DNA of 42,382 nt, taken from the NCBI GenBank assembly GCA_033809435.1, contig JAPXLS010000001.1, forward strand, positions 1 through 42,382, read 5' to 3'. The notes beneath the pieces are model-generated. The model was not told where the DNA came from. It worked only from the letters and a program-made list of their open reading frames with translations, and did no database searches. A program made the translations under genes and the position numbers. The DNA is from Bacillota bacterium (GTDB lineage: Bacteria > Bacillota > Dethiobacteria > DTU022). This document shows positions 1-42,382 of the stretch, piece after piece; the stretch's first letter is position 1; the number at the start of each line of letters is the position of its first letter.

Positions 1-123
1 TTTTAACTCTGAACGCGAATATTCACGTACATTTTCAAGCTTTTTCTTAAACTTATTTAATACCTTCGTGCTATTGTGATCGGTCAATACTTTTGGATGA
101 AAAACGGCCAATAAAATTGGACG

Positions 124-876
124 TTAATTGCTAAATATTGTATTCCGATGACTCACCCGATAACTCTCCCCGGACATGTTAAAGATCTCACTGTTGTGAA
201 TAAGACGATCCAATATCGCTGTGGTAATTGCTGTATCGCCTAGAAAATCACCCCATTCGTCAAATCCTTTATTCGATGTGATGATCACCGAGATATTCTG
301 GTAGAAATGGGATACCAGCTGATAGAACATGTTGGCCTCCTCGCGGCTCACCGGCAGGAAGCCTACTTCATCAATGATCACCAGGCTGGAATTCATGATC
401 CGCTTTAGGCGCCGTTTGTTTCTTACCAGCACAGCCTCAGTTTTCAAGATATCAATGAGCTCATCCAAGGTGACGAAACTGACGTGGTAGCCCAATCTTA
501 CCGCTTGCACGCCCAGGCTGATGGACAAATGCGACTTTCCTAGACTGGAGGGGCCCAGGAAAAAAAGGTTAAATGCCTTCTCGAGCCAGCACATATCCAT
601 CAGTTGCAGGATCTGATGCTTGCTCACAGACTGCTGAAAGCCAAAATCAAATTCGTCCATGGTCTTGTACTCCGGGAAATGAGCCTGTTTCAGACGCCTC
701 TTTAGCGAGTTGGCGTTACGGACCTCCACCTCCCGGCTCAGCAACCGGCGGGTGAACTCCAGCAAGGTCAGCTCTTCTTTGGCTGCAGTGGCGAGGAGTT
801 CTTCCAAACTGTCCTGGGCGCCCGACAGACGAAGCTGGCCCAGCATGCTTTTAACTTCCTGCAATGGAGCGTTCAT
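124..876 (-). CDS. istB: IS21-family helper ATPase IstB
   Basis: 250 aa. Walker A-like [11 protein letters not shown], Walker B VIIDEVGF and a C-terminal AILDRLIH motif are typical of IstB/DnaC-like proteins. The ATG at 876 is contiguous with the stop of the upstream istA fragment, the usual istA-istB arrangement. Confidence 0.9.
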
Positions 877-1563
877 TTAGGACTCACCCCCTGCCAGGTG
901 GCCATAACAAGCCGCAGGGCTGCGTTTGTCGGTTTTAACATTGAGCCAGGCCGGCATCCCTTTGACATCGGGGAGAACATCTGTCTGCCCCTCTGGGGGT
1001 TGCTGACTGAACCACAGGGCTGCGTCCCGGCAATCCACAGCGCTGTAAATCTTTCGCTCCAGGCAGTAGACGATGGCCTTCTCTAGAGCCTCCTGGGGCT
1101 GCTCAGCGGCTGTCTTTTGCATCAGCTTGAACTGGTCCCGGACGTAGCGCCGTTTTTCCCTGCGTATGCCCGTCAAAAGAGCCGCTGCTTGCTCGGTGGT
1201 ACCCAGAAGTGCCAGAGTCGCTTCGAATAGCTCTTCCACCCTGGCACTGTGGTCCCGAAGGTGGTTTCTGTTTTGGATTAATTGCCCCTTCTCTTTACAA
1301 AGCCTGTGCTCCGCCAGCGGTTTGCCCTTTTCAAGATCTGATAGAATCAGGTGACCGTCTTGTTCAGTAACCTTAAGGGTGATCTCCGGCCGGTAGGTCC
1401 TGTAGCTGCTGACACATACTGTCCAGGAATAGACGGTGTTAGTTGGCACTGGCCTGACGGTATGCCTGGCCAAATAGGAGAAATACCCCCCTGGGGTAAA
1501 TTCTTTCTCAGCAACTTCCCCAGGGGGTTTTAAGTTACCTGCTTTCCACGAACCTTTCTTCAA
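877..1563 (-). pseudogene. istA: IS21 transposase IstA, C-terminal fragment only (5'-truncated)
   Basis: From about residue 20 the 228-aa ORF resembles the post-DDE C-terminal region of IstA (..HTVRPV..Y....V.V......L.I......AEHRL....G.....NHL..). The HTH and DDE catalytic core are absent. The apparent start is TTG, and the first ~20 codons overlap the neighbouring 94-aa ORF. Confidence 0.7.
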
Positions 1564-1819
1564 TAAACTCCAGCCGTTTTTCTAAAAAGTACACATCACT
1601 TAAGTCCCGGCATTTCATGTTTAAAGCTTCATAGTCATCGGGAGAGTTATGCCTGTATGCAATTTGGTTTTTTAGATCGGCCAGGATCTCTTTGTACAGC
1701 CTTTTCATGAACCTGGTGTCAGAAGAGCTTACCTCCAGGGTTGCATTCTCCCCCCAAAGCAAAAGCGCTAGAATATCAAGCAGGTGTTTTTTGTCTACGT
1801 TGCAGTCTAGGGCATCCAT
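1535..1819 (-). CDS. hypothetical protein (94 aa), last gene of the transposition module
   Basis: The ATG at 1819 is preceded by AGGAGG with a 7-nt spacer, immediately after the ATPase stop (TAA at 1834-1836). I see no recognisable motif. Confidence 0.5.
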   Translation of the reverse strand: MDALDCNVDKKHLLDILALLLWGENATLEVSSSDTRFMKRLYKEILADLKNQIAYRHNSPDDYEALNMKCRDLSDVYFLEKRLEFIEERFVESR

Positions 1820-1833
1820 TGTGCCGCCTCCTG

Positions 1834-2646
1834 TTACAGAAATTCCCCATCGATTACCAGCTTGACCATATGATCATCAATGATCCGGCGGCCGTTTTGC
1901 GCGCCGTAGAGCATGCAGTGGGTGCAGAGCTTGTTCACCAACCTGGGTGCGCCATTGGCGAAACGGTAGATTTCCTCTACCGCCGCATCGGAGAATATTT
2001 CATGCTCGGCGCCGGCATAAGTCAGATGTCGCTTTATGTACTCGCCTACCTGGGCCCGATCCAGGTGCGGCAGCTTGAACTGCAGATCAATCCGCTGCCG
2101 GATGGCGCCGTAAGCCTGAAGTCTTAACCTGTCTAAAAGCTCATTTTGACCGACAAGAATTAAAGCCATGGGGCTTTGCGAATCCATCCTAAAATTCAAA
2201 AGAAAGCGGACCTCCTCAAGCATCTCCCGGTCCAGCAGGTGGGCCTCGTCGACAACCACAACAGGCTGCGTGTGGTAGATCCCTTTCATCATTTCGATCT
2301 CCCGGTGTAGCTGCCGTTTGGCGTCGCCGCGGTAGAACTTGGCCTCGCAGCCCAGCTGCTCCAGCAGGCCTTTGTAGAAATGCCTCGGGGTCAGCTTGGA
2401 GTCTGCCAGGTAGAGCAGCATAAACTCACTCGGTTCCAAAGTGTCTTTTAACTTGCGGACAATGGTTGTCTTGCCGGTACCGCAATCACCGGTCATCACG
2501 GCAAATAGCTGTTTTTTGGCGGCGTGCTCAAGACGGCCCAACACCTCCTCCATCATCACCGAGGGGTAGAGCTCAGCAGTAGGGATATCCCTGGTAAAGG
2601 GCGTGTGGGACAATTCATAGAATGCCTCAATCACCTGAACCACCAC
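1834..2646 (-). CDS. AAA+ ATPase, ExeA/TniB/MuB-like transposition helper
   Basis: 270 aa. Walker A GDCGTGKTT and Walker B VVVVDEAHLL. GTG start overlapping the transposase stop by 20 nt. Size and position match Tn552 p271 / TniB. Confidence 0.85.
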   Translation of the reverse strand: MVVQVIEAFYELSHTPFTRDIPTAELYPSVMMEEVLGRLEHAAKKQLFAVMTGDCGTGKTTIVRKLKDTLEPSEFMLLYLADSKLTPRHFYKGLLEQLGCEAKFYRGDAKRQLHREIEMMKGIYHTQPVVVVDEAHLLDREMLEEVRFLLNFRMDSQSPMALILVGQNELLDRLRLQAYGAIRQRIDLQFKLPHLDRAQVGEYIKRHLTYAGAEHEIFSDAAVEEIYRFANGAPRLVNKLCTHCMLYGAQNGRRIIDDHMVKLVIDGEFL

Positions 2647-3976
2647 CCCTTTCCTCCCGGCGATAGCTCACCGCAGGAATCTGGCGTGCCTGGCGCTCTT
2701 CATTTTGCTTTGCAGCAGCGCTTAAAAGTCTGGAACCTTCCACAGGCTGGGGCAGAAGGTGCGGCGGCAGTTTGGGCCGCGGCCCTGTTCTCTCACCGAT
2801 GACAAGCCTCTCCGCTGTCCAGGGCGGGTGGTCTTCATACTCGATAGTCAGCCTGGTAGTATCCGCGGGGTCATAGATTACATCCACAGTGCAGCCGATG
2901 GAGTTTAAGCCCACTTCGTACTTTTCCCCCTGGAAGCTGATGCAGCCGGCTTTGTCCACCTTTCTCTCTTCACAGTGCAAAAAAGCGTTGGAGATGATTT
3001 CAGGGGCTAAAAACTTCAATGCTTTTTTACTGCTGCGGTAGGCCGCTTCGGGGCTTTTGCCTTCCAGGGCGCTGTGGGGCCTGTTCTGATAGCATTCCTC
3101 CAGCCAGACCCAGAACAGCCTGTTGAGTTCATCTAATGAATCCGGTTTCTCCAGAGCCGCTTCGTTTAAGAAAGCATCAACGGTCCGGTTGAATCTCTCC
3201 TGTTTGCCCGATGACTCAGGCGAGTACGGTCTGGCAAAAAGCAGCCGGATGCCCATCTTGGAGCAAGCCCGGGCCATCCATTTGTTTCTGTACTGGGTAC
3301 CATTGTCAAAAAAGACCCTGTCTGGAATACCATGTTTTTGAATGGATTGGCGGAAGCAGTCTTCAACAATGATTTGATCCAATACCGGATAAAACTGTCC
3401 ATGCAGGATAAAGCGGGTGGCGTCATCCAAGAAGGTCACCAGGTAGACCTGCTTTTTGGAACCGTCTTTACCGATGGGTAGGTACGGCCCGTATTTGACG
3501 TCGGAATGCCACAGATTGTTCCGGTGCCTTCGCTGGTAGCGCCTGACCGCAGTGCCGGAGGCGGCATATGTCTTCATCTGCCTGGTACTGTAACCACTTT
3601 GGGAGAGTTTCTCTTGCAGGGTGCTGCGTTTGATCTGCCCAGGCTGGGCCCGCCCTTCCCATTCGAGAATTTCAATGATCTGGGCCACACTGCGGGCGGG
3701 GACCTCCCTGCGCAGCAATATGGCTTGCTCAAGAAGCTCCTGTGGTATGGCCGGCTCCCTGGCACAGGTTTTACCCTTAGGTTTCAGGCCATCGAAACCC
3801 TGGGCCTGGTAACGGGCCATGTAGCGGCGCAGGGTCCGCTCAGAGATACCTGCCCGGGTACAGATCTGGACCCTGATCTGCTTGGCTTTAGCGGGATCTA
3901 AACCCTCCGCCAGCAGCGGCAAGAGCAGCTGCAGGCGTTCTGTAGCGATCTCTTCTGCCTTTTTCCGGTCTCTCAT
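2627..3976 (-). CDS. DDE (rve-type) transposase, Mu/Tn552/TniA-like
   Basis: The ORF runs to 4009, but the ATG at 3976 is preceded by GAAGGAGGAA and is preferred. N-terminal HTH-like region. DDE core candidates are WHSDVK, FFDNGTQY and SGKQERFNRT. The C-terminal region resembles the Mu transposase C-terminal barrel (CISFQGEKYEV). Confidence 0.85.
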   Translation of the reverse strand: MRDRKKAEEIATERLQLLLPLLAEGLDPAKAKQIRVQICTRAGISERTLRRYMARYQAQGFDGLKPKGKTCAREPAIPQELLEQAILLRREVPARSVAQIIEILEWEGRAQPGQIKRSTLQEKLSQSGYSTRQMKTYAASGTAVRRYQRRHRNNLWHSDVKYGPYLPIGKDGSKKQVYLVTFLDDATRFILHGQFYPVLDQIIVEDCFRQSIQKHGIPDRVFFDNGTQYRNKWMARACSKMGIRLLFARPYSPESSGKQERFNRTVDAFLNEAALEKPDSLDELNRLFWVWLEECYQNRPHSALEGKSPEAAYRSSKKALKFLAPEIISNAFLHCEERKVDKAGCISFQGEKYEVGLNSIGCTVDVIYDPADTTRLTIEYEDHPPWTAERLVIGERTGPRPKLPPHLLPQPVEGSRLLSAAAKQNEERQARQIPAVSYRREERGGGSGD

Positions 3977-4051
3977 GTTAATTCCTCCTTCAAATGCAGG
4001 GTTTAGCATGAGTCTACCGGTCCATGAGCCGGACAGGAATGCAGAACGGGT

Positions 4052-4549
4052 CTAGACCCAATAATTTGTATTTGCCACCGGACGGACAATTCTGGCCAGC
4101 CAGCCGGGGCCATCCCCGACGTGAGACCAGATCCTTTGGAGCGAGGACCCGGAAAGCTCGGATCTATCTTTCGCAGCACCTTTCCCGAAGCGGGCGGCAA
4201 TGGAGATTAAACATCCAAGGAAGTAATCGGCCAGCGCCTTAAACCACTGTTTCCAACGGTTAATGGTGGATTCATCGGCCACCACACTTAGGCCTTTCTC
4301 ACCGGTGATCACCGCTTCAATGCTCTGGCTGCAGTAGCGCTTGTACGGAACCAAAATGTCAGGCAGCTCGTGATGTACTTTTTTGCAAGGCTTACATCCT
4401 AGCCGCCGGATCATCAATGTCACATGTTCCCCGGTGTCTTTGACGTAGCCCCGCCGCCTGCTGCCTATGGCTTTCAGCAAACCACCACAGCAAGGGCAAT
4501 AGTGCTGCTCCCCGCTCCTAACTAAAAATATCCCGGGAGGGCTTTTCAA
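4052..4549 (-). CDS. zinc-ribbon protein (DUF6431-like), first gene of the transposition module
   Basis: 165 aa with two CxxC pairs (YCPCCGG ... CKPCKK). From memory, similar small Cys-rich ORFs sit upstream of Mu-like transposase/ExeA pairs in Clostridia. The apparent start is TTG. Confidence 0.55.
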   Translation of the reverse strand: MKSPPGIFLVRSGEQHYCPCCGGLLKAIGSRRRGYVKDTGEHVTLMIRRLGCKPCKKVHHELPDILVPYKRYCSQSIEAVITGEKGLSVVADESTINRWKQWFKALADYFLGCLISIAARFGKGAAKDRSELSGSSLQRIWSHVGDGPGWLARIVRPVANTNYWV

Positions 4550-4587
4550 TCAGCTGGTACTTTGATACAATAACCATACTTTCGGGG

Positions 4588-4645
4588 GCGCCTCCGGTAC
4601 TGTTGCTGACCACGGCAGTACATTCACGGAGGCGCTTTTCCTTTC
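4588..4645 (+). terminator. intrinsic-terminator-like hairpin with no plus-strand gene upstream
   Basis: A 9-bp outer stem GCGCCTCCG/CGGAGGCGC (4588-4596 / 4627-4635) and a 6-bp inner stem GTACTG/CAGTAC (4597-4602 / 4616-4621), followed by TTTTCCTTTC (4636-4645). Confidence 0.5.
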
Positions 4646-4764
4646 TAGAATATTTGGTCACTTGGTCATTGTATATGGCTATCCCGGGACAGGCAATACC
4701 GTCAGCTTAGAGGCGTTATGGGGCAGCGGAAACAATCCACACCATTTTCCAGGAGAGAATTAAC

Positions 4765-5703
4765 ATGTCACATTATGATTTTGTAGCTATTGATTTTGAA
4801 ACTGCAAACGACAGTTTGACCAGTGCCTGCTCCATGGGGCTGGTTGCTGTGCAAAACTCAAATATCGTAAAAACGGAATACTTTCTAATCAGGCCAACAA
4901 GCCCCTGTTTTGCCGAGAAAAATATCAAGATCCACGGCATAACACCTGATTCTGTTAAAAATGCACCATTATTCCCGGAAGTGTGGGAAAAGGTGCAACA
5001 TTATTTCCGGAATAATGTTGCAATCGCGCACAATGCCCACTTCGACATGTCTGTATTAAAGCGCTGTCTGATAGAGCACGACCTGGAGATCCCCCAATTC
5101 TACTATCTTTGCAGCATTTCGATTTCTGCTCTCGTCTGTAAGGGACAAGGCGTGGGTAACTCCCTTAAAGAGAGGGCGGAATTCTTCAGAATACCGATGG
5201 TTAGACACCACAACGCTTTAAGCGATGCCAGGACATGCGCCAATATAGTTATTATGAGCATTAAGCAAAAAGGATGGGAGGATTTCCATTCATTTTTTTT
5301 AAAAAATGGCACCATCCCAATTAAAAAATTTGCATCTTTAATCCCTGCAGAAGAATTCGGGAAACCCTATCCCAGGTATCCAAACGTATCGATTTCAGAA
5401 ATCGCAGCTACCGTGGAGTCATTTGATGAAAATCATTATTTATATGATAAAAAAGTTGTCTTTACTGGAAAACTTCAAAGCATGGATCGTAGGACGGCAA
5501 TGTATAAAGTTGTCAATCTCGGTGGCATCTTGAAAAGTTCCGTCTCCAGAAAGACCGACATTGTAGTCTTGGGCACTCAGGACAAAGCGCTGGTGGGCCC
5601 ATCAGGGACCAGCGGCAAGGAGAGAAAGGCCCGTGAATTAATCGAAAACGGCTATGACATAGAAATCATAGGGGAAGAAGAGTTTTTAAGGTTGATCAGA
5701 TAA
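4765..5703 (+). CDS. DEDDh 3'-5' exonuclease (DnaQ/epsilon-like) fused to a C-terminal BRCT domain
   Basis: 312 aa. Exo motifs are I (AIDFETAN), II (IAHNAHFDMSVL) and III (HHNALSDARTCANI). The C-terminal KKVVFTGKLQSMDRRTAMYKVVNLGGILKSSVSRKTDIVVLG is BRCT-like. An AGGAGAG RBS lies upstream of the ATG. Confidence 0.85.
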   Translation: MSHYDFVAIDFETANDSLTSACSMGLVAVQNSNIVKTEYFLIRPTSPCFAEKNIKIHGITPDSVKNAPLFPEVWEKVQHYFRNNVAIAHNAHFDMSVLKRCLIEHDLEIPQFYYLCSISISALVCKGQGVGNSLKERAEFFRIPMVRHHNALSDARTCANIVIMSIKQKGWEDFHSFFLKNGTIPIKKFASLIPAEEFGKPYPRYPNVSISEIAATVESFDENHYLYDKKVVFTGKLQSMDRRTAMYKVVNLGGILKSSVSRKTDIVVLGTQDKALVGPSGTSGKERKARELIENGYDIEIIGEEEFLRLIR

Positions 5704-5770
5704 TGAAGGCAGATCAAAAACAATGGTGCATAAGTCTCTTCTTAACTCCATCAACAAAGGGGGGCGTAGA

Positions 5771-6307
5771 ATGGAAATCAGCATCTTTGAAGAGAAAATC
5801 AAGGAGCGCTTAAAAAAAAGCAAATATTATAGCGAGGATAATTTTAGAGTAAAAAGCAATATTGGCTATAAGACAGTCTGGATGTGTAAAGCTGCAGTCA
5901 TAAAGATTAGAGAGCAGAAAACCGGCACCAGATTGGAAATAGCAAAAAGATTTTTGAAGACCTTCCACCTGCAAAAGGAAGCGAAATTTATAAAGGCTTC
6001 TCACAGATGGGCTAAAACACCCTATACCGATGCCGTGATCAGGAAAGTCCTGGTAGGTGCCAGGGCTGTATTTGAGGAGTGCTACAAAGAAGGTTCGGTA
6101 GAGATATTCGGATGCTGCTCAAAATATATTGAATGCAGCGATCGGAGAAAATGCGTTCATTCCGATATAAAAATTGCCGAGGGTTGCATGTACAAACTTA
6201 ACCTGGAGGAAGGCCGGATATTTTACGGTGTAAATTGCAATGTTAGAGAAAACAGTGATGTGCCAAAAAACGCCGGCAGGCAAGGAAAGCAAGCGCGGCT
6301 ATGGTAA
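5771..6307 (+). CDS. hypothetical Cys-rich protein
   Basis: The ORF runs from 5723, but the ATG at 5771 is preceded by AAAGGGGGG with a 6-nt spacer. It contains FGCCSKYIECSDRRKCVHSDIKIAEGCMYKLNLEEGRIFYG (CC-x5-C-x5-C-x10-C). I cannot assign a family. Confidence 0.55.
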   Translation: MEISIFEEKIKERLKKSKYYSEDNFRVKSNIGYKTVWMCKAAVIKIREQKTGTRLEIAKRFLKTFHLQKEAKFIKASHRWAKTPYTDAVIRKVLVGARAVFEECYKEGSVEIFGCCSKYIECSDRRKCVHSDIKIAEGCMYKLNLEEGRIFYGVNCNVRENSDVPKNAGRQGKQARLW

Positions 6308-6420
6308 TTATCTAGCAAATATCCATTTTGTTTGCACCCCTGCTGTCCAGGTGCTGGTCAAGATTACGCCACTGGAGACAGAACTGGCGGTATTTTGGTA
6401 CTAATATGAGTCACGTTGGC

Positions 6421-6442
6421 GGGCCGGGATGGAACCCGGCCC
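6421..6442. other. GC-rich hairpin in the convergent intergenic region (possible bidirectional terminator, no U-tract)
   Basis: GGGCCGGG-ATGGAA-CCCGGCCC, an 8-bp stem, between the plus-strand 178-aa gene and the minus-strand MATE gene. Confidence 0.35.
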
Positions 6443-6536
6443 CTGATTCGACATTGCTGCATATGCAGGCCGGAATGGAACCTGACCCATGCAATTATCC
6501 GCGCTGTTGCTCGATCGTCATCAGGATTGATTATGA

Positions 6537-7916
6537 TCAGGCTTTCGCTGCGTAGGAGGGCTTGTGGGCCAGGCGGTGCCATTTTGTGCGGCGGTAGCGA
6601 TGCAGAATGACCAGCATGGTGGCCAGGTACTGCAGCGCCGAGACCCACCAGATGTAGGTCACGCTGAGTTCCAGAACGTAGACCACGAGATAGGTTAAAG
6701 GCAGGCGCACCACCAGGCCGCCGATGAGCCCGGCCAGGAGAGGCCCCTTTGTATCGCCCGCTCCTTTCAGGGCGCCGGCCAGGGTGTAAGCGATGGCCAT
6801 GAAGGGCTGCTCCACGGCGGCAATGCGCAAGCAGGCGATCCCCAGGCTCAGGACTTCCGCCTCGGGCGGGTCAAATATCCGCATAACATAGTGGGGGAAA
6901 AAGAAAAACACCAGAGCCGTAGCGCTCATGAGCACCGTGGCCATGATCGTGGCCAGGGTCCCCGTTCTCACTGCATCCCGGGGCTTGCCCGCGCCCAGAT
7001 CTTGGCCCACCAGGGTGGTGGCGGCGATGGCAAAGGCATAACCGGGCATGAAAGAAAATGATTCTGCCGCCACGGCAGCGGTATTGGCGGCAAAGGCAAT
7101 GGGGCCGAGCACCGCTATCCAGGTCATCGAGATGAGCCGCCCGGAGCTGTAAACGGCCTCCTCCAGCCCCAACGGATAGCTGATGGTAAACATGCTTTTC
7201 AGCACCGGCTTCCTGATGGGGAAAAAGCTCTTCCAGGACAGCTCCAGGTCGCGGCGGCGCCGGTAAAGATAGATCAGCCCCACGGCCAAACCCAGCAGCT
7301 GGGCAGATCCGGTAGCCAGCGCGGCGCCCTTCACTCCCAGCTCCGGGAATCCCAATTTGCCGAAGATGAGCACATAGTCAAAAAATACGTTAAAGATATT
7401 CGCGGCCAGGGCTATGTACATGGGCACGCGGGTATTGCCCAGGCCGCGGATGACCCCGTTAACCACCAGGATCATCAGCCAGAAGGCACCGCCACTGAAA
7501 AGGGTGACATAGAAATACTCCACTGTCAGCGCCGCTGTCGGTTTATCCTTGATCGCCCACAGGCAGAAGGGCTTTCCGAATATGCCCATTACCAGGAGCA
7601 AAAGCGAGGTGATCAGCAAGCTCAACGTAACCGCCTGCCCCGCAGTCAGCCCCGCGTTTTCCCTGTCATCGGCGCCGATAAAACGGGCCACCAGCGAATT
7701 GACCCCCACGCCCAGGGCGCCGCAGACGCCGATGATGCCGAAAAGAATGGAGGCGGCATATTCAACAGCCGAGGCTTCCCGGGCGCCCAGCCGCATGACC
7801 ATGGCGGCGTCGCAGATCCAGTAAAAGGTGTGCAGGCACATCTCGAGGACTGCAGGCCAGGCCAGGGTAATAATATTATGAACGGGATGATGGATTTTTC
7901 TTTTTATCAACAACAT
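6537..7916 (-). CDS. MATE-family efflux transporter
   Basis: 459 aa, hydrophobic throughout (about 12 TM segments by eye). The N-terminal ..IITLAWPAVLEM.. and internal duplication pattern are typical of NorM/DinF-type MATE proteins. Confidence 0.9.
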   Translation of the reverse strand: MLLIKRKIHHPVHNIITLAWPAVLEMCLHTFYWICDAAMVMRLGAREASAVEYAASILFGIIGVCGALGVGVNSLVARFIGADDRENAGLTAGQAVTLSLLITSLLLLVMGIFGKPFCLWAIKDKPTAALTVEYFYVTLFSGGAFWLMILVVNGVIRGLGNTRVPMYIALAANIFNVFFDYVLIFGKLGFPELGVKGAALATGSAQLLGLAVGLIYLYRRRRDLELSWKSFFPIRKPVLKSMFTISYPLGLEEAVYSSGRLISMTWIAVLGPIAFAANTAAVAAESFSFMPGYAFAIAATTLVGQDLGAGKPRDAVRTGTLATIMATVLMSATALVFFFFPHYVMRIFDPPEAEVLSLGIACLRIAAVEQPFMAIAYTLAGALKGAGDTKGPLLAGLIGGLVVRLPLTYLVVYVLELSVTYIWWVSALQYLATMLVILHRYRRTKWHRLAHKPSYAAKA

Positions 7917-7932
7917 ACCTTCTTAAAATAGT

Positions 7933-9129
7933 TCATCTTCTCCTGCGTATAGATTTCATTTCCTCTGCAAATTCCTGCTTGATCCGCTGCAGCATGGAGG
8001 GATCTTGAAGCACTTTGAAACCGGCCAGGGCCAGCGCCTCCCCGACAACAAGCATGGTTTCGTAAGCCTGCGGCGTGTCGCTGAGCCGGGCAAATTCCAC
8101 GGTGTGCACCGCCACCTTGTCGTCGGTAATGGCCACATTGGGCTGGATGGAGGGCACCACCAGGCTCACATTGCCCATATCCGTCGATCCCAGGCCGGGC
8201 TCCTCCTCGGTCCAGGTCCTGCCGCTTACCTCATGCAGGCTTTCCCAGAACAGATCGCCCAGGGTTCTGTTGGTCAGCATGGCATCGTAGGGGTATTCGG
8301 TCTCCTCGATGGTCAACCCGGTGTCAGTGGCCAGCGCAGCGCCGCGGGCACAGTTTAGCACTTTCTCTACCACTTCGTCAAGATAGCTGTTGTCCATTGA
8401 GCGGATGCAGAACTCGGCCGAGGCGCGGTCGGGGATGATATTGACCGCCTGCCCGCCGTCGGTGACCATCCCGTGAATGCGCACATCATCACGCAGGTGC
8501 TGCCGCAAAGCGTTGATCCCGTTGAAGGTGAGGATAACTCCGTCCAGCGCATTCCGTCCATCCCAGGGATTGGCGGCAGCATGGGCATTTTGCCCGCTGA
8601 AAATAAAGGTGAATGTGCGGCAGGCCATGCTCTTGTAGTTCACGCAGGTTAGATAATCGGGGTGGAACATCATGGCCAGGTCCACATGATCAAAGACACC
8701 ACCCCGGATCAGGTCAATCTTGCCCCCGCGCCCCTCTTCATTGGGGGTGCCGATGAGCGAAAGGGTATAAGGGTGACCGGGCGAGGTCCCGGCCAGCGCC
8801 ACCGCCGCGGCAACGGAGGCTCCGGCAATGAGGTTGTGGCCGCAGGCATGCCCGATCTCGGGAAGGGCGTCATATTCGGCGCAAAAAGCGATATGGCAGC
8901 CTTTTTCCTCCGCATGGCTGCGGTAAGTAGCGACAAAGGCGGTCTCCTGGCCCGCTGTCCCTTTTTCAACTTCGAAACCCTTTGCCGCCAGGTAACCAGT
9001 AAGGATCTGTACGGCGAAGAACTCCGCATCGCCCAATTCGGGATGAGCGTGGATCTCCCGGCCAAGTCCGACAAGATTCTCTTTTTCTGCAGCAATAGTC
9101 TCCTTGATCTGTTTCCATCCATGTTCCAT
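7933..9129 (-). CDS. M20-family amidohydrolase/peptidase (M20D, AbgB/HipO-like)
   Basis: Motifs HAHPELG, AEYDALPEIGHACGHNLI and FIFSGQNAHAA. The ORF extends to 9330 but overlaps the upstream gene. The ATG at 9129 has AAGGAG plus a 9-nt spacer. An ATG at 9168 is an alternative start without an SD. Confidence 0.85.
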   Translation of the reverse strand: MEHGWKQIKETIAAEKENLVGLGREIHAHPELGDAEFFAVQILTGYLAAKGFEVEKGTAGQETAFVATYRSHAEEKGCHIAFCAEYDALPEIGHACGHNLIAGASVAAAVALAGTSPGHPYTLSLIGTPNEEGRGGKIDLIRGGVFDHVDLAMMFHPDYLTCVNYKSMACRTFTFIFSGQNAHAAANPWDGRNALDGVILTFNGINALRQHLRDDVRIHGMVTDGGQAVNIIPDRASAEFCIRSMDNSYLDEVVEKVLNCARGAALATDTGLTIEETEYPYDAMLTNRTLGDLFWESLHEVSGRTWTEEEPGLGSTDMGNVSLVVPSIQPNVAITDDKVAVHTVEFARLSDTPQAYETMLVVGEALALAGFKVLQDPSMLQRIKQEFAEEMKSIRRRR

Positions 9130-9230
9130 GTGAACAGACTCCTTTTGTTGCTTTTTTATGTCTTGCATAGCTGTTCTGCCGGCAGGCCCGGAGCACCCGC
9201 AAAGTAGGGGGAATCTCCTGCTGCCGAAGT

Positions 9231-12200
9231 CTAGCTCCCGGCAGGCTCGAGGGTCCAGTCCAGGGTGATCTCTTCCCCCGGCTGCAGCCTGAAGCCTCTT
9301 CCGCTGTTGGTATCCAGAAGCTGTTTCCAACCCTCTTCCCGGATCTCCAGGCAGAAACAGTCCCCCGCCGCCACCAGGCAGGCATAGCCGCCATCGCGCC
9401 CCACCGGCACCGCCGTCAGCGTTTCACCGGGAGCGCCATTGCGGTACCTTTTCAGGTACACATTGACGGGGTACAGGGGGGGCTCTCCGGCAAAGGCAAC
9501 CCGGCCCCGAACGCGGGCCCCGGCATCAAGGGGCAACACCAGGTAGCGCTCATCGCCGGCTGCGCTCTCTGCGGCAAAATCCCTGGATCTGTAGTTGACC
9601 CCGCCGCTTTGAGCCACGGCAAAGAGCCGGTATTCACCTGCAGGCAGGGTCAGGGTGAAGGCGCCGTCTGCGCCGGCGCGGGCTTCACCGGCAAAACCTT
9701 CGGTCATCAGATCGCCCGAGGGGTCAAGCACGCCCCGCCAGGCCCTGACCAGTGCCCCGGGAAGGGGCGCCGCAGTGGCTGCATCGAGCACCCTGCCGTG
9801 AATCTTTCCGGTCACGGCGTTCTCGGGTTCGGCGCAAACCGGTTCGGGCAGCCGGAGCGGCCAGATCTCTTTTTTGAAGGCCCGGTAGGGCTCCAGGATA
9901 TCATAAAGGGGAAACTGCCCGTCAATTGTCAGCGCATTCGCCGCTGCGGCACACTTGACGCTGAAAGAGCCGCCGGGGCGGGTCAGGGCCCGGGCCATGA
10001 TCCGGTCCAGCTTTTCCGGCCCGGCGCCGCCATCGCCGGCGGGGCGGGCGGCGGAACCGGCGCTGACCAGGCAGGAGCACTCCTCGCCGGGCCAGGCGGC
10101 GCCAACCCTGCCGCTCAGGGTCTGCGCAGCGCCGGTGAGAAGCTCAAAGGTCAGCTCGGCGGCTCTCACCGCGGAGCGGGTGGCATCATCAATGGCCAGC
10201 AGCGGCGCCAGCCAGTGCACCCGGTTGCAGTTTTCCAGCTCCTCAACGGCAAAGGCCCATCCCTCGCGATAATCGAAGCGTACCGGGGGCATCATCAGGA
10301 AGGGCACCCGAAAATCCTGGAACATGTCCGCGGTCTCCCGGGGCGGCTCGATCTCCTGATCGCAAAGCAGGCACCTGCAGCCGTCTCCCCGGGCCGCCGT
10401 CAGCTTGAGCTGCAGGGGCATTTGGGAAAGCGGCAGGTCCAGATAGAGATGGATATAGCTCGACATGACCGCCCTGGCGGCGCTATTCCCGGCATCTGGA
10501 GCGAGGCGGTAAAAGTCTCCCCAGCTGATCACATCATCCCCGTAGGGGGAGATCACCTCCACGCTGCGGGTGCGGTAGTAGGATTGGGTCACCGCCCCGG
10601 CATTAATCGGTTTGCATGAACGGCGCCACCTTTCCTGCGGTATGGTCAGGGTAAGTGCGAACCGGTCCTTTCCGGAGTCTATGGTGCGCGGCAGTGCTGT
10701 CTCCGCGCTCCTCTCCCGCGGGGCGGGCACCAGGGCAGGGTCGCCCAGCAGGGTCTGCTGCTGCAGCGCTGCGGCGGTCCACCACTTGTAACAGCCGTAC
10801 CGTTCCGGGGCCTTCTGTTGCATGATGGATGCGTAAAGGCTCACAAAGTTGCGGGTTTCCCGGAGCGCCTGGCCCACGCTGAGCCCCTTTACCAGCAGCT
10901 TTTCAAAAAAGAGGGGATAGATGGAGGTAGCAAACTGCAGATCCACCATGGTGCTGCCCCCCACATAGCAGAGAGCCCCTTTTTCCACCATGGCCAGGCC
11001 GAATTGATCGCGGTAAGGCACTGGAATGCTCTCCCAGTCCAGTCCGTCGGAAGCCGAGCTCCAGTACGGGTCCATCCCTGCCGTGGTGCAGGCCGAAGCA
11101 TAAGCCACCAGCGGGGGCAGAGCGGGCAGATCGCGGCGGGTGAGAAACCGCCCGCAGGTTTTCAGCGCCTCGGTGGTGCCGTGGCCGGCGAAAAGAAAGA
11201 AATCACTTTGCTCCAGGGCCCGGGAAATCCGGGCGGCGCTTGCCTCCTTCCCTTCCAGTATGGTCACCCTGTGGCCGCAGCTCTCCAGGTGCGGCACGAA
11301 CTGGCTTTCCAGCAGCGGGTCATCGGAATTGAAAATTATCTTGTAATCTATTTCCGGGCTGGCTGCCACCAGCATTCTTTTGCCTTCGCCGCTCTGCATG
11401 CCCTGCAGGCGGTGAAAGTACTTCGTGGAAAGCAGCTGCGCGGAAAGGCCGCCGGGGCTGGACTGAAAAAGGCGCCCTTCGGCGGTATCGAAAAAGAGGT
11501 CGTCATTCAGGCGCAGGTGGATGTCCCGGGCCAGCTCCTCGGTGGTGCTGCCGATGGTCCGCTGCGGCTCGTAGAGGAGGGGGATGGCGCCGGGCGAGGC
11601 CAGGATAGCCATGTACGCGGGGTGCAGGCCCGCCTCGGCCGCAAAGCGGTTTAACTCCTCTTCGATGAGAGCAGGTGCGGGTTGCTCCGCCTCCGCATCA
11701 AAGGGAAAGAGGGAACGGTACGAGGCGCAGAGCGGGGCCAGCAGGCTCAGGCCCCTGACCCAGGCCTGTCCCGGTGACAGCGGCGCCGCTGTTTCCCTGA
11801 CCAGGTCGGCGGAGTTGTACAGAAGCAGGTAATCTATTTGCAGGCCCTGCTCCAGCATATATTCTGCCAGGGCCCCATCGCCGGGCAGGGCGGTGATCCG
11901 GGCAGACCCCGCAGCCCTGGAAAGCTCCGCAGGCGGCTCTTCCCGGCCCAGCCAGATGAGCGGCCCGGTATATTCCGAACCGCAAATAGATGAAAGCTCG
12001 CTGGTTTCGCTGCCCGCACCGCCGCAAGGGAGGAAGATAAAGCCCAGGCGCACCGCCAGGACCGCCCCTTTCAGGCAGCGGGCGGGATCAGCGGCAGGGG
12101 CACAGACCAGTCCGGCCGGCGGACCGAAAGGCCCCCCAAGCCGGAACAGGCCGGCGCCGGAATCCGCCTGCTCCGGCGCCGCTGCCACCCGCAGCTCCGG

Positions 12201-12449
12201 GGCTGTGCGCAGGGCCTGGCCAAAGGCGGCATGGCCCGTGGCATCGGTAATCCTCAAGGGGAGCCGCAAGGCAAGCAGCTTGAGGGCAAAAATTTCATCA
12301 TCACTTTTTTCGGGATCAACAAGAAATATGTCGCTGCCCGGCCTGGATAGGGCGGCTGTCATCAGCGGCAGACTGCGCTGCCAGTCCGAAACAGACAGCA
12401 GCAGGATTTCGATTGTTTCTGTCACGGCCAGTTGCACCTCCGAAATCAT
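9231..12449 (-). CDS. large (1072 aa) protein with C25/gingipain-like clan CD peptidase motifs and C-terminal carboxypeptidase-regulatory-like repeats; paralogue A
   Basis: Uninterrupted 3.2-kb ORF. Motifs DYLLLYNS, AILASPGAIP, DDLFFDTAEGRLF and FFLFAGHG-(31 aa)-ASACTTAG form a candidate His/Cys dyad, followed by LLGDPALVP. The C-terminal GKIHGRVLD..PGALVRAWRG..GAFTLTLPAGEY is CarboxypepD_reg-like. No signal peptide. An alternative GTG start at 12425 has a GGAGGTG SD with a 9-nt spacer and aligns with the paralogue's start. Confidence 0.75.
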   Translation of the reverse strand: MISEVQLAVTETIEILLLSVSDWQRSLPLMTAALSRPGSDIFLVDPEKSDDEIFALKLLALRLPLRITDATGHAAFGQALRTAPELRVAAAPEQADSGAGLFRLGGPFGPPAGLVCAPAADPARCLKGAVLAVRLGFIFLPCGGAGSETSELSSICGSEYTGPLIWLGREEPPAELSRAAGSARITALPGDGALAEYMLEQGLQIDYLLLYNSADLVRETAAPLSPGQAWVRGLSLLAPLCASYRSLFPFDAEAEQPAPALIEEELNRFAAEAGLHPAYMAILASPGAIPLLYEPQRTIGSTTEELARDIHLRLNDDLFFDTAEGRLFQSSPGGLSAQLLSTKYFHRLQGMQSGEGKRMLVAASPEIDYKIIFNSDDPLLESQFVPHLESCGHRVTILEGKEASAARISRALEQSDFFLFAGHGTTEALKTCGRFLTRRDLPALPPLVAYASACTTAGMDPYWSSASDGLDWESIPVPYRDQFGLAMVEKGALCYVGGSTMVDLQFATSIYPLFFEKLLVKGLSVGQALRETRNFVSLYASIMQQKAPERYGCYKWWTAAALQQQTLLGDPALVPAPRERSAETALPRTIDSGKDRFALTLTIPQERWRRSCKPINAGAVTQSYYRTRSVEVISPYGDDVISWGDFYRLAPDAGNSAARAVMSSYIHLYLDLPLSQMPLQLKLTAARGDGCRCLLCDQEIEPPRETADMFQDFRVPFLMMPPVRFDYREGWAFAVEELENCNRVHWLAPLLAIDDATRSAVRAAELTFELLTGAAQTLSGRVGAAWPGEECSCLVSAGSAARPAGDGGAGPEKLDRIMARALTRPGGSFSVKCAAAANALTIDGQFPLYDILEPYRAFKKEIWPLRLPEPVCAEPENAVTGKIHGRVLDAATAAPLPGALVRAWRGVLDPSGDLMTEGFAGEARAGADGAFTLTLPAGEYRLFAVAQSGGVNYRSRDFAAESAAGDERYLVLPLDAGARVRGRVAFAGEPPLYPVNVYLKRYRNGAPGETLTAVPVGRDGGYACLVAAGDCFCLEIREEGWKQLLDTNSGRGFRLQPGEEITLDWTLEPAGS

Positions 12450-12484
12450 TGTCTTTGCAGTGCAAAGGTGTAATTTACATATTT

Positions 12485-15400
12485 TTAGCTCTCATCGGGT
12501 ACGAGTGTGTAGTCCAGGGTGATCCTGTCACCGGGCGATACCCTGTAACCGCGCCCCCCGTGATCATCCCTGATGGGCTGCCAGCCTTCCTCCTCGATCC
12601 AGACATAGAAACGGTCCTGGAAGCTCACCAGGCAGGAATAGGTGCCGTCAGGCCGCACCGGCGTGGAGACAAGGATCCTGCCGCCTTCCTTTTCAGGAAA
12701 AAGCATCACACAGACGATCACGGGATGGGGCGGCGGCAGGCCGCGAAAATTCAGACTGCCGGCAACCACCGCAGCGGCATCAAGGGGCAGCAGCAGGTGC
12801 TGCTCCTCGCCGGCAAAGAGCTCGATGTTCAGCGATGTGGATTTGTACTGCACCCCGTCATGGCGCCCCACGGCGGAGAGGATGTACTTTCCTGCAGGCA
12901 GATCAAAGGCAAAGGCGCCGCCGGCATCGCTGACGGCCTCACCGGCAAAGCACTCGATGAGGGGATCGCCCACGGGATCTTCAATGCCGCGCCAGACCCT
13001 GATCAGCACACCGGGCAGCAGGGAGCCGCTTCTCGAATCAAGGGCCTTTCCGCAAATTTTCCCCGTTGCCGCCGGGCGAAGATGGATCACCGGCTCCTGC
13101 AGCGGCAGCGCAAGATGCTCTTTCTGAAAGCCGCGGCAGGGCTCGGGCAGCTCATACAGGGGATACTGCTCCGAGATGAGCAGCACATTGGCGGCGGCGG
13201 TGCAGGTTAGCTCGAATGATCCCCCCGGGCGGCTCAGCGCCTGGGAGACTATGTTCAAGGGCCTTTCCGGCGCTGTCGCCGGTGAAGACCCGCCAGCCCC
13301 CGCCGGGCCCGCTGCAGGCGCAGCGGCGGCGCTGATAAGATAACTTCCGCCGGAGCCGGTTCCGCTGTCCCCGGGCGCCGCGATGATACCTGTAACCTCC
13401 TGTCCCGCCGATGTCTCCACTTCAAAAAGGAATTCGGAGGCTCTCACAGCTGCCTGCGCCGCTTCATCAATAACCAGTGCCGGCACCAGCCAGTGAATGC
13501 GCGGGCCTTCTCCCGGGCCCCGCTCTTCCAGGGCAAAGGCCCACCCGGAAGTCATATCCAGACGGCTGGGAGGCAGGAGCAGGTAGGGGATGCGAAAATC
13601 CTGAAAAGCCTCTTTCAGGGCAGCGGGCGCCCGGACCTCCTTGCCGCAGAGCAGGCATTCGCTGCCGGCCGCCCTGACCTCCACCAGGTTCAGGCGAACG
13701 GGCCAACGCCCCGGCGGCAGGTCGAGATGCAGGTGCAGGTAGCTGGACATGAGCGCAGCCTCGCTGATGCCCCCGGCGTCGGGGGCAATGCGATAGTAAT
13801 CCCCCCAGCTGATAACATCTTCACCCACCGGAGCCAGCACCTCGATGGAACGGCTGCGGTAGTAGTACTTCGAAGGCGGCAGGGGGCTGACCGCTTTCCT
13901 CACGCGGCGCCAGCGATCGTCGGGTATGGCCACCCGGAGCCGGCAGTGATCCCCATCCATTTCTGTTTCCTGCGGCAGCGCCATGTCCCCGGAGGCCGGC
14001 TTCGGCGAGGGGACCAGGGCCGGATCACCCAGCAGGAGCTGCTGGTGAATGGTGTTGGCCATGCCCTGCTTGTAGCAATCATAGCCCTGCGGTGATTTTT
14101 GTTGCAGCATGGAGGCATAGATGCTGATAAAATGGCGCATCCTGCGCACGGCCTCTCCCACGCTGCAGCCCTTGATCAGCAGCGCCTCCATGAAAATGCC
14201 GAAAATGGAGGTGCTGTATTGCAAGTCCTCGATAGTGGTGCCGCCCACGTAGCAGAGGGCCCCCTGTTCCACCATGGCCAGGCCGAAGACGTCGCGGGCC
14301 TGCACGGGGATATGCTCCCAGTCGAGGCCGTCGCTGGTGGAATAATGGTGCGGGTCCACCGCTGCCGTGGAGCAGGCCGTGGCAAAGGCGATGAGCGGGG
14401 GCAGCCCGGGCAACTCCCTGCGCGATAAAAAACGCCCGTGGGCATGCAGCGATTCCTGCCCGCCATGCCCGCTGTAAAGGAAGAAATCGGACCGGGTGAG
14501 CGCCGCGGCAATGGCGGTATAGTGGGCCTCCTCACCGGCAAGGGTGCTCACCCGGTGCCCCGCCTTCTCCAGAAGCGGTTTCAGCTGGGCCTCGATCTGG
14601 GCCTCATCGCTGGTGAAGATGATCCCGCCTTCCACATGCGGCGTCATCACCACCAGGACCTCTTTCCCATCTTTACCGGCCGCACCGCCGCCCCCAAAGC
14701 GGTAAAAATGCTTTGTGGAGATGAGCTGTCCGGAGAGGCCGCCGGGCGTGGACTGGAACAGGCGTCCTTCAGCCAGATCAAAGAAAAGATCGCCGTTCAG
14801 CTGGAGGTGGATCTCGCGGACCGCCTCCTCGCTGCGACTGCCGATGGTGAGACGGCGGTCATAGATAAAGGGCACCGCTCCAGGCGAAGCCAGTATGGCC
14901 TGGTATTTCGGCCTCAGCCCCGCCGCGGTGACAAAGCTGTTCAGATCCCTTTCGATGGCCCGCGCATCGGGCTGCGCTGCGGAGACATCATAGGGCATGA
15001 CGGGGCGGTAAGAGGCGCAAAGCGGCGCAAGCAGGCTCAATCCCCTGACCCGAAAATCGCCCATTGATCGGGAGGGGGCCGGCCGCGCCAAAATATCGTC
15101 GGAGTTGTACAGGAGCAGGTAATCGGGCGCCGGCTCTGTTTGCTGCAGGAGCTCAGCCAGGGCGGTGTCGTCGGGGATGAACGATATTTTTTGCAATCCG
15201 GCGCTCTCCAGCCCGTCGTGCTCTCTTTTCCGCCCCAGGCAGATGAGGGGTAGCCCTTTCGGCAGCGGGAGCATCCCGGTAAGGTGCTCCAGAGGCAGGA
15301 AGCAATAGCCCAGGCGGACAGCCAGCACCGCTGCTTTCAGGCAGCGCGCGGGATCTTCCCGGGAGGCGGACACGAGGCCGTGCAGGGGGCCGAAGCGCTC

Positions 15401-15691
15401 CTGCAGCAGTTTCGCCTCTATCGCTGCGGGCATGTCCCCGGGTACAACCAGGGGCGCCAGCTCCGGGGCACGGTGGAGGTCCCGCCCGAACCGGGGATCG
15501 CCGGTGGCATCTTCAAGGGCCAGCGGCAGCCTTTCAGCCAGCAGTTTCAAAGCGGCAAGCTCGGTCTCGCTCTCGCCGGGGTCCACCCAGAATACCTCGC
15601 AGCCCGGCTGCGAAAGAGAGGCGGCCGAGTAAACCAGGCCGTCAAGCCAGTGATCTATGGAGAGGATGATTATGTTCAGCTTTTGGCGCAT
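12485..15691 (-). CDS. large (~1068 aa) protein with C25/gingipain-like clan CD peptidase motifs and C-terminal carboxypeptidase-regulatory-like repeats; paralogue B
   Basis: The ORF runs to 15880, but the ATG at 15691 is preceded by AAGGAGA with a 5-nt spacer and aligns with the N-terminus of paralogue A (MRQKLNIIILSIDHW vs VTETIEILLLSVSDW). Motifs FFLYSGHG-(31 aa)-ATACSTAA, LLGDPALVP and GKICGKALD..PGVLIRVWRG..GAFAFDLPAGKY. Confidence 0.75.
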   Translation of the reverse strand: MRQKLNIIILSIDHWLDGLVYSAASLSQPGCEVFWVDPGESETELAALKLLAERLPLALEDATGDPRFGRDLHRAPELAPLVVPGDMPAAIEAKLLQERFGPLHGLVSASREDPARCLKAAVLAVRLGYCFLPLEHLTGMLPLPKGLPLICLGRKREHDGLESAGLQKISFIPDDTALAELLQQTEPAPDYLLLYNSDDILARPAPSRSMGDFRVRGLSLLAPLCASYRPVMPYDVSAAQPDARAIERDLNSFVTAAGLRPKYQAILASPGAVPFIYDRRLTIGSRSEEAVREIHLQLNGDLFFDLAEGRLFQSTPGGLSGQLISTKHFYRFGGGGAAGKDGKEVLVVMTPHVEGGIIFTSDEAQIEAQLKPLLEKAGHRVSTLAGEEAHYTAIAAALTRSDFFLYSGHGGQESLHAHGRFLSRRELPGLPPLIAFATACSTAAVDPHHYSTSDGLDWEHIPVQARDVFGLAMVEQGALCYVGGTTIEDLQYSTSIFGIFMEALLIKGCSVGEAVRRMRHFISIYASMLQQKSPQGYDCYKQGMANTIHQQLLLGDPALVPSPKPASGDMALPQETEMDGDHCRLRVAIPDDRWRRVRKAVSPLPPSKYYYRSRSIEVLAPVGEDVISWGDYYRIAPDAGGISEAALMSSYLHLHLDLPPGRWPVRLNLVEVRAAGSECLLCGKEVRAPAALKEAFQDFRIPYLLLPPSRLDMTSGWAFALEERGPGEGPRIHWLVPALVIDEAAQAAVRASEFLFEVETSAGQEVTGIIAAPGDSGTGSGGSYLISAAAAPAAGPAGAGGSSPATAPERPLNIVSQALSRPGGSFELTCTAAANVLLISEQYPLYELPEPCRGFQKEHLALPLQEPVIHLRPAATGKICGKALDSRSGSLLPGVLIRVWRGIEDPVGDPLIECFAGEAVSDAGGAFAFDLPAGKYILSAVGRHDGVQYKSTSLNIELFAGEEQHLLLPLDAAAVVAGSLNFRGLPPPHPVIVCVMLFPEKEGGRILVSTPVRPDGTYSCLVSFQDRFYVWIEEEGWQPIRDDHGGRGYRVSPGDRITLDYTLVPDES

Positions 15692-15951
15692 GATGTTCTC
15701 CTTGCAAGAAAATATAATCGGATTTACCCTCCGGGGGCCCGTTAACCCGGCGGCAAGCAGGGCGAGGCATGCCTCTCCCCTGCGGCTGGAACGCGGTATC
15801 GTTGCAGCACCTGTCGGAGCGGGGCAGCGGGCGGGCGATGCTCGTTCCTGCAACAACCGGATGACCTGATAAGCGGACAACCCGGGGTGATGCGCTTCAG
15901 CGGGCGGACGGTGCTCACCCTAGGACCCGAAACTGTGAGCAATGCCCGCCC

Positions 15952-16941
15952 CTAGGGCTGGAGCAGGTGGCAGGCGGCGAAGTGGCCGGGCCGGACCTCC
16001 CCGTATGCAGGCGCCACCTCCCTGCAGCGCTTTTCAGCCACGGGGCAGCGGGGGTGGAAACGGCATCCCGCAGGTATATTCACCGGATCGGGTGTTTCTC
16101 CCTTCAGCAGCGACTGATGGGTGATCACCTTGCGCCGCGGTGTGGGAATGACCGACACCAGAGCTTTGGTATAGGGGTGCAGCGGCTCCTTGATCACCGT
16201 ACCGGCGTCGCCCAGCTCCACGATCTTGCCCAGGTACATGATGGCAATCCGGTCCGAGACCAGCCAGGCCAGGGAGAGATCGTGCGTGATGAAGAGGTAG
16301 CTGATCCCCTTTTCGTCGCGCTGGTCCACCATGAGCTTCAGGATATCGGCCCGGATGGACAGGTCGAGCATGGAGACGGGTTCATCGGCCACGATAAACT
16401 TGGGGCCCAGGACCAGCGAACCGGCTATGGCCATTCTCTGGCGCTGCCCGCCGCTGAGCTCGTGGGGGTAGCGCATAAATAGTTCGCGCGGGTTGTGCAG
16501 CCCCGCATCGATGAGGGCCTGCGCCACGCGCTCCTCCTTTTCCTCATGGCTGTGGCAGAGGTTGTTCACCTCCAGGGGCTCGGCAACGGCGTTGAATACC
16601 GTCTGGCGCGGATTCAGCGACTCGTAGGGATCCTGGAATATGATCTGGGCCTCCTGGCGAAAGGAGCGCAGCCTGGTGCGATTGTAGGCGCGGACATCTT
16701 CGCCGTTGTAATCAATCTTCCCCCCTGTTGGCTCCACAAGCCTCAGGATGGCTTTGCCAGTGGTGGTCTTGCCGCTGCCCGATTCCCCGGCCAGGCAGAG
16801 GATTTCGCCCTGGCCCAGCTCGAAGCTGATCCCGTCCACAGCCCGGACCACGGGTGTCTCCCGGCCGAACATGGATTGCAGCAGGCCGGCCCGGACGGCA
16901 AAGTGCACCTCCAGCCGGTCCACACTGATCAGACTATTCAT
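15952..16941 (-). CDS. Opp/Dpp-type ABC transporter ATP-binding protein (OppF-like)
   Basis: Walker [10 protein letters not shown], signature LSGGQRQR, Walker [13 protein letters not shown], and a C-terminal oligo_HPY-type Cys motif (CRFHPRCP). The ATG at 16941 overlaps the upstream stop (ATGA). The longer ORF to 17025 is an extension. Confidence 0.9.
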
Positions 16942-17912
16942 GATCTCACCCGCCTCTCCAGTAGATGGCATGACGCATAGTGCTTTCCGCCCATGTCTAC
17001 CCTGGGCGGCTGCTGCTCCCGGCAAATGGGCAGGGCCTCGGAGCAGCGCTCATGGAAGCGGCATCCCGAAGGCGGCTGAAGCAGGTTCGGCGGGCTGCCC
17101 GGAATGGAGGAAGCCAGGGCGCGATCCCCCTCGATGTCGGGAAAAGCGACCATCAGCGCCCGTGTGTACGGGTGAGCCGGCCTGGTGAAAACCTGTTCCA
17201 CGGGGCCGAGCTCGGCAATCTGGCCGGCATACATCACCGCCACCCGGTCACAGGTTTCGCCGACAACGGAGAGATCGTGGGTGATCAGGATGAGTCCCAT
17301 CTTGATCTCGTCCCGCAGATGCTGCAACAGCTGCAGGACCTGCGCCTGCACCATCACATCAAGGGCGGTGGTGGGCTCGTCTCCGATGACCAGTTTGGGG
17401 TTGCAGGAGATGGCCATGGCGATCATGGCCCGCTGCCGCATCCCACCGCTGAATTCGTGGGGATATTCTTTGACCCGGTCCGGGTCTATCTCCACCTTTT
17501 CAAAGAGGTCCCTGGTGCGCTTCCAGGCCTCCCTGTCGGTCAGCTTTTCATGAATCTTCAGAGCCTCGGCAATCTGCTCGCCAACGGTGCGCACCGGGTT
17601 CAGCGCATTCATGGCCCCCTGAAATATGATGGAGATCTCTTTCCAGCGGATCTGTTTCATCTCTTCTTCCGCGGCCGTAACGATCTCCCTGCCCTCCAGT
17701 TTAATGCTGCCGCCAACAATGGAGGCATTCTCGGGCAAAAGTTTGATCAGGGAAAGGGCCACCGTGGTCTTGCCGGAAGCGGATTCCCCGACGAGGCCCA
17801 AAGCCTCACCTTTACCCAGGCTCAGCGATACGGATTCGCAGGCCCTGACGCGCCCCTGTTTGAGTTTGTAGTACGTGGTCAGATCGTTTACTTCGAGCAG
17901 GGTCACGATCAA
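16938..17912 (-). CDS. Opp/Dpp-type ABC transporter ATP-binding protein (OppD-like)
   Basis: Walker [10 protein letters not shown], signature FSGGMRQR, Walker [13 protein letters not shown], and C-terminal CRFHERC. The track start is TTG at 17912. A GTG at 17906 has better spacing from the AAGGAGG SD. Confidence 0.9.
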
Positions 17913-18814
17913 CGCCTCCTTAATTTCGGATTCAGCACTTCATCCAGGGCATAACCCACAAAGGTGAATCCCAGCACTACCAGCACCACGCAGACACCGG
18001 GCGGTATGAGCCACCACCAGGCCCCGAATGAAACTGCTCCCATGTCAAAGGCGAAATGAAGCATCATCCCCCAGCTGAGCCGGGTGGGATCGCCCATGCC
18101 CAGGAAGCTGAGGGTCGTCTCCGACAGAATGGCCACCGCCGCCACCAGGATGGTATTGGCGAAAATGAGCGGAAAGACATTGGGCAGGATATGATGCACC
18201 ATGATGTGCGCATCTCCGGAGCCGATGGCCCGGGCCCGCTCCACGTAGGGCCTCTCCTTGATGCTCAGCGTCTGGGAGCGGATGATCCGGGCCGTCCCCG
18301 CCCAGCTGGTGATGCCGATGACAAAGATGATGTTCCCCAGGCTGGGCCCCAGGAGGGCGGCCATGACCAGCATCAGGGGCAGCCAGGGTATGACGAGAAA
18401 GATATCGGTAAAACGCATGAGCAGCGTATCCACGTTTTTGCCGTAGTAGCCGGCGGCTATCCCGATGATGGCGCCGATGACCATGGAGATGACCGTTGCG
18501 GCCAGGCCGACAAGAAGCGAAATCCGCGAGCCTATGACCACCCCGGCAAAGACATCCTTGCCCAGGTCGTCGGTGCCCAGCCAGTGCTCGGGCCCCGGCG
18601 GCAGCAGGACCTTTTCAATCCCTTCAATGGCGCTGGTGTAGGTGACGAAGTAAGGCCCGATCAGGGCCATAAGCGCAAAGAAGAGCAAAATGATCAGTCC
18701 CACAATACCCATGGCATTCTCGCGGTAGACCCCCCAGAAGGAGGCCAGGTTTTTCTTCATCAAGGCAAAGCGATCTTTTCTTTTTTTCGTCTGCAACGTA
18801 ACCAGCCCCTCCAT
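17909..18814 (-). CDS. Opp/Dpp-type ABC transporter permease (OppC-like)
   Basis: 301 aa. Multi-TM with the BPD_transp_1 EAA-like region (ARAIGSGDAHIMVHHILPN). The ATG overlaps the OppB-like stop (TGATG). Confidence 0.9.
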   Translation of the reverse strand: MEGLVTLQTKKRKDRFALMKKNLASFWGVYRENAMGIVGLIILLFFALMALIGPYFVTYTSAIEGIEKVLLPPGPEHWLGTDDLGKDVFAGVVIGSRISLLVGLAATVISMVIGAIIGIAAGYYGKNVDTLLMRFTDIFLVIPWLPLMLVMAALLGPSLGNIIFVIGITSWAGTARIIRSQTLSIKERPYVERARAIGSGDAHIMVHHILPNVFPLIFANTILVAAVAILSETTLSFLGMGDPTRLSWGMMLHFAFDMGAVSFGAWWWLIPPGVCVVLVVLGFTFVGYALDEVLNPKLRRR

Positions 18815-19785
18815 CAGGATTTCACCCGGGGATCAAGGTAGCGGTAAAGTAGATCGGCGCACAGGTTGGCGCCGACGACACAGACCGTCACAAAGAGAAA
18901 GATCCCCTGCAAAAGAGGGTAGTCGCGGCCCATCAGCGCCGTGTACATCAATCGACCCAGTCCGGGCCAGGAAAAGACCGTCTCGATCTGGATCGCTCCG
19001 CCCACAATGAAGCCCAGGTTCATCGCAATGAGGGTGACCATGGGCAGCATGGCATTGGGCAGGGCATGCCGCCGCAGCAGGTTCCGGTTGGTGACCCCCT
19101 TGGCCCTGGCCGTGAGCATGTAATCCTCGCTCATCACTTCCAGCAGGGAGTTGCGCATGATCAGAACATATTCTCCAATAAGGATCACTCCAAAGGTAAC
19201 TGTGGGCAAAAACATGTGTTTTAACAGATCGCCCAACTGACCCCAAATGGAAGCAAATTGAACGCCGGGGACTCCCATACCGCAAATGGGGAAAATGCCC
19301 AGGTAAACCGCAAAGAGCATCACCATGAGAATGCCGACCCAGAAAGAGGGCATGGAGTAGAGCACGAGGGACAGGGAAAGCCCTGCTATGTCCAGCTTGC
19401 TGCCCCTTTTCCAGGCGAAGACCACCCCCAGAACAACACCAATGACAATGGAGATCAGGGTTGCCGTGCCAGTGAGAAGCAATGTGGGAGGAAGCTTTTC
19501 CATGATCACATCAAGAACAGGTTTGCGGTAAACAAAAGAGTGCCCCAGGTTACCCATGCACAGGTCGCGCAGGTAATAGCCGAATTGGATAATTTTGGGC
19601 TTGTGCAAACCAAACTGCTCTGAAATTCGTTGCAGCGCCGCCGCCGAGATCCTGGGATTGCGGATGAGTATCCGCACGGGATCCCCGGGCATGATCCTGA
19701 AGAGAAAGAAGTTCAGGATCAGCACAACAAAAGTTGTTAGAAATGTTTGCCCCAACTTGCGCAGGACATATCCCCGCGTTTTCAA
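18814..19785 (-). CDS. Opp/Dpp-type ABC transporter permease (OppB-like)
   Basis: 323 aa. The N-terminus MKTRGYVLRKLGQTFLT..PGDPV is typical of OppB/DppB. EAA-like ARAKGVTNRNLLRRHALPNA. TTG start with a GGAGGTG SD and 8-nt spacer. Confidence 0.9.
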   Translation of the reverse strand: MKTRGYVLRKLGQTFLTTFVVLILNFFLFRIMPGDPVRILIRNPRISAAALQRISEQFGLHKPKIIQFGYYLRDLCMGNLGHSFVYRKPVLDVIMEKLPPTLLLTGTATLISIVIGVVLGVVFAWKRGSKLDIAGLSLSLVLYSMPSFWVGILMVMLFAVYLGIFPICGMGVPGVQFASIWGQLGDLLKHMFLPTVTFGVILIGEYVLIMRNSLLEVMSEDYMLTARAKGVTNRNLLRRHALPNAMLPMVTLIAMNLGFIVGGAIQIETVFSWPGLGRLMYTALMGRDYPLLQGIFLFVTVCVVGANLCADLLYRYLDPRVKS

Positions 19786-19818
19786 GTTGATTGCACCTCC
19801 ATCCGGTCCCTATTCAGG

Positions 19819-19851
19819 GCGGGGGCCCGGCCTCTCCGGACAGGCCCCCGC
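19819..19851 (-). other. strong GC-rich stem-loop between the binding-protein and permease genes (no U-tract)
   Basis: A 9-bp outer stem GCGGGGGCC/GGCCCCCGC plus a 3-bp inner stem. It lies 34 nt downstream of the SBP stop. Confidence 0.5.
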
Positions 19852-19884
19852 GCAAAGGACGCTATTTAGCGTTTAAGCTGACAG

Positions 19885-21519
19885 TTAGTTGACCGGTTCC
19901 AGTTTTTCGTAAGTTTCAACAGTGTTCGTAAAGACCACCGGACCGCCGGCCGGATTCTGGATCCAACCCTTGAAGCGGTCAGTGCGGTAGGCCTGCAGCT
20001 CGGGATCGTACGAGATGATGATGTAGGGGGCATCCTCGTATACCATCCGCTGCAATTCAAAGATGAGCTCCTGCCTTTCTTTATGATCCAGGGTAACCTG
20101 CTGCTTCTTGATCAGTTCGTCATATTCCGGGTTGGAATAGAAACAGTCGTTCCAGGACATGATCTCATCGGTGGTCATGATCTTCAGGATGGAAGAGGGG
20201 TCCACATCCACGAACCAGCCCCAGAGGAAGAGATCAAAATCACCTTCCATAATCTTGTCGGTGAGCATGCCCTCATCAATGCTCTCAACGTTGAGATCAA
20301 TGCCCGCATCCATGAACCATTCTTTCATCAGCTTGGCTGCTTTCTGGCCGTCAGGTGACTCCCCGCGAACAAGCAAGTTGAAGGAAAGTGGGCTGCCGTC
20401 GGCGCTCACCCTTATACCATCGGCCCCAGTTTTGTATCCCGCCTTCTCAAGAATCTGCTTCGACTTTTCAATGTCAAAACCACGGAACTCATTGGCACCA
20501 AGCTCCAGGTGCCAAAAGTCATAGATGGGAGGGCAAAGGGTTGAGCCGACTTCACCGTAACCAAAGTAGGCCATTTCAATTATTTTTTCCCGGTCAATGG
20601 CATGCTCCATGGCTGCACGGATCTTCTGATCAAGGAGCAGCGGATTGCCCTTGGATTCCGGATCATCCCAGACATTGATGGCCATCTGGTTGAAGGAGGG
20701 AGTCATGGCGTCGTGCAGGACAATCCCCTCGGGGGCCTCATCCTGCAGGGCCTTGAACTGGGCGCCCGGGCAGGAGGTGATCACGTCGATATCGCCGCGC
20801 TTGAACGCCTCAACCATGAGATCCGCATTGGCAAAAGTCTGAAAGATTACCTCGTCAATTTTGGGGGCTCCCTTGAAATAATCCTTGTTAACGGCCATCC
20901 TGGTATATTCCCCGGTGACATGCTCGACGACCTGGAAGGGGCCGGTGCCGATGGGTTCTGAATTTTCATAATCGCTGTCTGCCTCTTCGGGATCAACGTT
21001 TTCCCAAATATGCTTCGGTAGAATGGGAACCAGGATGTTCGGCATCCAGGCAACAGGTTCATCAAAGCTAAGCGTCAGGGTATGCTCATCCAGGGCCTGG
21101 ATGTCTTTCATCTCTGCAACATAATCAATAAGGTAACCCATTTCATTGTCGCGAATGTACTCAAAGGTGAACTTGACATCCTCGGCGGTAAAGGGCTCGC
21201 CGTCCTGCCATTTGACCCCTTCATGGAGCTTGAAGGTCCAGGTCAGGCCGTCATCGGTAACCTCCCATTCATCGGCAAGATCGGGAACGGGGTCCATATT
21301 CTCATCCCAGCTGATCAGCTTGTTGTAATTGAGGTTCATCACCTCGTAAGCCTGATAGGACCAGACGGTCATGGGATTCAGTCCCTCTATTTCTCTCAAG
21401 AACCCTATCCGCAAAACATGCCCGGCCGTTTCGGGCTCACTGCATCCAACCAGGCCGGCCAGAAGAGCCAGTGCCATTACCGAAGCCAGTACGATCAACA
21501 AGCGGGTCCGTCTAACCAT
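19885..21519 (-). CDS. ABC transporter substrate-binding lipoprotein, family 5 (peptide/nickel/opine type), copy 1
   Basis: 544 aa. Signal peptide with lipobox LAGLVGC. SBP_bac_5-like core (..ADEWEVTDDGLTWTFKLHEGVKWQDGEPFTAEDVKFT..). AAGGAGGA RBS. Confidence 0.9.
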   Translation of the reverse strand: MVRRTRLLIVLASVMALALLAGLVGCSEPETAGHVLRIGFLREIEGLNPMTVWSYQAYEVMNLNYNKLISWDENMDPVPDLADEWEVTDDGLTWTFKLHEGVKWQDGEPFTAEDVKFTFEYIRDNEMGYLIDYVAEMKDIQALDEHTLTLSFDEPVAWMPNILVPILPKHIWENVDPEEADSDYENSEPIGTGPFQVVEHVTGEYTRMAVNKDYFKGAPKIDEVIFQTFANADLMVEAFKRGDIDVITSCPGAQFKALQDEAPEGIVLHDAMTPSFNQMAINVWDDPESKGNPLLLDQKIRAAMEHAIDREKIIEMAYFGYGEVGSTLCPPIYDFWHLELGANEFRGFDIEKSKQILEKAGYKTGADGIRVSADGSPLSFNLLVRGESPDGQKAAKLMKEWFMDAGIDLNVESIDEGMLTDKIMEGDFDLFLWGWFVDVDPSSILKIMTTDEIMSWNDCFYSNPEYDELIKKQQVTLDHKERQELIFELQRMVYEDAPYIIISYDPELQAYRTDRFKGWIQNPAGGPVVFTNTVETYEKLEPVN

Positions 21520-21660
21520 AACTTGTCCATCCTCCTTGGTTAATTGTTGGTTCCCCTTCTTGACTGGTCACGTTATCATATGTCCGGCCATCTCAAATGT
21601 ATCAGCGGTTGAAAGACCCCCCCTCGCATTATGAAGCAGTTATCTGTATATGAAAATCTC

Positions 21661-23094
21661 TTAAAGGCTGCCCCGTTCCTGTATGGCCCGGTCCAGGATC
21701 AGATCCAGCTCGCGGCAAAGTTTGTCCTCCAGGTAAACACCCGGATGGGCCGCAGCCAGTTCATCCACTTTTTGGCGGGCCTCCTCCCGGATATCAGCGC
21801 TGCCCCGGGATCTCCATTCCTCGAAGGGCAGCGCATTGCCCAGCTTGCCCTGCCAGAGTTCGCCCTTGCGCATGAAGTCACGGGTATGCTCCTGGGCCAG
21901 GAAGCTGCCTCCCTCCATGACGGATCTGATCACTTCTAATCCGATGATCTCTTTGTTTACAACAAGATCCCCGCCCAGGCGGTGCATGAGCATGCCGTAG
22001 ATCTCGTTGTCTATCAGCATCTCCTCGGCGCTGGCCAGAAGGCCGCCGTTTAAAAGCCCGAAACCGGAGACCATGGTGGCCCGGGCCATGACCGGCGGCA
22101 GGCAGTTGATCGCCCTTTCGTAGCCCGACTGGATATCGGGCAGCGAGGCGCCGGTATCCATGCCGTACACACCGGAGGGTAACCCGTAGTGGCGGGCAAT
22201 TTGCGCCACGCAGGCGCCGGAGAGCCCCAGATCCGGATCCTTGCCGCCGACAAAGCCGGTCCGCATGTTGGCCGCAGCCAGGCGGCAGGTATAGACCAGG
22301 GGACAGTCCCTGTTCACCAGACGGGCCAGGGTCAGGAAAGCAAGCTGCTCCGCATTTTGCTGAACCAGACCGCCGATAAGCGTCAGTGGCGCCGTCAGGC
22401 CTCTGGTGGGGCAGGGCAGCATGGTCAGCGGAAGGCCCAGCCCGGCGCATTCAACAATGGCTGAGGCAATGTCCGCAGGAAAGTTGAGCGGGCTGAGTGG
22501 GGAGATGGAGATGGTGCCCATGGGCTTGCTTTTGAGTCTCTCCATGCCGCCCCTGATGGCGGCGGCCACCTCGATCAGACAGCGGGTCTCCCAGGGATCG
22601 GAGGCGGTGCCGATATCAACGGGCTTCCGCGTATATTTCATGGTATGGACGGCCATGCCGATGTTGGCAACCTCTTCGGGCAGATCCGTGGCCCGCAGGG
22701 TGGGAACGACCAGATCAAGGTAGGGCAGGCTGTCGCTGAGCATGGCATAGAGCTCCATATCCTTGACCTTTGCCTCCCTGACCTCGCCTGTCTCATGATC
22801 CAGCAGAACCGAAACGGAGCCAAAGTTGTGCGAATAGGAGCGCTCTGCCCCGGTCAGGGGTAAAACAATGGATTCGTCGATACCGTACAGAGTCAGGGGA
22901 GCGGGGTCCTGCAGGGCTTTTTCAACGATCTCGGGGGGAAAACAGATGCGCCCTTTCCGCTCGGAGCATCCGGCGCCGAGCAGGATTTCACGGGCGGATT
23001 CTCCTTCGAATATGACACCAATCTGTTCCAGAATCTCAAGGGTTGCCTCATGCATTGCTTCCAGATCTTTCTTGGAAAGCGGTTCAAAGATCAA
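21661..23094 (-). CDS. MttB-superfamily (trimethylamine methyltransferase family) methyltransferase, non-pyrrolysine, copy 1
   Basis: 477 aa, uninterrupted (no in-frame TAG). MttB-family signature along the full length (..KPMGTISISPLSPLNFP.., ..GFGLLNGGLLAS..). TTG start with a GGAGG SD and 7-nt spacer. Confidence 0.85.
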   Translation of the reverse strand: MIFEPLSKKDLEAMHEATLEILEQIGVIFEGESAREILLGAGCSERKGRICFPPEIVEKALQDPAPLTLYGIDESIVLPLTGAERSYSHNFGSVSVLLDHETGEVREAKVKDMELYAMLSDSLPYLDLVVPTLRATDLPEEVANIGMAVHTMKYTRKPVDIGTASDPWETRCLIEVAAAIRGGMERLKSKPMGTISISPLSPLNFPADIASAIVECAGLGLPLTMLPCPTRGLTAPLTLIGGLVQQNAEQLAFLTLARLVNRDCPLVYTCRLAAANMRTGFVGGKDPDLGLSGACVAQIARHYGLPSGVYGMDTGASLPDIQSGYERAINCLPPVMARATMVSGFGLLNGGLLASAEEMLIDNEIYGMLMHRLGGDLVVNKEIIGLEVIRSVMEGGSFLAQEHTRDFMRKGELWQGKLGNALPFEEWRSRGSADIREEARQKVDELAAAHPGVYLEDKLCRELDLILDRAIQERGSL

Positions 23095-23250
23095 TGTTTT
23101 ACCTCCTCTGCAACTGTCATTCGCCCCTTATCCCGCTATGCCGCCTGCGTCCCGGGATTCCGGGACCGGCAAAGCGGGGTGTGTTCCACCGCATCGAAAA
23201 AGCAATTTTGCCGGCCCTTCAGGATCGGGAAAACAGGTAAGCGCCGGAAC

Positions 23251-23901
23251 CTAGGCCAGCCCCAGCATCCCCTTCACAATCTTTACGCCGGAGATGGCGT
23301 CGGGCGCATATCCGTCGGCGCCGACCTTGACGGCCCACTCCTCGGAAAGGGGCGCGCCGCCCACGATCACCTTGACCCGCCCGCGTAAATCCTTTTCCTG
23401 CAGAAGATCGATCACTTTTTTCTGCTCCTGGATGGTGGTGGTCATCAGCGCGGAAATGCCCAGCACGGCGGCTTCCCTTTCCTTGACGGCATCCACAAAT
23501 GCTGCGGCCGGGACATCCACGCCCAGATCGGTTATTTCAAAACCTGCAGATTTCATCATCATGATCACGATATCTTTTCCGATGGAGTGAAGGTCCCCCT
23601 TGACGGTGCCGATCACCATGCGCACAGGCTTGACTCCGCCCTCCCGCTCCTCTTTTTTGATCAGCGGCTCAAGGTAGTCTATGGCTCCGTTCATCGCTTC
23701 GGCTGCCAGCATCATGTCGGGCAGGAAGTACTCGCCCTCCTCGAACTTGTCGCCAACAACATAAAGGCCCGCGGTTAAACCTTCGCTTATGATCAGGGAA
23801 GGTTCGACGCCGGCTTTGTATGCTTCCTCCACGCTCCGCAAAGTCTCCTCTTTTTTGCCTTCGATCACTGCTTCTTTGACCTGCACGAGATATTTATCCA
23901 T
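23251..23901 (-). CDS. corrinoid (cobalamin-binding) methyl-carrier protein, MtgC/MttC-like
   Basis: 217 aa from the ATG at 23901 (GGAGGG SD). B12-binding motif GDLHSIGKDIV (DxHxxG). N-terminal B12-binding_2 helical cap. The ORF extension to 23985 is unlikely to be translated. Confidence 0.9.
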   Translation of the reverse strand: MDKYLVQVKEAVIEGKKEETLRSVEEAYKAGVEPSLIISEGLTAGLYVVGDKFEEGEYFLPDMMLAAEAMNGAIDYLEPLIKKEEREGGVKPVRMVIGTVKGDLHSIGKDIVIMMMKSAGFEITDLGVDVPAAAFVDAVKEREAAVLGISALMTTTIQEQKKVIDLLQEKDLRGRVKVIVGGAPLSEEWAVKVGADGYAPDAISGVKIVKGMLGLA

Positions 23902-24232
23902 CACTATCCCTCCCCAAATTAGGTGCTGAAACCGCAACAACAAATATTTCTGTAAAAAGCCCTTTCCAAAAGAGCAGCTTTGCAATCATATTCTTTCGGG
24001 CTACGGCCCTGTTCCCCGGGAACAGGCGGCGGCCGATATTAACAGAGTGAAACTCTTTTTATCTCCCCCGCTCGATTATATATTTTTACACTGCGCTCCG
24101 CCATAGCTGTTTTGCGAAGGTCCCCGACAGGTTATATTTTAAACCAGTTCTGCACAATATGCCATGGCAACTCTTGCTCTGAAAAGGGGCCGGGGCGGAG
24201 GCAGGTATAGACAGGGGTATGCGCCGGCGACC

Positions 24233-24263
24233 CCCGGAGACCCGGTGCTGCCGGGGCTCCGGG
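24233..24263 (-). other. GC-rich stem-loop downstream of binding-protein gene copy 2 (no U-tract)
   Basis: CCCGGAGaCCCGG-TGCTG-CCGGGgCTCCGGG on the plus strand: 12 bp with one mismatch and a 5-nt loop. It starts 42 nt past the SBP stop. Confidence 0.45.
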
Positions 24264-24304
24264 AGCGCGGCCGCCTTCATGGGACCGCTGCCGCCGCCGC
24301 GGTC

Positions 24305-25945
24305 TTATTTGTCTTTCACCTTCAACTGCTCGTAACTGGCAACGGTCAGCGTATGCACAACGGGACCATTGCCCGCGGGCGTCTGCACCCAGCCGGTAAA
24401 GCGATCCGTGCGATAAGCCTGCAGCGACGGCCTGATGTAGAGGACAATGTAGGGAGCATCCTCGTAGATCATTCTCTGCATCTCGTAGATTATAGCCTGT
24501 CTCTCCTCGCGATCAAGCGCCTGCTGCTGTTTCAGGTAGAGTTCGTCATAGTCCGGGTTGGAGTAGAATGAATCGTTCCAGGACATGATCTCGCCGGTGG
24601 TCATGATCTTCAGGATGGAGGCGGGATCATATTCCACGTACCAGCCCCAGATATAGAGATCCCAGTCCGACTCGTAGATCCGGTCATTGAGCGTGCCCTC
24701 GTCCATGACCTGGATTTCAAGATCCACCCCGATCTCCCGGAACCACTCTTTCATCAGCTTGGCGGTCTTCTGATCATCGGGAGCCGATGAGCGAACCATG
24801 ACGCCAAAGGACAGCTTTTCTCCCTCCGGGCTGAGCCTGATACCGTCGCTCCCCATGCTGTAGCCGGCTTCATCAAGCAGAGCCCTGGCCCTATCCGGAT
24901 CGAAGGAGCGCAGCTCATCATCATCCAGAACTAGCTGCCAGTACGAGTACGTGGGGGTAACCAGCGTTGAACCGGGCTCGCCATATCCGAACAGCGCCAT
25001 TTCTATGATGCGCTCCCGGTCGATGGCCAGCTCAAGGGCCTGACGGATGCGGCGATCCTTGAGCAGCGGATTGCCCTGCGAGGCGGGATCCTGCCACACA
25101 TTGACGGCCAGCTGGCTGAAGCCGGGCGACATTGCGGGCAACGTGCAGATGTCTTCGGGATTTTCCTCTTCCAGGGCCTTGAACTGGGCGCCCGGGACAG
25201 CTGTTATTACATCCAGCTCGTCGCGCTTTAGCGCCTCCACCATCAGGTCGGCGTTGGCATAATTGCGGAAGATGATCTCATCAATCTCCGGCGCGCCCTT
25301 GAAGTAATCCTTGTTGGCAATGAGGCGGGTATACTCCCCGGTGACATGCTCCACCACCTGGAAGGCGCCGGTGCCCACGGGCTCCAGGTTCTGGAAATCA
25401 GAGGAGGCTTCCGCCGGATCTATCTCCCCCCAGATGTGCCGGGGCAGAATGGGACAATAGATCTGGGGCATCCAGGCTACCGGTTCATCAAGTGTTATGC
25501 CTATTGTATACTCATCAACGATTTCTATTTCCTTCATGTCCTTTACCGAATCATAGAAGTAACCCAGCTGGTTATCGCGGACATATTCAAAGGTAAATTT
25601 AACGTCATCAGCTGTAAAGGGTTCTCCATCCTGCCACTTAACTCCTTCTTCAAGATAGAAGGTCCAGTGCAGCCCGTCATCATCCATTTTCCACTCCCTG
25701 GCCAGGCTGCCAATGGGCTCGATATTCTCGTCCCAGGTGATGAGCATATTGTAGTTTAGCTTCATGATCTCGTAAGCCGGCACGGACCAGATCAGAAGGG
25801 GGTTAATCCCCTCAACCTCCCCCGACAGACCCACCCTCAACACATTTTTCTCGCCGCCTTCCGGCGTACATCCAACCAGGCCGGCCGAAAGGCTCAGTAC
25901 CGCCAGCAGAACCAGCAGCGGGAACAAGTATTTTTTTCTATTCAC
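24305..25945 (-). CDS. ABC transporter substrate-binding lipoprotein, family 5 (peptide/nickel/opine type), copy 2
   Basis: 546 aa. GTG start with an AAGGAGA SD. Lipobox SAGLVGC. Alignable with copy 1 along the whole length. Confidence 0.9.
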   Translation of the reverse strand: MNRKKYLFPLLVLLAVLSLSAGLVGCTPEGGEKNVLRVGLSGEVEGINPLLIWSVPAYEIMKLNYNMLITWDENIEPIGSLAREWKMDDDGLHWTFYLEEGVKWQDGEPFTADDVKFTFEYVRDNQLGYFYDSVKDMKEIEIVDEYTIGITLDEPVAWMPQIYCPILPRHIWGEIDPAEASSDFQNLEPVGTGAFQVVEHVTGEYTRLIANKDYFKGAPEIDEIIFRNYANADLMVEALKRDELDVITAVPGAQFKALEEENPEDICTLPAMSPGFSQLAVNVWQDPASQGNPLLKDRRIRQALELAIDRERIIEMALFGYGEPGSTLVTPTYSYWQLVLDDDELRSFDPDRARALLDEAGYSMGSDGIRLSPEGEKLSFGVMVRSSAPDDQKTAKLMKEWFREIGVDLEIQVMDEGTLNDRIYESDWDLYIWGWYVEYDPASILKIMTTGEIMSWNDSFYSNPDYDELYLKQQQALDREERQAIIYEMQRMIYEDAPYIVLYIRPSLQAYRTDRFTGWVQTPAGNGPVVHTLTVASYEQLKVKDK

Positions 25946-26085
25946 TTTACTGTCTCCTTAGCTGTCATTTTGTAGCTCTTTCTCTGTTTGCATCATCAAC
26001 AGGCGGCTGCGCGCCGTTAACAATCGATCTGCAAAGCTACCGGGCCCCCCCCTCAATGAATGTCATCTCCCTCTCTTATCGGCGC

Positions 26086-27519
26086 CTAACCTGCGCTCTC
26101 CGCCTTCAGCTTCTCCAGGTAGAGATCGAGTTCACGGCAGAGTTCCTCCTCCAGGTACGGCCCGGGATAGGCTTTTACAATTTTCCTGATTTTCTCCCTG
26201 GCCGCCTCCCTGATGTTGGGGCATCCCTGGCCATACCAGTCGCCAAAGGGAAGCACATTGCCCAGCTCACCCCGCCAGAGCTCGCCCTTGCGCATAAACT
26301 CGCGGGTATGCTCCTGGGCCAGGAAGCTACCGCCCTCCATGACCGACCTGATCACGCTGACCCCGATGGTCTCCTCATTGACCTCCGTCTCACCGCAGCG
26401 GTGCGTGATCATCCCGTATATTTCATTATCTATCACCAGCTGCTCGGTGCTGGAGAGCGTGCCGCCGTTCAGCAGGCCAAAGCCCGATATGAGCGTGGCC
26501 CGGGCCAGGACAGGCAAAAGGCAGTTCAACGCCCTCTCGTAACCCGATTGAATGTCCGGCAGGACCGCCCCCGTATCCAGGCCGTAAACTGCAGAGGGCA
26601 GATTGTAGTAGCGGGCTACCTGGGCCGCACAGGCGCCGGAATAGCCGCGCACCAGGTTGCTGCCGGAGACAAAACCGGTCCGCATATCGGCGGCGCAGAG
26701 CCTGCTGGCGTAAACAAGGGGGCAGTCCCTGTTCACCAGGCGGGCCAGGGTCAAGAATGCCAGCTGCTCCGCGTTCTGCTGCACAAAACCGCCCACCAGG
26801 GTTACCGGCGCGGTGAGACCGCTGATGGGGCAGGGCAGCATGGTTATGGGCAGGCCCGTTTCGGCCACCTCGATAATTGTATCGCTGATATCCTCGGGAA
26901 AATGCAGCGGGCTCAGCGTGCTGATGGAGATGGTGCCCATGGGTTTGCGCTTGAGCCTGTCCATGCCGCCGCGAACCATGGCGGCAATTTCGATGAGCTT
27001 GCGCGCCTCCCAGGGCGTCGAAGCCAGTCCCATATCCACCGGCTTACGCGTATTGCGCATGGAGTAGATCGACGCCGCCAGGGAGGTGATCGTTTCGGGT
27101 AAATCGGTGGGCCAGATGCTGGGGACAATCTTGTCCAGGTAGGGCAGGTTGTCGCTGACCCAAACATATTCCTCCAGATCGCGGACATTGGCCTCCCTCA
27201 CCTGCCCGCTCTCCGGGTCCAGCAGCACAAAAACGGTGCCAAAATTGTGGGAATATGAGCGCCGGGCCTCGGTCACGGGGTAGACCAGCGACTCATCCAT
27301 GCCGTACACCGTCAGCGGAGCCGGCTCCTTCAAGGCCTCCTCTATCAGCACCTGGGGAAAACAGATCCGCCCCTCCTTCACCTTGCAGCCGGCGCCGAGC
27401 AGGATTTCCCGGGCCCTGTCCCCCTGAAGTTTGATGCCTATGCCGGACAGAATGTCGAGCGACTTTTCATGAATCATCTCCAGATCCTTTTTGGAAAACG
27501 GTTCAAAAGCCAACTTCAT
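26086..27519 (-). CDS. MttB-superfamily methyltransferase, non-pyrrolysine, copy 2
   Basis: 477 aa from the ATG at 27519 (GAAGGAGG SD). The track ORF extends to 27627 without support. About 65% identical to copy 1 over the first ~113 residues aligned by eye. No in-frame TAG. Confidence 0.85.
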   Translation of the reverse strand: MKLAFEPFSKKDLEMIHEKSLDILSGIGIKLQGDRAREILLGAGCKVKEGRICFPQVLIEEALKEPAPLTVYGMDESLVYPVTEARRSYSHNFGTVFVLLDPESGQVREANVRDLEEYVWVSDNLPYLDKIVPSIWPTDLPETITSLAASIYSMRNTRKPVDMGLASTPWEARKLIEIAAMVRGGMDRLKRKPMGTISISTLSPLHFPEDISDTIIEVAETGLPITMLPCPISGLTAPVTLVGGFVQQNAEQLAFLTLARLVNRDCPLVYASRLCAADMRTGFVSGSNLVRGYSGACAAQVARYYNLPSAVYGLDTGAVLPDIQSGYERALNCLLPVLARATLISGFGLLNGGTLSSTEQLVIDNEIYGMITHRCGETEVNEETIGVSVIRSVMEGGSFLAQEHTREFMRKGELWRGELGNVLPFGDWYGQGCPNIREAAREKIRKIVKAYPGPYLEEELCRELDLYLEKLKAESAG

Positions 27520-27627
27520 GATGCCTCCTTCTTCGTACTGGCTGCGGCGCGGGGGCCGGAACCTTGATTTTTTTGTCATCCCCGGCTGTGTGACCGCCTT
27601 TCCGTCACAGGCGCAGGGGGCGCGCAA

Positions 27628-28650
27628 TCACAGCGGCACTATCCGGCCCAGGCCGCACTCCAGGGCGCGGTTGAACATCTCCCTGCCCAGGACTACATCG
27701 CAGACCGCTATGCCTATGTTGCTGCAGACAATGAGCTCATTTTCGCTCTCCCTGCCCGGGGCCAGGCCGGCCAGAACCTCCCCCGTTTCGCAGGTTATCT
27801 GCGGCAGCCCCCCGGGGAAGTAGCCCATCTTGTCAAAAAGTCTATGTTCGTCAATGCTGTCGACAATGTATTTGTCGGCCCGCCTGGGGATGGCGGGATC
27901 CCAGAAGGTGTTTAGATCACAGGGCAAAATCGTTTGCCCCGGCACCACCCAGTCATCCTTGACCACGGCCAGGGGGTCCAGCAAGATAACCGTAGCCGAA
28001 CTCAGAACCTGGCAGTTCTTGACAACCTCTTCAGGGCATCCAGCGCGGACAATTTCCACATCCAGGTGCGGCTGAACTTTATGAATGAGATTATCCATGG
28101 CCTCGGCTCTAACATCATAGACATATATTTTCTGCAGTTTTTCCAGCACGTGCACCATGTACCTGCAATGCTCTATACCCTGCACACCGCAGCCGAACAT
28201 GCCGAATGTCTCGGCCTGGGGATGCAGCGCCTCCGCGGCGAGCACGGTTACCGCCGGCGTGCGCATGGCCGTAACTATTGTAGCATCCATCACCGCAAGG
28301 GGACAACCCGACAGAACATCATTTATGACCAGCAGGCCCGTTGTCTGGGGCAGGTTGAACTTCGTTGGATTGGAAGGGTAGCATTCAATCCATTTCAGAC
28401 CCACGGCCTTATTTCCTGGGACATAAGCGGGCATGGCATGGAAAAATACCTCGCTGAAGGGATGCACCCCCACCTTTGCCGGCATTTCGTATTCTTTTTG
28501 GCCGTGGGCGATGAGGGCCCCGCGAATGAGGGCCAGTATATCCTGTTCGGTCAGGGCTGTTTTCTCCACATCATCTTTGGAGAGGTAGAGCAGCTCCCGG
28601 CCAATTTCAAGTTTACCAGAAATCCAATGGCGATCTGCAGCTAAATCCAT
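27628..28650 (-). CDS. ornithine cyclodeaminase / mu-crystallin family protein
   Basis: About 340 aa. Rossmann motif FGCGVQG. Family-typical ..TAMRTPAVTVLAA.. The ATG at 28650 is preceded by AGGGTGGTAGGA. The track start at 28659 is GTG. Confidence 0.8.
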   Translation of the reverse strand: MDLAADRHWISGKLEIGRELLYLSKDDVEKTALTEQDILALIRGALIAHGQKEYEMPAKVGVHPFSEVFFHAMPAYVPGNKAVGLKWIECYPSNPTKFNLPQTTGLLVINDVLSGCPLAVMDATIVTAMRTPAVTVLAAEALHPQAETFGMFGCGVQGIEHCRYMVHVLEKLQKIYVYDVRAEAMDNLIHKVQPHLDVEIVRAGCPEEVVKNCQVLSSATVILLDPLAVVKDDWVVPGQTILPCDLNTFWDPAIPRRADKYIVDSIDEHRLFDKMGYFPGGLPQITCETGEVLAGLAPGRESENELIVCSNIGIAVCDVVLGREMFNRALECGLGRIVPL

Positions 28651-28785
28651 TCCTACCACCCTTTGTCAGTGTATCCGAATTGTATCGGCTGTTCGTATAA
28701 CAAAAATGCTGCAACAGCAATAAATATTGTTTTTTTGAATACAGGCGGTGTGCTCCATTTTAAGGTTGCCGGCAACAGCTCCTTT

Positions 28786-28813
28786 AAAAAACATTGCGGG
28801 GCGCATCCCCGCA
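28786..28813 (-). terminator. intrinsic-terminator-like hairpin inside the 5' leader (candidate attenuator; could also terminate the regulator transcript)
   Basis: The minus strand reads UGCGGGG-AUGCG-CCCCGCA followed by AUG UUUUUU (7-bp GC stem, 5-nt loop, 6 U after a 3-nt spacer). It lies about 100 nt downstream of the -12 element and about 135 nt upstream of the OCD-family start. Confidence 0.5.
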
Positions 28814-28915
28814 GCAGTCCGGTAAGATGGGGCCGGCCGCTGCGGCCTTATCTCCGGAACCCGGCCCCTGCGAAATAACCGGTTCAAGGATGATGGCCCG
28901 CTCGCCCTGTACAAA

Positions 28916-28931
28916 TGCAAGTTTTATGCCA
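28916..28931 (-). promoter_or_regulatory. sigma-54 (-24/-12) promoter
   Basis: The minus strand reads CTGGCATAAAACTTGCATTT. TGGCAT-N5-TTGCA has exactly the consensus GG-to-GC spacing of TGGCAC-N5-TTGCW. It lies 24 nt downstream of the stop of a sigma-54 enhancer-binding protein gene and upstream of the OCD/MttB gene string. Confidence 0.7.
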
Positions 28932-28954
28932 GCAGCGGTGGGCCGAGCCGCATC

Positions 28955-30736
28955 TTATCTGAGATTGTATTTTTTTAAGCGATAATAGAGGCGCTGCCTG
29001 CTCATGCCCAGCGCTGACGCAGCCCTGCTTATATTTCCCCCGGTTTTACGCAAGGCCAGCATAATCTTTGCCTTCTCCTGCTTTTGAATCTCCTCGAAAA
29101 TGCCGCCCCCGGCTTCATCACCCGAAGCCTGTTCAGCAGCCACTCCATTTTTAGCCCTTTCTTCCGTCCCCCGGAGCGATAGGGGCGGCACGCTTTTCCC
29201 ATGCTGCATGCTTGGCAGATGCCTGGGGATGTGCTCGATTTTGATGGGTCCCTCACCGGATTGAACCAGATTCATGGCGCATTCAATGCAATGCGCCAGC
29301 TGCCTGACATTCCCGGGCCAGCTGTAGCGGTGAAACATCTCCATAACCTCTGTGCTGACTCCGGCCACATTTTTCAGCATCGCAACATTGTATTTTTCAA
29401 CAAAATACCCTGTCAATATCTCCAGGTCGTCCAGGCGCTCGCGCAGGGGAGGGATATAGATATAGACAACGGCCAGCCGATAGAAGAGATCATCGCGCAG
29501 CTGCCCCTTTTCAATGGCTATGGAAGGCTCGATGTTGCAGCTGCTGATGATCCTCAAATCTACCGGAATTTTTTCCTTGCCGCCCAGTCTCATGATTTTT
29601 TTCTCTTCCACCACTCTGAGCAGCTTGCTCTGCAGCTCCACGGGCATGGCGTTTATTTCATCCAGAAAGAATGTACCGCCTCCGGCCAGCTCGATCAGCC
29701 CCGCCCTGTCCACGGCCCCTGTAAAGGCCCCCTTGGTGGTCCCGAAGAGAATCCCTTCCAACAGGTTGCCCGGAATGGCGGCGCAGTTGATTGCCAGAAA
29801 GGGCCCGCCGGAACGGCCGCCGGCCGCATGAATGCTCTGGGCAAACATCTCCTTCCCGGTGCCCGTTTCGCCGTAGATCAATACCGTGGAGTCGCTCCTG
29901 GCGCCCGCCTTGCCCCATTCAATGCATTCAAGCAGGCGCTTGTTTTTGCCGATAATCTGCTCAAAGGTATAGCTGGTATCCCTCTTGTTTCCTTTTACCC
30001 TGGCCCTTCCCGGCGCACCGGGGCCTTCATGGAATTGCAGGATCTTTTCCGCCATCTCCTTGAATTTGGGGAAATCCTTGGTTATGGCGGCGGCGCCGAT
30101 CAGTTTGCCCTCCTGGTAAAGGGGAATGGAGCTGCAGACAACGCTCACATATTTCCCCTTGCCGGTAACATAATTTTGATAAACGTCATAAAACGATTTC
30201 CCTTCTTTCAGGGATTGTAAAACCAGCGATGTGCTCTCATCCAGGTTGTATACCTCTTTCCAGCTCTTGCCCATCACCGTATCATCCAGCCCGTCTATCT
30301 CCTTTTGCGAGGGGTTGATGAATATGATGTTGCCGGCGGCATCGGCCACATGAATCCCCTCATCAATTGAATTCAGGATGCTTTCGTACATGTCTTTTGT
30401 CTGCTTCAGCTCGGCATAGCGGTGGCCCAGCTCAATGCTGAAGGGTTTGTCGGAAATAAACAATACTCTGTACCAGCCCTCTCCGGCTTCTGCCGCGGCA
30501 GTTCTGACAATCAGCTCCCTGTTGCTGTTTTTGATCCTGTAATTGCTGATCTCCCTGTCGCAATCAAGCCCCGGCAGGATCACATCCACCGGAAAACCGG
30601 TGATCCCCGCCGCCGGCTGGCCGAGCATGCGCTCCAGTTTCCGGTTGCACTTGACGATAATACCCCGGCTGTCAACCATGACCACTCCATCGTGGATGGA
30701 TTCCAGCAGCGCATCAAGGAGAAACGTTTCATCCAT
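28955..30736 (-). CDS. sigma-54-dependent transcriptional activator with N-terminal PAS domains (PAS-PAS-AAA+-Fis HTH)
   Basis: Walker A GETGTGKE, the sigma-54 contact motif GAFTGA, Walker B FFLDEI, and a C-terminal HTH GGNISRAASALGMSRQRLYYRLKK. The ATG at 30736 is preceded by AAAGGGGA. The track start at 30808 is TTG without an SD. Confidence 0.9.
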   Translation of the reverse strand: MDETFLLDALLESIHDGVVMVDSRGIIVKCNRKLERMLGQPAAGITGFPVDVILPGLDCDREISNYRIKNSNRELIVRTAAAEAGEGWYRVLFISDKPFSIELGHRYAELKQTKDMYESILNSIDEGIHVADAAGNIIFINPSQKEIDGLDDTVMGKSWKEVYNLDESTSLVLQSLKEGKSFYDVYQNYVTGKGKYVSVVCSSIPLYQEGKLIGAAAITKDFPKFKEMAEKILQFHEGPGAPGRARVKGNKRDTSYTFEQIIGKNKRLLECIEWGKAGARSDSTVLIYGETGTGKEMFAQSIHAAGGRSGGPFLAINCAAIPGNLLEGILFGTTKGAFTGAVDRAGLIELAGGGTFFLDEINAMPVELQSKLLRVVEEKKIMRLGGKEKIPVDLRIISSCNIEPSIAIEKGQLRDDLFYRLAVVYIYIPPLRERLDDLEILTGYFVEKYNVAMLKNVAGVSTEVMEMFHRYSWPGNVRQLAHCIECAMNLVQSGEGPIKIEHIPRHLPSMQHGKSVPPLSLRGTEERAKNGVAAEQASGDEAGGGIFEEIQKQEKAKIMLALRKTGGNISRAASALGMSRQRLYYRLKKYNLR

Positions 30737-31061
30737 CAAGGGACATCCCCTTTCAGCAGGATGTGCTGCAATTCTATATATTGCGCATCTCCTTCGTTTC
30801 CTTTTCAACAGAAGGGGGCAAAAAACCTTTTGGATTGCAATGTTTTTGTATGATTTTGTAGGTTATTTTGCGAATTGGACACATTTTATACATACTTGTC
30901 TTTAACGGGGAACCGGATCGACAGATGATTGTCAAGCCGCTCCGGTGGATGGCTGCCTGCGAAAAAAACGTATTGGGGTTAGATATCCGGGGGCAACAAA
31001 GCGCAAACCAACGCGTCAATTGGCTGCCGGACACCATGCACAGATAAAAGCGCAGGCCCGG

Positions 31062-32063
31062 TTATTCTCTTTTGCTGAAATAGGTTGAAGTCAGTGCAAC
31101 AGCCAGCACTACCCCTTTTACGATGTTCAGCGAATAATAGGGGACCGACATCATGACCAGACCATTTTCCAGAACACCTACCAGAACCGCGCCCAGAAAG
31201 GTGCCGAAAGCATTTGGTTTTTTCTGCCCGGCAAAGGAAAACCCGATAAATGCAGCAGCCACTGCGGGCATAAGATAACCGGCGCCGGCATTAATCTGGG
31301 CAGAACCGATCCTGGAGGCAATCATGATCCCGCCAAGGGCAGCCAGCGCGGTTGAAGCTATGTAGGCAATTGCCCGGTAGCCATGCACCGGTATGCCTGA
31401 AAGGCGCGCAGCTTCAATATTGCCGCCAACCATGTACATGTAGCGGCCATGCTTGGTATAATTGAGGAAAATATGTACCAGCAGCACTACCATGATCATG
31501 ATGATAATGATGTATGGCGCTTGACCGATCAGCCTGAATTGCCGGGAAAGCACACCGATGGTAGGGGTGCCGTCAAGGCGGGGCATGCCTGCGCTTATTG
31601 ATCCGCCTCCCGTGTATGTCATGGCCACACCTTCAAACAAGAATAAAGTCGACAATGTTGCCAGCATATCGGGTATTTTTACCTTGACAATTAAAAATAT
31701 ATTGACCAGGGCGATTACAAGTGTTACCGCAAGGGCAATGAGGATGGAAAATGTGGTGGACATGCTGTGCCATACAAACATGGAAACAACGAGGGAGCTG
31801 GCAAAAGTGGCGGCAGAGCCGATAGACAGGTCGAGGCCGTTGACACTTAGCGATACGGTCAGGCCGATGGCGATAACGGTGACGATGGAAATGCTCCTGA
31901 AGATGTTAAGGATATTCGAACTGGTTATGAACTGCGGCATGGTCAATGCAAAGAAAAATACAAGAACCACAATGGCCAGGACAGTACCCCAACTGGTTAA
32001 AAAATTAACAAGTTTGACGAGGAAACCGCTATCAGTTTTGACCGCCTTTACAGCACTGCTCAT
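31062..32063 (-). CDS. sugar ABC transporter permease (RbsC/branched-chain BPD_transp_2 type)
   Basis: 333 aa, about 9-10 TM segments, RbsC-like. The ATG lies 3 nt after the ATPase stop, with a GGGGGAA SD. Confidence 0.9.
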   Translation of the reverse strand: MSSAVKAVKTDSGFLVKLVNFLTSWGTVLAIVVLVFFFALTMPQFITSSNILNIFRSISIVTVIAIGLTVSLSVNGLDLSIGSAATFASSLVVSMFVWHSMSTTFSILIALAVTLVIALVNIFLIVKVKIPDMLATLSTLFLFEGVAMTYTGGGSISAGMPRLDGTPTIGVLSRQFRLIGQAPYIIIIMIMVVLLVHIFLNYTKHGRYMYMVGGNIEAARLSGIPVHGYRAIAYIASTALAALGGIMIASRIGSAQINAGAGYLMPAVAAAFIGFSFAGQKKPNAFGTFLGAVLVGVLENGLVMMSVPYYSLNIVKGVVLAVALTSTYFSKRE

Positions 32064-32066
32064 TCG

Positions 32067-33584
32067 CTATTTTCCCCCAGTAGAGTAATAGAGTATTTCC
32101 TCCTCATCGGTGTCAGAGGTCTTCAGTTCTTTGATTATTTTCCCGGCATACATGACGTAGATTCTATCTGTAATCATCAGCACTTCCGCGAACTCGTTGG
32201 AAGCATAGATTATACCTTTCCCCCCGGCAGCCAGACTGCCAATGAGATCAAACATATCTCTTTTGGCGCCAACATCCACGCCCTTGGTCGGTTCATCGAA
32301 GATATACACCTGACCGTCAGCCATGAGCCATTTCCCTACGGCGACCTTTTGCTGGTTGCCTCCGGAGAGATAGGCCACCTTTTGATTCTCGCTGGGAGTT
32401 ACTATTCCAAGCTTTCCAATCATCTTTTTGGCCGCAGCGCGCTCTTCCTGTGGTTTAAGAAAATTGAGGTAAGTGAAAGCGGCTAGATTCGCTGCGGTGA
32501 GATTGCAGAAGACGGGTTCTTCAACGAGCACGCCTTCCCTGCGCCTCTCTTCAGGCACCAGCGCCAACCCCTGCCTGACAGCTGTATATGGGGCGGCAAC
32601 CGCTATTTTCCTGCCCCCCAATTCTATTTCTCCCGACAGTACGGGCAAGGCTCCAAAAAGAGTTTTACACAATTCTGTCTTCCCCGCTCCAACCAAGCCG
32701 GCAATGCCCACAATTTCCCCGGAGCGAACATAAAAGTTTATATCCCTGATACCGCCATGTTTTCCGGATAGATTTCTTACATTCAGAAGCTCGCCGCCAA
32801 TCTCCACATCCTGTTTGATGTAGCTCTCTTCCATTTTGCCGCCCAGCATGAGCTCCACTGCCTGCTTTGGAGTCAGGCCCGCTATCTCTCTTTGGGCGAC
32901 GACCCTGCCGTCCTTCATAACGGTTATCTCTTCGCAGATCTCGAATACCTCAGGCAACCGGTGAGAAATAAATACAACACCAGCATTGTGATTTGAGGCC
33001 AGATCGTGAATGATGCGGAACAGCTCTTCTGTTTCTTTGGAGCTCAGGGAGGCCGTAGGTTCATCAAGAATAAAGAACCGCTGCTTTTTGACCATGGCGC
33101 GCGCAATCAAGGTCATCTGTTTTTGGGCTATGGTCAGATCCTGCACCCGTGTTCTTGTGTTTATCTTTATACCCAGGCGCTCCAGCACTTTTCCGGCTAC
33201 CCTGTGCACCTCCTGCCAGTTGATGAATAACCGGCTTTTCATCCCGCTGACCAGAAAATCCAGCATGATATTTTCTGCCACATCGAGGTACGGCACCAGG
33301 GCAGTGTCTACTTCCTGGTGAACAATATCTATCCCCAGCTCCTTCGCTTCCCGGGGCAGGCGAATGGTGACCTCCTCCCCGTCGATGTATATACTTCCGG
33401 TATAATGGCCGTAGGCGCCTGAAAGTACTTTCATCAGCGTTGACTTGCCGGCCCCGTTCGTGCCTACAAGGGCGTAGATACGACCTGTTTCCACTGTTAA
33501 ATCAACGTCTTTCAAAGCCTTCACGCCTGGAAATTCGATGGATATATTCTTCATTTCCAGTTTGTGTCGCTCTTTTGGTTGCAT
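32067..33584 (-). CDS. sugar ABC transporter ATP-binding protein, duplicated NBD (RbsA/MglA-like)
   Basis: Two ABC cassettes (GTNGAGKST ... LDEPTASL and a second signature LSGGNQQKV ... FDEPTKGVD). Preferred start is the ATG at 33584; the ATG at 33554 is an alternative. The ORF extension to 33680 is unsupported. Confidence 0.9.
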   Translation of the reverse strand: MQPKERHKLEMKNISIEFPGVKALKDVDLTVETGRIYALVGTNGAGKSTLMKVLSGAYGHYTGSIYIDGEEVTIRLPREAKELGIDIVHQEVDTALVPYLDVAENIMLDFLVSGMKSRLFINWQEVHRVAGKVLERLGIKINTRTRVQDLTIAQKQMTLIARAMVKKQRFFILDEPTASLSSKETEELFRIIHDLASNHNAGVVFISHRLPEVFEICEEITVMKDGRVVAQREIAGLTPKQAVELMLGGKMEESYIKQDVEIGGELLNVRNLSGKHGGIRDINFYVRSGEIVGIAGLVGAGKTELCKTLFGALPVLSGEIELGGRKIAVAAPYTAVRQGLALVPEERRREGVLVEEPVFCNLTAANLAAFTYLNFLKPQEERAAAKKMIGKLGIVTPSENQKVAYLSGGNQQKVAVGKWLMADGQVYIFDEPTKGVDVGAKRDMFDLIGSLAAGGKGIIYASNEFAEVLMITDRIYVMYAGKIIKELKTSDTDEEEILYYSTGGK

Positions 33585-33773
33585 ATTCCTCACCATAGAG
33601 ATTAACAAATTTGCAAAGCATGCATGCATACTTCCGGGTACCCCAGATGTACAATCACGGCGCAACCGGGTTTTCGTCAAACAGGAAAGAGGAGAGAGAA
33701 AGCTGATGCAAACCCCCTCTCCTCTCCCATTCAGTCTCCGCCGTTCAGCGTTTTGCCTCTCCTCAAGGCCTGC

Positions 33774-34907
33774 TTAATTTGCATAATGGGCGCGCAGAAT
33801 ACCCATCCAGGATTCGTTGAAAGCATCGGTAACTCCCCATCCCTTGACGGCTTCATGCAGGTTGAGCATACTTGTTCCAGGCGACAACTGCTCTTGTTTG
33901 ATCAGGTTTGCCTCAAGATCGTAATTGTCCGGGGTAGCCTCCCCGGCCAGCTTTTTGGCCAGCAGCCGCATGTTTACCCTTCCGATCAAAGCAGGGTCAA
34001 CGGCGGCGGTAGATACCCAATTGCTGCCCTCTTCCAACATAAGGTTGATATCCTGGTTGGAGATATCAATGGATATAAGGGGCATCTCCGTGCGGTTGTT
34101 TTCTTTCAAAGCAGTGTAAGCTCCCTTGGCCATTTCATCCCAGCATGCCCAAACTGCATCGATCTCCCCAGCGGGATACTTCGCCAGCACCGCCGCTACC
34201 TTGTCTGCAATATCTCCCTGGACATCCTGGAAGTTGGTCACCCCGATCGTCTCCAGGGTGGTGATTTTGCCGGCTTCCTCAAATTCTTCGTAGGTAACCT
34301 GGCGCCTGTCAAGGGGCGGAAAACCCGCCATCCAGAGCTTGATTACTCTTACAGGCTCTCCCGATTCTGAAAGTGCAGCCACCTCTTCCAGCGAGAGTCT
34401 GGCCAGCTCGAAATCATCCTGGAAAGTGGTGGTAATCTCGGGCAGCGTCTGCCCGTCTTTTTCGATTACCGTGTCAAAAACGACAACCTCGATTCCCGCT
34501 TCAACGGCAGGTTCGAGCATGTCGTAAGAATAGCTGTCTTTGCCATGAGAAACGATCAGCCCGTCATAACCTTTCTGAATGGCCTGGTTGACCAACTCCT
34601 GGAACCTGACATCATCAGCTTCGGAGATGAACGTATCTACCTTGAACCCAAAGGCCTGGCCTTCGGCTCTGGCCCCGTCCAGAAATTGCGTGGTATGGTC
34701 ATCAGAAGCCAGATTCCGGATGACAGCGATTTCCAAACCGCCCTGGACACCTTCAGGCACGCCATCAAGGACCTCTTCGTCTGCGGGAACTGCGGGCTGT
34801 GGACTGCAGGACGCTAACAGCAACAGGCTTGCAACCAGCAACACCATCAGTACCTTTTTCACTTCTCCATTCCCCCTTGCAATTTTAGTAATCGGTTGAC
34901 TCTCCAT
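33774..34907 (-). CDS. sugar-binding lipoprotein, periplasmic-binding-protein type I (RbsB-like)
   Basis: Lipobox LLLLASC. Peripla_BP_4-like core. The track ORF to 35021 overlaps the RLP gene. Candidate starts are the ATG at 34907 and the GTG at 34862 (AGGGGG SD, 9-nt spacer). Confidence 0.85.
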   Translation of the reverse strand: MESQPITKIARGNGEVKKVLMVLLVASLLLLASCSPQPAVPADEEVLDGVPEGVQGGLEIAVIRNLASDDHTTQFLDGARAEGQAFGFKVDTFISEADDVRFQELVNQAIQKGYDGLIVSHGKDSYSYDMLEPAVEAGIEVVVFDTVIEKDGQTLPEITTTFQDDFELARLSLEEVAALSESGEPVRVIKLWMAGFPPLDRRQVTYEEFEEAGKITTLETIGVTNFQDVQGDIADKVAAVLAKYPAGEIDAVWACWDEMAKGAYTALKENNRTEMPLISIDISNQDINLMLEEGSNWVSTAAVDPALIGRVNMRLLAKKLAGEATPDNYDLEANLIKQEQLSPGTSMLNLHEAVKGWGVTDAFNESWMGILRAHYAN

Positions 34908-34965
34908 CCCCTGGCCTTTACTGCGGTTTATCCCTGTACCGACAACACCTCCCTTTTTCTGCCGA

Positions 34966-36123
34966 CTACATCTCAACATGGTAATCTTCAACGAGTTTGC
35001 GAAAATAACGGCTGCTTTCAATCAGGTCGGGACCGTGTTTAAAAAGACCGCCTCCAACGAGGAATATTACATCATTGCCATAGACGGACAGCATATCAGG
35101 AATGCTCTCCAGGCTCATGCCGCCGGCGGGGCAGGGGAAAATGGGCTTTATCTCTCCCATGGTTACGGCAGTGCCGCGAACGATATCCTTGCATTCCGCC
35201 CTGGTGAAGGGAAACCGCCCGCCAAAGTTGGGATAGATGGTGCCGTCCGCTCCGGCCAGGCGGGCAAACTGCCCGAAGAGCGTGTAATGGGAAATTCCTG
35301 AGGCGCTATTAACATAGCTCCCCAGAAAAGAGGGATGAGCAAAAATGGGCAGCCCATAGCCATCATCCTCGGCAATCTCACGCATGGTTTCGTACCCCGT
35401 TAATCCGGGAGAGATGAGGATCCCGCCTGCGCCAAGATCCCTGGCCATTGCGGTTCTCTTGACCACATCGCTGTGCGAAGCAGTCACATTGGGCAAGTAA
35501 AGACAGCGATTCCCTGTCTGTGCATTGGCCCTGTTGACAGCTTCGGAGCAAAGTCTTATTCTTTCCTCGAAGGGAGAAAAGGGTTGGTTTGATATTCCGT
35601 GGTCATCCTTGATCAGGTCAATGCCTCCCAGCGCAAACTTGTAAGCCAGCGCCGCCAACTGACTGGAGGACAACCCCATAGGCTTAAGCGCGGTAAATAG
35701 AAGCGGCCGTTTATCGACTTTCAACAGATTCCGCAACCCCTTCCGGCCAAACCTGGGACCGGCAAAATTCTTAAGTATTGCCCGGGACAGGCGTACCTCT
35801 TCAACCCGGATACCCCGTTTCATGCTTATGTTGCCGTATACTACATTAATCAGCTGGGTCAGCTCACCGGCCGCAAGCTCCACGGCGTAGCTGATCACGG
35901 TTTGATAAAGATTCTCGCCATGGGGTTCAAAGGATATGATGCTTCCGGCGATCTGCTCTTTAATCGCCCCGGGCGGGAGCATCTCTTCCGGAAATTCCAC
36001 AGTCTGCTCATAACAGATATCCTTTGCCTTTGCGTAAGCTTTCCGTTCACTGCCTTCAATGTTATACACAACTGAAAAAGAATCGCCCGATAGTTTCAAT
36101 CCGGGAGTTTCAAAAAAAGACAT
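34966..36123 (-). CDS. RuBisCO-like protein (form IV large-subunit homologue)
   Basis: 385 aa from the ATG at 36123 (GGGGGAG SD). RuBisCO large-subunit motif equivalents are LKPMGLS (KPKLGLS), GGIDLIKDDHG (GGLDFTKDDEN), PIFAHPS (HRA), YPNFGGRF, PCPAGGMS and LVGGGLF. It is too short and too divergent for a carboxylase. Confidence 0.85.
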   Translation of the reverse strand: MSFFETPGLKLSGDSFSVVYNIEGSERKAYAKAKDICYEQTVEFPEEMLPPGAIKEQIAGSIISFEPHGENLYQTVISYAVELAAGELTQLINVVYGNISMKRGIRVEEVRLSRAILKNFAGPRFGRKGLRNLLKVDKRPLLFTALKPMGLSSSQLAALAYKFALGGIDLIKDDHGISNQPFSPFEERIRLCSEAVNRANAQTGNRCLYLPNVTASHSDVVKRTAMARDLGAGGILISPGLTGYETMREIAEDDGYGLPIFAHPSFLGSYVNSASGISHYTLFGQFARLAGADGTIYPNFGGRFPFTRAECKDIVRGTAVTMGEIKPIFPCPAGGMSLESIPDMLSVYGNDVIFLVGGGLFKHGPDLIESSRYFRKLVEDYHVEM

Positions 36124-36147
36124 TCGCTCCACTCCCCCGCAGTCTGC

Positions 36148-37155
36148 CTATAGTGCTTCTTCTTTTGCCTTGCTGTGAACATCCATGCTGAAAGGTTCAG
36201 CCAGCTTTTCTTCGCTGATATCGAAAACGGTGTTGAGTTTCTTCTCGATCCCCCTGATCAGGGCCATGGCATCGAGGCCGTATTCCTTCATCAGATACCG
36301 TTTTCCGGCCCCGTGCATAAAGGTATCCTGCAGGCCGATCCTGGTGAGCCCTTTCCCGATCCCCGCTTCAGCCATTTTCTCGGCGATGATGCTGCCCAGC
36401 CCCCCGATGATGCTGTGGTTTTCCATGGTGATGACACCGTATTTGGAAGCGGCCACAGCCTGAAGCACAGAATCGTTTTTAAAAGGTTTCAGGGTGGAGA
36501 TATGCATATGCTGAAGTGAAAGTCCCTTTTTTTGCAATTGTTGTGTGGCCCGCAAAGCTTCTTCGGTGCAGATGCCGCTGGTGAGGAGCGTTAAATCACT
36601 TCCCTCGCTCATTATCCGGGGGCAATCCAGCCGCATCGGCTCGGAAGCGGGGAACAGCCTCGGAATTTCACCGCGCAGCATCCTTATATATACTGGTCCA
36701 TCCACCCTGTAGGCCACCTCGAGCACAGATTCTACATCGGTGGCGTCGCCGCACTCCAGAATGGTCATATTGGGCAGGGAACGCATTACGGAAATATCTT
36801 CTATGGCCTGGTGGGTAGCTCCACCCGGCGTCATAACCCCGGGCAGGAACCCGAACATCTTTACGGGCATATTGGGATAAGCCACCGACATGGAAATCTG
36901 GTCGTAGGCCCTCCGGTAAATAAACACGGCAAATGTGTGGACACAGGGTATGTAGCCTTCCCGGGCCAGGCCCCCGGCGAAGCTGAGCATATTCTGTTCG
37001 GCAATGCCCATCGAGAAAAACCGCTCCGGGTAGGTATCTCTGAAATAATCAATTTCCGTTGAACCTGTCAGATCCGCCGATAAAACCACCACCTGCTGCT
37101 TATCTCTTGCCCATTCAACAAGATTTTTAGCATGAACCTTGGTCAACACTTCCAC
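36148..37155 (-). CDS. transketolase, C-terminal (pyrimidine-binding + C-terminal domain) subunit
   Basis: 335 aa. FFSMGIAEQNMLSFAGGLAREGYIP is typical. GTG start with an AGGAGG SD and 8-nt spacer. It overlaps the N-terminal subunit gene by 29 nt. Confidence 0.9.
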   Translation of the reverse strand: MEVLTKVHAKNLVEWARDKQQVVVLSADLTGSTEIDYFRDTYPERFFSMGIAEQNMLSFAGGLAREGYIPCVHTFAVFIYRRAYDQISMSVAYPNMPVKMFGFLPGVMTPGGATHQAIEDISVMRSLPNMTILECGDATDVESVLEVAYRVDGPVYIRMLRGEIPRLFPASEPMRLDCPRIMSEGSDLTLLTSGICTEEALRATQQLQKKGLSLQHMHISTLKPFKNDSVLQAVAASKYGVITMENHSIIGGLGSIIAEKMAEAGIGKGLTRIGLQDTFMHGAGKRYLMKEYGLDAMALIRGIEKKLNTVFDISEEKLAEPFSMDVHSKAKEEAL

Positions 37156-38104
37156 GGGCCCGGCCTCCTGTCGAAATCTTGCTCATCGCCTCGAGGTGAA
37201 GTTGATACAGGGCTTTCTCTTCTTCGCTGCCAAAGCGAACATAGTGCAGTTTGGGTATTCTGTTTTTCAGGATGTTTATGCCGCAGCAGGCGTCGGTCCG
37301 ACACAGGATAAAGGTAGGCCTGTGATCTGGCTCTCTCAGCCCGCATTCGATGAGCGCCCCAACATCATGACCGTCAATCCTGGACACCCGCATACCGAAA
37401 GATTCCAGCCTCAGATCGAAGGGCTCGATGTTCAACACATTTTCCACCTTGCCATCGCACTGATAGCCATTTACATCGACATAGACCACCATGTTGCCCA
37501 GTTTATAATGGCTCATCACTTGAAGGGCTTCCCAGAATTGCCCCGACTGGCACTCGCCGTCGGACATGAACATGAATACACGGCCCATTTCTTTTTTCAG
37601 CTTGCGGGCCATGGCGATCCCCGCTGCCTGGCTGATCCCCTGCCCCAGGGATCCGGTCATGATTTCCATCCCCGGCGAATGCTCGGCCCCGATCATCTCC
37701 ACCACACTGCCGTCCTTGTTGAAATGATCCAGTCCATCCGGGGACATGCGCCCCGTCTCGATCAGGGTGGCATAAAGGACAAGGGAATACTGGGATGGTG
37801 AGAGGAAAAAACGGTCATATCTATCTGATTTGGGGCCATTGTAAGCGGCACCCGTAAAATAGCCGGTGTTACCGGGGCCCGGAACTCCGGGAAAGGGCTT
37901 CGGGACCAGGGGTTCTTCCAATTTGCCCAGCTTTAGCACCTGCATGTAAAGGGCAGCAAAGATCTCGGCTGATGAACAGGCCTGACTCAAATAACCCCCG
38001 TTGTTCTTGATGGTATGCTCCAGCACACGCCGCCTTATGCAGGAAGCGACGCGGTAAACATTCTCCACACCCTTCAGATCATCAAATTTCGACGCTCTTT
38101 CCAT
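37127..38104 (-). CDS. transketolase, N-terminal (ThDP/PP-binding) subunit
   Basis: 325 aa. ThDP-binding region MSDGECQSGQFWEALQVMSHYKLGNMVVYVDVNGYQCDG and TGSLGQGISQAAGIA. AAGGAGGG SD. Note GGY where GGH/SGH is usual (see findings). Confidence 0.9.
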   Translation of the reverse strand: MERASKFDDLKGVENVYRVASCIRRRVLEHTIKNNGGYLSQACSSAEIFAALYMQVLKLGKLEEPLVPKPFPGVPGPGNTGYFTGAAYNGPKSDRYDRFFLSPSQYSLVLYATLIETGRMSPDGLDHFNKDGSVVEMIGAEHSPGMEIMTGSLGQGISQAAGIAMARKLKKEMGRVFMFMSDGECQSGQFWEALQVMSHYKLGNMVVYVDVNGYQCDGKVENVLNIEPFDLRLESFGMRVSRIDGHDVGALIECGLREPDHRPTFILCRTDACCGINILKNRIPKLHYVRFGSEEEKALYQLHLEAMSKISTGGRARGSVDQGSC

Positions 38105-38152
38105 TCATGCAGTCCCTCCTTGGCTCCGACCATAAGCGGTTGCCGCCGAAAT

Positions 38153-38944
38153 TCAGTTCTTTGCACTGATCACTTCAACACCGGATTCGCTGAATTCTTT
38201 AAGGCACTGCTCCTGTTCTGCGGAAAAAGGTTCAAGCTCATCGGTAAGAATTACATTTATCCTTTGTGCAGGGCATATCTGGTAGAATGCAATCTTGGCC
38301 AATTTGGACCTGTCCACCATGACAAAGAGCCTGTCTGTTTTTTCAAGCATGGCCTGTTTGGCCCTGCCTTCCTCGATCGCCTTTTCCGTCAGCCCCTCAT
38401 TGAAACTAAGGGCATGGCTCGAAAAGAAAGCCTTATCTATATACATGGATTCAAGCGATTTTCTGGTTATAGAGCCAAAAAGGGAAAGTGAGATGCTTCT
38501 CATAAAACCGCCAAGCACTACAACGGTAATTTGTGGGGCTTCGGATAGTTCGATGGCAATACTCAGGTTATTGGTCACAACAGTCAATTTTTTGCCAAAC
38601 TTGATCAATTTACTAACCTCAAGTGCCGTTGTGCTGGCATCGAAAGCTACGACATCGCCATCTTCGATGAGATCTGCCGCCACTTTCGCGATAGCCATCT
38701 TTTCTGCCCGGTTGGCATCTATCCTTTCTCGAATGGTAGTCTCATAAGATTTCTTTGTGTTTAATCTGGCTCCGCCATAAACCCGAACAATCTCCCCGTC
38801 CCTTTCCAGCTGCTCCAGATCTCTTCTGATGGTCATTTCGGAAACGTTGAAAGTCTTGCTTAAACTGGAGACATCTGCGAAATTATTTTCTACCAGCAGA
38901 TCGATGATCCTTTTTCTCCTCAATTGATAAGGAATATTCTGCAT
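38153..38944 (-). CDS. DeoR-family transcriptional regulator
   Basis: 263 aa. N-terminal HTH_DeoR (VSSLSKTFNVSEMTIRRDLEQLERDGEIVRVYGGA) and a C-terminal DeoRC sugar-phosphate sensor domain. Confidence 0.9.
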   Translation of the reverse strand: MQNIPYQLRRKRIIDLLVENNFADVSSLSKTFNVSEMTIRRDLEQLERDGEIVRVYGGARLNTKKSYETTIRERIDANRAEKMAIAKVAADLIEDGDVVAFDASTTALEVSKLIKFGKKLTVVTNNLSIAIELSEAPQITVVVLGGFMRSISLSLFGSITRKSLESMYIDKAFFSSHALSFNEGLTEKAIEEGRAKQAMLEKTDRLFVMVDRSKLAKIAFYQICPAQRINVILTDELEPFSAEQEQCLKEFSESGVEVISAKN

Positions 38945-38961
38945 CCTTTTCCATCACCTCA

Positions 38962-40035
38962 TTATTGTTGGCTGTTCTCGCCGTTAGAATAAATACATTT
39001 GCGCAGGTTTTCTGCATAGGGCGGGTAAACTATGCCCTTCTCCGTTACAATGGCGGTAATGTTTTCATGAGGTGTCACATCAAAAGAGGGGTTGTATATA
39101 TGTACGCCCTCCGGCGCTGTAGGCACACCGAAGCGGTGCGAGACCTCCCGGGGATCCCTTTCCTCAATGGGAATATCCTCACCGTTTTTCGTCTTCAAAT
39201 CTATGGTCGGAGTTGGAGCAGCCACATAGAATGGAATGCGATAATGCCCGGCCAGAATGGAGAGGCCCAGGGTGCCGATCTTGTTCGCTGCGTCCCCATT
39301 GGCAGCCACCCTGTCGCAGCCCACCAGAACGGCGTCGATTTTCCCCTGAGACATGACCACGGCAGCCATGCTGTCGGTAATAATGGTAACATCGATACCA
39401 GCCTGCTGCAGCTCGAAAGCAGTCAGAGTCGACCCCTGCAGCCTGGGCCTTGTTTCATCCGCATAAACTTTGAAGCGCCAGCCTTTTTCCTTGGCCAGGT
39501 ACATGGGAGCCGTGGCGGTGCCGTATTTGGCTGTGGCCAGGGCACCGGCATTGCAGTGGGTCAAAAGGCCCATACCGTCCTGAAGAAGTGTAAGCAGGTT
39601 TTCGCCTATCCTCCTGTTGATCTCTTCGTCTTCTGCGTGTATGGCCACCGCTTCCGACAACAGCTTCTCCTTTATCTCCGGTACGGCCAAATTCTTGTGG
39701 GCGGCGGCCTTATCCTTCATCCTGTCCAAAGCCCAGAAAAGGTTCACTGCAGTGGGTCGGGAGGCGGCCAGATATCCGGATTTTTCTCTCAGCACTTCGT
39801 AGAACTCTTCAAATTTGCTGTGATCCGGCACATCCTTTATTCCCATATATAGACCGTAAGCGGCAGCTATGCCTATAGCCGGCGCCCCCCTAACCTTCAT
39901 AAACTTTATCGCTTCACAAACAGCTTCCGCTGTATGGAGCTCCTCGTAGACAATTCTGGCGGGCAGGAGCGTCTGATCCAGCAGTACGAGACTGTCCTTT
40001 TCCTTCTCCCACCGGATATGGTTGAAATCTTTCAT
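38962..40035 (-). CDS. mtnA: S-methyl-5-thioribose-1-phosphate isomerase (eIF-2B-like family)
   Basis: Motifs [24 protein letters not shown] and [33 protein letters not shown]...[17 protein letters not shown]. The ATG at 40035 has a GGAGGA SD with a 7-nt spacer. The track start is at 40053. Confidence 0.9.
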
Positions 40036-40062
40036 AATCCTGTCCTCCAACATCTGCCGGTA

Positions 40063-41292
40063 TCATACCCGGATGCTGCCGGCAGTTTCTTTAAATATCC
40101 TCAGGAAGTCAAGGCCCTTTGTGAAATCAGCACGTTTCTTGATGTACTCCTTGGCCGAGATCAGGCAAATTCGCTCCGCGAGCAGCCTCGCCTTTTCATC
40201 TTTAATTGAAGTAATGTCGGCAACATGGGCAAGACCGATTATACGACGGCAGAGCTCCAGACCCACCACGCCCGCTGCATCCTCGATCACGCGGTCAAGG
40301 TACCATCTGTCGAAACCGCTTTCCCGTGCCAAAATTTCCGTAACATGCTCGCTCCAGGACTGTAAAAATTTTTCTCGAAAAATATCTACAACTTCAACTA
40401 TGGTTTCCTCCAGCCACCCGAGGTAATCAGCCTTCTTTTCTTCGTCGGCAATAGTTACATAGGCATTGGCCCAGGCAAATAGAAGGTTGGCCACAACATT
40501 CCCGACGTCATATCCCATGGGGCCGTAAAAGGCAAATTCGGGATCTATCACTTTTGTGGAATCAGTTCTGACAAATATGGATCCGGTATGCAGATCGCCG
40601 TGAATCAGCGCCTGGGCATTGGTTAAAAAGTCAAACTTGAGCCGGGCCGCTTCAAATAGAAGCTCCCTGTCGCCGTATATTTCCCTTTCTATCCATCCGA
40701 GGTTTGGCGGGAACACCTCATTCCGCTTGTTGCAATCGTTGAACGGCTCCGTGTACACAAGATCCTCTGTTATTTCACAGAGCTGAGGGTTAATGTATTC
40801 TTTAACCAGTTCCTTTTTTTCTTTATGATCAAGAACAACATCGCTTGTTAGAAGCAAAGTGTTGACCATGAAGGTGGTAATATGATCAACAAAGTATGGG
40901 AATTTTTGATGATCGATCAGGGCTTGACGCATGATTACATGGTCCGAAAGGTCCTCCATGGCAAAGCAGTGCATTATATCATCGTATTTATATACCCGTG
41001 GGGCCAGACCAGGCGCCAATTTCCCGGCAAGGATCATGGCGCTCGATTCGATCCTGTTACGGCGTGTTGAAAGTTTGAATTCATCGGATATGCGGGCGGC
41101 ATCGCCTGCATGTTTTATAATTATTGACTTGTTTGAATTCCTATCCCGCACCCGGAATATGTAATTAATATTCCCATCGCCAATCTCCGCAACTTCAAGA
41201 TCCGCTTCATCATCAAAATAATCAAGCCTCTCCCTTGCATAGTCAAGGACATCTTCCGGTTTCATCAGAAAATAAGTATCAAACCTTGACAT
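40063..41292 (-). CDS. mtnK: 5-methylthioribose kinase
   Basis: 409 aa. N-terminal [13 protein letters not shown] and catalytic-loop [12 protein letters not shown] are typical of MtnK (APH-fold kinase). AGGAGG SD. Confidence 0.9.
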
Positions 41293-41441
41293 TTACTTAC
41301 CTCCTGTTTTCCCCAAACTGTCTGCTTAACAAGGGGTTAACCCCAGGTTTCCCAAATTTTTAAAGAGAACCTATGATATCCTGAAATTTCTATATATGTT
41401 CGGATATGAACCTAATATGTTTATCTGTAATCGTTTTCATC

Positions 41442-41470
41442 ATTATACATTATATTCTGGTATGTTGCAA
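41442..41470 (-). promoter_or_regulatory. sigma-70/SigA-type promoter upstream of mtnK
   Basis: The minus strand reads TTGCAA (41470-41465), a 17-nt spacer, then TATAAT (41447-41442). This leaves a leader of about 140 nt before the mtnK ATG. Confidence 0.6.
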
Positions 41471-41653
41471 TCATTATTTTTCACAAAACTGTTTATTCAT
41501 TTTCATTGGGCCAGGAGCCGCCGCCGCTTTATGAGCACACCATGGCGGCTTCGTCATTTTGAAGGTTTTTGGGGAAGGGGTCGGTGATACTTTAACAGGG
41601 GATGAAATATGACCCGGAAGGGAACTGAAAGGGGTGCTGCCAGACTTTTGCCT

Positions 41654-42382
41654 TTATTTTATTTCTGCAACTATCGTTCCGCCCGTCCTTGTCTCAACAG
41701 CGTTTTCTGCCTCCCCCTCCAGGTTCAGGCGGGGAATTATCCGGATAAAAGTATCCGCCATGAAGGGATCAAATTGCGTTCCCGCGCCTTCCTTGATTTC
41801 CTGAACAGCTCTGATCAAGCCCGGCGCTTTCCGGTATGAGCGGTCGCTGATCATGGCGTCAAAAGCATCCGCGACCGCCAGGATCCGTGCGCCTTCGGGA
41901 ATGCCTTCGCCCCTGAGGCCGTCGGGATAACCTGTCCCATCCCACCATTCGTGGTGATGTTTGATGATATCCGCCCCACTTGCCAGGAATCTAATGTCTT
42001 TTATGATATTGAACCCGATAAGGCTGTGCTCTTTCATCCGGGCATACTCACCGGCTGTCAGCTTGCCTTCCTTTTTTAAAATACTTTCCGGAATGGCTAC
42101 CTTGCCCACATCATGGACCATGGCCACATATTGCAGCAGCTCCGTCTTTCGTGTCGACCACCCCAATTCGCGGGCCAGGGCCGTGGCGAAGGTAGCCACC
42201 CGTGTTGAATGCCCCCTTGTGTAAGGGTCCTTGGCATCAAGGGTAGCTGAGAGGCTTTGGATAGTATCAAGGAAGGTTTGCCGCATATCCATGTATGAAT
42301 TAAGGGATTGCCGGGCAATGATCATGGGAATGATAAAGAGCACAAGCCCCCATATTCCAATATTTTGAAAGGTCAGGGCAAT
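41654..42382 (-). CDS. HD-GYP domain protein (c-di-GMP phosphodiesterase family), 5'-partial at the window edge
   Basis: Motifs HDVGK and HHEWWDGTGYPDGL. The reading frame stays open from 42343 to the window end (IALTFQNIGIWGL..., TM-like), so the N-terminus lies outside the window. Confidence 0.85.
   Translation of the reverse strand: MALTFQNIGIWGLVLFIIPMIIARQSLNSYMDMRQTFLDTIQSLSATLDAKDPYTRGHSTRVATFATALARELGWSTRKTELLQYVAMVHDVGKVAIPESILKKEGKLTAGEYARMKEHSLIGFNIIKDIRFLASGADIIKHHHEWWDGTGYPDGLRGEGIPEGARILAVADAFDAMISDRSYRKAPGLIRAVQEIKEGAGTQFDPFMADTFIRIIPRLNLEGEAENAVETRTGGTIVAEIK

What the first reader, a model, noticed from the sequence alone, without database searches (positions are those of the whole stretch)
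9231..15691. Two tandem ~1070-aa paralogues with gingipain-like (C25, clan CD) His/Cys motifs, no signal peptide and the highest GC content in the window
Seen: two adjacent same-strand ORFs 35 nt apart, alignable along their length (89 of 141 residues identical in one stretch counted by hand). Each has four parts. First, a ~230-aa N-terminal region without motifs I recognise. Second, a central region with DYLLLYNS, AILASPGA(I/V)P, DLFFDxAEGRLF, FFL(F/Y)xGHG, then 31 residues later A(S/T)AC(T/S)TA, and LLGDPALVP. This spacing and context resemble the His-Cys dyad and the closing GDP motif of peptidase family C25. Third, ~300 aa of unknown nature, including a CxCxxC element in copy A. Fourth, two carboxypeptidase-regulatory-like beta-sandwich repeats. 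Neither has a signal peptide, lipobox, TM segment, SLH or sortase signal at the RBS-supported starts. Local GC is very high (50 of 60 in 10021-10080 by hand count). Inference: these are cytoplasmic or non-classically exported clan CD proteases, or pseudo-proteases, of unknown role. I cannot name a characterised homologue.
Basis: partly seen in the sequence, partly recalled or inferred. Interest (0 to 1): 0.7.

Follow-up and report, generated by a model that had tools for sequence, protein, structure and literature searches.

The report
Signal-less gingipain-family proteases in Opp operon
Two adjacent genes encode large, probably intracellular relatives of the gingipain cysteine proteases; they belong to a small, uncharacterised family of anaerobic Firmicutes that in its main clade always sits directly behind a peptide-importer operon, next to methyl-transfer and peptidase genes, which points to a role in breaking down imported peptides.

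Summary

The C25 (clan CD) interpretation is supported. Both pass Pfam's Peptidase_C25 cutoff. A confident AlphaFold model matches gingipains RgpB and Kgp in Foldseek at probability 1.0. Profile alignments put the family-invariant His409 and Cys440 on RgpB His211 and Cys244.

No member has a signal peptide or room for one, whereas the operon's two binding proteins have textbook lipoprotein signals.

The high GC reflects Ala/Gly/Pro/Arg-rich composition; GC3 equals that of the neighbours.

New here: the family is tiny (about 12 clusters at 50% identity; about 25 of 185,579 species genomes). In about 20 of 20 informative main-clade loci the gene directly follows oppF, in a conserved array of corrinoid protein, MttB, SBP, OppBCDF, one or two C25-like genes, then usually a C45 hydrolase and an M20 peptidase.

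The tandem pair is a recent duplication, and copy A has diverged near the active site.

Best reading: active intracellular endopeptidases acting on Opp-imported peptides, analogous to opp-pepO in Lactococcus. Substrate and localisation are untested.

The parts
12485..15691 (-). Gene B: signal-less C25-family cysteine peptidase, 1068 aa (ancestral-type copy)
   Evidence: ORF; AAGGAG RBS and ATG; PF01364 at 30.7 bits against a cutoff of 23; AF2 model with pLDDT 87.3; Foldseek hits to gingipains
9231..12449 (-). Gene A: paralogue of B, 1072 aa from the ATG (probable true start GTG 12425, giving 1064 aa); derived copy
   Evidence: ORF; 49% identity to B; PF01364 at 24.4 bits against 23; start-site argument; derived motifs near the active site
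15128..15691 (-). B residues 1-188: N-terminal alpha/beta domain specific to this family; no Pfam match and no significant PDB fold match
   Evidence: Domain model with pLDDT 90.3; best Foldseek hit E = 1.2e-3, TM below 0.32; no Pfam hit at E<=0.01 in more than 3 of 26 members
14006..15127 (-). B residues 189-562: C25 catalytic domain. N-terminal subdomain of four strands (191-195, 231-235, 263-267, 307-310) plus caspase-like C-terminal subdomain of six strands (344-351, 380-386, 403-406, 434-437, 480-483, 552-554)
   Evidence: Secondary structure of the model compared with the RgpB description in PMC4357240; Foldseek; Pfam; hhalign
14465..14467 (-). B His409 codon (CAT), proposed catalytic His in GHG, at the end of strand 403-406
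   Evidence: Invariant in 29 of 29; aligned to RgpB His211; codon verified
14372..14374 (-). B Cys440 codon (TGC), proposed catalytic Cys in ACST, at the end of strand 434-437
   Evidence: Invariant in 29 of 29; aligned to RgpB Cys244; codon verified
14606..14608 (-). B Asp362 codon (GAT), invariant Asp at the N-terminus of helix 360-376; candidate S1 specificity residue (tentative)
   Evidence: Invariant. Aligned to RgpB Asp163, but instead aligns Ser361 with Ser150 and Glu363 with Glu152. The alignment agrees with the secondary structure
13082..14005 (-). B residues 563-870: beta-sandwich region after the catalytic domain, with the near-invariant Cys679-x-x-Cys682
   Evidence: All-beta in the model; pilin/TIE-type beta-sandwich hits in Foldseek; conservation
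12485..13081 (-). B residues 871-1068 plus stop codon: two prealbumin/CarboxypepD_reg-like beta-sandwich domains
   Evidence: Pfam CarboxypepD_reg or SpaA in 12 and 6 of 29 members; PDB profile hits to intradiol-dioxygenase-type sandwiches; model
11181..11183 (-). A His423 codon (CAC)
11088..11090 (-). A Cys454 codon (TGC)
15952..21519 (-). Upstream, same strand: SBP_bac_5 lipoprotein (19885-21519), OppB, OppC, OppD and OppF (15952-19785); an Opp/Dpp-type ABC importer
   Evidence: Pfam; lipobox in the SBP; oppF lies directly upstream of the C25-like gene in about 20 of 20 informative main-clade loci
21661..23985 (-). MttB-superfamily methyltransferase (21661-23094) and its corrinoid protein (23251-23985)
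   Evidence: Pfam; NCBIfam score 315.9 against the 525 cutoff for true trimethylamine MttB, so a non-canonical member; present in 15 of 15 loci with a full upstream flank
7933..9129 (-). Downstream M20 amidohydrolase (probable start ATG 9129)
   Evidence: Pfam; TIGR01891 at 192.3 bits against a cutoff of 153.75; conserved downstream in most loci; start site

Best explanation
Genes A and B encode catalytically competent cysteine endopeptidases of the gingipain family (MEROPS C25, clan CD) that stay in the cytoplasm. Each protein has a family-specific N-terminal alpha/beta domain, a gingipain-like catalytic domain with two subdomains, and a tail of beta-sandwich domains. The catalytic domain carries His409/Cys440 (B) or His423/Cys454 (A) at the ends of consecutive strands. 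The genes are co-transcribed with an Opp-type peptide importer and with exopeptidase or amidase genes (M20 here; C45 plus M20 in relatives). The proposed mechanism is as follows. The lipoprotein SBP and OppBCDF import oligopeptides. The C25-like enzymes cut them internally, possibly after a cationic residue if the invariant Asp362 lines the S1 pocket as Asp163 does in RgpB. The M20 and C45 enzymes finish the hydrolysis. The co-encoded MttB and corrinoid pair removes methyl groups from a methylated amine product. This is functionally analogous to the Lactococcus oppDFBCA-pepO operon, but uses a protease family so far known only from secreted enzymes. The tandem pair arose by a recent duplication; B keeps the ancestral active-site surroundings and A has diverged, which suggests a second specificity. 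What is shown: fold and family, invariant dyad, absence of export signals, conserved synteny, duplication history. What is inferred: catalytic activity, cytoplasmic location, peptide substrate, P1 preference, and the link to methyl transfer. Approximate component probabilities: C25 fold with a functional dyad 0.9; cytoplasmic 0.75; acts on Opp-imported peptides 0.55.
For: Family and fold: PF01364 above its gathering cutoff in both proteins and matched in 28 of 29 members. AF2 model pLDDT 87.3, pTM 0.91. Foldseek probability 1.0 to RgpB and Kgp, target TM-score 0.51-0.56 over 441-534 columns. The model has 4 + 6 strands, as in the RgpB N- and C-terminal subdomains described in PMC4357240. Dyad: His409, Cys440, Gly408/Gly410, Arg310 and GDPA are invariant in 29 sequences that go down to 31% identity. 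hhalign maps Arg310 to Arg112, His409 to His211 and Cys440 to Cys244, with RgpB numbering verified on 4ief_B. No export signal: all 29 N-termini align at one start, are interrupted by acidic residues, and form strand 5-11 and helix 12-26 of a domain modelled at pLDDT above 90. In L003 and L004 the oppF-to-gene gap is 18 nt, and the ORF extension upstream of B is not conserved as coding sequence. The SBPs of the same operon have clear lipoprotein signals, which serves as a positive control. The proteins have 18-22 Cys each. Context: oppF is directly upstream in about 20 of 20 informative main-clade loci that are only 41-72% identical; corrinoid-MttB-SBP-OppBCDF is upstream in 14 loci, and L017 has MttB downstream; C45 and M20 lie downstream in most. 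No terminator or sigma-70 promoter signal above chance within 9000-16100. GC3 equals that of the neighbours. Analogy: oppDFBCA-pepO is one operon in L. lactis (PMC3138775). Duplication: A-type and B-type are sister clades nested among single-copy lineages.
Against: No experiment exists for any member. All characterised C25 enzymes are secreted, and Ig-like or prealbumin-like beta-sandwich tails are typical of surface proteins (the top Foldseek hits are pilins and adhesins). Both hhalign alignments are statistically weak (E = 0.012 and 0.14), PDB sequence searches do not reach gingipains, and a 3D superposition could not be run. The Asp362 to Asp163 assignment differs between the two alignments. 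The Pfam match covers only the C-terminal half of the model (positions 217-373 of 374). The architecture also occurs outside the Opp/MttB context, in the Symbiobacteriaceae-type subgroup (L002, L027-L029) and in the sister group P0077, so the operon link is lineage-specific. These genomes are very rich in MttB genes (Ca. Formimonas; PMC9768040), so MttB adjacency could partly reflect gene density. SBP_bac_5 proteins also bind nickel, opines and other ligands.
Confidence: 0.5

Rival explanations
1. The proteins are exported by a non-classical route (no Sec, Tat or lipoprotein signal) and act outside the cell, like a cell-envelope proteinase. They would cut environmental proteins into peptides that the adjacent Opp system then imports.
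For: Every characterised C25 peptidase is extracellular (PMC4357240). The C-terminal two thirds consist of beta-sandwich domains whose best structural matches are pilins, adhesins and S-layer proteins. More distant relatives with the same catalytic domain (P0112, P0130) have N-terminal hydrophobic signal sequences. Placement next to an importer fits either side of the membrane.
Against: None of about 60 clusters has a signal peptide, lipobox, TM segment, SLH or sortase motif. The N-terminus is a structured core strand and helix. Secreted proteins of the same operon carry normal signals. No secretion-system genes are conserved nearby. The proteins contain 18-22 cysteines, including a conserved CxxC.
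Confidence: 0.15
2. The catalytic domain does not serve bulk peptide catabolism. Instead it acts as a specific processing protease or transpeptidase/ligase, as PorU does within C25 and as GPI8 and legumain-type ligases do within clan CD. Possible targets are an imported compound or one of the operon's own proteins.
For: Clan CD enzymes are typically highly specific, often regulatory, and several are transamidases (general knowledge of clan CD; the specificity table in PMC4357240). The large non-catalytic domains (N-terminal alpha/beta domain, CxxC sandwich) suggest substrate recognition rather than open proteolysis. The architecture also occurs outside catabolic operons.
Against: In the main clade the gene is flanked by an importer on one side and by general amidohydrolases (C45, M20) on the other, which is a catabolic layout. 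No candidate precursor or target gene is conserved next to it.
Confidence: 0.15
3. The Opp-like transporter imports a non-proteinaceous cationic amide (an opine-like or polyamine-, guanidino- or betaine-conjugated compound), and the C25-like enzyme hydrolyses that amide bond rather than a peptide bond between standard amino acids.
For: The SBPs score similarly against oligopeptide (Opp4A), nickel (NikA) and staphylopine (CntA) binding-protein models, all below cutoff. MttB and corrinoid genes are always linked. An agmatinase-type ureohydrolase lies upstream in L001, L006 and L010. An SbnB/OCD-family dehydrogenase lies in the window at 27628-28659. An invariant Asp may line the S1 pocket.
Against: No direct evidence on the ligand. 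The best SBP match is to an oligopeptide binder. The S1 Asp assignment is ambiguous.
Confidence: 0.15
4. One or both copies are catalytically dead pseudo-proteases that serve as scaffolds or binding proteins.
For: Copy A has clade-specific substitutions around the active site (PE(I/V)DYK for PHVEGG, GHGT for GHGG, ACTT for ACST). Its Pfam score barely passes (24.4 against 23).
Against: His, Cys, the flanking glycines, Arg310, Asp362 and GDPA are invariant in all 29 sequences, including the A-type clade. Conservation of this kind at 31-50% identity implies selection on catalysis.
Confidence: 0.04

Closest known systems
Gingipains RgpB and Kgp of Porphyromonas gingivalis (MEROPS family C25, clan CD; PDB 1CVR, 4IEF, 4RBM, 6I9A)
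   Same: Same Pfam family above cutoff. Same catalytic domain layout of two subdomains (4 + 6 strands), with His after one strand and Cys after the next. His-Gly and Ala-Cys motifs. The conserved Gly-Arg motif of the N-terminal subdomain (Arg310, matching Arg112). The closing GDP motif. Beta-sandwich domain(s) directly after the catalytic domain. Possibly an Asp in the S1 pocket.
   Different: About 10-13% sequence identity. No signal peptide, no Propeptide_C25 prodomain (an unrelated alpha/beta domain sits in its place), and no T9SS C-terminal domain. Found in Bacillota, not Bacteroidota. About 500 extra C-terminal residues, including a CxxC sandwich and two CarboxypepD_reg-like domains. Encoded in a catabolic importer operon rather than as a virulence factor.
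Lactococcus lactis oppDFBCA-pepO operon (oligopeptide importer plus cytoplasmic endopeptidase PepO)
   Same: An intracellular endopeptidase gene attached to the 3' end of an Opp ABC importer operon; the logic of import followed by endo-cleavage and then exopeptidases (PMC3138775).
   Different: PepO is a metalloendopeptidase unrelated to clan CD (my own knowledge, not tested here). The Lactococcus operon has no methyltransferase or corrinoid genes. This is an analogy of function and gene layout, not homology.
Other clan CD families (separase C50, caspases and metacaspases C14, legumain C13, clostripain C11)
   Same: The caspase-haemoglobinase fold with a His/Cys dyad. Weak Pfam C50 hits over the same region (17.9 and 15.6 bits). 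C14 and C50 enzymes are intracellular (my own knowledge).
   Different: The C50 scores are below the cutoff of 27.8. Only gingipains appear among the protease hits in Foldseek. The extra N-terminal four-strand subdomain is a C25 feature.
Uncharacterised 'C25 family cysteine peptidase' entries in NCBI for Bacillota MAGs and Ca. Formimonas warabiya DCMF
   Same: These are members of this same family (41-66% identity to B, about 1050 aa), already named by automatic annotation.
   Different: The name is only a family label. No publication found here discusses their lack of export signals, their architecture or their operon.

Membership tests
Peptidase family C25 (gingipain family), clan CD | Significant match to the family profile (Pfam PF01364) above the curated cutoff | tested here: met
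   30.7 bits (B) and 24.4 bits (A) against a cutoff of 23, covering only profile positions 217-373 of 374; 28 of 29 family members match at E<=0.01, best 6.3e-11
Peptidase family C25 (gingipain family), clan CD | Caspase-haemoglobinase alpha/beta fold with the C25-specific extra N-terminal subdomain (10-stranded sheet, 4 + 6) | tested here: met
   Foldseek probability 1.0 and target TM-score 0.51-0.56 to 1cvr, 4ief, 4rbm and 6i9a. The model has strands 191-195, 231-235, 263-267, 307-310 and 344-351, 380-386, 403-406, 434-437, 480-483, 552-554, compared with the description in PMC4357240.
Peptidase family C25 (gingipain family), clan CD | Catalytic His at the C-terminal end of one strand (His-Gly) followed by catalytic Cys at the end of the next strand, in that order | tested here: met
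   His409 follows strand 403-406 and Cys440 follows strand 434-437. Both are invariant. They align to RgpB His211 and Cys244 (numbering verified). Spacing is 31 residues, against 33 in RgpB. The alignments are statistically weak and no 3D superposition was done
Peptidase family C25 (gingipain family), clan CD | Acidic S1 residue conferring Arg/Lys specificity (RgpB Asp163) | tested here: inconclusive
   The invariant Asp362 aligns with Asp163 and sits at the N-terminus of the equivalent helix, but one search aligns that segment differently
Peptidase family C25 (gingipain family), clan CD | Ig-like beta-sandwich domain immediately after the catalytic domain | tested here: met
   An all-beta region starts at residue 574. 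The RgpB alignment spans 441-455 columns of a target of 423-432 residues that includes its IgSF domain
Peptidase family C25 (gingipain family), clan CD | N-terminal inhibitory prodomain (Propeptide_C25) removed on activation | tested here: not met
   No PF08126 hit, whereas true gingipain relatives have one. The N-terminal 188 residues form an alpha/beta domain with no significant fold match. This is a feature of gingipains proper rather than of the whole Pfam family
Peptidase family C25 (gingipain family), clan CD | Secretion (signal peptide; T9SS C-terminal domain in Bacteroidota members) | tested here: not met
   No signal peptide in any of the 29 aligned members and no TM segment; no PF18962-type domain
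Peptidase family C25 (gingipain family), clan CD | Cys-dependent peptidase activity | not testable with these tools
   Requires enzymology
Opp-linked cytoplasmic oligoendopeptidase (functional class, e.g. PepO) | Gene co-located and co-oriented with an Opp importer; no export signal | tested here: met
   About 20 of 20 informative main-clade loci; no terminator signal above chance; no signal peptide
Opp-linked cytoplasmic oligoendopeptidase (functional class, e.g. PepO) | Hydrolysis of imported oligopeptides in vivo | not testable with these tools
   Requires genetics and biochemistry
Anti-phage defence protease (clan CD effectors) | Match to a known defence-system protein model | tested here: not met
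   No PADLOC hit at E<=0.01; the neighbourhood is metabolic

The most novel reading that the evidence does not exclude
The conserved array (sigma-54 activator ... corrinoid protein, MttB, SBP, OppBCDF, one or two C25-like peptidases, C45, M20) encodes an undescribed anaerobic pathway for a cationic, N-methylated peptide-like nutrient. Opp imports it. An intracellular gingipain-type endopeptidase cuts after the cationic (Arg/Lys-like or trimethylammonium-bearing) residue, which is recognised by the invariant Asp362. The C45 and M20 amidases release the methylated amine, and the non-canonical MttB/corrinoid pair feeds its methyl groups into the Wood-Ljungdahl pathway. That would give the first intracellular, metabolic role for a C25 protease and a new substrate class for the MttB superfamily.
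Probability: 0.2. Interest if true: 0.75.

Novelty: new variant of a known kind. Interest (0 to 1): 0.45.

Why it matters
Gingipain-family (C25) proteases are known as secreted virulence factors and surface-processing enzymes. A conserved, signal-less family with an intact catalytic dyad, wired into an importer and methyl-transfer operon, would extend C25 to intracellular catabolism. It would also give a handle on what the many orphan MttB-superfamily methyltransferases of anaerobic Firmicutes use as substrates. The family is small, has one cultured host (Ca. Formimonas warabiya DCMF), and makes concrete, testable predictions: a Cys-dependent endopeptidase with possible basic P1 specificity, cytosolic location, and co-induction with opp and mttB. 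Practical significance is otherwise modest. The family label already exists in databases, and no function has been demonstrated.

Tried and rejected
(1) PDB sequence searches with the full-family profile and with a catalytic-region-enriched profile did not reach any clan CD structure; they returned only weak beta-sandwich hits. The second profile still came out with 1052 positions because the full-length rows dominated. (2) Tat-signal idea: B's ORF extension contains 'SSRRGEACLALLAAGLTG'. Rejected because L001 has in-frame stops there, L003 and L004 have no room for it, and the ATG at 15691 has a strong RBS. (3) Horizontal-transfer reading of the high GC: rejected, because GC3 equals that of the operon neighbours and the excess comes from amino-acid composition. 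(4) N-terminal domain as a gingipain-type prodomain or CWB2-type wall-binding repeat: no Pfam hit and no significant Foldseek hit. (5) Defence-system protease: no PADLOC hit. (6) Regulatory RNA in the 260-nt oppF-B spacer: no Rfam family at gathering threshold anywhere in the window, and only patchy conservation with L001 and L006. (7) The unannotated 1072-aa protein near the divergent member in L002 (966-4184) as a second paralogue: no similarity. (8) Literature: no paper found on this family or on an MttB-Opp-C25 linkage. The Ca. Formimonas metaproteomics paper and its stored supplements (one of them truncated) do not mention C25 or the peptidase. (9) Context of the sister group P0077/P0086 and of the Symbiobacteriaceae-type subgroup: unrelated to Opp/MttB, so it does not help with function.

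Full report
OBSERVATION. The two ORFs are real and lie on the minus strand: B at 12485-15691 (1068 aa) and A at 9231-12449 (1072 aa from the ATG). They align end to end with 49% identity (524/1074, E = 0). The His-to-Cys spacing is 31 in both. CxCxxC is specific to A, and the best 141-column window has 90 identities. The hand count of 50 G+C in 10021-10080 is exact. The region has GC 0.639 against 0.551 for the window and contains the window's GC maximum.

There are three refinements. First, A most likely starts at the GTG at 12425 (GGAGGTG, 9 nt, GTG), which gives MTETIEILLL like its orthologues. Second, B's ORF runs 63 codons further upstream and encodes a Tat-like 'SSRRGEACLALLAAGLTG'. This is not coding: the relative L001 has in-frame stops there, L003 and L004 leave only 18 nt between oppF and the gene, and the ATG at 15691 has an AAGGAG RBS. 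Third, the high GC is not a sign of foreign origin. GC3 (0.755) equals that of oppC/D/F, mttB2 and the MATE gene (0.76-0.79), and the excess comes from an Ala/Gly/Pro/Arg content of 35-36%.

WHAT THE PROTEINS ARE. Pfam Peptidase_C25 (PF01364) passes its curated cutoff in both proteins (30.7 and 24.4 bits against 23), although only over the C-terminal half of the profile. Weaker, sub-threshold hits to separase (C50) cover the same region. Of 29 aligned family members, 28 match PF01364 at E<=0.01.

An AlphaFold2 model of B built on that alignment is confident (pLDDT 87.3, pTM 0.91). Foldseek against the PDB returns gingipains Kgp (4rbm, 6i9a) and RgpB (1cvr, 4ief) at probability 1.0, with target TM-scores of 0.51-0.56 over 441-534 columns. 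These are the only protease catalytic domains in the top 50 that align with a target TM-score above 0.5. The remaining hits are pilin-, adhesin- and S-layer-type beta-sandwich arrays, plus SpyCEP-type serine proteases at target TM-scores below 0.1, and they account for the C-terminal part.

The model's secondary structure reproduces the RgpB layout described in the clan CD review PMC4357240: a four-strand N-terminal subdomain (residues about 189-340) and a six-strand caspase-like subdomain (344-554), followed by beta-sandwich domains.

PDB sequence searches could not reach gingipains. I therefore took the RgpB catalytic-domain sequence from memory and verified that it is identical to chain 4ief_B over residues 1-433, which fixes His211 and Cys244. 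I then aligned it, and a 16-sequence gingipain profile built, to the family profile. Both alignments are statistically weak (E = 0.012 and 0.14). Both place FFLY(S/T)G-His409-G on NYTG-His211-GS and AEG-Arg310-LF on FIG-Arg112-FS, and the profile-to-profile alignment also places A-Cys440-ST on A-Cys244-VN.

His409, Cys440, their flanking Gly and Ala, Arg310, Asp362 and the closing GDPA are invariant across 29 sequences that go down to 31% identity. A dead pseudo-protease is therefore unlikely for either copy.

The S1 determinant remains tentative. Asp362 aligns with RgpB Asp163, and like Asp163 it sits at the N-terminus of the first helix of the caspase-like subdomain. One search, however, aligns that segment differently.

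OTHER DOMAINS. Residues 1-188 form a confidently modelled alpha/beta domain (pLDDT 90.3). It has no Pfam match and no significant PDB fold match (best E = 1.2e-3, TM below 0.32). It is not the Propeptide_C25 domain that true gingipain relatives carry.

Residues 563-870 are beta-sandwich and contain a near-invariant Cys679-x-x-Cys682 of unknown role.

Residues 871-1068 form two prealbumin/CarboxypepD_reg-like sandwiches. The Pfam score is sub-threshold in the window proteins, but 12 of 29 members match, with a best E of 9.7e-10.

EXPORT. None of the 29 aligned members has an N-terminal extension. All start at the same aligned position, with a short strand and helix that belong to the folded N-terminal domain and are interrupted by acidic residues. 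No TM-like segment exists. As a positive control, both solute-binding proteins of the same operon have textbook lipoprotein signals ending in LVGC. The proteins carry 18-22 cysteines. A cytoplasmic location is therefore the most economical reading, though it is not proven.

DISTRIBUTION. The word-indexed search found 59 clusters at 90% identity, all about 1050 aa, from Bacillota metagenome bins and Ca. Formimonas warabiya. Several are auto-named 'C25 family cysteine peptidase'. An exhaustive profile search of 1.84 billion representatives clustered at 50% identity found only about a dozen full-length representatives. The thousands of other hits match only the C-terminal repeats. Among 185,579 species-representative genomes, 27 loci in about 25 genomes were found. 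They are bins labelled Syntrophomonadaceae or Bacillota, Ca. F. warabiya DCMF, a divergent Symbiobacteriaceae subgroup, and one Limnocylindrales-labelled bin that is probably a binning artefact. The exact sequence of B occurs on 18 metagenomic contigs.

CONTEXT, THE MAIN NEW RESULT. In the window, one minus-strand array runs as follows:
- sigma-54 activator with PAS domains (28955-30808)
- OCD/SbnB-family dehydrogenase
- MttB (second copy)
- SBP_bac_5
- corrinoid protein
- MttB (first copy)
- SBP_bac_5
- OppB, OppC, OppD, OppF
- B
- A
- M20 amidohydrolase
- MATE transporter

I used the window's proteins as tblastn probes on 32 fetched loci. The C25-like gene directly follows oppF in every main-clade locus with upstream sequence (about 20 of 20, at 41-72% identity to B). 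Corrinoid-MttB-SBP-OppBCDF lies upstream in 14 loci, and Ca. F. warabiya has MttB immediately downstream instead. A C45 autoproteolytic hydrolase and an M20 amidohydrolase follow in most loci, and an agmatinase-type ureohydrolase precedes the array in three. No terminator or sigma-70 promoter signal above chance lies within 9000-16100.

The linkage is lineage-specific. The Symbiobacteriaceae-type subgroup (35-37% identity) and a more distant signal-less sister group (P0077 and P0086, which keep the His and Cys) sit in unrelated neighbourhoods. More remote relatives of the catalytic domain (P0112, P0130) are ordinary secreted-type proteins with signal sequences.

THE TANDEM PAIR. Only the window's closest clade (window, L001, L006, L007, L009) has two copies; all other lineages have one. 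In a neighbour-joining tree, A-type and B-type are sister clades nested among the single-copy lineages. B keeps the ancestral motifs near the active site (PHVEGG, GHGG, ACST). A has clade-specific replacements (PE(I/V)DYK, GHGT, ACTT, KWW) but retains the dyad and Asp. This fits duplication followed by a change of specificity in A.

MECHANISM. The best-supported reading is that these are active intracellular C25 endopeptidases that cleave oligopeptides imported by the co-transcribed Opp system. The C45 and M20 enzymes would complete hydrolysis, and the MttB and corrinoid pair would demethylate a methylated amine product. The layout parallels the Lactococcus oppDFBCA-pepO operon (PMC3138775), but with a protease family previously known only from secreted enzymes.

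Rivals: non-classical export with extracellular action (0.15); a specific processing or transpeptidase role (0.15); hydrolysis of a non-proteinaceous cationic amide (0.15); pseudo-protease (0.04).

Weak points: there is no experimental evidence; the residue-level alignments are weak and no 3D superposition was done; the S1 assignment is ambiguous; these genomes are rich in MttB genes; and SBP_bac_5 proteins can bind many kinds of ligand.

NOVELTY AND VERDICT. The family label (C25) already exists in automatic annotation, so this is not a new kind of protein. What differs from every characterised C25 enzyme is the combination of four things: no export signal or prodomain, a new N-terminal domain, a long beta-sandwich tail, and strict embedding in an importer, peptidase and methyl-transfer operon. 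No paper found here describes any of this. I rate it a new variant of a known kind, with interest 0.45.

Noticed in passing
window 21661-30808 (minus strand): Upstream of the Opp genes the array holds a second module: a sigma-54 enhancer-binding protein with PAS domains (28955-30808), an OCD/SbnB-family dehydrogenase (27628-28659), a second MttB homologue (26086-27627) and a second SBP_bac_5 lipoprotein (24305-25945). Both MttB homologues score about 316-328 bits against the 525-bit cutoff for true trimethylamine methyltransferase, so both are non-canonical members with unknown substrates.
   Followed up: partly
window 15692-15951 (minus strand); L001:9764-10000; L006:9771-10000: The oppF-B spacer is unusually long (260 nt, against 18-60 nt in single-copy relatives). 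It is GC-rich and contains inverted repeats (for example GAGGCATGCCTC in the window and CCCCCCTTTGCAAAAGGGGGG in L001 and L006), with patchy conservation. There is no Rfam match. It could be an internal attenuator, a processing site or a REP-like element.
   Followed up: partly
window 13646-13657 (B Cys679/Cys682); 10362-10379 (A Cys691/693/696): A near-invariant CxxC (ECLLCG) lies in the beta-sandwich region after the catalytic domain, extended to CxCxxC in copy A only. Whether it is a metal site, a redox switch or a disulfide is unknown.
   Followed up: no
window 124-4549: A cluster of mobile-element genes lies just beyond the MATE gene: an IS21-type IstB ATPase (124-876), an AAA_22 ATPase (1834-2646), an rve-family integrase/transposase (2627-4009) and a DUF6431 protein (4052-4549). 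An AT-rich stretch (GC 0.41 at 5001-6000) follows, carrying an RNase T/BRCT exonuclease gene.
   Followed up: no
window 34966-41292 (minus strand): A RuBisCO-like protein (34966-36132) lies next to split transketolase subunits (36148-38104), a DeoR regulator, an IF-2B/MtnA-family isomerase (38962-40053) and an APH/MtnK-like kinase (40063-41292). The layout resembles methylthioribose or 5-deoxyribose salvage (DHAP-shunt-type) clusters.
   Followed up: no
L002:15279-19000; L027:16121-18732; L028:9127-11717: In the divergent Symbiobacteriaceae-type subgroup, the C25-like gene is followed about 5-8 kb downstream by a pair of ABC exporter genes (ABC_membrane plus ABC_tran) at similar spacing in three loci. 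This may be plain synteny among close relatives or a different functional linkage.
   Followed up: no
L001:771-1724; L006:684-1589; L010:850-1746: An agmatinase-type ureohydrolase (TIGR01230 at 201.5 bits against a cutoff of 174.3) directly precedes the corrinoid-MttB-Opp-C25 array in three loci but is absent from the window. This hints at guanidino-compound metabolism in the pathway.
   Followed up: partly
window 7933-9330: The M20 ORF as listed (TTG 9330) overlaps the end of gene A. The likely real start is ATG 9129, preceded by AAAGGAG, which leaves about 100 nt between A and the M20 gene.
   Followed up: yes

What the first reader, a model, noticed from the sequence alone, without database searches (positions are those of the whole stretch)
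15952..30736. Sigma-54-controlled MttB/corrinoid demethylation locus coupled to a peptide/opine-type (family 5 SBP, Opp-like) importer and an ornithine-cyclodeaminase-family enzyme
Seen, in minus-strand order: PAS/sigma-54 activator, -24/-12 promoter, OCD/mu-crystallin-family gene, MttB copy 2, family-5 SBP copy 2, corrinoid protein (DxHxxG), MttB copy 1, family-5 SBP copy 1, then OppB-, OppC-, OppD- and OppF-like genes. Both MttB ORFs lack an in-frame TAG and so do not use pyrrolysine. Established: the characterised non-Pyl MttB homologues demethylate quaternary amines (MtgB glycine betaine, MtpB proline betaine, MtcB carnitine). They work with a corrinoid protein, a methylcorrinoid:THF methyltransferase and a reductive activase. 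Family-5 SBPs with Opp-type permeases import peptides, nickel or opines rather than simple betaines. Sigma-54 EBPs commonly control amino-acid catabolism in Clostridia. Inference: the substrate may be a bulkier N-methylated compound such as an N-methylated di- or oligopeptide, an opine-like conjugate or a betaine derivative. The OCD-family enzyme may process the demethylated imino or cyclic amino-acid product. The methylcorrinoid:THF methyltransferase and RamA-type activase are not in this window.
Basis: partly seen in the sequence, partly recalled or inferred. Interest (0 to 1): 0.7.

Follow-up and report, generated by a model that had tools for sequence, protein, structure and literature searches.

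The report
Methylamine-demethylase operon with peptide importer and peptidases
An uncultured anaerobe carries a vitamin-B12-dependent demethylation operon built into a peptide-type importer and intracellular peptidases, which suggests, but does not prove, that it harvests methyl groups from a peptide-like methylated compound rather than from the simple betaines known so far.

Summary
On the minus strand it runs: PAS/sigma-54 activator, a unique -24/-12 promoter, an OCD-family gene, MttB-2, SBP5-2, a corrinoid protein (DxHxxG), MttB-1, SBP5-1, OppBCDF. Both MttBs lack pyrrolysine.

The functional unit is larger than reported. In more than 20 independent contigs from related uncultured Bacillota, the core Corr–MttB–SBP5–OppBCDF is followed directly by a ~1,060-aa gingipain-fold cysteine peptidase. 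An M20D amidohydrolase or other amide hydrolases usually follow that. The window carries two such peptidases and the M20D (7933–15691).

The MttBs form a tight, uncharacterised clade. Identity is at least 54% inside it, at most 41% to anything else, and 27–28% to MtgB and Pyl-MttB. The clade lacks the carboxylate-binding Arg312 that all characterised non-Pyl members keep, and it has an invariant Asp at the pyrrolysine position.

The activator, sigma-54 promoter and OCD-family gene form a separate cassette that is conserved across Firmicutes and fused here. Close relatives carry a guanidino-ureohydrolase instead of SBP5-2.

A peptide-like, cationic N-methylated substrate is the best reading, but it is unproven. 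I rate this a new variant of a known kind.

The parts
28955..30736 (-). Sigma-54 enhancer-binding protein (PAS-PAS-AAA+-HTH_8), PrdR-like
   Evidence: Pfam. GETGTGK and GAFTGA motifs. ATG start at 30736. Best NCBIfam match is PrdR at 376 bits, below the 795-bit cutoff. 87% identical to the EBP of sister contig L067 and 50% to the Peribacillus EBP that sits next to an OCD orthologue.
28916..28931 (-). -24/-12 sigma-54 promoter TGGCATaaaacTTGCA, about 265 nt upstream of the OCD-family start codon
   Evidence: The only match in the window, against 0.11 expected. An identical element lies upstream of OCD in L067, and equivalent elements lie upstream of OCD orthologues in Syntrophaceticus and Peribacillus.
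28795..28813 (-). GC-rich hairpin plus T-run inside the leader, between the promoter and OCD (function unknown)
   Evidence: Found by the terminator scan. The fold of the whole leader is not significant (z = -0.84). No Rfam family matches.
27628..28650 (-). OCD/mu-crystallin-family NAD(P) enzyme, SbnB/AlaDH-like
   Evidence: PF02423 at 154 bits. All NCBIfam equivalogs score below their cutoffs, with the SbnB family best. PDB matches: SbnB 4e-34, AlaDH 1e-31, true OCD 2e-17. Orthologues of 65-76% identity are widespread in Firmicutes.
26086..27519 (-). MttB-2, non-Pyl MttB-superfamily methyltransferase
   Evidence: PF06253 at 247 bits. 65% identical to MttB-1, with Asp at the Pyl position and Ala at the MtgB Arg312 position. 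Orthologues occur in L003, L017, L021, L061 and L067.
24305..25945 (-). Family-5 solute-binding lipoprotein, copy 2
   Evidence: PF00496 at 290 bits. Lipobox LVGC. 63% identical to copy 1. An in-lineage duplicate seen only in the window and L067. It occupies the position where relatives have a ureohydrolase.
23251..23901 (-). Corrinoid protein (B12-binding_2 cap plus B12-binding domain, DxHxxG)
   Evidence: Pfam. TIGR02370 at 209.5 bits, just below the 215.3-bit cutoff. GDLHSIG motif.
21661..23094 (-). MttB-1, non-Pyl MttB-superfamily methyltransferase
   Evidence: PF06253 at 229 bits. Clade of at least 54% identity, with the next hits at 41% or less. Active-site comparison.
19885..21519 (-). 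Family-5 solute-binding lipoprotein, copy 1
   Evidence: PF00496 at 300 bits. Lipobox. Conserved downstream of MttB in nearly every relative with enough sequence; L063 has it upstream.
15952..19785 (-). OppB, OppC, OppD and OppF-like permease and ATPase genes (18814-19785, 17909-18814, 16938-17912, 15952-16941)
   Evidence: BPD_transp_1, OppC_N, and ABC_tran plus oligo_HPY domains. All NCBIfam equivalogs score below their cutoffs. Start and stop codons overlap between neighbouring genes.
12485..15691 (-). Gingipain-fold (C25-like) cysteine peptidase a, about 1,068 aa, with no signal peptide
   Evidence: PF01364 at 30.6 bits, above the 23-bit cutoff. H409 and C440 are invariant across 31 homologues. 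AF2 model: pLDDT 87, pTM 0.91. Foldseek hits Kgp and RgpB with TM 0.50-0.53, probability 1.0. Lies directly downstream of OppF in nearly every relative whose contig extends that far; L063 is the exception.
9231..12449 (-). Gingipain-fold peptidase b (paralogue, 50% identical to a)
   Evidence: Pfam C25 plus CarboxypepD_reg. Identity. A second copy is also present in L059, L060 and L067.
7933..9132 (-). M20D-family amidohydrolase
   Evidence: TIGR01891 at 192 bits, above the 153.75-bit cutoff. Found in the same position in L004/L058, L020, L062 and L065.

Best explanation
This is a catabolic locus for one or two related imported N-methylated compounds that are probably cationic and amide-linked (peptide-like).

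Proposed steps:
1. Two surface lipoprotein SBP5 paralogues feed a single OppBCDF permease.
2. In the cytoplasm, two gingipain-fold cysteine peptidases and an M20D amidohydrolase cut amide bonds to expose or release the methylammonium-bearing moiety.
3. MttB-1 and MttB-2 each transfer one N-methyl group to the Co(I) form of the single shared corrinoid protein.
4. The methyl-Co(III) is unloaded to tetrahydrofolate, or to homocysteine, by a methyltransferase encoded elsewhere. A RamA-type activase is also encoded elsewhere.
5. The remaining carbon skeleton is handled by accessory enzymes that differ between lineages. Close relatives use an agmatinase/guanidinobutyrase-type ureohydrolase. This organism uses an SbnB/AlaDH-like OCD-family dehydrogenase. 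Together with the Arg/Lys specificity of the characterised gingipains, this points to an Arg/ornithine/proline-type skeleton.
6. Expression of at least OCD–MttB2–SBP2 is switched on by a PrdR-like PAS/sigma-54 activator through the -24/-12 promoter.

Shown: gene content, order and conservation; the peptidase fold and catalytic dyad; active-site differences from MtgB; the promoter.

Inferred: substrate class, cytoplasmic location of the peptidases, order of the steps, and extent of the transcript.
For: - Synteny: Corr–MttB–SBP5–OppBCDF–C25-like, followed by M20D, C45/AAT or a second C25-like gene, recurs across the whole clade down to about 62% identity.
- The 54% outlier keeps Corr–SBP5–MttB–Opp plus an amidase.
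- 'Ca. Formimonas warabiya', a different family, has SBP5–OppBCDF–C25-like–MttB–M14 carboxypeptidase–PF02574.
- In relatives, the gaps between OppF and the C25-like gene are 0-30 nt.
- The C25-like protein has an invariant His/Cys dyad, a gingipain fold, and a folded N-terminus with no signal peptide.
- In the MttB clade, MtgB Arg312 is replaced by Gly, Ala or Asp, His348 by Ser and Phe356 by Gly. Tyr97 is retained as Phe, and the Pyl position is an invariant Asp. PMC13080624 states that Arg312 is conserved in all characterised members because their substrates are acidic.
- All three specificity-type components are duplicated around one corrinoid protein and one permease: SBP 63%, MttB 65%, C25 50% identity.
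- The ureohydrolase in relatives exceeds the agmatinase cutoff and is closest to proclavaminate amidinohydrolase and guanidinobutyrase.
- The sigma-54 promoter is unique in the window. -24/-12 elements also precede MttB2 and Corr in relatives.
Against: - No substrate has been identified, and no member of this clade or of the C25-like family has been characterised.
- An Opp-like system can import a plain betaine, as Prb does.
- The SBPs and permeases score almost as well against nickel/opine transporter models as against peptide models, and none reaches a curated cutoff.
- The C-terminal Ig/CnaB-like domains of the C25-like proteins are typical of extracellular proteins, so a cytoplasmic location is uncertain.
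- OCD and the EBP are absent from all but the window and its sister strain. They also occur elsewhere with no MttB.
- A hairpin and a 403-nt gap may split the locus into two transcripts.
- About 960 MttB representative clusters exist at E<=1e-30, nearly all uncharacterised. The absence of Arg312 may simply reflect a different binding mode.
Confidence: 0.45

Rival explanations
1. The substrate is a simple amino-acid betaine or small methylamine, for example proline betaine or N-methylproline. It is imported by a Prb-like Opp system. MttB-1 and MttB-2 remove methyl groups, and the OCD-family enzyme with its PrdR-like activator handles the resulting proline or ornithine. The downstream peptidases belong to general peptide nutrition and are only neighbours.
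For: - Prb is an Opp-like proline-betaine importer.
- The EBP's best family match is the proline sensor PrdR.
- In Peribacillus, the OCD orthologue sits with an amino-acid permease and a YbaK/ProX-type prolyl-tRNA editing domain.
- Orthologues of the OCD gene lie next to a different MttB plus corrinoid protein in Syntrophaceticus and in 7 of 39 metagenome loci.
- All characterised non-Pyl MttBs use small quaternary amines.
Against: - The clade lacks Arg312 and His348, which bind the betaine carboxylate and are retained by MtpB and the other characterised members.
- The C25-like gene is fixed directly downstream of OppF across lineages that have diverged to 62% MttB identity, and it recurs next to an MttB in a different family.
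- OCD and the EBP are not part of the conserved operon.
Confidence: 0.25
2. Two independent modules lie side by side. One is an EBP–sigma-54–OCD amino-acid catabolism cassette. The other is a separately transcribed Corr–MttB1–SBP1–Opp–peptidase operon. Under this reading, OCD and sigma-54 control are not part of the demethylation pathway as a whole. This rival concerns regulation and OCD only, and it is compatible with either substrate model.
For: - The cassette occurs without any MttB.
- Relatives of the operon lack an adjacent EBP or OCD.
- In the window, a 403-nt gap with a hairpin and T-run lies before Corr, and there is a sigma-70-like match at 24136-24165.
- The internal -24/-12 element present in L067 is missing here.
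Against: - MttB2 and SBP2 follow OCD with gaps of only 108 and 140 nt and no promoter match.
- Relatives have their own -24/-12 elements in front of MttB2 and Corr, so the operon family is sigma-54-dependent anyway.
- OCD orthologues are linked to MttB genes repeatedly.
Confidence: 0.3
3. The Opp-like system imports a metal or metallophore (Ni or Co, Nik/Cnt-type) that serves corrinoid or metallo-hydrolase cofactors. It does not import the methyl donor.
For: - OppB scores best against the Opp2B nickel permease model (279 bits).
- The SBPs hit NikA at 164-191 bits and CntA at 140-153 bits.
- The neighbouring enzymes need Co, Ni, Mn or Zn.
Against: - All of these scores fall below the curated cutoffs, and the SBPs score higher against the Opp4A peptide model (231-233 bits).
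- The best PDB relatives of the SBP are peptide binders.
- The SBP is duplicated in parallel with MttB and the peptidase.
- The tight operon with several amide hydrolases has no obvious role in metal uptake.
Confidence: 0.05

Closest known systems
MtgB/MtgC-type quaternary-amine:corrinoid methyltransferase systems (MtgB, MtpB, MtcB, MtyB, MthB; non-Pyl MttB superfamily)
   Same: - A full-length PF06253 methyltransferase lies next to a DxHxxG corrinoid protein.
- No pyrrolysine is used.
- An aromatic residue is retained at the MtgB Tyr97 position.
- MT2 and the activase are encoded separately, as is often the case.
   Different: - Only 27% identical to MtgB.
- Arg312, His348 and Phe356 are all replaced, and the Pyl position is an invariant Asp.
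- The transporter is Opp-type, not BCCT or ProU-type.
- The operon carries gingipain-fold and M20D hydrolases.
- Two MttB paralogues share one corrinoid protein.
Oligopeptide/dipeptide ABC importers (Opp/Dpp/App) and the Opp-like proline-betaine importer Prb of S. meliloti
   Same: - SBP_bac_5 lipoproteins.
- OppB- and OppC-type permeases.
- Two ATPases with the oligo_HPY tail.
   Different: - No curated equivalog cutoff is reached.
- Two SBPs serve one permease.
- The system is embedded in a methyltransferase operon.
Gingipains (Peptidase C25: RgpB, Kgp)
   Same: - The catalytic-domain fold matches (TM about 0.5, probability 1.0).
- The His/Cys dyad is conserved, with spacing of 31 residues here against 33 in gingipains.
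- An Ig-like domain follows the catalytic domain.
   Different: - There is no signal peptide, propeptide or T9SS C-terminal domain.
- The host is a Bacillota member.
- The protein is about 1,060 aa with a long N-terminal alpha/beta region and CnaB/CarboxypepD_reg-like tail domains.
- The sequence match is weak and partial (30.6 bits).
PrdR/OrdR/RocR-type PAS sigma-54 activators of amino-acid catabolism in Firmicutes (PMC6615313)
   Same: - One-component architecture: PAS–AAA+–HTH_8.
- A GAFTGA motif.
- A -24/-12 promoter directly in front of an amino-acid-type enzyme gene.
   Different: - Scores 376 bits against the PrdR cutoff of 795.
- The target is an OCD-family gene followed by MttB and SBP5 genes, a combination not listed among the reconstructed clostridial regulons.
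SbnB / archaeal alanine dehydrogenase branch of the OCD/mu-crystallin family
   Same: - The best sequence matches lie in this branch.
- The Rossmann-type NAD(P) fold family is the same.
   Different: - The match is below every equivalog cutoff.
- The protein belongs to its own widespread 340-aa orthologue group (65-76% identity) of unknown substrate.

Membership tests
MttB superfamily (PF06253), non-pyrrolysine branch | Full-length match to the MTTB profile above the gathering score | tested here: met
   229 and 247 bits against a cutoff of 25, covering profile positions about 30-498 of 500.
MttB superfamily (PF06253), non-pyrrolysine branch | No in-frame UAG; a sense codon at the pyrrolysine position | tested here: met
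   No internal stops. The codon aligned to Pyl of 7xcl is GAT (Asp).
MttB superfamily (PF06253), non-pyrrolysine branch | [quoted passage not shown] | not testable with these tools
   Requires an enzyme assay.
Characterised acidic-quaternary-amine demethylases (MtgB, MtpB, MtcB, MtyB, MthB) | Arg312 (MtgB numbering), which salt-bridges the substrate's acid group and is conserved in all members of known function (PMC13080624) | tested here: not met
   Gly in MttB-1, Ala in MttB-2, and Gly, Ala or Asp across 18 clade members; never Arg or Lys.
Characterised acidic-quaternary-amine demethylases (MtgB, MtpB, MtcB, MtyB, MthB) | Close sequence relationship to a characterised enzyme | tested here: not met
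   27% identity to MtgB. No protein above 41% identity exists outside the uncultured-MAG clade in either the 5.8-billion or the 1.84-billion-sequence search. The sequences of the E. limosum enzymes themselves were not available for direct alignment.
MtgB (glycine betaine) | The Tyr97/Phe356 aromatic pair plus Arg312/His348 | tested here: not met
   Only the Tyr97 position is kept, as Phe. The other three are Gly/Ala, Ser and Gly.
Methyltransferase-cognate corrinoid protein (TIGR02370 / MtgC-like) | B12-binding_2 cap plus B12-binding domain with DxHxxG | tested here: met
   Pfam 76 and 90 bits. GDLHSIG motif. TIGR02370 at 209.5 bits, just under the 215.3-bit cutoff.
Opp/Dpp-type peptide ABC importer | SBP_bac_5 binding protein, two BPD_transp_1 permeases (one with OppC_N), and two ATPases with oligo_HPY | tested here: met
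Opp/Dpp-type peptide ABC importer | Reaches a curated equivalog score for a peptide, nickel or opine system | tested here: not met
   All NCBIfam hits are below their cutoffs, for example Opp4A at 233 bits against 650 and NikA at 191 against 393.
Ornithine cyclodeaminase (true OCD) | Equivalog-level similarity to characterised OCD | tested here: not met
   PRK07589 at 79 bits against a cutoff of 350. PDB 1x7d scores only 2e-17, while SbnB scores 4e-34 and AlaDH 1e-31.
Sigma-54-dependent regulation | An activator with an AAA+ Sigma54_activat domain, the GAFTGA loop and a DNA-binding HTH | tested here: met
Sigma-54-dependent regulation | A -24 GG / -12 GC promoter with correct spacing upstream of the target gene | tested here: met
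   TGGCATaaaacTTGCA is unique in the window and conserved in front of OCD orthologues.
Sigma-54-dependent regulation | rpoN present in the genome; activator-dependent transcription of the whole locus | not testable with these tools
   Only a 42-kb contig is available, and there are no expression data.
Peptidase family C25 (gingipain) | Caspase-hemoglobinase-type catalytic fold with a His/Cys dyad | tested here: met
   H409 and C440 are invariant in 31 sequences. Foldseek hits Kgp and RgpB with TM 0.50-0.53. PF01364 scores 30.6 bits against a cutoff of 23, but covers only the C-terminal half of the profile.
Peptidase family C25 (gingipain) | Secreted enzyme with signal peptide, propeptide and T9SS C-terminal domain; Arg- or Lys-specific S1 pocket | tested here: inconclusive
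   No signal peptide: residues 5-26 model as a strand and helix at pLDDT above 85. An invariant Asp362 lies 47 residues before the catalytic His, which from recalled numbering (not checked here) is similar to the Asp163–His211 spacing in RgpB. No residue-level alignment to a gingipain could be obtained.

The most novel reading that the evidence does not exclude
This MttB clade demethylates methylammonium or methylguanidinium groups carried by peptides or by amino acids released from them. Candidate substrates are trimethyllysine, methylated arginine or ornithine derivatives, and N-terminally methylated peptides. The gingipain-like and M20D hydrolases would liberate the methylated residue after Opp-type import. 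That would make this the first corrinoid-dependent pathway that harvests methyl groups from peptide-bound or protein-derived methylated residues, and it would feed necromass methyl groups into anaerobic C1 metabolism.
Probability: 0.2. Interest if true: 0.85.

Novelty: new variant of a known kind. Interest (0 to 1): 0.6.

Why it matters
Only about six substrates are known for the MttB superfamily, and all are small quaternary amines. The exhaustive search here found about 960 representative clusters at E<=1e-30.

This clade is fixed in an operon with a peptide-type importer and three kinds of amide hydrolase, and it lacks the acid-binding arginine. That makes it a concrete, testable lead to a new substrate class for anaerobic methylotrophy. 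It bears on which methylated nitrogen compounds feed acetogenesis and, indirectly, methanogenesis in digesters, soda-lake sediments and similar habitats.

The locus also defines an uncharacterised, apparently intracellular family of gingipain-fold peptidases in Bacillota. It further shows a sigma-54/PAS-activator/OCD cassette that has been recruited to MttB operons at least twice.

Tried and rejected
- Rfam scan of the whole window for a riboswitch or leader RNA: no hit. The fold of the 256-nt leader is not significant.
- Search for a remnant of the relatives' ureohydrolase, C45, M14 or PF02574 genes in the window: none found.
- Shared upstream activator sites across the sigma-54 promoters by k-mer counting: only coding-sequence conservation and one weak 9-mer turned up, so this was not pursued.
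- Sequence-level alignment of the C25-like protein to gingipains, using both profile and phmmer against the PDB: no match. The S1-pocket assignment therefore remains an inference.
- Proteomics supplement of the 'Ca. Formimonas warabiya' paper, searched for expression of DCMF_11260 and its neighbours: the locus tags are not used there.
- Literature search linking MttB to trimethyllysine, dimethylarginine, N-methylproline, hercynine or oligopeptides: nothing relevant.
- A metformin- or creatine-type guanidino substrate: considered because the relatives' ureohydrolase is distantly related to metformin hydrolase. Rejected as a main model because the operon is old and diversified and centres on peptidases.
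- Metal uptake: considered and ranked low (see the rival explanations).
- Promoter and terminator scans: counts did not exceed shuffled controls, so individual sigma-70 or terminator sites are not relied on.

Full report
**Observation.**
- EBP, 28955-30736: two PAS domains, Sigma54_activat, HTH_8, GETGTGK and GAFTGA. The ATG at 30736 is the start.
- Sigma-54 promoter TGGCATaaaacTTGCA, 28916-28931: the only match to TGGCAYN5TTGCW in the window, against 0.11 expected.
- OCD/mu-crystallin-family gene, 27628-28650.
- MttB-2, 26086-27519.
- SBP_bac_5 copy 2, 24305-25945.
- Corrinoid protein, 23251-23901, with GDLHSIG.
- MttB-1, 21661-23094.
- SBP_bac_5 copy 1, 19885-21519.
- OppB, OppC, OppD and OppF, 15952-19785.

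Both MttBs are uninterrupted and have GAT (Asp) at the pyrrolysine position. TAG is an ordinary stop codon in this locus. No pterin-binding methyltransferase or RamA-type activase was found in the window ORFs scanned.

**The unit is larger than reported.**
A search with MttB-1 found a compact clade of about 57 clusters at 54% identity or more. All come from uncultured Bacillota MAGs labelled 'Syntrophomonadaceae' or Dethiobacteria, from digesters, soda-lake sediments and similar sites. Identity then drops sharply to 41% or less. The exhaustive 1.84-billion-representative search collapses the clade to one representative: 766 bits, with the next hit at 377 bits. About 960 MttB representative clusters score E<=1e-30.

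Twenty-one genome loci belong to the clade. tblastn and precomputed Pfam calls show a fixed order: Corr–MttB–SBP5–OppB–OppC–OppD–OppF. A ~1,050-1,070-aa 'Peptidase_C25' protein follows directly. After that come an M20 amidohydrolase, a C45/AAT hydrolase or a second C25-like gene.

The 54% outlier keeps Corr–SBP5–MttB–OppBC–(PocR/AraC)–Corr–OppDF plus an amidase. 'Ca. Formimonas warabiya' (Peptococcaceae) has Amidohydro_2–SBP5–OppBCDF–C25-like–MttB–M14 carboxypeptidase–PF02574 homocysteine methyltransferase. Its MttB is 33-35% identical to those in the window.

In the window, the equivalents are C25a (12485-15691), C25b (9231-12449) and M20D (7933-9132; TIGR01891 above its cutoff).

**The C25-like proteins.**
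- Across 31 homologues, G408-H409-G410 and A439-C440 are invariant.
- An AlphaFold2 model is confident (pLDDT 87, pTM 0.91).
- Foldseek matches its catalytic part to gingipains Kgp and RgpB (TM 0.50-0.53, probability 1.0). The C-terminal part matches pilin/CnaB-type Ig domains.
- The N-terminus is a well-modelled strand and helix, not a signal peptide. The proteins are therefore probably intracellular, although the Ig-like tail is unusual for a cytoplasmic protein.
- An invariant Asp362 lies 47 residues before the catalytic His. From recalled numbering, that resembles the S1 Asp of RgpB. No residue-level alignment could be obtained, so Arg/Lys specificity is an inference only.

**The MttB active site.**
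PMC13080624 defines the glycine-betaine site of MtgB as Tyr97 and Phe356 (cation-pi) plus Arg312 and His348 (carboxylate). It states that Arg312 is conserved in all members of known function because their substrates are acidic.

A MAFFT alignment of 18 clade members with MtgB (9yce) and Pyl-MttB (7xcl) gives these replacements:

| Position (MtgB numbering) | Residue in this clade |
|---|---|
| Tyr97 | Phe, invariant |
| Arg312 | Gly, Ala or Asp; never basic |
| His348 | Ser |
| Phe356 | Gly |
| Pyl position of MttB | Asp, invariant |

Identity is 27% to MtgB and 28% to Pyl-MttB. MttB-1 and MttB-2 are 65% identical. The pocket also argues against an acidic betaine bound in the canonical way.

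**Lineage-specific parts.**
- Close relatives (L003, L021, L061) have the order MttB2–ureohydrolase–Corr–MttB1.
- The ureohydrolase exceeds the agmatinase model's cutoff. Its closest solved relatives are proclavaminate amidinohydrolase, guanidinobutyrase and agmatinase.
- The window and its sister contig L067 carry SBP5-2 in that position instead. They add OCD and the EBP upstream. No ureohydrolase remnant is present in the window.
- NJ trees show that MttB1/MttB2 and SBP1/SBP2 are in-lineage duplications. C25a and C25b are 50% identical.
- All three specificity-type components are thus duplicated around one corrinoid protein and one permease. This suggests two related substrates.

**The EBP–promoter–OCD cassette.**
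- The OCD-family protein belongs to a widespread 340-aa orthologue group at 65-76% identity across Firmicutes.
- It is closer to SbnB and archaeal AlaDH than to a true OCD.
- In Peribacillus the arrangement is -24/-12 promoter–OCD–amino-acid permease–YbaK-type domain–EBP. That EBP is 50% identical to the window's.
- In Syntrophaceticus, one EBP is surrounded by four -24/-12 promoters. They front OCD, Corr–MttB–2-oxoacid:ferredoxin oxidoreductase, AlaDH and a Liv-type transporter. The MttB there is only 27% identical to those in the window.
- A metagenome scan with an OCD profile gave 39 loci of at least 5 kb. Seven carry that Syntrophaceticus-type MttB next to OCD and eight carry an EBP. Others sit among housekeeping genes.
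- The EBP's best family match is the proline sensor PrdR, below its cutoff.

The cassette is therefore an independent amino-acid-type module that has been joined to MttB operons repeatedly. OCD involvement in this pathway is plausible but not established.

**Regulation.**
Relaxed -24/-12 elements (TGGTAY-N5-TTGC) lie upstream of MttB2 and of Corr in L001, L003, L012, L017, L021, L059-61, L067 and L068. About three matches would be expected by chance in the 559 kb scanned. This sub-lineage of the operon family therefore looks sigma-54-dependent even where no EBP is adjacent.

The window lacks the element upstream of Corr. In its place is a 403-nt gap containing a weak hairpin plus T-run. A second hairpin plus T-run lies in the leader between the promoter and OCD. 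Whether one transcript covers the whole locus cannot be decided from sequence.

**Mechanism and rivals.**
The best-supported model, at confidence about 0.45, has six steps.
1. SBP5/Opp imports a peptide-like, probably cationic, N-methylated compound.
2. Gingipain-fold and M20D enzymes cleave amide bonds.
3. MttB-1 and MttB-2 transfer methyl groups to the shared corrinoid protein.
4. Methyl acceptors and the activase encoded elsewhere complete the transfer. The modular logic follows PMC12478193.
5. Lineage-specific enzymes (ureohydrolase or OCD-family) process the skeleton.
6. A sigma-54 activator switches the locus on.

The main rival, at about 0.25, is a simple betaine imported by a Prb-like Opp system, with the peptidases being incidental neighbours. 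An orthogonal rival, at about 0.3, is that the OCD/EBP cassette and the MttB/Opp/peptidase operon are functionally separate. Metal uptake is unlikely (about 0.05). Distant MttBs in other phyla also sit near Opp-like genes, so an Opp neighbour alone is not distinctive.

**Novelty.**
Uncharacterised 'MtxB' clades are common (PMC10653893), and no paper in the library describes this one. The distinctive feature is the conserved fusion of a corrinoid methyltransferase pair with a peptide-type importer and several amide hydrolases, together with the altered pocket. I rate it a new variant of a known kind, interest 0.6. The most novel reading not excluded is demethylation of peptide-derived methylated residues (probability about 0.2).

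Noticed in passing
window 31062-41292 (-): A methylthioribose-salvage-like cluster. It contains MtnK (TIGR01767, 411 bits against a cutoff of 275), MtnA (447 bits against 279), a DeoR regulator, a split transketolase, a RuBisCO-like protein (MtnW-like, below its cutoff) and a sugar-type ABC importer. In sister contig L067, MtnA lies directly next to the EBP, so about 8 kb has been inserted here or deleted there.
   Followed up: partly
window 124-4549: Mobile-element genes at the low end of the contig: IS21 IstB, a TniB-like AAA protein, a Mu/rve-type transposase and DUF6431. A MatE efflux gene (6537-7916) lies directly downstream of M20D.
   Followed up: no
window 28795-28813 (-) and 23959-23975 (-): Two hairpin-plus-T-run elements. 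One lies inside the leader between the sigma-54 promoter and OCD. The other lies about 60 nt before the Corr start, at about the position where sister contig L067 carries a -24/-12 element (TGGTATaaaagTTGCA). They could be attenuators or terminators, or chance matches, since the scan counts equal the shuffled controls.
   Followed up: partly
L069-L071 (Syntrophaceticus sp. metagenome contigs): One PAS/sigma-54 activator is surrounded by four -24/-12 promoters. They drive an OCD orthologue, a Corr–MttB–2-oxoacid:ferredoxin oxidoreductase operon, an alanine dehydrogenase and a Liv-type ABC importer. This is a second, unrelated MttB clade coupled to the same OCD/EBP cassette.
   Followed up: partly
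L066 ('Ca. Formimonas warabiya' CP017634, 2398317-2421469): A variant operon: Amidohydro_2–SBP5–OppBCDF–C25-like (DCMF_11260)–MttB–M14 carboxypeptidase–PF02574 homocysteine-methyltransferase domain. There is no adjacent corrinoid protein. This hints that the methyl group may go to methionine there.
   Followed up: partly
window 8000-18000: G+C is 61-64% across C25a, C25b and OppD/OppF, against 50-55% in most of the rest of the contig.
   Followed up: no
L024 (Thermoplasmata) and L039 (Acidimicrobiales): Distant MttB homologues (25-33% identity) also have Opp/Dpp-like genes within a few kb. In L039 these include an SBP5. Pairing of an Opp-type transporter with an MttB is therefore not confined to this clade.
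   Followed up: no
P0057 (976-bp ENA contig): A gene call that fuses an Arginase-family domain with an MTTB domain (92% identical to MttB-1). It is probably a frameshift or assembly artefact, but it was the first hint of the ureohydrolase neighbour.
   Followed up: partly

What the first reader, a model, noticed from the sequence alone, without database searches (positions are those of the whole stretch)
31062..41292. Methylthioribose/5-deoxyribose salvage cluster using a RuBisCO-like protein plus split transketolase instead of an aldolase or the MtnB/C/D route
Seen: nine co-directional genes with short gaps or overlaps. They are mtnK, mtnA, a DeoR regulator, the transketolase N- and C-halves (29-nt overlap), a form-IV RuBisCO-like protein (RLP), and a ribose-type ABC importer (lipoprotein SBP, double-NBD ATPase, permease). 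The window has no MtnB dehydratase, MtnC/MtnX/MtnD-type enzyme, class II aldolase or cupin ORF. Established: MtnK and MtnA yield 5-(methylthio)ribulose-1-P, and the homologous kinase/isomerase pair acts on 5-deoxyribose. The Rhodospirillum rubrum RLP isomerises MTRu-1-P to 1-methylthio-xylulose-5-P. The DHAP shunt uses a class II aldolase at this step. Inference: an RLP product of the 1-substituted xylulose-5-P type (or 1-deoxyxylulose-5-P if the substrate is 5-deoxyribulose-1-P) is a xylulose-5-P analogue. A transketolase could split it into glyceraldehyde-3-P plus a C2 unit. That would give an O2-independent, aldolase-independent disposal route, fed by an importer for exogenous MTR or 5-deoxyribose. 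I recall comparative-genomics remarks that transketolase genes replace the aldolase in some clostridial 5-deoxyribose clusters, but I cannot verify that here. I know of no biochemically defined RLP-plus-transketolase version.
Basis: partly seen in the sequence, partly recalled or inferred. Interest (0 to 1): 0.75.

Follow-up and report, generated by a model that had tools for sequence, protein, structure and literature searches.

The report
RuBisCO-like protein plus transketolase-like salvage operon
This operon imports and phosphorylates methylthioribose (a by-product of S-adenosylmethionine use) and seems to break it down with a RuBisCO-like isomerase plus a remodelled thiamine enzyme; this uncharacterised enzyme pair recurs from clostridia to diatoms, where the two are fused into one protein.

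Summary
Nine co-directional minus-strand genes (41292..31062) encode MtnK, MtnA, a DeoR regulator, a split transketolase-like enzyme (29-nt overlap), a RuBisCO-like protein (RLP) and a ribose-type ABC importer. No MtnB/C/D/X, aldolase or cupin lies in the window or in about 9 kb beyond it.

The RLP resembles the validated R. palustris RLP1 MTRu-1-P 1,3-isomerase, not MtnW.

The tkt-RLP pair is strongly conserved:
- 59 of 80 genome loci found with the RLP carry it.
- 50 of 64 metagenome loci found with tktC carry it.
- It spans more than 10 phylum labels.

Relatives of the same RLP clade that lack tkt sit next to an Rru_A2000-type cupin (MTXu-5-P methylsulfurylase), often with MetY. No locus has both. 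Centric diatoms encode RLP-TK fusion proteins.

The "transketolase" is not canonical. ThDP/Mg and phosphate ligands are kept, but H26Y, H100M/L, I189C, H461F and D469G are invariant.

Best reading: a ThDP enzyme replaces the cupin and cleaves 1-methylthio-xylulose-5-P to glyceraldehyde-3-P plus a C2 sulfur fragment. I favour methanethiol release. I found no held paper describing this. It is a new, untested variant of SAM by-product salvage.

The parts
41442..41470 (-). sigma-70-like promoter candidate (TTGCAA-17-TATAAT) about 150 nt upstream of mtnK
   Evidence: Consensus scan, 10 of 12 matches. Sequence read. Not tested further.
40063..41292 (-). mtnK, 5-methylthioribose (or 5-deoxyribose) kinase
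   Evidence: TIGR01767 equivalog, 411 bits against a cutoff of 275; APH fold.
38962..40053 (-). mtnA, MTR-1-P isomerase (gene caller start 40035)
   Evidence: TIGR00512, 447 bits against 279; NF004326, 483 bits against 271. Start taken.
38153..38944 (-). DeoR-family regulator
   Evidence: HTH_DeoR plus DeoRC domains. The analogous MtnR represses the E. coli DHAP-shunt operon (PMC12632272).
37127..38104 (-). N-terminal (PP-domain) subunit of the ThDP-dependent transketolase-like enzyme
   Evidence: PF00456. The NCBIfam transketolase model scores 160 bits against a cutoff of 488. Signature residues are Y38, Q105, M137, E141-H142 and C216.
36148..37155 (-). C-terminal (Pyr plus C-domain) subunit of the transketolase-like enzyme; overlaps tktN by 29 nt
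   Evidence: PF02779 plus PF02780. The transketolase model scores 212 bits against 488. The equivalents of E411, H473 and R520 are kept; H461F and D469G are substituted.
34966..36132 (-). form-IV RuBisCO-like protein, DeepYkr/RLP1-like; predicted MTRu-1-P 1,3-isomerase (gene caller start 36123)
   Evidence: PF00016. Best PDB hit is 3qfw, E 1.8e-71. It shares the IKDDHG motif. MtnW models score below cutoff.
33774..34862 (-). lipoprotein substrate-binding protein of a CUT2 (ribose-type) ABC importer (maximal ORF starts at 35021)
   Evidence: Peripla_BP_4. It falls below all named equivalog cutoffs. The lipobox LLASC was read in the translation. Start taken.
33693..33722 (-). hairpin with a T-rich tail between the SBP and ATPase genes (possible attenuator)
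   Evidence: Terminator-like scan, 12 pairs. Speculative.
32067..33554 (-). ABC importer ATPase with two nucleotide-binding domains (maximal ORF starts at 33680)
   Evidence: Two ABC_tran stretches. RbsA-, XylG- and AraG-like, but below their cutoffs.
31062..32063 (-). ABC importer permease
   Evidence: BPD_transp_2; RbsC-like at 166 bits against a cutoff of 398.

Best explanation
This is a DeoR-controlled operon for uptake and intracellular salvage of 5-methylthioribose, and possibly also 5-deoxyribose.

The proposed steps are:
1. The ABC importer brings in the sugar.
2. MtnK makes MTR-1-P.
3. MtnA makes 5-methylthioribulose-1-P (MTRu-1-P).
4. The RLP, like R. rubrum and R. palustris RLP1, isomerises it to 1-methylthio-xylulose-5-P (MTXu-5-P).
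5. The split transketolase-like ThDP enzyme takes the place of the cupin methylsulfurylase of the MTA-isoprenoid shunt. It cleaves the C2-C3 bond of MTXu-5-P, releasing glyceraldehyde-3-P and leaving a 2-methylthio-1-hydroxyethyl-ThDP intermediate.

For the fate of that intermediate I favour beta-elimination of methanethiol, giving acetyl-ThDP and then acetate or acetyl-phosphate (phosphoketolase-like chemistry). The methanethiol would be re-used for methionine. The alternative is protonation and release of 2-(methylthio)acetaldehyde.

Shown: gene identities, conservation of the tkt-RLP pair, exclusivity with the cupin, the fusion proteins, and the active-site remodelling.
Inferred: every enzymatic step after MtnA, the substrate of the ThDP enzyme, and the fate of the C2 unit.
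For: - MtnK and MtnA pass curated equivalog cutoffs.
- The RLP's best solved relative is R. palustris RLP1 (3qfw, E 1.8e-71; the next hit is 6e-43). It shares the K-D-D-H motif. RLP1 is an experimentally validated MTRu-1-P 1,3-isomerase (PMC5893883).
- tktC lies immediately upstream of the RLP in 59 of 80 genome loci found with the RLP. Conversely, 50 of 64 metagenome loci found with tktC that have room downstream carry the RLP.
- mtnK and mtnA join the pair in 12-13 genome loci, including Clostridium ljungdahlii and C. drakei.
- Eight tkt-less loci instead carry a cupin next to the RLP. That cupin hits Rru_A2000 (PDB 3jzv) at E 7e-43. Four of the eight also carry O-acetylhomoserine sulfhydrylase.
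- No locus has both partners. The naive hypergeometric P is 7e-6.
- Cupin-type RLPs nest among tkt-type RLPs. No residue differs systematically between the two groups.
- Centric diatoms encode single polypeptides of 1115-1185 aa with the order RLP-TKN-TKC that keep all the signature motifs. One of these genes has a GT..AG intron.
- The TK-like family keeps the Mg/ThDP ligands (D155, N185, E411, H473) and phosphate ligands (R358 as K or R, S385, R520). It has invariant H26Y, H100M/L, I189C, H461F and D469G substitutions. This fits a phosphorylated ketose with a non-hydroxyl, hydrophobic C1 substituent.
- A pure C2 transfer would be metabolically unproductive (inference).
- ThDP enamines are known to expel beta-leaving groups, as with 3-fluoropyruvate on PDH E1 and in the dehydration step of phosphoketolase (own knowledge).
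Against: - There is no biochemical evidence for any member of the tkt-RLP pair.
- The window RLP is only 37% identical to R. palustris RLP1.
- No SAM/S-box riboswitch or other Rfam element precedes the operon here or in 12 related loci. A direct regulatory link to methionine is therefore missing.
- mtnK and mtnA accompany the pair in only about 15% of loci.
- Of the 64 tktC-seeded loci, 14 (mostly fused-tkt types) show no RLP within the flank.
- The D469G and H461F substitutions could mean a binding mode different from Xu5P-like donors.
- H26Y is shared with sister TK-like subfamilies that are not RLP-linked. Part of the signature is therefore not specific to this pathway.
- An invariant E-H five residues after the H100 position might restore a His in 3D.
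- Seven tkt-RLP loci also carry a FucA-like aldolase, so the pair does not always replace the aldolase.
Confidence: 0.6

Rival explanations
1. The module mainly disposes of 5-deoxyribose, which derives from the radical-SAM by-product 5'-deoxyadenosine. MtnK and MtnA would give 5-deoxyribulose-1-P. The RLP would isomerise it to 1-deoxyxylulose-5-P (DXP). The TK-like enzyme would run a DXS-like reaction in reverse, giving G3P plus hydroxyethyl-ThDP and then acetaldehyde. No sulfur is involved.
For: - MtnK/MtnA homologues act on 5-deoxyribose in the DHAP shunt (PMC6079011; PMC12632272).
- tktC is about as similar to DXS as to transketolase (TIGR00204 at 178 bits; PDB DXS hits).
- A hydrophobic Met or Leu at the H100 position fits a C1 methyl group as well as a methylthio group.
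- The hosts are mostly anaerobes, which are rich in radical-SAM enzymes (own knowledge).
Against: - DXP is already a central metabolite, so a dedicated, tightly linked and even fused cleaving enzyme would be unnecessary.
- The enzyme that alternates with tkt is the cupin whose only known role is removal of the methylthio group from MTXu-5-P.
- MetY and sulfate-transporter genes neighbour some loci.
- Several tkt-RLP loci already carry a FucA-like aldolase that could handle 5-deoxyribulose-1-P.
Confidence: 0.15
2. The TK-like enzyme is a true group-transferring transketolase. It moves the C2 unit of the RLP product, or of an ordinary ketose phosphate, to an aldose acceptor, feeding the pentose-phosphate pathway. 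Alternatively it uses MTR or 5-deoxyribose as acceptor to build 7-substituted heptuloses, as the housekeeping transketolase of Synechococcus does.
For: - It has the transketolase fold, ThDP/Mg ligands, H473 and probably the H261 equivalent.
- Promiscuous transketolase makes 7-deoxysedoheptulose from 5-deoxyribose in Synechococcus (PMC8102628; only its listing was seen, the chemistry is from own knowledge).
Against: - Five first-shell residues of canonical transketolase are replaced and invariant.
- The curated transketolase models score at less than half their cutoffs.
- Transfer of a methylthio-hydroxyethyl unit to sugar phosphates would create dead-end thio-sugars (inference).
- The retained phosphate ligands and the presence of MtnK argue against an unphosphorylated acceptor.
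Confidence: 0.08
3. The RLP is a DK-MTP-1-P enolase (MtnW-like) of a canonical methionine salvage pathway whose other genes lie elsewhere in the genome. The transketolase genes would be unrelated passengers.
For: - The best NCBIfam hit by name is the PRK09549 enolase model, at 204 bits.
- Some database records name relatives '2,3-diketo-5-methylthiopentyl-1-phosphate enolase'.
Against: - That score is half the cutoff of 409. TIGR03332 scores 158 bits against 513.
- Solved MtnW structures score 141 bits against 244 for RLP1.
- The E204-equivalent position is His, as in RLP1.
- tkt-RLP linkage across phyla and the fusion proteins cannot be passenger effects.
- No mtnB/X/D lies within 31 kb on one side or 9 kb on the other.
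Confidence: 0.03

Closest known systems
MTA-isoprenoid shunt of Rhodospirillum rubrum and Rhodopseudomonas palustris (MtnP, MtnA, DeepYkr RLP1, cupin MTXu-5-P methylsulfurylase, O-acetylhomoserine sulfhydrylase)
   Same: - It uses MtnA followed by an RLP1-type RLP. The RLP1-type protein is the best solved relative of the window RLP and shares its KDDH motif.
- It does not depend on oxygen.
- Close relatives of the window RLP (58-61% identity) sit next to an Rru_A2000-type cupin and MetY, exactly as in this shunt.
   Different: - Entry here is by importer plus MtnK, not by MTA phosphorylase.
- The cupin is absent and a transketolase-like ThDP enzyme stands in its place.
- The predicted carbon product is G3P (plus a C2 unit) rather than DXP.
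- No glutathione-type thiol co-substrate is implied.
DHAP shunt (mtnK-mtnA-ald2 plus transporter, repressed by DeoR-family MtnR in ExPEC E. coli; drdK/drdI/drdA in Bacillus thuringiensis)
   Same: It has the same operon logic: a kinase, an isomerase, a transporter and a DeoR-family regulator for exogenous and endogenous MTR and 5-deoxyribose (PMC12632272; PMC6079011).
   Different: - The class II aldolase is missing from the window. RLP plus a TK-like enzyme take its place.
- Cleavage would follow a 1,3-isomerisation and give G3P instead of DHAP.
- Seven related loci carry both an aldolase and the tkt-RLP pair.
Bacillus methionine salvage with the MtnW (YkrW-clade) RLP enolase
   Same: It has mtnK, mtnA and an RLP of the RuBisCO superfamily in one cluster.
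   Different: - There is no MtnB, MtnX or MtnD.
- The RLP fails the MtnW equivalog models and carries His at the E204-equivalent position.
- No S-box riboswitch is present.
Specialised ThDP enzymes of the transketolase superfamily: split transketolases with unusual donors (apulose-4-P transketolase AptAB, 6-deoxy-6-sulfofructose transketolase SqwGH), DXP synthase and phosphoketolase (own knowledge)
   Same: - It is a split PP / Pyr+C architecture.
- It shares the ThDP/Mg motif and the cofactor-activating Glu.
- It is recruited to a dedicated sugar-phosphate pathway.
- The closest solved structure is the Carboxydothermus split transketolase 6yak/6yaj.
   Different: - It has its own invariant signature (NNGGYLSQACS, VE[M/L]IGAEHSPG, QCDG, GFLPGxxxPGGxTHQ).
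- It passes no curated model.
- Its linkage or fusion to an RLP is unique.
- Sister subfamilies at 40-49% identity sit in other sugar contexts without an RLP.

Membership tests
MtnK (S-methyl-5-thioribose kinase) | Score above the curated equivalog cutoff of TIGR01767; APH-type kinase fold | tested here: met
   411 bits against a cutoff of 275; PF01636. MTR versus 5-deoxyribose preference cannot be read from the sequence.
MtnA (MTR-1-P isomerase) | Score above the curated cutoffs of TIGR00512 / NF004326; IF-2B fold | tested here: met
   447 bits against 279 and 483 bits against 271; PF01008.
RLP1 / DeepYkr-type MTRu-1-P 1,3-isomerase | RuBisCO large-subunit catalytic domain, and closer to a validated RLP1 than to the MtnW, Photo or form I-III clades | tested here: met
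   3qfw scores 244 bits. The next hits score 150 bits or less: MtnW 2oek at 141, Photo-clade 1ykw and 2qyg at 124-126. Identity to RLP1 is only 37%. No full clade phylogeny with reference sets was made.
RLP1 / DeepYkr-type MTRu-1-P 1,3-isomerase | Active-site pattern of RLP1 (K-D-D-H in place of RuBisCO K201-D-D203-E204) | tested here: met
   The window has GGIDLIKDDHG; 3qfw has GGVDLIKDDHG. K175, D176, D177 and H178 are invariant in 58 relatives.
RLP1 / DeepYkr-type MTRu-1-P 1,3-isomerase | Catalyses MTRu-1-P to MTXu-5-P / MTRu-5-P | not testable with these tools
   Needs an enzyme assay.
MTA-isoprenoid shunt | Cupin MTXu-5-P methylsulfurylase (Rru_A2000 / RPA2170 type) encoded with the RLP | tested here: not met
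   No cupin homologue occurs in any window ORF of at least 50 aa. The cupin is present next to the RLP in 8 related loci.
MtnW (DK-MTP-1-P enolase) | Score above the equivalog cutoffs (TIGR03332, NF007095), with MtnB/MtnX/MtnD partners | tested here: not met
   158 bits against 513 and 204 bits against 409. No partners were found.
Transketolase (EC 2.2.1.1) | ThDP/Mg-binding fold and motif (GDG...N) and the cofactor-activating Glu | tested here: met
   PF00456, PF02779 and PF02780. The equivalents of D155, G156, N185 and E411 are invariant in 55 family members.
Transketolase (EC 2.2.1.1) | Catalytic and substrate-binding residues His26, His100, His461 and Asp469 (E. coli numbering), and a score above the curated cutoffs | tested here: not met
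   These positions are Y, M/L, F and G, and are invariant. The best transketolase model scores 160 and 212 bits against a cutoff of 488. His473, Arg520, Ser385 and probably His261 are kept.
DXP synthase | Score above the TIGR00204 cutoff; single-chain architecture | tested here: not met
   26 bits (N half) and 178 bits (C half) against a cutoff of 466. The protein is split into two chains.
DHAP shunt | Class II (FucA-like) aldolase Ald2/DrdA encoded with mtnK and mtnA | tested here: not met
   No Aldolase_II ORF occurs in the window.
CUT2 (ribose-type) ABC importer | Peripla_BP_4 substrate-binding protein, a double-NBD ATPase and a BPD_transp_2 permease | tested here: met
   All three proteins fall below the equivalog cutoffs for the ribose, xylose, allose and arabinose systems, so the ligand is undefined.

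The most novel reading that the evidence does not exclude
The RLP-linked transketolase-like protein is a new kind of ThDP enzyme, a 'methylthio-phosphoketolase' or C-S lyase. It would cleave 1-methylthio-xylulose-5-P into glyceraldehyde-3-P, free methanethiol and an acetyl unit (acetate or acetyl-phosphate). Together with the RLP it would form an oxygen- and glutathione-independent sulfur and carbon salvage route for SAM by-products, one that operates from clostridia, Nitrospirota, Chloroflexota and Planctomycetota to centric diatoms, where the two enzymes are fused.
Probability: 0.25. Interest if true: 0.85.

Novelty: new variant of a known kind. Interest (0 to 1): 0.77.

Why it matters
**Function for large annotated families.** Most form-IV RuBisCO-like proteins have no assigned function. 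Hundreds of genes are annotated simply as 'transketolase' or 'RuBisCO large subunit'. If the reading is right, these become an isomerase/lyase pair that defines a third oxygen-independent exit from MTRu-1-P, next to the cupin route (DXP plus methanethiol) and the aldolase route (DHAP plus methylthioacetaldehyde).

**Sulfur salvage without glutathione.** It would explain how glutathione-free anaerobes recover the sulfur and carbon of methylthioadenosine and methylthioribose.

**New enzyme chemistry.** It would add a new reaction type to the transketolase superfamily.

**Directly testable.** The hypothesis can be tested with four purified proteins. The diatom fusion proteins extend its relevance to marine sulfur and volatile methanethiol cycling.

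Tried and rejected
**Literature.** All ten full-text searches, combining RLP, transketolase, MTR, MTA, MTXu-5-P and 5-deoxyribose, found no paper describing an RLP-transketolase route.
- Beaudoin 2018 contains no 'ketolase'.
- Sekowska 2018 and Miller 2018 do not mention transketolase.
- Erb 2012, North 2020, Tabita 2007 and 2008, and Warlick 2012 are not held.
- A description in a subscription journal therefore cannot be excluded.

**Riboswitch search.** No Rfam family reached gathering score in the window. No SAM riboswitch appeared in 12 related loci.

**His261.** The first MAFFT alignment suggested that the His261 equivalent is lost. On inspection the region is misaligned because of an E. 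coli insertion. The invariant His of PK(L/M)HYVR probably corresponds to it, so I dropped that claim.

**His100.** The H100 to M/L claim is kept, with the caveat that an invariant E-H lies five residues downstream.

**Specificity of the signature.** I asked whether the whole signature is specific to RLP partners. It is not. Sister subfamilies at 40-49% identity keep GGY..QACS but lack the Cys, and they sit in other sugar or polyol contexts.

**Other conserved neighbours.** I looked for genes that would reveal the fate of the C2 unit, such as acetate kinase, Pta or alcohol dehydrogenase. None is recurrent.

**Not attempted.** Structure prediction was skipped because the tools return no coordinates for inspecting active-site geometry.

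Full report
**1. The observation**

The interval 31062-41292 holds nine co-directional ORFs on the minus strand. Pfam and NCBIfam identify them as follows.

| Gene | Coordinates | Evidence |
|---|---|---|
| mtnK | 41292-40063 | TIGR01767, 411 bits (cutoff 275) |
| mtnA | 40053-38962 | TIGR00512, 447 bits (cutoff 279) |
| DeoR regulator | 38944-38153 | HTH_DeoR + DeoRC |
| tktN (PP-domain half) | 38104-37127 | PF00456 |
| tktC (Pyr + C-terminal half) | 37155-36148 | PF02779 + PF02780 |
| RLP | 36132-34966 | PF00016 only |
| SBP | 34862-33774 | Peripla_BP_4, lipoprotein |
| ATPase | 33554-32067 | two ABC_tran domains |
| Permease | 32063-31062 | BPD_transp_2 |

- tktN and tktC overlap by 29 nt.
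- Public gene calls on identical contigs give the same genes and fix the likely starts.
- The rest of the window carries no MtnB/C/D/X, class II aldolase, cupin or MetY. It holds insertion-sequence (IS) genes, a MATE transporter, an M20 peptidase, two large secreted proteins, an Opp-type ABC system, two MttB-family methyltransferases with a corrinoid protein, an ornithine cyclodeaminase homologue, a sigma-54 activator and an HD-GYP protein.
- Contigs that run about 9 kb past the mtnK end show none of the missing enzymes either.

**2. The RLP**

- Its best solved relative by a wide margin is 3qfw, the R. palustris RLP (E 1.8e-71, 244 bits). The next hits score 150 bits or less: MtnW 2oek at 141 bits, and the Photo-clade RLPs 1ykw and 2qyg at 124-126 bits.
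- R. palustris RLP1 (RPA2169) has been shown in vivo and in vitro to catalyse the MTRu-1-P 1,3-isomerisation of the MTA-isoprenoid shunt (PMC5893883).
- The window protein shares the GG(I/V)DLIKDDHG motif, with His where RuBisCO and MtnW have Glu.
- It fails both MtnW equivalog models (204 bits against 409; 158 against 513).
- Identity to RLP1 is modest at 37%, so assignment of the same reaction is an inference.

**3. Conservation, tested in both directions**

*Starting from the RLP.* A scan of 185,579 species genomes with an alignment of RLP relatives (A1) gave 587 confirmed loci, of which the best 80 were kept. BLAST of the nine window proteins against their six-frame ORFs gave these counts:
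- tktC directly upstream of the RLP in 59 of 80 loci
- tktN in 51 of 80 (the remainder are fused 2-kb tkt genes or truncated contigs)
- mtnA in 13 and mtnK in 12
- the ABC genes in 10-12

The complete eight- or nine-gene arrangement recurs in a Bacillota metagenome-assembled genome (L001), in Clostridium ljungdahlii and C. drakei (L047, L049), and in Chloroflexota (L058, L064).

Record titles of tkt-positive loci span Bacillota, Nitrospirota, Chloroflexota, Planctomycetota, Spirochaetota, Acidobacteriota, Calditrichota, Myxococcota, Synergistota, Verrucomicrobiota and a Promethearchaeota bin.

*Starting from tktC.* A metagenome scan with an alignment of the linked tktC genes (A2) returned 80 loci. 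Of the 64 with at least 600 nt downstream, 50 carry the RLP.

**4. Displacement of the cupin**

- Among the 80 genome loci, eight lack tkt and instead have a 150-aa cupin next to the RLP. Four of these also carry an O-acetylhomoserine sulfhydrylase (TIGR01326, 584 bits against 495).
- The cupin hits PDB 3jzv, Rru_A2000, at E 7e-43. From my own knowledge (Warlick et al. 2012), Rru_A2000 is the MTXu-5-P methylsulfurylase. Its R. palustris counterpart RPA2170 is described.
- No locus has both partners. The naive hypergeometric P is 7e-6. This overstates independence, because the cupin loci form two clades.
- In a neighbour-joining tree the cupin-type RLPs nest inside the tkt-type RLPs.
- No alignment column separates the two groups.
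- The window RLP is 58-61% identical to the cupin-type RLPs.

The simplest reading is that the same RLP reaction feeds two alternative downstream enzymes.

**5. Fusion proteins**

A phmmer search of tktN against 1.84 billion representatives found 113 clusters at E<=1e-30.
- Several top hits align to the RLP, tktN and tktC in one chain.
- On contig L171 the three parts lie in one frame. A GT..AG intron splits the IIK|DDHG motif, so the gene is eukaryotic.
- A search with that protein found full-length fusions of 1115-1185 aa (PF00016 + PF00456 + PF02779 + PF02780) in Cyclotella cryptica, C. atomus, Thalassiosira profunda, T. exigua and Skeletonema marinoi. All are annotated as hypothetical or generic proteins.
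- The fusions keep the RLP motifs and the TK-like signature motifs.

This is Rosetta-stone evidence that the two activities work together.

**6. The 'transketolase' is not a transketolase**

I aligned 55 RLP-linked sequences, split and fused, with E. coli TktA and Dxs. A motif count over 234 ORFs from both locus sets confirmed the pattern.

| Group | E. coli TktA positions | State in the family |
|---|---|---|
| Mg/ThDP ligands | D155, G156, N185 | kept |
| Cofactor and catalytic residues | E411, H473 | kept |
| Phosphate site | R358 (as K or R), S385, R520; also D381 | kept |
| Substituted, invariant | H26, I189, H461, D469 | Tyr, Cys, Phe, Gly |
| Substituted | H100 | Met (50) or Leu (5) |
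| Variable | H66 | Gln or His |

- His100 helps bind the donor C1 hydroxyl in true transketolases (own knowledge). A Met or Leu there fits a methylthio or methyl substituent.
- Curated transketolase and DXS models score well under half their cutoffs.
- Caveat 1: the apparent loss of His261 is an alignment artefact. The invariant His in PK(L/M)HYVR probably fills that role.
- Caveat 2: an invariant Glu-His lies five residues after the H100 position.
- Caveat 3: sister subfamilies at 40-49% identity share the Tyr but not the Cys. They sit in other sugar contexts without an RLP, so only part of the signature is pathway-specific.

**7. Mechanism**

*Shown:* gene identities, linkage, exclusivity with the cupin, fusion, and active-site remodelling.

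*Established elsewhere:* MtnK and MtnA make MTRu-1-P. RLP1-type proteins convert it to MTXu-5-P and MTRu-5-P in a 3:1 ratio. The cupin then removes the methylthio group with glutathione to give DXP.

*Inferred:*
- The ThDP enzyme attacks C2 of MTXu-5-P and cleaves C2-C3, releasing G3P. Neighbouring GAPDH genes in five Nitrospirota-type loci are weak support.
- A plain transfer of the resulting 2-methylthio-1-hydroxyethyl unit to an aldose would only make dead-end thio-sugars.
- I therefore favour elimination of methanethiolate from the enamine to give acetyl-ThDP. This parallels the dehydration step of phosphoketolase and fluoride loss from fluoropyruvate on PDH E1 (own knowledge).
- That step would deliver the same sulfur product as the cupin route, without glutathione.
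- Release of 2-(methylthio)acetaldehyde is the main alternative.

My probabilities:
- about 0.6 that the enzyme consumes the RLP product
- about 0.25 for the methanethiol/acetyl outcome
- 0.15 for the 5-deoxyribose/DXP reading, which is weaker because DXP needs no disposal enzyme and because the alternating partner is a demethylthiolating enzyme

**8. Operon logic and comparison with known systems**

- The combination of mtnK, mtnA, a DeoR regulator and a transporter mirrors the ExPEC E. coli DHAP-shunt operon. That operon is repressed by the DeoR-family MtnR (PMC12632272).
- It also mirrors the 5-deoxyribose clusters with transporters noted by Beaudoin et al. (PMC6079011).
- Here the aldolase is replaced by the tkt-RLP pair. 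Seven related loci carry a FucA-like aldolase as well, which suggests parallel branches.
- A promoter-like site lies about 150 nt upstream of mtnK.
- No riboswitch is present.

**9. Novelty**

Ten full-text searches found no paper on an RLP-transketolase route. Key subscription papers are not held, so prior mention cannot be excluded. I rate the finding as a new variant of a known kind of system (SAM by-product salvage). It is well supported by comparative genomics and untested biochemically.

Noticed in passing
L015, L028, L035, L037, L041, L045, L109, L116, L137, L139, L146, L151, L152, L160 (e.g. L035:9487-9948): In Nitrospirota-type loci the tkt is a single fused 2-kb gene. A 160-aa AhpD/CMD-family protein with a CxxC motif (HCEHC) lies between it and the RLP, or just downstream. 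A thiol-disulfide protein in this position might handle a methyl-persulfide or mixed-disulfide species. Its role is unexplained.
   Followed up: partly
L033:6859-7986, L056:4163-5317, L058, L059, L067:2233-3402, L069, L073, L075:12084-13289, L078:4085-5233: A protein of about 380 aa from the SBP_bac_1 family, apparently without a signal peptide, lies directly beside the RLP in about 10 loci. This would be a cytoplasmic 'binding protein' of unknown role.
   Followed up: partly
L001:14499-15149, L003, L005, L006, L033:6129-6875, L056, L075, L092, L093: A FucA-like class II aldolase occurs in the same loci as the tkt-RLP pair. It scores below the MtnB cutoff (59 bits against 137). The aldolase (DHAP-shunt-like) and RLP/tkt branches may therefore coexist.
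   Followed up: partly
L087:3890-4977 and L088:7005-8092: Here the order is mtnA-tktN-tktC with no RLP after it. Instead there is a transposase fragment, then a 110-aa cupin and a HAD-like gene. This may be a disrupted or rearranged locus.
   Followed up: no
L171 and proteins P0276, P0279, P0288, P0302: Centric diatoms (Cyclotella, Thalassiosira, Skeletonema) encode a single RLP-TKN-TKC polypeptide. The gene contains an intron and is annotated as hypothetical. The Skeletonema model has an extra C-terminal region of about 450 aa.
   Followed up: partly
L172, L173/L174, L176 (proteins P0131, P0138, P0134): Sister split TK-like subfamilies share the GGY..QACS motif but carry Val, not Cys, at the I189 position. 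They sit in other contexts: with an enoyl-CoA hydratase, NAD dehydrogenase and ApbA; with a small cupin and an ADH; or in a PfkB/sugar ABC locus. They may be further unassigned ThDP enzymes.
   Followed up: partly
window 21661-28659: Two complete MttB-superfamily methyltransferase genes (477 and 513 aa, no in-frame stop) lie with a corrinoid-binding protein, two family-5 SBPs plus an Opp-type ABC system (15952-21519), an ornithine cyclodeaminase homologue and an adjacent PAS/sigma-54 activator (28955-30808). This looks like a quaternary-amine or proline-derivative demethylation locus.
   Followed up: no
window 9231-15880: Two very large ORFs (1072 and 1131 aa) have only faint Peptidase_C25 and CarboxypepD_reg matches. 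They lie in a stretch with 61-64% G+C, against about 50% in the salvage operon, so this is a compositional island.
   Followed up: no
window 124-4549: Mobile-element genes at the left end: an IstB-like ATPase preceded by an unassigned 228-aa ORF, then an rve integrase with an AAA_22 ATPase, and a DUF6431 protein.
   Followed up: no
window 41360-41440 (minus strand): Between the promoter-like site and mtnK there are AACATAT direct repeats and an ATATCC...GGATAT inverted repeat. This is a candidate DeoR operator, noted by eye only.
   Followed up: no
L013, L014, L018, L021, and L037, L146, L151, L153, L163: Sulfate-type ABC transporter genes (Sbp/CysT/CysW-like) lie near the RLP in four loci. 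MetY-like plus threonine synthase genes lie near fused-tkt loci. This fits a sulfur or methionine context, but the association is loose.
   Followed up: partly
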